Shown here piece after piece: positions 1 to 38,365 of a stretch of DNA of 38,365 nucleotides. Source of the stretch: Reclinomonas americana ATCC 50394 (taxonomy: Eukaryota); the NCBI GenBank assembly GCA_048213135.1, contig PS015333.1:1-38365 (forward strand), written 5' to 3'. The first letter of the stretch is position 1. Every line of letters begins with the position of its first letter. Below the pieces are notes generated by a model. The model had not been told where the DNA came from and ran no database searches. It saw only the letters and a list, made by a program, of their open reading frames with translations. Position numbers and translations under genes: made by a program.

Positions 1-647
1 CGTATCACGCCGGTCTCGGTGCCGATCACGAGGCTTCCGTCGTAAGCAAACGCTGCGCTCTCGACTGACAGGTGCCGACCGAGCGCACTCACTGGGCCGA
101 TTAACGCTGGTGGAGCAGCCACTGGCTCTGGATCCGACACCTCCATGAGACAGCCGGTGGAGTACACCGGTTCGATATGGTTGTTGTCAAAGTACACGGC
201 CAACTGCTTCCCGTATCCCTCCAGGGCTCTGTTGTATGCGTGATCCTCTCTCGATACCTCCTCCCTCCCTCGTCTGCTCCTGTAACGTGCACGCGTACGT
301 GGCGGAGCCACACAATCATCATGAAAGTCGTTTTCCGGCTCGAACACTGGTGGTGGCGGAGGCAGTGGTGGGGAGGGTGGTATGGGAGCCGGGAACCTAC
401 CACTCGGCGGCTCGCGGAAGATTAACCACGGACGACTCCAGAACACAGCCACCTGCGTGCAGTCGTGGCTCACGGCCACGCAGGTGACANNNNNNNNNNN
501 NNNNNNNNNATTGGTTTGCAGCGACGGCGACACAAGATGGATGCTGTGGAACGAACGGACTGTCACACTGCGTGCTATGCGGGCACTGAGCACACTGCCA
601 GAGTGTGAAGACGAGTCACTGCCGCTGCTTGTTCTCCGCTGCTTCAT
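1..647 (-). CDS. Partial WD40/beta-propeller-like protein (runs off window start)
   Basis: Uninterrupted minus-strand frame over 1-489: VTCVAVSHDCTQVAVFW...Pro-rich...SVESAAFAYDGSLVIGTETGVIR, two WD40-like strand motifs. A possible first exon MKQRRTSSGSDSS... starts at ATG 647 with a GTCCGT donor, but it lies across a 20-N gap and is speculative. Confidence 0.5.
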   Translation of the reverse strand, partial: MKQRRTSSGSDSSSHSGSVLSARIARSVTVRSFHSIHLVSPSLQTNXXXXXXXVTCVAVSHDCTQVAVFWSRPWLIFREPPSGRFPAPIPPSPPLPPPPPVFEPENDFHDDCVAPPRTRARYRSRRGREEVSREDHAYNRALEGYGKQLAVYFDNNHIEPVYSTGCLMEVSDPEPVAAPPALIGPVSALGRHLSVESAAFAYDGSLVIGTETGVI

Positions 648-738
648 CGCAGAGGATGCATCGGCGCAGATCTCCAAAGACGCCAGACTCCGGGTGGACT
701 CAAACACAGTGTACACATGGGAATAAGTTCAATCGGTG

Positions 739-3700
739 TTATATGTTGAGCCGCTGCTTGATGCGCTGGAGGTAACGGACGGTCTGCGAGTCTGGCGCCG
801 GATGACCTCCCTCAATGTCTCGTATTAGTTCGACGGCACCCGCAGACGCCACAACCGCACGGCATGCGCGGTTGGAGCAGAGGTTGCCAAGCGAAAACAG
901 CGCAATCTTGCGCGCACTGCTGCGGTTTTGCCGAGCAGCTCGCATCAGCTCCTGGATGGCGTTGTGCTCAATCAGGTCGTCACAGAGGGTGTGCGAATTG
1001 CGTACAAGGTTGCCCAGAGCACCTGCACAGAGGAAGACGGCGATCAGCACGCACACACACACACATAGGCCAAACTGCGCACACATACACACACACAAAC
1101 CGGCTGCATTAGCGCGTGTCTTCTCGTCCGAGTCCGTCAGCAGGCGCACCAGCGGCGGAATGCAGGTCTTCAGGTGCGGATACAGTGCGGCCGAGTGGAA
1201 AGCAGCGTTGCCGATCGCAAAACACGCAAACTTGCGGGTTTGCGAGTCGGGATCAGAGCACCGGTCAATCACCACGTCGAGGATCTTGAATCTGGTGTCG
1301 CCACACTCAACGGTTAGCAGATGACAACGAGACAAGGGTCAGAGACATACGTACACACACCTTACAAGATGCACATAAAAATACTCGCTGTGACGACACA
1401 TGTTGCCGACCAGATTGCACGTCTTGGCGCGCACGCTGGGATCGGGATGAGCGAGCAGTTTGGCGATCAGCCCGTGCGCAATCAACGACGAGTCGATGTG
1501 CGGGTAAAAGTCCTTGCTGATGCGGGCCAGTTGCGACACAATGAGCAGCGTGTCAATCACAATTCCCGTGGGAACGGCCTTGCTCGAGTCTTCGGGCGCC
1601 GTCAAGAACTCTTGGACTCGCGACGAGTCGAGGCCACCAAACTCCACAAACTGCTCGGCAAACACTGTCGATCCGAGCACCAGGCGCGATAATAGACCTG
1701 CACAGAAACAGGAAAGTGTGAGAAGATGATGCGTGGCATGGCGTACATCAATGAGCTGGATCGAGTGCGCACCCAGCGGCAACTCCCAAAACTCCTTGTC
1801 GAGGAACTTGGTGCTCCGAATCACGTTCTTCACCAGACCCTGCGAGAACACACATCGTCAGCGACGGCTGGGAGACTATCCAACACGGCAGTGTGCGCGG
1901 GGCGACAAAACCTCAGCGTAAAATACATCTTGTGCCTGCTTCGTCACCGACTCGGAGCACGTGGTCAGGAAGCACAAATAAAAAACGGAGATGAGGCGGC
2001 TGATGACGCTGCCGAGCGAGGAGGTGCCTTGACGTGCCGGAGGCCTGCATCGAAGCGTGAGGGGAGGAANNNNNNNNNNNNNNNNNNNNNNNNNNNNNNN
2101 NNNNNNNNNNNNNNNNNNNNNNNNNNNNNNNNNNNNNNNNNNNNNNNNNNNNNNNNNNNNNNNNNNNNNNNNNNNNNNNNNNNNNNNNNNNNNNNNNNNN
2201 NNNNNNNNNNNNNNNNNNNNNNNNNNNNNNNNNNNNNNNNNNNNNNNNNNNNNNNNNNNNNNNNNNNNGCTCAACCACTAAGGAAAAGAAAGAGAGACTC
2301 GTGTCACTCACCACGCGGCAATGGCCTGCAAGCACTCGGGACTGAGGATGCTGACCAAGTTGCCGAGCAGTTCCTTGTCGGTGAGCACACTATCGCAGGC
2401 CACATTCTTGCTGCTCATGTAATCGTACGTGTAGCGCACAGCGTACAGCAAACCAAATGGCGAGAGCTGCATAATCGCGGCGTCAACAACTGAGCATCTC
2501 ATCGCCATCAACCGCAGTGCACACCCTATACCTCGCATGTTGAGTACTCGCCACCCGTCGGCGGGAACAGTTGGCAGATCGAGTGCCGCACGCCCTCCCA
2601 CACATTCGCGGTCTCCAGCGTCTCAATCACCTCCGGCGATTTCTGCAAACCCCGACAAAAAAAAATCAGTATTCATCGATCTCCTGGCCACACTCACACG
2701 ACGCACCAGAGCCACAGCTTCCGCCAGAAGCGCGGCGAAACCATCATGGAAACCAGAGTCGGGATAGCCGTAGCCAGTGCCTTCCAGACGGTTGAGCCGG
2801 TTCTGCTCAGGGATCTGAAATAATAAAGGAGCAGATTGTTTGAGCAAGACATGAAAGTCGAATCATGTGCGCGCGCAATGCACACATAAACACTCACCGC
2901 AATGCACAGCGCCCGGGCAATACTCGACCACAGGGCACCGGATGTCAGCGAGAACCGATCGACAAGTCGAGTGACCACAGCCTGCCGTTCTCCCGGTGGC
3001 ACAGATTCCGGCAGACGAGTACTCTGGTGCGGCGCGCATCAGTGAGCAGGTGTCAGCGCATTTGCGAATTAACCACACACGCACCTGCTCGAACGCGAGA
3101 ATGCGCGAGAAAGCCCACGAGGCTGCGGATCCAATGAGCAGCGACAGGTGAACGCCCGACACGTTGCGAATACAGGCAGCTGCTCGCCGGCACAGTGTGT
3201 CACCGATCTCAGCCGACAGTCTGCGTCATCGCCACTATCAGCACAACGCCACAAAAGGACACGGAAATGAAATGAAGAAACGGCGGGTCATCACGCAACG
3301 TTGGTCGCGCATTGTGTGGCGGTGTGCTTTCGAGGAGCACCAAAATGGAGACAATGTGGAAAAACAGGCCGAGATCTTCACCTTCCAGCTCGTCTGCACC
3401 AACGAGACAAGAAGAGCGTCAGCGCAGAAAGTACATGACAAGCACTCATGGGGGAGCGTGATGATCAACGAAACTGAGAAGCGAATTGACGACCGCCGGC
3501 AGTCCAGGCAGCTTCAGAATCTCCACGCCAAACTTGGGCGAGAAGCGGCAACATTGAAATACGACCTGTGCAAAGAAAAATGCCAACATGGTCAGTGGCA
3601 TCGACGCGCTTCACGAATAAAGGAGCGGCGCAACTCGTAGCAGGTGGGTGAATGGCACATGCTGCTGCCTCGGTGTCGACAATAGCGCGAGGACGGCACG

Positions 3701-4618
3701 CGGGCCATTCTCCGTGCGCAACGTGTCGCCGACGTCTTTACGAATCTGTGCGCGACAGTGGTTGGTTGGCCGCGAAAAAACGCACACATACGCACAGACA
3801 GCTGGCGGCACACGCAACAATCAAATCAAAGTTCATGGTGCGACGCGTTTCCCGTACAGCTGCGGCCTTGGTGTAGGGGAACGGCAAAATGAACTCGGAG
3901 CTGAGTTCGTCGGGATTGTGTGTCGGGTGCACGGCGGCCGACAGCGCCTCGATAACCAGGGAAACACCCTCTGTCACCGCCATCAGAACGGCGAAAAGCT
4001 CCCGCAAAGTACACAAAGAGGCGGGTGTGCGGCACATACACACCTTGTCCACCGAATCTCTTGGTTGAGTCGCCCACCAAAATGCTCGCAATATCCTTGA
4101 TGGCCTTGGAGCGAGCCGCCATAAAGTACGCTCGATCGGTGCCGGCTGGGTCGGCCGCCAGAGCGCGCAGAATAAGCACGGCAATCTGCACCACGAGCAT
4201 GTCTGTCAGCGCCACGCGATGATTCGTCTCGTGCTTCTCTCGTCACACCGCTCACCCTCAGCAAGTCGGCGTGAATGGCTGGCGAGGCCGTCGGCGGGAG
4301 ATGCGCAAACACGGCAGAGTACACGTTGAAGAACATTTCCCACACGTGCTCCGGGTAGGTGCTCGACGAGATGCTGCGCAGCGAGTGGTACGCCACGCTC
4401 ACCAGCAGCGAGCCCACATTCGGATGGAATCCGCTCTCCACCAAATCTGTACCCGCATTATCGCGTGTCAGTGAGGGGAAGAGGGGAAGGGAGAGGGAGA
4501 GGGGGAGGGAGAGGGAGAGGGAGAGGGAGAGGGAGAGGGAGAGGGAGAGGGAGAGGGAGAGGGAGAGGGAGAGGGAGAGGGCGAGAGCGAGAGGGAGAAG
4601 GAGGGAGGCACCGAGACT

Positions 4619-4691
<73 letters not shown>

Positions 4692-7006
4692 GGAGGGAGG
4701 AGGACGGAAGAAGAANNNNNNNNNNNNNNNNNNNNNNNNNNNNNNNNNNNNNNNNNNNNNNNNNNNNNNNNNNNNNNNNNNNNNNNNNNNNNNNNNNNNN
4801 NNNNNNNNNNNNNNNNNNNNNNNNNNNNNNNNNNNNNNNNNNNNNNNNNNNNNNNNNNNNNNNNNNNNNNNNNNNNNNNNNNNNNNNNNNNNNNNNNNNN
4901 NNNNNNNNNNNNNNNNNNNNNNNNNNNNNNNNNNNNNNNNNNNNNNNNNNNNNNNNNNNNNNNNNNNNNNNNNNNNNNNNNNNNNNNNNNNNNNNNNNNN
5001 NNNNNNNNNNNNNNNNNNNNNNNNNNNNNNNNNNNNNNNNNNNNNNNNNNNNNNNNNNNNNNNNNNNNNNNNNNNNNNNNNNNNNNNNNNNNNNNNNNNN
5101 NNNNNNNNNNNNNNNNNNNNNNNNNNNNNNNNNNNNNNNNNNNNNNNNNNNNNNNNNNNNNNNNNNNNNNNNNNNNNNNNNNNNNNNNNNNNNNNNNNNN
5201 NNNNNNNNNNNNNNNNNNNNNNNNNNNNNNNNNNNNNNNNNNNNNNNNNNNNNNNNNNNNNNNNNNNNNNNNNNNNNNNNNNNNNNNNNNNNNNNNNNNN
5301 NNNNNNNNNNNNNNNNNNNNNNNNNNNGCATCGTCTCTCCATCTCGGTCAACTCCTCGTCCACTGCACACACACAGTGAGAGGGAGGAAAGAGGCCAGAT
5401 CATTTCCGCACATACGCGCGCACATACACGCACCTGTCATGGTCGGAGGTGCTGCAGAGCCAGAACCACCAGCGGCGGCCGCAGATCGCGTCTTGCTCTC
5501 TCCCGGGCGTTGACGGGCCGACATGAGTTGCGCGTTGGAGTGCGTCTCGTACGACTGAAGCGACAGCGACGGCACTTGGCCGGTGACGGCGCCGTCGCTG
5601 GCCGACGCAGCCGCCGCTCCAGCAGACGCAGAGGCGCCAGAAACCTGAGAGCGTATTATGCGAGATGCCGATGGCGGGTGTCGCAACAAGTGCAGCAGGC
5701 GTTGCCGGCCGAGATCGTTGCGATACAACTCTTCACGGTCGGCACTGGAGGGAGCGGCGAGTGAGTTCACAAACCTCATAGCAGCAATGGGATAATGCAA
5801 GCGTCGACCCACCGCTCTTGATCAGTCTCCTGCACGAACGGATGCTCGGCCAGCGCCGGCCAGTTGAGTCGCTTCGACGGCGTCTTGTGCAACAGACCCT
5901 TCAGGAAGTTCTTGAAATCGGCACTCTGCATATTCCCCCCACAAACAGGTGAGAGACGCAGAAGAGGAGAAGGCGAAGGGGAAGGGAAGGCAAAGGGGGC
6001 GGACCATGTTGCGCGGGAACTTGACGGGATCCTTGACGATGAGGTGAATGAGCGAGTAAATGTTGTTGGTGTAGAACGGCGGCTGGCCGACAAAGAGCTC
6101 GTAGAGAATGACGCCAAGCGACCACAGATCCGCCGTGTTGTTGTACGGCTGTTCCTGCACGAGCTCGGGCGACATGTACAACGGCGTGCCCTTGATCGAG
6201 GTCAGCACCATCGTGTTGACCGACATGGCCCGCGCAAAGCCAAAGTCGCACAGCTTGATCACTCCCGACGACGACACGAGAATGTTCTGCGGCTTCATGT
6301 CGCGATGGATGATGCGATTCGCGTGCAGATACTCCAACGCGCGCACCAACTGGCGCGCAATCGACTGCACCACATTCTCCGGCAGCTGCTGGTCCTCCTC
6401 CAAAATCTCAAACAACTCACCCTGCACGCAATAACAGTGAGAGAGTGTGGCGTGAGTGAGAGAGACTTGCGCTCCTCATGCGTCACCTGTGCGTACTCCA
6501 TGACGACACAGAACTCGTCGGGTGTCTCAAACGCGTCAATCATGAGAATGATGTTGGGGTGATCGAGCTTGCGCAAGATCTCAATCTCTTGTCGCAGGTT
6601 CTTCAGATCGCGTTCTGTCTTGTTGTGTTTCGTGATGAACTTCATGGCCACAATCTGCCCCGTGTGCTTGATGCGTCCCTGTTCAGTGAGAGAGAGAAGA
6701 ATGAGAGAGCGTGTGTGAAAGCTGTGCGACAACTGAGGGGCAGCAGGGAGAGAGAGAGAGCGAGTACAGAGAGAGAGCAAAAGACAACGAATGTCAAAGA
6801 GAGTGTGTGTGTGCGTGTGTGTGCGTGAGAGAGCGACATCTCTCTCGGTTTGTTTGTGAGCGCGCGCGCGCAAATCATGTGTGAGTTCGACTTCTTCTTC
6901 TTCCTCGTCTTCTTCTCTCACATCACAGAGTGTGTGTGCACGCAACTTTGAAGACGCGACCAAAGGAGCCTTCGCCAATCACCTCCAGCTGGTGATAGCG
7001 TTGCAT
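739..7006 (-). CDS. STK36: Fused/STK36 (TIO/Tsunami-type) Ser/Thr kinase with C-terminal armadillo/HEAT repeats; about 20 exons, interrupted by two N gaps
   Basis: Exon1 7006-6947 [20 protein letters not shown]; exon2 6678-6487 [15 protein letters not shown]...LRQEIEIL; exon3 6421-6005 [10 protein letters not shown]...HRDMKPQN...DFGFARAM...[21 protein letters not shown] (Fused-family signature). C-terminal ARM repeats [47 protein letters not shown]. Stop TAA at 739-741. Confidence 0.93.
4475..4715. repeat. Compound purine microsatellite (GAGAGG)n/(CAGA)n/(GA)n in an STK36 intron, next to an N gap
   Basis: Directly visible tandem repeats; they explain the poly-ER/SP/LP ORFs. Confidence 0.95.
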
Positions 7007-7104
7007 GATGGAACGCAACGTTGTGATGAGAGACTGAAGAGGGACAATTGCGCATCCCGCCAATTGTAACTTTCGCACCTGTACATTAAGTGTTTTTGCT
7101 CTCC

Positions 7105-10100
7105 TTATCTGCGACCTGCCGGCTGCTGCTGCTGTGGTGGTGGACTGGCAACGGGGACCTCGCCGGCAGCATCGTCGACTGTGGCGCGACAGGTCGGGCA
7201 GTGCTTGTCTTGCACGAGCCAGCGGTCGACACACGCTTTGTGGAATTGGTGGAAGCATGGCAGCGTGCGGATCTGTGTGTGTACGTAAGCAGTGAGCACG
7301 TGTGCACGGGGCGGCAAGAGAGAGAGTAAAGTGGCTTCACCTCTTCGCCCGCAGAGTACTCGCTCAGACACACTGGACAGCTGCGGCGACAAAGGTGGTG
7401 AGCAACAACTCTGCATCTTCAATCTGCGGAGCATACCTTTCAGATCCCTCGGCCATGCGCTCACCGGGCTGCATGACATGCACGCGGGTACGCTCGTCGA
7501 CTTGCGTGTTTGACAGGCCGCCTGCACGCCCGATGCGCTCCGACAACTCCAGCAGCTCTTCGTACGTCTGTGGCTCGTGAGGTCGGATGCTGCCGCGTCC
7601 GAGGAAGTCGGCCTCGGAGTGCTCATCGTCAGAGTCTAGCATCAGCTCCCGTCCAAAGATCTCGCGCATGTCCTCGTGTTGCCGATGAAGCACGGCCAGC
7701 AGCTGCTGCATGCTTTCGATGGTGCCCTCAGGCTGCATGAGAATGCGCGGCAGCACCGGCAGCAGCGAGCTGGAGGGGCGCCGCATGGCCAGTATGCTCT
7801 GCTGGTTCTCCTCGGCTTGCAGCTGTGCCGCCAGCTCACTGTCGGCCTCTTCGACGGTGGCCGAGCGACTGCCCAGGCTCGAGCGCGAGTGCTGCTGCAG
7901 CAAGGGTTGCGGCTGCGGCGGCAGCGGCGGCTGTCGCAGTCGCTGCTGCTGTTGCTGCTGCTGCTGTTGAATTTCACGCATTCTCCTGTCTTCCTCGTCC
8001 TGCAGTCGCTGAGCCAGCAGCGCATCCTCTTCTGTTGAACAGGAGAGAGATTTGAGAGGGGAAAGAACGGAGACACGAGACACGCCAGCTCGCCGACGAA
8101 CCACTGCGGGAAGGCTGCACGAACGAGGGTTGCCGTGCGACAGGCTGCGGCATCACGGCAGTCGGATCTGGTCGGAGAGCAGTGAATTAAACAAAATACC
8201 TTGGGATCGTGCACGTCGTGTCGCGGAACTCACCATACGGATTGTATGCCATTGGTGCCGATTGACGGGCACCCGCCGGCGACGTGGCATCCGCCGCCGT
8301 CATCGCGTACGGACGGATATGGCCACTGTCGCCGCCGCCGTCATCATCATGGTCGTCGTCAAATCCTGCCAAGTGGAATGGCCGCAGCGGGGTCATCATG
8401 ACGGTCGCAGACAATGGCAGCACCGGTGCCGGCAGTGGCTGCGCTGCCGCGGGGAGTGGTGGCATGGAGGCGGCCACAGCAGGGGAATGTGAGGCACTGC
8501 GGGAAGAGGAGTGGCGGTAAGCGACACACACGCATGCAACACGCATCGACGTGGACGACGAGCACGCAACGCATCACGCATGGCGGCTTGAATGGACAGC
8601 GTGTCGTACCGCTGCTGCAACTGGGGCGACAGATGTGCTCGAATTTCCGCGTCTGATATGGTACAGGTGCACTGCGGGGCCGGGCACACAAGCCGCTCGG
8701 GGAACTGTTCGGCCACTTGGACCGTCATGGCGAGATGTTGATCGATGCACTGCTCACGAACATTGGTAAATGAGGAGACAAGTCAGCTACAATAATGATA
8801 AGTGAATCGACCGACCTGGTTGCAGAACAAGTGGCCGCACTCTGTGCATCGCAGACGGACGTTAGACCGAGGCCACGAGAAGCTACTGTTTTTCCCCGAC
8901 TCACCGCGTAATCTGGTACCGTCGCCGGCAATGTTGCCACGACACAAACTGCACACAGGTCGCTCAACAGACTCCCTGTGAGTGCAAGCCGGCGTGAGAG
9001 TTGCACTACGCGCGATACGATCGACGACGACGACATCAAAGATTACGTCACCACGGTTGCGCTGCTGTCTGGCGCGCATGCCTCGCCTCATCGTCCATCT
9101 CCACCAGCACAAAATCGCCGGAGACAGGCCTCAACGTGAGGTGCTCCACCGACGAGTCTCTCGCCGCCCCTTGCTGCCACTGCTCACGCTCCAGCTGCGC
9201 GCGGCTTCGTGAATTTCAGGCTGCAGACACGATGCACTCGCAAGGCAACGCACCTTGGTGGCATGGGTACGAACTTGATCGAGAATATTCATGCGACTGC
9301 TGGAGAGCGAGCGGCGAATGGATGACAGCGCATTGCGCCCCATTGAGCCCTGCCGTACCATGCTGCCGCCGACATCTGTACCACCATCCGCCCGCTGCAC
9401 ATTGGCCTGCAGCGCACTCTTCAGGCGATCCACCCACGCCGCCTCACCCACCGAGAGACCTGCGAGAGCGGGCGCCATGAGTGTATCAATTGTGCGAGTA
9501 CGCAACAAAACACACGCAACTGCTCTCCTGCTCGGGTGTGAGCAGCGTGATCTGTTGCAGCACTTGATGGCAGGTCGCCAGCTCCGACGCAATGCCCACA
9601 TGCATGACTTGCGCGCCGTTGCCACTCATGCCGAGGGAGATCAGTCGCGAACCGATGGTCACAGCGGTCGCCACCTCTCTTTTGTGATGCAACGGCGACG
9701 AGTCATCGACGTCTTCGTCGGAGCCATCGTCACCCACATGTGCTGCGGCCGTCGCAGCCGAAGTGGCAGTGGTAGTGGTAGTGGTTGTCGTCGTTGCGGA
9801 CACACCGCCTTCGCTGCTGGTCACGGGAGTTACCGCACTCATCATCGAACGCAGCAGAATGGTGCAGCCGTCGGCCGTGAGGTTGCACCTGGCGAGATGC
9901 AGTGCTCGCAAATTGCTGCCGCCGACCGCAGTGGACGGTGCGCAGAGAAAGCGTGCCACCATCTCAGCACCGTCCACACCCAGTGACTGTCACAATCGGT
10001 GATGAGGTGCTACTCAAAGAAGAAGAGGGAGAAGAAAACGAGTGCGCAACGTTGTACGACAAGTCGAGAGTGGTGACCAAGTGCGCCGCACGCAGCGGTC

Positions 10101-11004
10101 CATTCAACAGCGAGGACAGCAGCTGTCCCCTGTGCATGCACACATACACAAGCATGTCAGGAGGAGATTCTAGACACGGAACGCGCGTACTGTGCAGGTG
10201 CATCGCGTATGCATTGTAAGGGAGTGTGCGAGAGTGTGGGTACTTGTCTGTACACGGGCGATTACACAAATGCCAGCTGCTGTAACTACGACATGCTCTG
10301 GATTGCTAAAGTGCCGGTGATCACGGATGACAACAGGCAGCGCCAGCTGCTGTTACGGGCCCACCTCCACATGCTCTAGCCGTGGGACGTGCAACAACGA
10401 CGGTGTGTGCCAGTGTCGGGCGACAACAAGCAGCGCCTTCTCTCTCTCTCCCTCCTCTCTCTCCCTCCTCCCTCCTCCCTCCTCCCTCCTCCCTCCTCCC
10501 TCCTCTCTCTCTCTCCCTCATTCACACGGAACTGTAGCCCACAGTCGCGCAAGAGCAACTCCTGAGCACGATCGGGAAAGCGCTTCTCCCACTCGGCGAG
10601 AAAGAGCTGCAGCGCCAGCACATCACTGCGCGACTTGAACGCGTTGCCAGACAAGTCCAAATGCTCCAGCATGGTCAACGATCCTGCCTGCGCCGCCGAC
10701 AGCACTCGTGCTTGCAGTGACAACAGCGCACCCTCACAGTGTGCTCTGCCTGCCGCGTCCATGAAGGACTGCGAGTGACGAGGAAATGAATGATTGAGGA
10801 GACACTGAGAGTGAGAATAAGAGATTGCGAGTTCAACCTGGTACAAGAGAAGGATCTCTCGACGAGTGCGATAAGCGTCGTCTTTGACAGCCTCCACATC
10901 ACTCACGCGCAGCGAGATGCCTTGCTCACAAAACACATGGCCGTCGCGAATCTGTGTGAGTGCGTGCGCGCACACACACACAATACAATCATCAATCATC
11001 AGAA

Positions 11005-11035
<31 letters not shown>

Positions 11036-11241
11036 CACATAAGGACGCACTGATTGTACGCGAAACACCGCATCGCGTCGTTGATCTGTGCGCATTGATC
11101 GCGCCTCGCTCTGTGTGAGCACTGGTGTGAGAAGAAGACAAAAGACGATGTGCGTGTGAGAGAGTGAGAGGCACTGACTTTGAGGCGCACGACATCGCCG
11201 GGCACGATCTCGGTGGCGGAGGAGGATCCACCGGCGCCCAT
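7105..11241 (-). CDS. Putative E3 ubiquitin ligase: N-myristoylation motif, small SH3/KOW-like barrel, RNI-like LRRs, RING-HC (RBR-RING1-like), two MIU/UIM-like motifs, C-terminal RING-H2
   Basis: Starts MGAGGSSS at 11241. LRRs: LEHLDLSGN, LLLRDCGL, VTTLDLSYN, LRALHLARCNL. RING-HC: CSLC...ECGHLFCNQC...CPAPQC. Ub-binding-like motifs: EDALLAQRLQDEE and DSELAAQLQAEE. Then TYEELLELSERIG..GL and spliced RING-H2 CPVC...LPCFHQFHKACVDRWL...CPTC. Stop at 7105-7107. All junctions join in frame via GT-AG introns. Confidence 0.8.
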
Positions 11242-11659
11242 GTGAGATTGTGAGATCGTGTCAACTGTGTCCTGCGTGACTGATTTTCAACTACTCCGGC
11301 GACGCGGTTGTGAGTGTGAACTTTACCCTGCCTGTGCTTGTCAGTCCACACGGAAAGATCTTTCATCNNNNNNNNNNNNNNNNNNNNNNNNNNNNNNNNN
11401 NNNNNNNNNNNNNNNNNNNNNNNNNNNNNNNNNNNNNNNNNNNNNNNNNNNNNNNNNNNNNNNNNNNNNNNNNNNNNNNNNNNNNNNNNNNNNNNNNNNN
11501 NNNNNNNNNNNNNNNNNNNNNNNNNNNNNNNNNNNNNNNNNNNNNNNNNNNNNNNNNNNNNNNNNNNNNNNNNNNNNNNNNNNNNNNNNNNNNNNNNNNN
11601 NNNNNNNNNNNNNNNNNNNNNNNNNNNNNNNNNNNNNNNNNNNNNNNNNNNNNNNNNNN

Positions 11660-12546
11660 GTGTTGCACACGGAGGCATGAATGTCGAGGACTTGGCAGTG
11701 ATGACGAGGAGTGAGGCCGAGCAAGAGCGGCTGCTGAAGCCGTGCGCGCTGTGTTTTGTGAGTGTGGAGACTTTGTCGCGGCATGCGTGGATGGATTCCC
11801 ACACTTCTTCTTTACAGAGGATGGAACTAGCACTGCGAGAGCTGGCGGAGGCGTTCAATCAACCTGCGCAGCGTATACGTACGCGTACTTGTCTGTGCGG
11901 TGACTACTCTGTCGATGAACCGCACAGGCGCCTCGGAGCCAGGGAGGCCAACCAGTTGTGGATTCCGTCACCTTATGTTGCTGAACTCGAGCGGCAAGGA
12001 TGCCATTCGCTATGAGTATACACTGAACGGCAACGTGTTCGCGCGCGTTTGGCAGCCCTCCGTGTGGACAGCTCAAGTCTTCTTCAGCAGAGCGCGGCAG
12101 TAGTTTATGGCTCCGGTCAGTCAAGATCTGCAGACCAGCACTCGAGCTCGCTGTCACCGGTACCGTCGTCGCCCGTCGATGNNNNNNNNNNNNNNNNNNN
12201 NNNNNNNNNNNNNNNNNNNNNNNNNNNNNNNNNNNNNNNNNNNNNNNNNNNNNNNNNNNNNNNNNNNNNNNNNNNNNNNNNNNNNNNNNNNNNNNNNNNN
12301 CCTCACACGATCCTCCCGCTGCACTGGAACGCGGACATCCTCGACATTCTTCTCCTCTGGGTCGCCGCCAGGCGCTCTGCGACTGCAGAAACAACGCCCC
12401 TATTGGCTGAGCCCGGTGAGTTTGACAGTCAACGGTCGCTGCTTCTAGATCTGGTGGCTGATCAGCGTCGCAGCAGAGTGATCTCGTCTCCTTCCCCCGC
12501 GTCGTCTCGCCGAATGTCACCCAAGCTTGAGTCGGACGATGTTTGA
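11660..12546 (+). CDS. Hypothetical protein, fragmentary (flanked and interrupted by N gaps)
   Basis: Coding-like segments with GT..AG introns: VAHGGMNVEDLAVMTRSEAEQERLLKP, MELALRELAEAFNQPAQRI, FRHLMLLNSSGKDAIRYEYTLNGNVF, and a terminal exon HTILPLHWNADILDILLLW...ESDDV*. No family recognised. Confidence 0.4.
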
Positions 12547-13480
12547 CCCAAGAGCCGGGCCATCTACCTTCAGCAGTTCATCAACGTTAATATGCGCGAT
12601 ACTCGCGAGCTACGACCAGTGAAGCCAGAGGACGCGTGTTGCGAAGCTGTTGTTGTGGACACGTGAATTCGAACGCGCTGTGGTCATTCATGCAAGTCTT
12701 GTCGAGACAGGCGTGCAGCACCAACTGTCGGATCATGATCTTTATTTCGCGAGCCCAGATATCCGAAGAGTGGTCGAGATTGGTTGAGTATTGACGATGT
12801 AACTCGCTGTGTGCGGCTCAATGTGTGTTCGGGTTGGTGTAGTTCCACAGCGTTCCTGACACGAGCGCACTGCGCCACGGAGTTGCTTTCTCTGTCGTGA
12901 GAGATCGTGAACTGTGTNNNNNNNNNNNNNNNNNNNNNNNNNNNNNNNNNNNNNNNNNNNNNNNNNNNNNNNNNNNNNNNNNNNNNNNNNNNNNNNNNNN
13001 NNNNNNNNNNNNNNNNNNNNNNNNNNNNNNNNNNNNNNNNNNNNNNNNNNNNNNNNNNNNNNNNNNNNNNNNNNNNNNNNNNNNNNNNNNNNNNNNNNNN
13101 NNNNNNNNNNNNNNNNNNNNNNNNNNNNNNNNNNNNNNNNNNNNNNNNNNNNNNNNNNNNNNNNNNNNNNNNNNNNNNNNNNNNNNNNNNNNNNNNNNNN
13201 NNNNNNNNNNNNNNNNNNNNNNNNNNNNNNNNNNNNNNNNNNNNNNNNNNNNNNNNNNNNNNNNNNNNNNNNNNNNNNNNNNNNNNNNNNNNNNNNNNNN
13301 NNNNNNNNNNNNNNNNNNGTCAGCCCCTCTTCGCAGTCCGCTGCTCGCGGACGGATATCCATCGATATTGTTTTCGCTTTCTTTCTCGTTCGCGTCGGAG
13401 CACAGGTGAGCAGCTTTCGTGAGTTGCCATCCGTGTATGCCCCCGTGTTGCTCACTGTGCTGCGCCACTCAGCTATAAGC

Positions 13481-14828
13481 ATGAGACTGTCGATCCTGTT
13501 GTCACTGGTGGTGGCCGCGTTGGCGGTGGTGGTGTGCATGACGGCCGTGTCTGAGGCACGCCGTATGAATCGCCAGGAGGTGCGCGAGGTGCTGCAAGAC
13601 CTCGAAGGTACGTACGCAAACAAACAGTGCTTTCTCCCACCTGCGCAACTCTCGCTCTCTCTCGTCACGTCGTCGTCCTCTATTTTTTCTTCTCACATGT
13701 CTTCTCGTCTCGCTTCCACCTCTCCTCCCCCTCTGTTCACTTCTTTTCTCATTCCCGTTCCGCTTCCCTCTCTCCTTTCCTCTCTCCCTCGCCCTCTGTT
13801 CCCTTGCTCCGTACGCGTCCTCGTTCCGATCCTGTATGTCCTCANNNNNNNNNNNNNNNNNNNNNNNNNNNNNNNNNNNNNNNNNNNNNNNNNNNNNNNN
13901 NNNNNNNNNNNNNNNNNNNNNNNNNNNNNNNNNNNNNNNNNNNNNNNNNNNNNNNNNNNNNNNNNNNNNNNNNNNNNNNNNNNNNNNNNNNNNNNNNNNN
14001 NNNNNNNNNNNNNNNNNNNNNNNNNNNNNNNNNNNNNNNNNNNNNNNNNNNNNNNNNNNNNNNNNNNNNNNNNNNNNNNNNNNNNNNNTTTTCCGTCATC
14101 ATGCAGCTCTCGGCTTCTTTGAGACGGAGGAGGGGGCCGAGGATGAGGATGAGGAGGAAGAAGACTTTGTGGGCGCTGGACAGGGCAACATCGCGGTGCT
14201 GCTGGGCAACAAGCGCAAGGCCTGGCTCTCCAAGGACAAGGTCGAGAAGCTCGGTGGCAAGTTGAAGAATGTTCGTACGCGCCTACCTCCTGAACCACCA
14301 CTTGCATCTCACTCATGCTTCAAACATTCACAGAAGTGGCAGACGCGCTGGGTGTGGCTGGAGCGCGCCGCTCTCACGCCCAATGTTCTGAGTGTCTCGT
14401 GGTGAGCAAATGAATGTCAGTGATCGATATTGTTGCAATGCACTGCACAGCGGTGACTAACGTGGTGGCGTGTACACAGGACGGAGGATGAGTCGCCAAT
14501 CAACCCCAAGCACTCGTTCAACGTCAACCTGGCGGACTTTGGCAGGATTGCTGTTGCGTGCGACACAACCACGCACATCTCTGATCACTGCACTGCTGAC
14601 TCGTACCGACTGCAGATTGGCACGGACGCCACGAACAATGCCATCACCACAATCGACTTTGGCACCGGCAAAGTGTACGTCTCCGCACGCAGCACGCCGT
14701 CGCCGTCTTTCGTATACCCCCGTCACTCACGATTGATTCATGCATGCAGGTACAAGTTCAAGAACTTCCAGACGGCAGGGCTTGCGGCCGACCTGCGTGC
14801 AGCCATTGCCTTTGTACCGGAAGCGTAA
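13481..14828 (+). CDS. Small secreted protein: signal peptide + acidic linker + PH-like domain
   Basis: MRLSILLSLVVAALAVVVCMTAVSEA (signal), then ETEEGAEDEDEEEEDFVG, then spliced KVEKLGGKLKN|KWQTRWVWL...SVSW|TEDESPINPKHSFNVNL...IA|IGTD...IDFGTGKV|YKFK...AADLRAAI (PH-fold pattern). TAA at 14826-14828. A probable 5'UTR intron lies at about 13406-13472. Confidence 0.75.
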
Positions 14829-15046
14829 AAAACACTCAAGCGACTTCCCAGTTGGCGAAGCACAGCCTGTCGACTGTTATTATATGAACACGCGTGCGAA
14901 AACCCAAAGTCTCTGCGTGTCGTGCATCCCCCTGCTTGAAGACTGTTGCACCACAGTGCGCGCGCTAGTCGATCCCTCGTCGGTGCAGCGGTATTGACAC
15001 ACCGTCACGCGCTGCAAAAAATGCAAGGTGGCGCACCACACTGCAC

Positions 15047-16971
15047 TCACGATACTCGGACACACTCAAGCCTGATGGTCAGCTGCGGCGTGTATCCCAG
15101 GTAGCACAAGCGCACATCGTCCGGTACCACCCAGTTCGGCACTCGATCATCGATTCGCTGTCAGCCAACCAATCAGCAATCGCCATCTCTGTCGGGAAAA
15201 GAAAACCCCGCCTCACCTCTGCCATGCCACTGCTCTGCGCCACAATCGTCTTTTGTCGCTGGTCGATCACAAACGTCACCGGGCTGCTGCGCGCGAGCGA
15301 CAGTGCCGAACCGTTCTGCAGTCGAACCTCGGTCAGTGACCATTGAAGAGAGGCAAATCATATGTGCATCAACGCACCGCAATTTGGAGCGACGGAAACG
15401 ATGTGTGCCAGAGCATGAACAGCCCACTCGCTGCTCCGTGCGGTGAGTTCACATTCATCATCTCGCCGACTTTTGCTCCGTCGTAAAAGCCCAGCATAAA
15501 GTACTGCGCAGCGCCAGCGGGCACGTGACATCGTATTTCGCACACACCATTGGGACCTGCCGGCAACGGCGTCGTGGCCACACAGCCAATGTAGGCATGC
15601 GCGTTGTGCGTGAATGTGGCCTCCATTCCATCGGGCGACACGCGATACAGATTGCCACGCAGCTCATCACTCCACCGAAGGGACTCAACCGCAGCAGCAG
15701 GTGGACGCACCGACTGCTGCAGTGCTGGCGGTCGAAGGCGAGGCGGAGGGACAACCTCGTCGTGAAACAGGTCGGGGGCGGCCAAGTAGTCCGTCCACCA
15801 AAGGTACCGTTGCGGAGGGAAGATACGACTCAGCTTCACCTCGCGCACGCTGTACGCATGGCGGAGGAGAGGAAAGCATAAGCTTGGAACATCACGACAG
15901 GGAACTGATTACACACCACTCTCGCGGCAAGTGATACAAGCGAATGGCAGTAGCCGGCTCCGCACACACCTCGGCAATCCGCAACTGCTCCGTTTCACTC
16001 CACTCCGCCACCTCCTTGCCCACTGCCACTCCACACTGTGTGCTACACGCACGGTTGAGTGTCACGAGGAAAATGATTCTCCATCGCAGCGACGTGCGCC
16101 ACACGCACCACCCCCAGGCCAACAAGGCTCTCCACAAATCGACCTCGTCGGCATCGAGTTCGTCGAGCAGCAACAGACGCATCAGCGTCGCGACCGAACA
16201 CCGCAGGAAAGCGTCTGTCTGCAGCACTTCGCGTGTTTGATTGCTCACGATGAGCAAACTGTCGCGCTGGATGCGATCAAACTCTGGCCCCAGCATATCC
16301 ACATTCTCCAAGAACGACACCGCCGTGTCGACTCCAATGCGCTGCGAGACAACTCCAAGCAAGTGCTCCCACAATTCCGTGACTCGCATCTCATCACAGG
16401 CCGCCATCAGCGCAAACACCTCCGACAAGGCATAATCCACCGCGCCCGTGTACAGGAAGCGCAGTACTTGGCGCATCACTGGCGTTGCCACATTGCGCTT
16501 CTCGATGCGCCGCTGAGCAGCCTCGGACCACTCTGTCGGCATGTCGATGAGTAAGAGACAACATGGATGAGAATGATGACACCAACCATCGCCGTTGGCC
16601 AGCATGGCAGCAAAGTAGGGCGAGCGCACCACCAGCACCAGTGAGTGTGCTCGCAGCTCAGTGCCCTCCTGTGTGCACGACTCAGCAATTCATCTTCCAC
16701 ACCGCACCGAAGCGCTCTTGCCAACCAACCGTTCCCGCGACAATGGTCACATCGGCCATGCGCACAGCGTGCTCGCCACACTGCTCCTCACCCTCACAGA
16801 AAGGCATTGCGCGCGCCCAGGCCAACAGCACCACAGACTCGGCTTGTTGCCATTGAAGTCGCACATGAGGAGAGGTCTGAAGAGGACGAAGGAACAACAG
16901 GGTTTAGCGAGGAGACCGACAGAGAGATAGAGAGCACACGTAACGTGCTGCTGAGATGCACTCGCAGCCAT
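15047..16971 (-). CDS. BTB/POZ-BACK domain protein with a C-terminal SPRY-like beta-sandwich (cullin-3 adaptor-like)
   Basis: MADVTIVAGT|EGTELRAHSLVLVVRSPYFAAML..|EWSEAAQRRIEK...VLRFLYTG (BTB); TDAFLRCS...LLLLDELDADEVDLWRALLAWG (BACK); LRWSDELRGNLYRVSPDGMEATF...VATTPLP...FMLGF (SPRY-like). Last exon ends ...ECVRVS* at 15047. Start uncertain (16971, 17004 or 17025). Confidence 0.82.
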
Positions 16972-17049
16972 CGCGACGGTGAAAGAGACGACGGACGTCC
17001 GCATCGATGCAGGACTTGATTGCATTTGTCACGTCTCCGCTCACCACCG
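16972..17049. promoter_or_regulatory. Very short divergent (bidirectional) promoter region between the BTB gene and the beta-helix gene
   Basis: The inferred ATGs at 16971 (-) and 17050 (+) face away from each other about 80 bp apart. Inference only. Confidence 0.35.
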
Positions 17050-20000
17050 ATGCATGCGCAGGTCTCCTCTTCTTGCTTGCATGTGTGTGTGTGTGTATGC
17101 GTGTACCCTTGCGTGCTGACCACGTTTGTTGCGTAATCGCACAGAAGGCGGTGGCGGAAGAACGGCATGGTCGCCGCCGCCGGTGCCGTCGAAGGCAATG
17201 CGACCTGCTTCTCATTCTCTCAGCACTGCTGTGCGTCATGGGAGGCGTGCTTGCTCTGCAGCAGTGTACTGGTGCGTGTGTGCAAGTGTGTGTTGCATGC
17301 GCGCACACTCGCAACTCAACAGTGTGTGTGCATGGTGTGGATTAGTGTATGTGGCTCCCGGAGGCGCTACTGATGCCGCCACCTGCGGTGTGTCGGCGAC
17401 GCCGCTGGCTTCGGCGTGCGATATCCGTTCGGCGTATGCAGCGTGTGTGAGTCGCGGAACAGCAGGTCCCACGGCCAACCTCTCCATCATGTTCACCAGC
17501 GGCCTCTACGATTTGACCAGTGACAACTATCAGCTGGCGGTCACTGGTGTGTCACGCATGCATGTGTGTGTGTGCTGTCGCTTCCCTCTCCTGGTGCTGA
17601 CGATGGTGTCGTCGATGTGCAGCGGCCACCATCGAACTGATGGCGGTGTCGGAGTCCGCGAGTATCAAGGCCAGTGGCTTGGCAATGACGGCCACGACCA
17701 CCACGGGCTCGATCACCATGCAGGGACTGACGGTTCTCGGCGGGCAGGTACAGTTGCTGCCCTCGGCAACACTGGCCACGCCGTTGACGGTGTCAGTAGT
17801 CAATTGCACCTTTAGCGGATCAAATGGCGTCTTGAGTCCGCTGACAATCGGCACGGTGCCAATGATGCCGGCGCCGATCGCCCCCTTGGAGCTCACGGTG
17901 TCGGGTTGCTCATTTTCTCATTCGTCCACCAGCAACGGCATCGGTGGCGGTGGACTGCATGTGCCGGCGTACTACACCATGGTGACCCTGTCGCAGAGCA
18001 CGTTTACCAATTGCACGGCCACGGTGGGGAGAGGCAGAAGCAGCGATGCAGTGTGACCTTCTGCTCCTCACGACTATCTCTCTCTTCGTGATGCAGGGCC
18101 TTGGTGCGTCGGGTGGTGCCGTGTACTTGCCGAACCCATACCTTTCCGGCAACGTGGTCATCACTTCGTGTAGCTTCCAAAACAACGCCGCCATCGGCAA
18201 CGGGACCGAGACGCAAATGTTTACCGGTGGAGGTCGGTCGGCGTGCACGCGCACGTATCTTGTCGTTCCTGCAGCTGCTCACCGACACATGTTCCCTCGG
18301 GCAGGCGCTGTATTCATTCGCAGCTCCATAACTCTGGCGGTAACCAACTCCACATTTGTCGGTAACCTGGTGCGCAACCTGGCGGGCGATGCCAGCGGTG
18401 GCGGAGCACTGGTTTGTTGACTCGCACGCGCTCTTTTTTTTTCGGTTCCTTGTTTGTTGCTCACTCGCGGCACAACATCTTCACGTGGTAGTACACGGGT
18501 GGTATCACCACGACAGTGGTGACCTCGTCGACGTTTGCAAACAACGTGGCGGTGAATTGTGGCATTGCGGCCCCCGCAATCACCAATATCGGGAGTGCCA
18601 GCAATGGCGGCGGAGCCATTTTCTCCCAAGATTGTGTGGCGCTCACCATCACCAATTCGACCTTTACGCAAAATCTCGCCACTGGCAACTCCAACGGCAT
18701 GAACTGCATCGGACAGACCAAAATGTGTACGGTGACTGGAGCGGCCGCCATTGGTGGCCAGCTGTCGGGTGGAGGAGTTGAGTGACTGCAGAGTTGATTC
18801 TTCGCGTGTGCTGCAAGGCATAGCGCACTGATACTAGTGTGCGGTGCCGCAGGCGATGTACATATCCATCACGGACCCAATGGGCGGAACGCTCACGATG
18901 ACAGGCTCCACATTCAGTGGCAACGCAGCCTCGAACAATTGTGGTGGAGGCTCGTACATTTTCGGCGACGGGAACTCGGGCTCCCAGTGCGGTGGCGGTG
19001 TGTGCGCGTGTCCGCCAATCCTACGCGTCTGCTATCGACACTCACTCGTCTCCAATGACTGCGGCCAGGTGGTGTGTGGGTCGACGGTCTTGCGGCCATG
19101 ACGGTGTGTTTCTGTGGAATGTGCATTTGGTTTCATGATCCCTCTTGCTTACGTAATCGACAGATTGCCAATTGCACCTTTGTAGGGAATGCTGCCAACA
19201 ACAATGGTGATCGTCTGGTTCCATTTTCGTTCCTCATCGGTTCGTGTGTTCATCCTTGCGCCTTTTCTCACACAGCTATCGGTGGATCTAAGAACAACGG
19301 ACACGGCGATGTCGTTGCGTTGCTGTTACCTCTGGGTATTCTCCGCGCTGTGGTGTGTTGATTACATCGAGCAAGCAGATCGGTCAAATCCCGTACATCC
19401 CGAGCACTTTCACCGGCGGCGGTGGACTGTGGGCCGCGTGTGTCGACGGTCCATGTAACATTACAGTCAGTGTTGGTGCTTTTCGCGCGCTGCCTGCACT
19501 GTGCGTTGCCAACGAAAGGCGTGTGTTTCCAGGTTACGGGGTCGTCATTTCGCAGCAACCAGGCCAACGGAAACGCCTCGGCTGGCTCCTTCAATGGGCT
19601 CACTGGCATGGTCACCGCGTCTGGTGGTCTCAGCGGTGGAGGTGTGTGTATATGCATGTGCGCATTCGTGCGGGCACCCGTTCATCGCGTCTTTTCCTCT
19701 GTCATGTGCGCAGGGGCCATGTACCTGAACATGAATGTCGGTGGCATTTTGGTTCGTGTTTGACAGGTGCACTCTGTGCGTGCTCTGCTCTGTTGTTCAC
19801 CGCTTCGTCATGCAGACGTTATCGGATTCAGAGTTCGTTTCCAACGAGTCCAGCGGCAACGGGAATGGCGGCTCGCACAACAACGGAGCCAGTGATTCGC
19901 AAGGCTCTGCACTTGGTGGTATGTTGGTTCCCTCGTCTGTGCTGCACATACATGCGCTGAGTGCTGAAAAACATTACACATCGTGTGACGCACAGGCGGC

Positions 20001-23000
20001 GCAGTCTATTTGACGTCGTTCTACGGACCGACCGCAGTCGTGCGTGTCAATCCTGTAGATGTAATCGTCGATTGCATGTTTGCTTGCTTGCTGATGATCA
20101 CTCCAACCGCGCGCAGTACGTTACTCGTTCTCTGTTTTCGTCAAACACTGTGCAAAACATCGCGTGCGTCGTTGCCATCCATGCTTCGCTAACGGCAGTG
20201 GTTGCACGACTCCTCACACTATGGCTACGCGCAGTTGCGGTGGCCCGTACTCTCAAGCCGGCAGCTGCAACGCTCTGGGTACCGAAGCCGGTGGCGGCGC
20301 CTTCATGGGTTACTGCCTCGCCGGTGGAAGTATGGTTGGCCAGTCTTTGCGTGATGATGGCTGCTGCATGGCTGCCTTTTCACGCTCTCTCTCGTACAGT
20401 ATGTGCAGTCATCGCAGTTTGTCGGCAACTCGGTGGTGAACGCCGCCAACGGCGGCAGCGGTTGCTTTCAAGGAGGCAACAGTGACACGGACTCGATCGG
20501 CGGTGGGGCCATTTTGTTCTACACACAAAACGGCCCAAGTCAAATGGTGCGTGCGTCACGATCCGCCTCCGCATGTCCGTCCCTCCTCTCTCTCTCTCTC
20601 TGTCATCCTCAGTTGCTGCGCACTCAACGCAGAACGTTACGGCCTCTGAGTTCTCGGCAAATGTCGTGGCCACGAGCGGCAATGGTGGAAACAACAATTC
20701 GGGAACCGGAGGGTCCAGTGCCATTGGAGTTGGAGGCGGCGCTTTGTACTGCGACTTCCAGACGGGCGGCAGTCTCGTGCGTATGTCGACGAGGAGTGCC
20801 CCGAAGATAAGAAATCTCACCTTCACACACACATTGCAGTTCATGTACAACTCGGCAATCAATAACAACCTCGTCGATTCATGCGCCAGTGGCGGCAATG
20901 CCAATTATGCCGACAGTTCGGCGTCAGCCGGCAACGGAGGTGAGTGAGTGTGTTCGCACTACTGGTCCGACTGTGTGTTACTGACTGGGTTCCGGCAGGC
21001 GGTGGCGGCTTGTACTTTTACACGGCATCGTCGTCTGCATTGGTATGTGCGGTGGACCGTGCCACGGTAACGAATAGTCTTGCATGCGTGCCGCTCTTGT
21101 AACTCTCCACCTTCGTCAACGCAGATCATGGCAAACATCACGTGGATTGGCAACATTGTACGATGGCACAATCGTGGCGGAACCAACACCGTCAACGGCG
21201 CGGGATTTGCCAACAACGGCAGTGTCGGAGGAGTTGTGTTTGCTTCTTCTGTTTCTGCGCGTGAGCACACACAACAATCCGGCATCTCACGACGTTGCAG
21301 GGAGCGGCATTTGTTGGCTCTGGAACCACCGGATATATGGTTTGTATGTGTGTGTCACCCCTTCCCGCCTTTCGTACTCATGTGCAGCATCGCCAGACCG
21401 TGTACGATTGCACATTTCGCAACAATTCAGTCATCTACTGCTCAGTCGGCGGCAACGGTAACGTACTCGGTGGCAACAGCGAATCAGGACAGACGGGGGG
21501 CGGTGAGAAGTCAAGCTGAACGACGATCGGAATCTGTTGTTGCCATGCTCACTGGTGTTGTTCACTGTTTTCTTCTGCAGGTGCACTCTGGATGTACATG
21601 CGAGGGTTGCGTCTTTCCGCTCTCCGGCATCGCAGTCGCTCGTCTCGTTCTGTTTCTTACACCACCGAATGTACAGGTCGCAGGGCACGTTGGTCAGTGC
21701 GAAATGCACGCGTGTCGAGAGTATGTCTATCACTTGCTGAGTTGTTGCGTGTTTTTTTGCATAGACGATTACGAGGACCTCGTTTCTCGACAACGCTGCC
21801 ATCGGGAATGGATCTGGCGCACTTCGAGAGGCCGGCAACGCGGCCAGTGCCTCGCAGAACTCGAACGGCGGGGGTGCAATGCTGTTGCTCACCAACTACG
21901 AGGTGCAGTTTTGTGGGCCAATATTTGCTTTATCGTACGCACCACTGACACATGTGGTGTGGCAGACGACGCTGTCAAATCTGTATTTTGCCAACAACCG
22001 GGCCACTCAGAACGGCCGTGGCGGCAATTACAGTCTGCTTGGGCAGTCGAACAGCAGCTGGAACGGCGGGGGAGGGCTGTTGTTGGGCATCTCCGGTGCC
22101 TCCAATTTGGTAGACGCACCTGTGTTTTGCTCAGGAGCTGTTTGGCAATATCTCTCATTGTCCTGCTTAGACTCTGTCATCGCTCGTCTTCTACAACAAC
22201 ACATCGATGGACAACGGCAGCGGAGGCGATTATGCGGAACAGTTCGGCAGCTCGTTGGGCGGCTTCAACGGCGGCGGTGCGTCATCCTTCCCTCGTAAAC
22301 TTGCGTCGTCGGTGACTTGACGCTCGCTCGCAGGTGGCGCGCTCATTTTTGCCTACGAGAATGCAAATCACCTGCTTCTCATCGTCAACTCGACGTTCAC
22401 CACCAATTACAGCATCCGCGATGGTGCCGGTGGAGACTTTGCACGGTGCGTCGTTGTTGTTCTTGTCTTTCTGATTTTGCTCTTTAGTTTTTTCAACTGG
22501 CATGCACAGCGTCGACTCTCGTGGCTCTAATCACAACGGTGGTGGTGAGTCGCTATTGGCAAACTTCTGTCTGGCTCGCCGTCCTTCTCACTTTACGTCC
22601 TTCGTCGAATCGCAGGCGGAATGACTGTGCCGGAGGGCGGGACGACCATCACCAACAGTACCTTCCTCTACAACATCGCCATTGATCCGGGTGTTGGTGG
22701 ACGCGTGTCTGTCAACACGACTGCTCACTTCATCTCCGGCGATAGCAATGGCGGTGCGTGTGTCGTGTGCAACCGCTTTGTAGATTTCGTGAAACATAAC
22801 GTGCTTCTGTGAATGTGTGCAGGTGGTGCGTTGCTGGCCTACAATGGAGCAAAAGTTGCTGCATGCACATTCCTGTCCAACACGCTGCAGCTGTCGTCGA
22901 CGGCAATCAGCGCCGGCCACTCCAATGGAGGTTTCGAATGTGTTTGCGCGCGCTTTGTGTGGATGACCGACCGCTCACCTTTCTTCGGCCACCGCTGCGC

Positions 23001-24912
23001 AGGCGGAGCACTCCTTCTCGACACCCAATCTTTGTGCCACAATAGTACGTTCATGTACAATGTGGTGCAGAGTCCACTTGGCCCTGCTGCCGGTGGCGCG
23101 GTCCTCCTCGGCACCAATTCACTGCTCAGATGGGCCTCAATCGTCTCCAAGCTTCGCCATGTTCTTTTCCTGCACCCTTGCTCGCGTCGATCGTACGACT
23201 GACTGTTGCACACAGTACGGTGACTTCCACAACTGGCGGTGGTGGAATCGGTCTCATTGGTCGTGGTGGCTCCATCCTGTCTTGCAGGATCCTGTCCAAC
23301 ACAGCCGTTGGCGGCACCGGCGGCGGCGGCATTGCAGCCGTGTCGGTGGCCACGAATACCACAATTGTAGACACATTGCTGGCTAACGGTGCAGCAGTCC
23401 TTGGCGGCGCGGTCTCCCTCATCGCTATCGACTCCGCAATCACGTTTTCCAACTGCCAGTTGGTGAACAATCGCGCGTCACTGAATGGCGGCGCTATCCA
23501 CGCGTCGTCATCGTCGCAAGTCGTCTTGTCATCCAACACCCAGGTGTCGAACAACGAGGCCGGTGAATTCGGCGGTGCGATTTTCTCTGCCTCGTCCGCG
23601 TCGGTGGTCGCCAGCGACTCCATTCTGCAGAACAATCGGGCGCAGTTCGGCAGCGGCTTATTCTTGGCCGACTTGAGCGTCGCCTCATTCACCCACGTGC
23701 AGCTGGTCAACAACACCGCAACGTCGGTGCGTACGCCTTGCCTCACTTCTTTTTGCACACGCTACTTACTGTGCACTCATTTCTTGTCAGGCCGACGGTG
23801 GCGCGACTTATGTGACCGGTTCCGCGCAACTTTCGCTCACCGACTGCCTACTGCAGAGTAATGTGGCCACGGTGCGTTCAGTCTTGGTGGTGACATTTTG
23901 ATTGTCTCTGTCTTTCTCATCATGATGTGCGTGTCGGCGTTGCAGCTTGGCGGCGGTGGTGTGTTTGCCGAGCAACTGGCCGAGATCTCCAGCAACGGAT
24001 GTCGCTTGCTCTCCAACAGTGCGTCCACCAATGGCGGGCACGTGTACATGGCCGGTCTCAGCACGTGGACAGGTAATCAACACAGCGCAGTTTGATACAT
24101 GTGAGATGACTGGCACCGGCTGAGAAACGATGTACTCGCAAACACAGATACCGGCAGCACATTTTTGCAAGGTTCGGCCGACTTGCAGGGCGGTATGCTG
24201 TATGCCGGTGGCGCGTCTGCTGTCCAGCTTTCTGGCTCGTCGGCGCAATTGTCGTCGGCCGAAGCTGGTGGCGCGTTGTCGATCACCGAAACCGCATTTG
24301 TCAATGTTACCAACAGCCAGCTGAGCAGCAACTCGGCTGCCTCAGGTGCCGGCGCATACGTGCAGAATCAGTCGACTGTCCGCATCATCGGCTCGCAGTT
24401 CAACGCCAACGCGGCTGTGAATGTGGGCGGTGCACTGATGGCAACCGGGACCGGGTCACTACTGTTGCAGGGCTCATCTTTTGTTGGGAATACTGCGTTC
24501 GCGGGTGACGGCGGCGCCATGTCACTCTCCTCCAGTTTGCAAGCGGCAGTAATGGGATGCACATTCACTGGCAATAGCGCGCTTCGCGGTGGCGCCATTT
24601 CTGTGAACATGACCGCCCTTGATGCGGAGCAGTGGAGTGTCGGACCTGGCGATGTGGTGGCGCTGGGCTTGATATTGCAGCAGTCACAGTTTGTGAACAA
24701 CTCTGCCGTATTGACGGGCGCTGGAGACCTTGTCGGTGGCGGTGGTGGCGGTGCGCTCTTCTGGAACGCGCTGGGTGATCCGTCGTCGCTCGACGTCATG
24801 CACAGCTTCGTGGAGGCCCTGTCGCCGAACTGGGCCACGCTGCTGGGGCTGTCGTTCAGCGGCAATGTGGCTCAGTACGGCAACAACACTGCGACCTGTT
24901 GCGTATTCACGC

Positions 24913-24960
<48 letters not shown>

Positions 24961-26234
24961 GTATGCATTCTCGGCGCTCACGAATTACCTCTGGCTGCAG
25001 CACCGTACACGGCCGCCGCCACACTCCAACAGTCGTCCGAAGGCTCCATGCCGCCTTCGGTGACGGAGACACGCGCAGTCGACGTGCATGTCCTCGATGT
25101 GTTTGGATCGCCGATTTCGTCTCTGGACGGGTGGGTGTTGCAAGTGTCGTGCCCGGCGTGCACCAACCAGGTCTCGTTGGAGCGTGTGTGTGAGGGCCTT
25201 TCTTCGCTGTTCTTTTCATTCGTTTTTCTCTGTATTATGCAGTCGGCACATATCACAGAGGCCACCACCAACGGCGTGGCCACTTTCCAACTTCCCGTGG
25301 TTGCGCCTTCTGCGGGACAGAGCTCCACGTTTAACATCGCGGTGCAGAGTGTCAATGCGGCGTTTTCTACGGCACCACCCACTCTCAATTTGGGGATTCT
25401 CCCGTGTCCTATCGGAGAAGAATACGTGGACAGTGTCGGCTGTCAGGCGTGCCCTCGTGGCGAGTTCTCGCTCACTCAGCAATCATGTCAGGTTTGTGTA
25501 CCAGAAATTGCTTTCGTTCTTCGTGTGCTCATCAACGAACGCATCTCACTGCACTGGCATCAGCCGTGCCCTCTCGGCATGACATGTTACGGAGGACCCG
25601 ACGTGACTGTCAGCAGCACGCGGTGGGCTTTCCCGCTCGCCGTCAACGCACCACCACCGCTTCCCATCACCACCTATCTGTGTCCCTACGATTTCTGCGA
25701 CGTGGGCGATGCCGGAGCCACTCCTTACGCACCAGGTGCCGATTACTGTCGCGCCGACAGCTTCCGTGACAGCAACACTCCACTCTGCGGCACCTGCGTT
25801 GTTGTGTATCGAGGGATTGTGGCGCCCCCTGACCTCACTTTTTCGAGTCGCGATTGATTTGAGGTGGTGCTTGTGCAGAGCGGGTACGCCGAGTGGAACT
25901 CGGAGTGCGTGGAGTGCACTTCGCCATCTGCGTACGAGATTGCCATGCTGTTGCTTAAGGTACGAATGTTGAAAAGAGAGCAACGAGCAGCAGCTGCTCA
26001 CACGCACTTTGCCAGATGTGGGGCATTGCCGTGTTCACCGTTGCCGCGTTCCGAGGTGGCAGGTGCGTGTGTGTGAGAGAGAGAGAGAAAAAATGGGCAT
26101 GGCCACCTTCATGCCAAGTCATCTTAAACATTTCGTGCACGTGCGTACAGCGAGGCGGCTGCCGAAATGTTCTTGTTTACCTTGCAAGTTCGCATCATGT
26201 CATGTGCACCATGGCAGTTTGTGCTGCCGCTTAT

Positions 26235-26328
<94 letters not shown>

Positions 26329-28014
26329 NNNNNNNNNNNNNNNNNNNNNNNNNNNNNNNNNNNNNNNNNNNNNNNNNNNNNNNNNNNNNNNNNNNNNNNN
26401 NNNNNNNNNNNNNNNNNAACAGACGGCCACCCTTCTCTTCTACCCGAGTGTGACACTGTTGACGCTGAGCCGCATTGTCAAGTACTGGTTTCCGCGCTTC
26501 TTCCAGGGTCGGTGTCCCTTCTACGTTGACGGCCTGGGTGAACTTGGGATGCGGTTGGTGTCGCCGGCCATGTATGTGTTCTTCCTGTGGTTCACGTACG
26601 GCTTGCACCGCTTCTCCGCTTGGTTGATGCTGCGGCGAAATTGGTGGGGTGATGCCAGAGTGACCCCTCGCGGTCACGCATTCGCTTCGTGGGTATATCG
26701 GCGGGCCAGCATCGATCGGTGCGCACTTGCATGCAGGTCGTTTGTTTACGAAAAACTTGTGGGTTCTGACGACGAATGTGCTTGCCGCCGCAGGTACATT
26801 GTGTCGACTGTGGTCCTCGGAATCGGCGTGTACGAAGGCATCGTCGAGACGGCAGTCACGTTTTTCACGTGCACGCAAGTTGGCTCCGAGCGAGTACTCC
26901 TCTTTGTGCCGAGTGTGCGCTGTGATGCGCAGTTGCGTTCTTTGTCATTCGTGCACGCACGTTCCGCTCCGCAATCACACCGCGCGTCGCACGCAGTTGG
27001 GCGTCGCTGAGACCACTCTTCGGAGCCTTCCTCGTCATTGCTCTCCTAATCCCGGTGCTGATTATCGTCTGGACTCTCTGGTTACGCCGCAGCAAGCGAC
27101 TCGAGGATGAACGAGTTGCGGGGGGATGTCGGAATGGAGAGTTGCCATGTGTTTGCTTGTCTCTGATCTCCGTGTGCGTGTGCCAGACTCGCCTTCGCTT
27201 TGGCGTGCTCTACAACTTTTACCGCCGCGTGAGTATCTCGCCGAGCGTTGTCGTGATTGATCGTCTGTCTCTTACGGTGTATGTGACTATGCAGCCATAC
27301 GTGTGGTATCAGGGATACCAGCTCATCCGTCGACTCGTCGTCATTGGCGTGCTGTTCCCACTCGCCGCCAGTGGCCAGTTGGATATCATCCCGGTCGCGT
27401 TGTGGGCCGTTTGCATGGTACCGCCCATCGTTTGCACCACTCACGTAGTATTTGTTTTGTTGATAAGTTACGTGCGGTGCAGGCATTCCTCGCCATCCAC
27501 CTGCGCCTGCAAGCGTACGCTCTGTCGCGTAACAACAAACTGGAGGTTGCGTTTTTTTCGTGTTCTTACAAGTACGACAGTTGATCAGTGATCTCTTGTC
27601 TCTCTAACATGCGTGAGCGGGCTGCAGACGGTTGGCCTGGTCACGTTGACCATCATTGCAGTGCTGTTTTCGAATCGTCTCTCGACAGACTTTCAGCGAA
27701 TCGCCGCCCTCTGCGTTCTCTCCATTGGCTCCTTCATCGTGGCACTGCCGATCGTCTTCAAGTGGATGAACACCGTCCGTCGCATCTACGACATTGTGAG
27801 GGGACGGATTCAGCGCCGACGCAGTGCAGCGGCTGCCGCGGTGGCTGCGACTGCCGACGACCAGGAACCGACGGGCGTGTTGCTGTCAAAGTCTATGTCA
27901 ACGGGACTGTCCACGCCTCTGCTTGACGGCCAGTCGGACTCGACGGACCATGAGGCTTCGTCAACGGCGCCGCCAGATACAGAGCTAGAGATGAACCCTA
28001 TCGTCCCCAGATGA
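17050..28014 (+). CDS. Large surface protein: signal peptide, Pmp-like (GGA[ILV]/FxxN) right-handed beta-helix repeats, Cys-rich (GCC2/GCC3/ephrin-receptor-like) stalk, C-terminal multi-pass membrane domain; about 45 exons
   Basis: Signal-like LLLILSALLCVMGGVLA. Dozens of GGA(V/L/I/M) and S/TxFxxN repeats. Cys-rich CPIGEE...CQACPRGEFS...C|PCPLGMTCYGG...CPYDFC...PLCGTCVSGY. TM region with the RLRFGVLYNFYRR|PYVWYQGYQLIRRLVVI motif typical of protist TRP-like/'7TM' tails. TGA at 28012-28014. Start inferred (MHAQ|KAV..). Confidence 0.88.
24911..24958. repeat. (CA)n microsatellite in an intron
   Basis: Direct observation. Confidence 0.95.
26234..26328. repeat. (TC)n(TG)n microsatellite in an intron, running into an N gap
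   Basis: Direct observation. Confidence 0.95.
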
Positions 28015-28050
28015 TTAATAGATAAAGACATGTGTGGTACTTTTTTCATT

Positions 28051-30867
28051 TCATTCGGTCGCCCCGGAAACAGCAGCGGCGGCGGCGGCAGCAGCAGCGG
28101 CAGCAGCTTCGCGCTCGCGCAACATTCGCTCAATGTCGGCAGCTAGTGCACTATTCGGTCCGAAGCGCTTCTTGTTTCGAGCGACCTCCAGAGGCTTGAG
28201 GTTTTTGTGGTCGCGAGCCTGCATCATCTCCGGGAATCGCATAGCCAGCAAAATAATAATTGCCTGCGCAAGCATAGGGTTCGTCACGCACATGAATCAA
28301 ACAACGCACGCGGGACTCGCAGCAGCACACCTCAGTGTTCCGTCGCGACACAAAAACGGCCGAGTGCAGCACCGTGTACTTCCAGTCGCGAGTGACTGAG
28401 CGGAGCACAGACTCAGGTACCAGATCACTAGTCAGGAACAAGCTGAGGACAGCATAGTTGCCGGAGGCAGCGGCCTTGTGCACACTGAGCAACATTGGTG
28501 ACCAACGTGAGCACCGGCAGAGGGCGTTGTTGGCACATGAGAGGATGACACGCAACGCCGAGGCTCCTTTGTTGTCAAACACTTCGATAAGCGGCACTTC
28601 GTAGCGTCTTTCCAACAGCCACTGTGCCAGTTCCACCGAGCCTCTCGCCGAGGCGGCCCAGTGCAAAAGTGTGTGCCCGTCGGTATCGCGGGCGTCCCGC
28701 ACGCACAGCTCGCCAAACTTGTCCACCATGGCTTGCATGAAGTGCGCTTTGCAGCGACAGCTGGCAACAATCAGCAAGTGCTCCAAGTCTGTAACCTCGG
28801 CGCGGTACTCTGCGCAATGCGGCTCTCGCTCCATCTCCTCGCGGAGGAACAACATCATGCGCGGGTGTCCCACTGGCGAACAACGTCGGTGAGGAATGCA
28901 CTGCCGCAAACACACACCACCACCAATAACAGCTGTGCTCACGAAACTACTGGCGGCCCACTCGATCGGATACGTCGGCTGCGGTCCGTAAGCAATGTCG
29001 AAATGCGACGCGCCGCCCTGCAGACTTCGCGACCACAGCAGACTGGGGGCAATTTGGAGGAGGCGTTCCGCCGTCTGCAGATTGCCTTCGGACTCCCAGC
29101 TGACACATACGTGAAATCCATTGCGGTTGTACGTGTCACTGGTTTGCTAAACGCCATGAGAAAATACGAAATCACATTGCGCAAAATGGCAGTGCAAGGC
29201 TTGCACGCACGGTTGATTCAGTGCATGCATGAAGTCATCGTGTCCGTAGACGGTGTACAGCATGTTGACCATCTCCAAGCGACCTGTGCAGCGGCGACCA
29301 AAGGAGCACAACATTCGCGCTTCAGCAAACAGCAGCAGTCAAAGTTCACCAGCAGCAAGAGGTACACGCACCCCACATCACGGCGACGGCAAGCACATTG
29401 TGGTTCTTGTCGTCAGGCACCAGCAGGAGCGAATGGTCTCTCTCCACCATGAACTGGACCACCGGAACGTGGTTCTGTCGCGCGGCCACGTGGACTGCAG
29501 CAAACAATAAATGTGAGTCCAAGAACGCACGTCTGGCATCTACGAGGAAAGTGGGCACTCAGCTGGCCAGTTTGCCAGCGTAGTTTGCATCGTGCATGTC
29601 CGCCTTGAAGTCGACCAGCTTGCGCACCACATCCACGTGACCACTGACAAGATGGCGCGGTGAGAACAAATGTATGTGGACGAAACAGTCTGGGAAGACG
29701 CAACTTGGCGGCGGCGACATGCAGAGGGGTGTCGCCGCTTTCGCCCAATCGCGCAGTCGTCAAGCGAATTCGATCCGTATCTGACGGCTGCAACGACAGC
29801 AGCTGCTCCACCATGGCACTCTGGCCGGACTGTGACAGCCAGTGCAGCGGAGTGTAGCCCATGGTTCGCGACTCGCACATCTGAAACCCGTGACCAGCCA
29901 GGTGCAACAGTTGGATGAACGGAGCGTTGTCTGCCGGCAGGTGCTGCCACTTGGCGAACGAAGAGGCCACAAGCGGGAAGTGCTCAAGGAAGCTATACAA
30001 CGCATGGAACTCTTCGCGGTCCACTGTGAATAAGTACGGTTGCATCAAAAGGAGGAGTTCGTCGAACTGATCGCGCCAGACATTGACATCGTCTGCCGGA
30101 GCTGTATGATCGAGAACCGGGCGGTAAGACACAGATAATGACAAACAAGCCACTCGGATGCTTCTCGAACCTAGCGCACAGTACTTTGCGTACAATCCGA
30201 GAGGCACCAACAGCTGCTGATACTCGTCTACGATTTTGAGCAAGTCCTCTTTGCAGTGCAGGCGATGTGGCTTCTTCAGCTTCCAAATATCCAGGAGAAG
30301 GCGTGCCTGCAGGAAGTGCGACTTGTGAGTTGCAGATCGAGCTTCGATTGCGTCGCGAGCCACGCACCAACGAGCGCCATGTTTCGCACACTTCGGAGCC
30401 CTGGCTTTCCACACGCGGCATGTGGACGTCCAGTTGTGCGATGTACTGGTACTCAAATCTGTACACATCTCGTGCCTCTGCGACCACGGCGTCAAGCGCC
30501 TCCTTTGTCTGCGCACGACCTCGCGGTGAGCGCCATCGAGTGGCCGGCAGGAAGGCTGGATCTCGTCACGCAACTGAAGGACCCTTTGCTCGCCAGCAAT
30601 CGTGCCACTGCTGTGCAAATTGCAACCACAGAGCCGAGACGATCGTCTGGTTCATCAAACGTCGCTCGCTCTCCTCCAGGTTGCAGTTGAACTTGTGACT
30701 CTTCGGATCGCGAAGCCACTCCGCCAGTGGTGGAACAACGCTCAGTGTCGCGACGCCTTCCGCACTTGCCGTCTGTCCTTTGTCTGTGAGTTACCGTGGA
30801 ACAAATACCGCGGCGTCGCGCTACAAACACACACCGTTTGCGTAGAATACACGAGGAAGCGATCCAT
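28051..30867 (-). CDS. Ankyrin-repeat protein with an uncharacterised helical N-terminal region and a poly-Ala tail
   Basis: Ankyrin motifs GYTPLHWLSQSGQ, GDTPLHVAAAN|GHVDVVRKL, GKLA|IHVAARQNH, GHTLLHWAAS, GASA|VHKAAASGN, KYTVLHSAV. Inferred start MDRFLVYSTQT at 30867. Stop at 28051-28053. Confidence 0.85.
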
Positions 30868-31101
30868 GTGATGGAGACACTCATCCAGACGCAAGGAAGT
30901 CCAAGAGCCTGGTTCACGCAAGCGCAAAACCGCCAAAAGTTCCTTACGGGAGAGCGGCAGCTTGAAGGCCGCATCGTTGCACCACTTTTCGCCAACCGCT
31001 TGACTCCCTGTGCTCCCAGTAAGCAACAGCCAACAAGAGACNNNNNNNNNNNNNNNNNNNNTTTGATGTGTTGTTGCTGCTGTTGACGCCTGTGTTGTGC
31101 A

Positions 31102-34100
31102 GTGGCTGCTGCTGGGCCTTCACCGTGAGCACAGTGCTCTCCACTGGATTGTGCCTGCAGACCAAGGGCCAGGAGCGGCAAGTGATTGCGCCGCAGGACG
31201 TCCTCTCTTGCTCCGGCACACAGTCTGGGTGTGCCGGCTACCACTACTACCACTCGTTCCGCAAGATGAATGACGACGGTCAGATGGTGGTCTTTGATCA
31301 GTGTCACGTGTACACTGCGCGCGACAACACCATGGGCGAGTCGTGCGCTGCGCGCTCGTGCACCAATCCGCGCACGGTGGGCGGCACGCAACTGCGTGTT
31401 CTCAAGGACGCGCTGTCGGCAGACAGTGAGAGGGCGCTTATGGAGGCCGTCGTGTCGTATGGTGCCGTGGCCGCCGAGCTCAACATCTATCCGTCGTTCT
31501 ATCAGTACGCAAGTGGTGCGCAGCGCAGCTTCTTTTGGCCTTGCGTGCTGCTCTTCATCAGCTCATGACGACTATTTTCTGCGCTTTTAGGTGTGTACGA
31601 ACCGCAGTCGTCGGAGAAGATCGAAGGCAGTCATGCCATCGCAGTCATTGGGTGGGGCGTGGAGAAGGACAAGCCGTACTGGTTGCTGGTCAACTCGTGG
31701 GGCACATCGTGGGGCGAGAATGGCTTTGTGCGCATTCTGCGCACGCCCGACGCCATGAACAAGGTAGATTCATGGTCGTGCGTGCACCGTCTCCCACCGT
31801 GGATATGCTCACTTCGTGTGTGCCTCGGTGCAGCTCGGCTTCCAAAACTTCTCGTGGGTCGAGCCCAAGTACACCATGTGCTCCACCCCGTGCGTCAACG
31901 GTGTCCTCGACGCCGCATGCACACAATGCACGTGCCGCGACACATGGACTGGTCCTGCTTGCGACAGTTGCGCACAGGCGCTCCATTGCAATTCGCCATC
32001 TCGTTCTCTGCTGATTGGTCATCCTTCCTTGCACAGCTTGCGGTCTTACGAGCTGCGAAAACGGCGGCGATGTGAACAAGACGACGTGCACNNNNNNNNN
32101 NNNNNNNNNNNCATCGGGATGGCCGACGAAGGGAAGTCGAGTTGAGGCAGCTGGAATATCGGCACATTGCAAGCACCGTTGGCGGAGCCGGAGGTGCTGA
32201 GTGGCATGCTGGCGGCACTCCACGGGCCCGTCGCCGACGCAGTGACTGCACGCACGCGGAAGTACGAGAGTCGACCGGTGGCCAGGCCGGTGATGGTGGC
32301 GCGGTCGACCTTGTGCACGCCGGGGCGCGGTGCCGCGAGGGTGCGCTGCACCGACTGCACAAAGGTGACATCCACCGAAGCCTCCACCTCGTACCGCACA
32401 ATGTCGGCGGCGGCGAGCCCCTCCGGACGCAAGAATGACAGCACAAGGCGCGTAAACGACGGCGGGTTGCACTTGTCAATGTAGGGTGCCCCCGGTGCCG
32501 GTGGCGATGCAATGGCCGCCGACGTCGAGGTGACGGCTGCGTTCGGTTGTGGTGCATGCCGGTGTGTGACAGACTTCAACACGGTTTCGTTGATGTTGCC
32601 ACCCAGATTTGCTCTGCTCGCACCACGAGTCAGCGGGCAATTGGAGTGACGTCTTTTTTTTTCTTGACAACTCACCCGAGCTGCCGGCTGTGATGGTGAC
32701 ATCGGTGCGCAGGTACACCTTGATGCCGCGATCCTGCTGGAACTCGTTCAGCCCCAACCATCGCAGGTACCAGATGGAGTAGCGACCGACACCGAGTGTC
32801 TGATGCGAGTCAGCAAGCAACACCAGCGGCGCCCGTCAGACACAAGAGGGAGAGAGGAACGCAACAGTGAGATCAATCAGAATATCCTGCACGGTGGTGG
32901 TGCACACGTCTTCGCAAGGCACACCGGCCTTGAGCAAGAACTGCCACTGGCCGGCGGCATCGCGCGGAGTCTTGTCATACGGAGTCACCACAATGGCGTC
33001 CTTGTGGTTGCCCTTGAAGCCGTTGATGCGCACAATGAAGTCGCTGCGATGGCACAACTGCACAATGTCGCTGTGGAAGGGGAACAGGCTCTCGGTGCAC
33101 CGGTCGCCAGCGAATCCATTCGGGCAGTTGCACNNNNNNNNNNNNNNNNNNNNNNNNNNNNNNNNNNNNNNNNNNNNNNNNNNNNNNNNNNNNNNNNNNN
33201 NNNNNNNNNNNNNNNNNNNNNNNNNNNNNNNNNNNNNNNNNNNNNNNNNNNNNNNNNNNNNNNNNNNNNNNNNNNNNNNNNNNNNNNNNNNNNNNNNNNN
33301 NNNNNNNNNNNNNNNNNNNNNNNNNNNNNNNNNNNNNNNNNNNNNNNNNNNNNNNNNNNNNNNNNNNNNNNNNNNNNNNNNNNNNNNNNNNNNNNNNNNN
33401 NNNNNNNNNNNNNNNNNNNNNNNNNNNNNNNNNNNNNNNNNNNNNNNNNNNNNNNNNNNNNNNNNNAAACCAGAATTCATCGACACGTGCCCTTCGAACA
33501 AGGGCATGGAGCTGTCATGCTGCACGAGCAACACCTTTTCCAGTTGCGATTGGTGGAGAGCCGCGGTGTGTTTTTAATGCTTTGCTCATTGCGAGCGCTG
33601 CAGATCTCAAGATCGACTTGACGAATCGCACCACCGTGTACACGCGTGGTGTGGAGGGATTCGGTGCAGCATTGGAGCGCATGGCCAACCTGGCGGCGGC
33701 CTGGGTGCACACGATGGTGACGGGTGACGACGCAACGAAGCGTCTGGCCACGGCACACGCCGACGCGCTGGCCACCGTGCAGGCGTTTGTCAAGTCACGC
33801 GGTGCCGACGTCAACCGGTGCTTCACGGCCATCCAGCAGTACCTGTCGGGGTTGGCGTGCCTGGCGTGCCGCTCCGACTGGAGCACCTTCATGTCCACCA
33901 GTGCCACGGGCATGACCACCTTGCGGCTGGCCACGAGCACCTGCGACGCGCTGGAGGCCGGCTGCACCGGTCTGGTCGACAACTACTGGCGCGCTGTGGC
34001 CGGTATCCGTACTATTCTGGACCTGGTGACCGACTCGTCGGTGACTCGACCGTTTGAGGTGCCGGCGGCGTCGCCCTGCGATACTGTTGTCGCGCCGGCT

Positions 34101-34578
34101 GTGACCGCCACCAGTGCCGCCACCGCGACCACCACCACCGTCACCACGCCGACCACGACCACAGCGAGCGCGGTGCAATGCAGGCGTCATGTTTGCGAGA
34201 CTGTGTTCCGCGGTCCGCACGTACGCCTCGCTGCACCCAAGGCGTCATCGCAGAGTGGTGGCACGAGCTCCACCACAGCGGCGGTTCTGGCCGAGGAGAT
34301 GCTGGTGTTGGCCGGTGCCATGGAAGACACGACGGCGGCCACGGTCTCAAACACGTACGGCGGCTCCGGTTTCGATGTGTCGACCTCGGGTGCCTCGGCA
34401 AACCTCGGTTGCGTCGCGACACAATGTCGTCCCTCCCTCCACGGCTTTCGTCTCACTCGCTTTCCACGTCGCAGCTCCGCAACGGACCTCAATGTCGAGC
34501 GGCCACCGTTCGAATGTGTGGTTGGTCGGCGTCTGGCTGGCCACCCTCCTGGTGACCGCCGTGTGCAGTATCATATAA
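31102..34578 (+). CDS. Papain-family (C1A) cysteine protease fused to 2 EGF-like domains, a beta-sandwich, FN3, a folate-receptor-like Cys-rich domain and a GPI-anchor signal. The N-terminus is missing in a gap and segment 32112-33133 is inverted in the scaffold.
   Basis: Catalytic motifs GCCWAF, GSHAIAVIGWG and YWLLVNSWGTSWGENGFVRI. EGF CVNG...CTCRDTWTGPAC and CENGG...CT/CNCPNGFAGDRC. FN3 ATITGLATGRLSYFRVRAV...GPWS (read on the minus strand of the flipped piece). Cys-rich TCPS...SCCT...RCFTAIQQYLSGLACLAC...LRLATSTCDALEAGC. Hydrophobic C-terminus VWLVGVWLATLLVTAVCSII* ends at 34578. Confidence 0.8.
32112..33133 (-). other. Contig segment between two N gaps in inverted orientation relative to its host gene
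   Basis: Reverse-complementing it joins in frame with no missing bases at both ends: ...ACG TGC AC|G TGC AAC TGC and ...ATC CCG ATG|AAA CCA GAA. Confidence 0.88.
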
Positions 34579-34616
34579 ACATAATGCAAGTAATGAAAAC
34601 GAAGCAGATGGGATGC

Positions 34617-35829
34617 TCATTTACTGCTGGCGTCGGCAAAGAAGGCAATCTCGGCGGCCACCGGCACATGGTCGCTGCCGTGTTGCGCATTGGGAATGCC
34701 ACCACCCTCGGCTCGCAGGCTGGCGGCACTGTCGACCTGCAACACGCGCACCACGCGCGTGCCACGCGCATCGCAGAACACGTGATCAATGGCCGAGCAG
34801 CGCCGCGGCGTCACCGTGGTGTGTGTCGGCGGGGGCGTGTACACACTACGCAGACGGCCAGCACCGCCCAGGAACTCCTCACACACGTACTGCACGACGC
34901 GACTGCGTGGCTCGTTATTAAAGTCGCCACTCAGCACCACGCGCACCGCACCCGACGGCCACCCAAACTGCTTCTCCCACTCGCCGAGACGCTCACGCAC
35001 GTGCGCGTCGAGTTGTCGCAGCTCGGCCAGCTGCTCTTCCTCTTTCCGCGGATCCCAATACAGATGCGTGCACACAACGAGAATGGGTGGCGGCGGCGTG
35101 GATGTGGCACCGGTGCCAGCACGCGGCTGCAGCAAGGCCAGAGCGGCCACACGATCGTGCTTATCGTCAAAGTCTACGGCGTCGGCGGCCAGCAACTCAA
35201 ACTTGTCGGTGCGGAAAAACACCCCACATCCATCCTGCTTGTTGCGCCCACTCCACGACGAGTAGTGCACCGATGGTCGCCGTACATACACTGTAGCAAG
35301 GAGAACATGAGAGGCAGCAGCAAAAGCAGAAGCAGAAGCAGAAGCAGAAGCAGGCTGACCGCTGTCGAAACCGGCACTGGCGAGGTGTGGCTTGAAGAAC
35401 GTCCAGTAGTCAGTGAGCTCCTCCAGGCACCACACATCGGCATCGATGGCCAGCATGCGCGACAGGAGCACCCACTTGCGCGACGACCACTCCAAGTGCT
35501 AGCACGACGACGACGACGATCAACAAAATTGTGTCAAGCATCCTCACACGCACGCATTTTACCTCACGCGCGACATAGCCAAAGTGCTCCGGGAGACCGA
35601 GGTTCGAGCCCAGAATGTTGTACTGGCCCACCACGCACGAGAAGGACGGTGCATTCGTGGCCGAGACACCATCATTATCATCAGCAGCCGCGACTGTTGT
35701 CCATTGCACAGAAGGTTGCCGCGGCAATGGCGACTGCGACTGCTGCTGCTGCTGCTGCTGCTGTGAAGAGTGCAACCAGCGGCGCCCAAGGATACTGCGC
35801 ACAGGCGGCGATCTAATCGCCCGCCACAT
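34617..35829 (-). CDS. Endonuclease/exonuclease/phosphatase (EEP) family, CCR4/nocturnin/PDE12/Angel-like, with a probable mitochondrial presequence
   Basis: Motifs QYNILG, DADVWCLEE, DGCGVFFR, CTHLYWDP, SGDFN, IDHVF and GSDHVP. N-terminus MWRAIRSPPVRSILGRRWLHSS is Arg-rich and lacks acidic residues. Two GT-AG introns. Stop at 34617-34619. Confidence 0.88.
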
Positions 35830-35983
35830 GTACAACATCGTCGAAGTCGATCCGAAATTTCGTAGCATTTCACATCTTTTCGCGCGTGAGGGAGAACAGA
35901 CAACTTGCCTCTTTCTGTGTTGTCAGAGAGCGTGCACAAAAGCATCGGAGAGAGAGAGAGAAGAGTGCAACATTTGACGAAGA

Positions 35984-38268
35984 ATGTTCACGGATTCTGT
36001 GTTTGGATGGGGCGACTACCCGATGGTATCTCCGTCGACTCCGACCTCCGGCGGCCCCTCGTCATCGTCACAAGGCGGCGCAGTGCAGTCGCGTCGCCTG
36101 TCGTCGGGCGGCACTGGCAGCAGCAGCAGCAACAACAACAACAACCTTGCCAGCAGCGACGACGTGATTTCGTCACCGACTACTGAGGGTGTGTATGTGT
36201 GGTGGCGAGGGTGGCCGCAGCAGCAGCCGCCGGCTGACGCCACGTGTACCACCGCTACTGCAGGTCTGCCGCTCATGCCCTCGTCATTCGCTGCCAGTGC
36301 GCCGCTGCCACGTGGCGCGTCGGCGGCCGCCGCCCTTGATGTCCATGATGATGACGATGACGACGACGACGACGACGAGGACCTGCCGCCGTCGGCGCAC
36401 TTGTGGCGGCCCACCATGCTGAAGAAGGTGCGGCCGGCGGTTGCTTCCGATGGGAGCACGCCTGCCACGCGGCGCACAGGGGCGGTGGTGGGTGTGGTGG
36501 GTGATGGCCACAACCTGATGCGTCCGTCGTCGGTCGACGAGAGCACCAACTTGCCACCGCTGACGCCCATGGTGCCGCCGACGCCAAACACCACGGCGGG
36601 TGGCACCTTGGCCTCGGCGGCAGCAGTGCAGCCGCTGATGGATTCGGCGCACCGGTTTTCGCCACATCATATGTCACCATCAGTGGTGCCGACACGCGAT
36701 GCCTCTCGAACGTGAGTGTGCTGTTGTGCATAGAGTGCGTGCGTGTGCAGGGGGTTTCGGGGTCTATTCTGGGGGTCTTTCGTTTCCATTTTGAGTGGGC
36801 ACCTTTGTTGTGCTGCTTGCGTTCCCGGCGCTGCATTCCTCATTTGTGATGTGCATTCCGACGCAGACCACCGCCACCGCTGCAGCTGCCGGTTGCCGGG
36901 CGCAAGAAGACCGTGGTCAGTCGGCGTCGCAGTGCGTCGCCGGCGGCCGACAGTGCGAGTAGCAGGGGGAGCAGCAATGTGGCGCCGCAGCCGCCGGTGG
37001 TGTACGACCGGACGCCTGTGGTGAGCAATGAGCCTGCGCTGTTGCATGGGTTGGCGGGCGAGACGCGTGTGTTTCTGCGGCCGGCGGACGATGATGCGCG
37101 GCATCTGACGGCCGTGTTTCGTGTCAAGTTGGCCACCACATCGTATCGTGAGTCGCGCTCGGCGTTCCGGCTGCGCATGAATGTGTTCCACGCCGGCCAC
37201 GGCGACCAGCGACCTGTGCTGACGGTGCTGTCGCCGCGGTTCCTGTCGTTTGCCAAGCGTCGCCAGTCGACAGCCGCAGCGCAACGGTGCAGTCGGGAGT
37301 GGGCCAATGACGTGAATGCGCGACGATGGTCTGGTGTGCCACGCGGCGGCTCCGTGTCGACCAAGCCGGCGAAGAAACTGGCGACGTTTTACACGGAGGA
37401 CATGCCATTCTGCTTCCTGTCGGCACCGTACACGCATGATTTCCGTCTCGATGTACCCGCCTCTGCACTCGGTTCCGAGGCGGCGGCGGAGGCCGCAGTG
37501 GGTGCGGGTCTCTCGGCCTCTCTGGAGTTGGTGGAGGCACCGGCGGGTGGTGCGTCGGCGACGCAGGGACGGACACGTCGGTCGTCGGCTCACTTGTCGG
37601 GCGATGAGGAGGCCACGGAGGACGAAGACGAGCACGAGCGAGTGGTTCACCGAACCGATGCCGGTAGCTCTGTTGCTGTTGACGACGCCAAGCAGCATCA
37701 TCATCAGCATCAGCCGCAAGAGGTGGCTGGTGGTGGTGGTGGTGAGGTGGAGGATTCGGTGGCTCGCCGACGACCAGTACGTGCCGCGGCCGCGCGTCGT
37801 CGCTCCATTGTGGAGATGCTGGGCGGAGAGGACGATGATGAGGAAGAGGGAGACGATCACGCGGGTGGTGCCGGTGACGAGGGCGAATACAAGGAGGACG
37901 TGGTTATGGGTGGCGATCAGGCTGGACACGTGATTCACGACGACGATGACGAGGATGAGAACGAGGACGTCTCTCATCGTCGTGGTGGTGGTGGCAAGCG
38001 AGGCGGCGCACGCTCACGCGCAGCGCAGCCTGGCATCCACAGCACGAGTGGCAGCCGTCGTGGCCGTCGTCCGCCGCCGTTGAACGGGCTGGCGCCGGCA
38101 ATGGCCGTCGAGGAGGAGTCAGTAGCGGAGATGCCGACGAAGCGGCAGCGTGTGGAGAGTGCCGGCGGTGTTTCGCGTGCGGATCTGCCGGCGCTGGTGC
38201 GCAATCTGACGCCGGACGACCGGGCGTATCTGCGCTCGCTGCTCGACGAGGCTGCACTTGCACGGTGA
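35984..38268 (+). CDS. Low-complexity nuclear-type protein with a tentative CudA-like Ig-fold DNA-binding domain
   Basis: Long Ser/Pro/acidic coding frames joined by an intron at about 36712-36866. Ordered segment AVFRVKLATTSYRESRSAFRLRMNVF...PVLTVLSPRFLSFAKRR resembles the CudA/p53-like beta-sandwich C-terminal strands. NLS-like PTKRQR. TGA at 38266-38268. Confidence 0.6.
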
Positions 38269-38365
38269 GAAGGTGTGCCACGGACACGCGTGCGTGCAGC
38301 CAGTCGGCCGGGGAGACGGGGAGGGGAGGGGAGGGAGGACAGGAGAGGTTGGTGGTTGTAAGCGT

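Follow-up and report, generated by a model that had tools for sequence, protein, structure and literature searches.

A probable second class of 5' splice sites, displaced by one base, in a 38-kb window of the Reclinomonas americana genome

The conserved G (+5) and U (+6), counted from the cut, are among the most constant features of nuclear introns. Gene models of the 38,365-nucleotide stretch of Reclinomonas americana DNA analysed here (the window) support a real donor class, GTTGCG(T), that is co-dominant in the window with GTGCGT and in which this G and U lie one nucleotide further into the intron. The two registers can be written as GT-G-[C/A/T]-G-T, with G at +5, and GT-T-G-C-G-T, with a GCGT(G) core, G at +6 and T at +7.

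Introns were modelled with different amounts of prior knowledge of the donor. The donor-blind model, a self-trained gene finder in which donors were restricted only to GT or GC, drew on an acceptor weight matrix, intron length and coding potential, and returned 144 introns in the 38-kb window. Its minimum exon of 18 nt was adopted after blind runs permitting micro-exons had yielded absurd exons of 4-6 nt near 26932-27115. A donor-aware model seeded from it gave 143 introns, a separate earlier donor-aware run was also made, and a first pass with no signal model whatever gave 117. At roughly 140 modelled introns per 38 kb, the window is intron-dense. The junctions discussed below come from gene models whose only training data were the 38-kb window itself, with six of them checked against motifs or homologues.

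GTTGCG occurs 53 times on the two strands, against 42.1 +/- 6.7 in shuffled sequence (5 of 100 shuffles reach 53). This abundance is by itself nothing unusual; what stands out is the use made of the copies. The donor-blind model took 12 of the 33 sense-strand copies as donors where about 1.6 were expected (p = 1.4e-8), namely those at 3634, 3818, 8570, 9520, 10050, 21606, 24898, 27546, 28556, 29704, 32865 and 34408. The corresponding counts were 15 of 52 for GTGCGT (p = 7.9e-9) and 8 of 41 for GTGCGC, and beyond these three no hexamer was significant as a donor in this model. Per sense occurrence GTTGCG was used at 36% and GTGCGT at 29%, bearing out the claim of an earlier sequence-only reading of this DNA that the two are co-dominant within the window. 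Even the signal-free pass called eight donors of each kind among its 117 introns. The same reading had proposed comparing GTTGCG frequency with that expected from independent donor positions; run within the window on 139 donors, this comparison gave 0.74 predicted and 12 observed, a number attained in none of 20,000 column shuffles, and so speaks for the class.

Could the class be a gene-model artefact, the frequency of GTTGCG merely reflecting a codon usage with TTG and GCG, and the true donors lying elsewhere? The hexamer is frequent, with 11 copies above the shuffle mean; 12 sense-strand copies clearly lie in exons or go unused; 5 of the 20 sites claimed by the sequence-only reading have an in-frame rival or lack model support; and donor-aware runs are self-reinforcing. 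We nevertheless consider an artefact very improbable, given the rate of donor-blind use, an antisense control in which nine introns were predicted and none of 20 antisense GTTGCG copies served as a donor, and the six independently fixed junctions described below. It is also opposed by the base at +7, a position invisible to all gene models, which is T in 16 of 21 GTTGCG donors and in 6 of the 32 other occurrences of the hexamer (p = 4.9e-5).

GTTGCG accounts for 17 of the 143 introns in the donor-aware model (12%), where the main class contributes 17 GTGCGT and 8 GTGCGC, and for 21 of the 147 listed introns (14%), a list that includes two pairs of alternative models. The share of about 20 in 100-110 introns (~19%) first proposed was too high, the modelled share being nearer 12-15%. 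When all donors with a recognisable register are considered, 26 of 98 are of the shifted kind. GTTGCG donors are present in 8 of the 11 gene regions, in agreement with the window-wide extent originally described; its genome-wide extent is an extrapolation, and generalising from models of one 38-kb window is not yet safe.

Table 1. Introns modelled or proposed to begin with GTTGCG in the window.
Intron	Strand	Donor	Length (nt)	Gene and context	Support
6679..6946	-	GTTGCGT	268	Fused/STK36 kinase, glycine loop K/GR, phase 0	donor-aware models; tblastn
3746..3818	-	GTTGCGT	73	Fused C-terminal region	blind model; homologue alignments
3566..3634	-	GTTGCGC	69	Fused C-terminal region	blind model; homologue motif
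3221..3299	-	GTTGCGT	79	STK36 gene, ambiguous	earlier donor-aware run only
9987..10050	-	GTTGCGC	64	LRR-RING gene, LDLSYN/SLG	blind model; repeat spacing
9460..9520	-	GTTGCGT	61	LRR-RING gene	blind model
8497..8570	-	GTTGCGT	74	LRR-RING gene	blind model
14553..14615	+	GTTGCGT	63	PH-like gene	donor-aware models only; blind model reads through
19314..19378	+	GTTGCGT	65	beta-helix gene; absent from sequence-only reading	donor-aware models
21606..21676	+	GTTGCGT	71	beta-helix gene	minimum-exon blind model and donor-aware model seeded from it; not in earlier runs
24898..25000	+	GTTGCGT	103	beta-helix gene, (CA)n run inside	every model including signal-free pass
25300..25347	+	GTTGCGC	48	beta-helix gene; absent from sequence-only reading	donor-aware models
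26932..26996	+	GTTGCGT	65	5' of 118-nt exon	earlier donor-aware run
27115..27186	+	GTTGCGG	72	3' of the same 118-nt exon	earlier donor-aware run
27546..27627	+	GTTGCGT	82	beta-helix gene, C-terminal membrane domain	blind model
30478..30574	-	GTTGCGT	97	ankyrin gene N-terminus, ambiguous	earlier donor-aware run only
29644..29704	-	GTTGCGT	61	within ankyrin repeat (LHVAAA/N/GH)	blind model; Ank profile
28485..28556	-	GTTGCGT	72	within ankyrin repeat (KGAS/A/VHKAA)	blind model; Ank_3 profile
31967..32036	+	GTTGCGC (putative)	70	C1 protease gene, after EGF-like Cys-rich tail	in no model; weak
32800..32865	-	GTTGCGT	66	FN3-domain gene	every model including signal-free pass
33543..33603	+	GTTGCGA	61	Cys-rich gene adjoining N gap, first intron	donor-aware models only
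34408..34474	+	GTTGCGT	67	same Cys-rich gene	blind model

All 20 intron first bases claimed by the sequence-only reading fall on the hexamer on the strand assigned to them (Table 1). Twelve of them are donors in the blind model, accounting for every GTTGCG donor that this model called; the donor-aware model has 15, adding 6946, 14553 and 33543, and the earlier donor-aware run 18. Nineteen appear in at least one model and one, 31967, in none; there, an open frame with a Cys pattern reaches the site, and a different donor, equal in phase, is joined to the acceptor at 32036. The four sites that had been grouped under a single protease belong to three genes: the C1 protease gene on the plus strand (31967), the FN3 gene on the minus strand (32865), whose orientation is fixed by an fn3 Pfam match, and the Cys-rich gene on the plus strand (33543 and 34408). 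The related donors GTTGAGT (18777) and GTTGTGT (21233, 25801) are likewise present as reported and were modelled as donors. A second GTTGCGT lies inside the 9460..9520 intron, at 9501-9506.

Six junctions have anchors outside the gene models, in alignments with homologues, in the coordinates of Pfam profiles or in the spacing of repeats. Those among them that had been attributed to invariant motifs in the kinase (K/GR), the ankyrin repeats and the LRR (LDLSYN/SLG) were supported by tblastn, profiles and repeat spacing, respectively. In the kinase, residue 37 of the homologue P0093, used as tblastn query, closes one HSP at 6947 and opens the next, leaving the protein contiguous; the blind model missed this intron because it is long. 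Homologue alignments cross the 3818 junction (DLI/IRKDV) without a gap, and the 3634 junction (LR/VVFQ) falls within a motif that three homologues carry unbroken. Splicing at 10050 gives an LRR spacing identical to that of LHLARCNLTADG, a repeat that the next exon encodes without interruption. At 29704 the upstream exon stops at about position 11 of the Ank profile and the next exon carries the repeat on, while downstream of 28556 the exon begins at position 6 of Ank_3; the single-exon E-values behind this ankyrin continuity are weak (0.02-0.2).

Other sites have competitors. The 3299 donor faces an in-frame GTTTCT donor at 3281, 18 nt downstream, that shares its acceptor in a region of weak homology, and 30574 faces a GTGACG donor 5 nt downstream that uses a different acceptor. 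In later models, the introns at 26932 and 27115 are replaced by two exons of 35-37 nt with non-consensus donors; the GTTGCG introns appear plausible here, and the 118-nt exon that they would enclose encodes one clean transmembrane helix. The 14553 intron may be retained, since its length is a multiple of three and it holds no in-frame stop.

The position tables mirror one another after a shift of one base. Donors with G at +3 (n = 60) have C at +4 in 28, G at +5 in 44 and T at +6 in 29 cases; donors with T at +3 (n = 35) have G at +4 in 20, C at +5 in 16, G at +6 in 18 and T at +7 in 18. The base following GTGCG (+6) is T in 17 and C in 8 introns, and that following GTTGCG (+7) is T in 16 and C in 3. 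These counts support a second class that is the ordinary motif displaced by exactly one base, much as the sequence-only reading had described it, as ordinary donors with an extra base. The second class is also more strongly biased to GCG than the main class (21 GTTGCG to about 5 GTTGAG or GTTGTG), which counts against a pure one-base shift, since such a shift does not predict the bias.

Judged by their sequence, both classes seem best explained as ordinary U2-type GT-AG introns. GTTGCG introns end in CAG in 21 of 21 cases and main-class introns in 69 of 72; the GT/AG rule was imposed by the models and is a premise for model-only sites, and the boundary is dictated by the reading frame at the six junctions that are anchored. 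Median lengths are 69 and 65.5 nt, respectively (Mann-Whitney p = 0.16), the pyrimidine fraction is 0.59 in both, and a CTNAY branch-like motif lies 5-45 nt from the 3' end in 16 of 21 GTTGCG and 40 of 72 main-class introns. U12-type introns carry a long conserved RTATCCTT-type 5' box directly at the intron start; the GTTGCG[T/C/G/A] starts have no such box. Nor do the introns resemble introner-like copies, the 21 sharing, by inspection, only their first 7-8 bases and the CAG end. A one-base slide of both boundaries is not general, as G follows only 4 of the 21 introns.

A single U1 snRNA probably recognises both donor classes, meeting the second one position downstream, and we favour this reading with modest confidence; which RNA pairs with GTTGCG, and in which register, we infer from donor and exon sequence. 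In the second class, U1 would pair one position downstream, with the intron +1G replacing the exon -1G, or, in an equivalent description, one of the two U's would be bulged. Cleavage would stay before the first G, and the U6 and U5 steps would either accommodate an additional nucleotide separating the GU from the paired +6G/+7U or skip that pairing. A change from G to A at -1 is expected under this scheme, because the U1 base that normally faces -1G would be occupied by +1G, leaving -1 to pair with the U1 base after it. When the 21 GTTGCG donors are compared with the 72 other donors carrying +5G, position -1 is G in 4 and 40 (Fisher p = 0.005) and A in 8 and 4 (Fisher p = 0.0005), respectively; the -1G contrast is weaker among blind-supported donors (3 of 12 and 38 of 68, p = 0.06). 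This depletion of -1G is not expected of a bulge register in which the exon pairs normally. The exon-side case for a shift over a bulge is thin, however, because the main class has no clear preference for A at -2 or C at -3.

Pairing energies are less favourable to a standard U1. With the textbook U1 5' end, which may not be that of this organism, RNAduplex gave means of -1.7 kcal/mol for GTTGCG sites and -4.4 kcal/mol for GTGCG sites; with the same sequence and pseudouridines treated as U, it returned the shifted pairing for one GTTGCG example, with poor energies throughout. Because the duplexes at GTTGCG are so weak, frequent use of this donor is unexpected for a standard U1, which favours the alternative that the snRNAs themselves differ: either the U1 5' end fits GTTGCGT, in which case it is U1 that would bulge when paired with GTGCGT, or each register is served by a U1 or U6 paralogue of its own. 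The GCGT(G) core common to both classes points the same way, as do the weak textbook duplexes at main-class sites and the roughly equal use of the two hexamers, as if neither were a poor substrate. So does C as the commonest base at +4, which textbook U1 does not favour and which likewise counts against a single standard U1. The U1 5' end is, however, among the most conserved eukaryotic RNA sequences and is kept in GC-rich algae with GTGCG donors, and the change at -1 matches the expectation for one U1 that pairs in a shifted register. Within the window no snRNA gene was found: an Rfam search gave nothing at gathering thresholds and, at E <= 1, four chance matches only, three of them on the repeat stretch 7895-7969. 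We regard altered snRNAs as unlikely.

A reader other than U1, such as the U6 ACAGA box or a protein, might instead bind GCGU(G), tolerate a spacing of 0 or 1 nt and direct cleavage at the nearest upstream GU. The core and the bases after it are the same in both classes, exon-side signals are weak, and in a human tandem donor the cleavage site is reported not to be set by U1 position, with a non-canonical U6 register proposed (PMC11162779). Such a reader is still quite improbable in our view: the spacing is strictly 0 or 1, with no +2 class among the modelled donors, and a purely intronic reader would not produce the difference at -1.

A broader and more tentative suggestion is that a two-register spliceosome is routine in this lineage, about a fifth of introns having the conserved G-U one nucleotide deeper inside the intron than is the case for any well-studied eukaryote, with U1 and U6 accepting the offset or a second or re-tuned U1 at work. 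If so, this would be a natural system in which an ordinarily almost constant feature, the register of the 5' splice site, varies among the introns of one genome. A genome that used the displaced form as heavily as the standard one would supply hundreds to thousands of natural substrates for studying cleavage-site choice by U1, U6 and Prp8, and a test of whether U6 pairing can shift; splice-site models of fixed register would then mis-annotate a sizeable fraction of the organism's genes, which may partly explain the absence of its proteins from the protein collection searched. The window may, in this sense, show how flexibly the splicing machinery reads intron starts.

Close relatives for comparison are scarce. 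Identity to the kinase exon peaks at 88%, with green algae at the top, and for the C-terminal region it is only about 40% in every case; outside the conserved kinase domain, the window's proteins have no close green-algal relatives. The nuclease exon had three matches (31-37% identity), and a protein atlas search gave no usable match. Metagenome loci for the kinase reach 82% identity at best, with no close relative, and the 80 loci yielded 19 called junctions, one of them shift-like, too few for an outgroup census. Literature searches with the hexamer and heptamer brought up primers, telomerase templates and aptamers but nothing on splice sites; these searches, together with those on bulges, protists and U1, found no published account of abundant displaced donors.

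In human, shifted or bulged pairing has so far been seen as a rare means of rescue. Roca and Krainer reportedly described in 2009 a shifted U1 register at a handful of atypical human 5' splice sites. Human shifted and +2/+3-bulge U1 registers have been experimentally validated (PMC4856993; PMC11162779). Tan et al. 2016 predict 68 sites for the +2/+3 bulge, 54 after curation, among 201,541 (0.03%), and put all non-canonical registers combined at 1.5-2.1% of those sites (PMC4856993), in line with the small-minority precedent assumed by the sequence-only reading. The donors described in a diplonemid study are G/GTATG, unlike GTTGCG (PMC12621601). The STAT3 tandem donor resembles the present case in that the GU normally pairing with U6 42/41 lies one position off +5/+6; there it lies one position upstream (+4/+5) and concerns one human exon, whereas here it would lie one position downstream (+6/+7) in many introns (PMC11162779). 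The human Bulge-1 (+2/+3) register, in which one U, at +2 or +3, bulges out while pairing further downstream follows the consensus, is indistinguishable in sequence from a shift save for exon-side preferences. The human shifted register, as reported, is a close counterpart: U stands at +3 and the usual +5G at +6, U1 sits one nucleotide downstream and the first GU is cleaved. Its core, however, is AAGU and it serves a handful of sites, whereas here the core is GCGU and one hexamer opens about 12-15% of modelled introns.

The GTTGCG donor class is confirmed as an observation, and its interpretation finds partial support: as a displaced, co-dominant donor class it holds for this window on the basis of donor-blind usage and position tables, and a modified spliceosome would be a candidate explanation. 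All 20 positions that the sequence-only reading had listed as first intron bases carry GTTGCG on the strand it gave. With 53 copies in the window and 42.1 ± 6.7 in shuffled sequence the hexamer is no rarity, and codon usage favours TTG and GCG; because the count is unremarkable, the question is one of usage. We employed a small hidden-Markov gene finder combining a three-periodic coding model, intron composition and explicit intron lengths on both strands, trained on this window only and started from the kinase HSPs. In a first pass, with GT/GC...AG as the only splice signal, GTTGCG and GTGCGT shared first place among donor hexamers, each serving 8 of 117 introns. The blind model, in which gene strands were fixed from Pfam matches and score, had an acceptor weight matrix, a length prior and a minimum exon of 18 nt, and contained no donor information. 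It returned 144 introns and, out of the 2,888 GT sites that lay on permitted strands, chose 139 as donors: GTTGCG at 12 of 33 copies (p = 1.4 × 10⁻⁸), GTGCGT at 15 of 52 (p = 7.9 × 10⁻⁹) and GTGCGC at 8 of 41 (p = 6 × 10⁻⁴). No further donor hexamer was significant in this model (GTGTGT, for example, 8 of 110). All 12 of its GTTGCG donors had been listed beforehand. When the same model was forced onto the antisense strands, only 9 introns appeared, and none of the 20 antisense GTTGCG copies was used.

The refuting condition set by the sequence-only reading, a GTTGCG frequency no higher than independent positions give, does not hold in this window. Independent position frequencies predict 0.74 GTTGCG donors among the 139 blind donors, where 12 were seen; none of 20,000 column shuffles reached that number. 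In addition, the donor-aware runs, which also score donor bases, considered +3 to +6 only, leaving +7 outside the scoring, and T occupies +7 in 16 of the 21 GTTGCG copies modelled as donors versus 6 of the 32 other copies (p = 4.9 × 10⁻⁵).

The position table covers the 131 introns that both the blind and the donor-aware model contain. Donors with G at +3 (n = 60) carry C at +4 in 28 cases, G at +5 in 44 and T at +6 in 29, while those with T at +3 (n = 35) carry G at +4 in 20, C at +5 in 16, G at +6 in 18 and T at +7 in 18. The base after GTGCG is T in 17 and C in 8, that after GTTGCG is T in 16 and C in 3, and the second base past either motif is most often G. Since the following bases match after a one-position shift, the second class corresponds to the first with an additional T after GT, as had been proposed. 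The 3′ halves of both classes are indistinguishable, with a CAG end (all 21 GTTGCG introns, 69 of 72 in the main class) and equal pyrimidine content; median intron length is 69 nt for GTTGCG and 65.5 nt for the main class, and a branch-like CTNAY occurs in 16/21 and 40/72, respectively. Compared side by side, GTTGCG introns have no other common sequence and are therefore not copies of a mobile introner; they also lack the U12-type box. Because G follows only 4 of the 21 GTTGCG introns, a shift of both boundaries by one base cannot serve as a general alternative.

The window (38,365 bases, 11 N gaps, about 56% G+C) is densely packed with short introns. Its gene map combines Pfam matches on single exons, tblastn and our own gene models, and positions are approximate.

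Gene regions of the window, with approximate positions
Feature	Positions	Strand
Fused/STK36 kinase	739-7010	-
LRR + RING protein	7100-11241	-
PH-like gene	13358-14968	+
BTB-BACK gene	15005-16807	-
Beta-helix repeat gene, about 60 modelled introns, membrane C-terminus	17000-28146	+
Ankyrin gene	28109-30867	-
C1 cysteine protease	from 31066	+
FN3 gene	32046-33119	-
Cys-rich gene, no family given	33506-34475	+
Endonuclease/exonuclease/phosphatase gene	34617-35973	-

In the protein encoded by the very large beta-helix gene (17007-28146, +), a long Gly/Asn/Ser-rich run of beta-helix-type repeats leads into a multi-pass membrane C-terminus; one of its exons, of 133 residues, had no Pfam match. The predicted 3′ ends of the C1 protease (+) and FN3 (-) genes overlap at 32037-32127, around a 20-base N gap (32092-32111). 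Long CT, CA and CCCTCT microsatellites lie within introns at 6679-6946 (-), 24898-25000 (+) and 4450-4715 (-), and account for the 268-nt length of the Fused intron, several-fold above the median. The segment 35984-38268, which holds no claimed site, has 65% G+C and long open frames on both strands, and its strand assignment is the least certain of the window; the + strand frame would encode a low-complexity acidic, Ser-rich protein and had no Pfam match. Rfam found no RNA genes in the window. Sub-threshold matches to isrG, mir-207 and MIR7526 at 7895-7969 (+) were rejected as chance matches to a repeat, since all lie opposite a poly-Gln tract (CAG/CAA) in the LRR-RING gene, on its antisense strand.

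Six GTTGCG junctions are anchored at the protein level, by homologues, domain profiles or the spacing of repeats. At 6946, homologue residue 37 closes one tblastn HSP at 6947 and opens the next past the acceptor, so that the kinase motif GRVFK/GR (slash, junction) runs gapless across the intron, as had been claimed. Three full-length homologues align uninterrupted over both the 3818 and 3634 junctions, reading DLI/IRKDV at 3818. The ankyrin junction at 29704 was borne out as well: the upstream exon stops at about ankyrin profile position 11 and the next goes on with GH. For the junction at 28556, the exon that follows begins at Ank_3 profile position 6; for both ankyrin anchors coordinates are continuous and E-values weak, because single exons are short. 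The LRR motif, at 10050, likewise fits: spliced LDLSYN/SLGVDG is spaced exactly as LHLARCNLTADG, which the following exon encodes without interruption. The proteins themselves are distant from known ones. The kinase exon reaches at most 88% identity to any collection protein, with green algae on top, and the rest of the Fused protein only about 40% to anything; the 223-residue nuclease exon had just three matches (31-37%). A collection of 5.8 billion proteins yielded neither a close relative nor proteins of the organism itself, and 80 metagenome loci contained no close relative for the kinase (best 82%). The lineage is under-sampled, and appears essentially unsampled at the protein level.

Support varies across the 20 listed sites: 12 are used by the blind model, 15 by the donor-aware model started from it and 19 by at least one model. 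The site at 31967 is in no gene model and is a weak candidate; an EGF-like Cys pattern extends up to it. At 3299 and at 30574 a rival donor is available in frame, 33543 appears only in models with donor scoring, and 14553 opens a 63-nt intron lacking an in-frame stop, through which the blind model reads. Sites 26932 and 27115 bracket a 118-nt exon that codes for a single clean membrane helix, where later models place two tiny exons with non-consensus donors; in our judgement the original reading is right. Modelled GTTGCG donors beyond the list lie at 19314 and 25300. Four sense-strand GTTGCGT copies are donors in no model (9501-9506, -; 7014-7019, -; 21744-21749, +; 17128-17133, +) and may be alternative or untranslated-region donors. 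One lies within the 9520 intron, 14 nt past the used donor, and one a short way 5′ of the Fused start codon, where it could be a 5′-UTR intron donor.

In the donor-aware model GTTGCG opens 17 of 143 introns (12%); adding four earlier-run sites gives 21 of 147 (14%), with two alternative-model pairs counted twice. The initial estimate of about 20 in 100-110 was of the right order and somewhat high, and window-wide use is borne out by GTTGCG donors on both strands and in 8 of the 11 gene regions. By register, 71 of the 147 modelled donors have G at +5, one more fits both registers, 26 have T at +3 and G at +6 without G at +5, and 4 are GC donors. The other 45, such as GTCGCA, GTGGTG and GTCTCC, match neither of the two; many are probably model errors, and a third, weak donor class among them is possible.

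The last exon base hints at how the second class might be recognized. G occupies -1 in 4/21 GTTGCG donors versus 40/72 other +5G donors (p = 0.005) and A in 8/21 versus 4/72 (p = 0.0005), a contrast that is weaker among blind-supported donors alone (p = 0.06). This pattern is what a shifted register, rather than a simple bulge, predicts: +1G would pair with the U1 base that normally faces -1G, and the exon base at -1 would face the next one along. U6 pairing normally uses +5G and +6U. Whatever U1 does, this pairing would need to shift by one base or be left out. Up to now a non-canonical U6 register has been put forward for a single human exon (PMC11162779). A re-tuned or second U1, the candidate raised by the sequence-only reading, stays a live rival to the shifted register, because duplexes with the textbook U1 5′ end have poor energies for GTGCG sites, at -4.4 kcal/mol, and very poor ones for GTTGCG sites, at -1.7 kcal/mol, and because C, contrary to standard U1, is the preferred base at +4.

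The literature searched, which covered few subscription journals, yielded no account of this donor motif, nor of any organism in which a displaced class is abundant; a prior description is possible. If RNA data bear it out, the class would be of real interest to splicing specialists. In human, both the shifted register, with U1 binding one nucleotide downstream, and the bulge register, with U+2 or U+3 looped out, are experimentally validated (PMC4856993). Among 201,541 sites, Table 3 of that source predicts the +2/+3 bulge for 68, a number that curation lowers to 54, and non-canonical registers altogether make up 1.5-2.1% (PMC4856993, Table 3; PMC11162779). The kind of site is already known; its scale here appears to be new.
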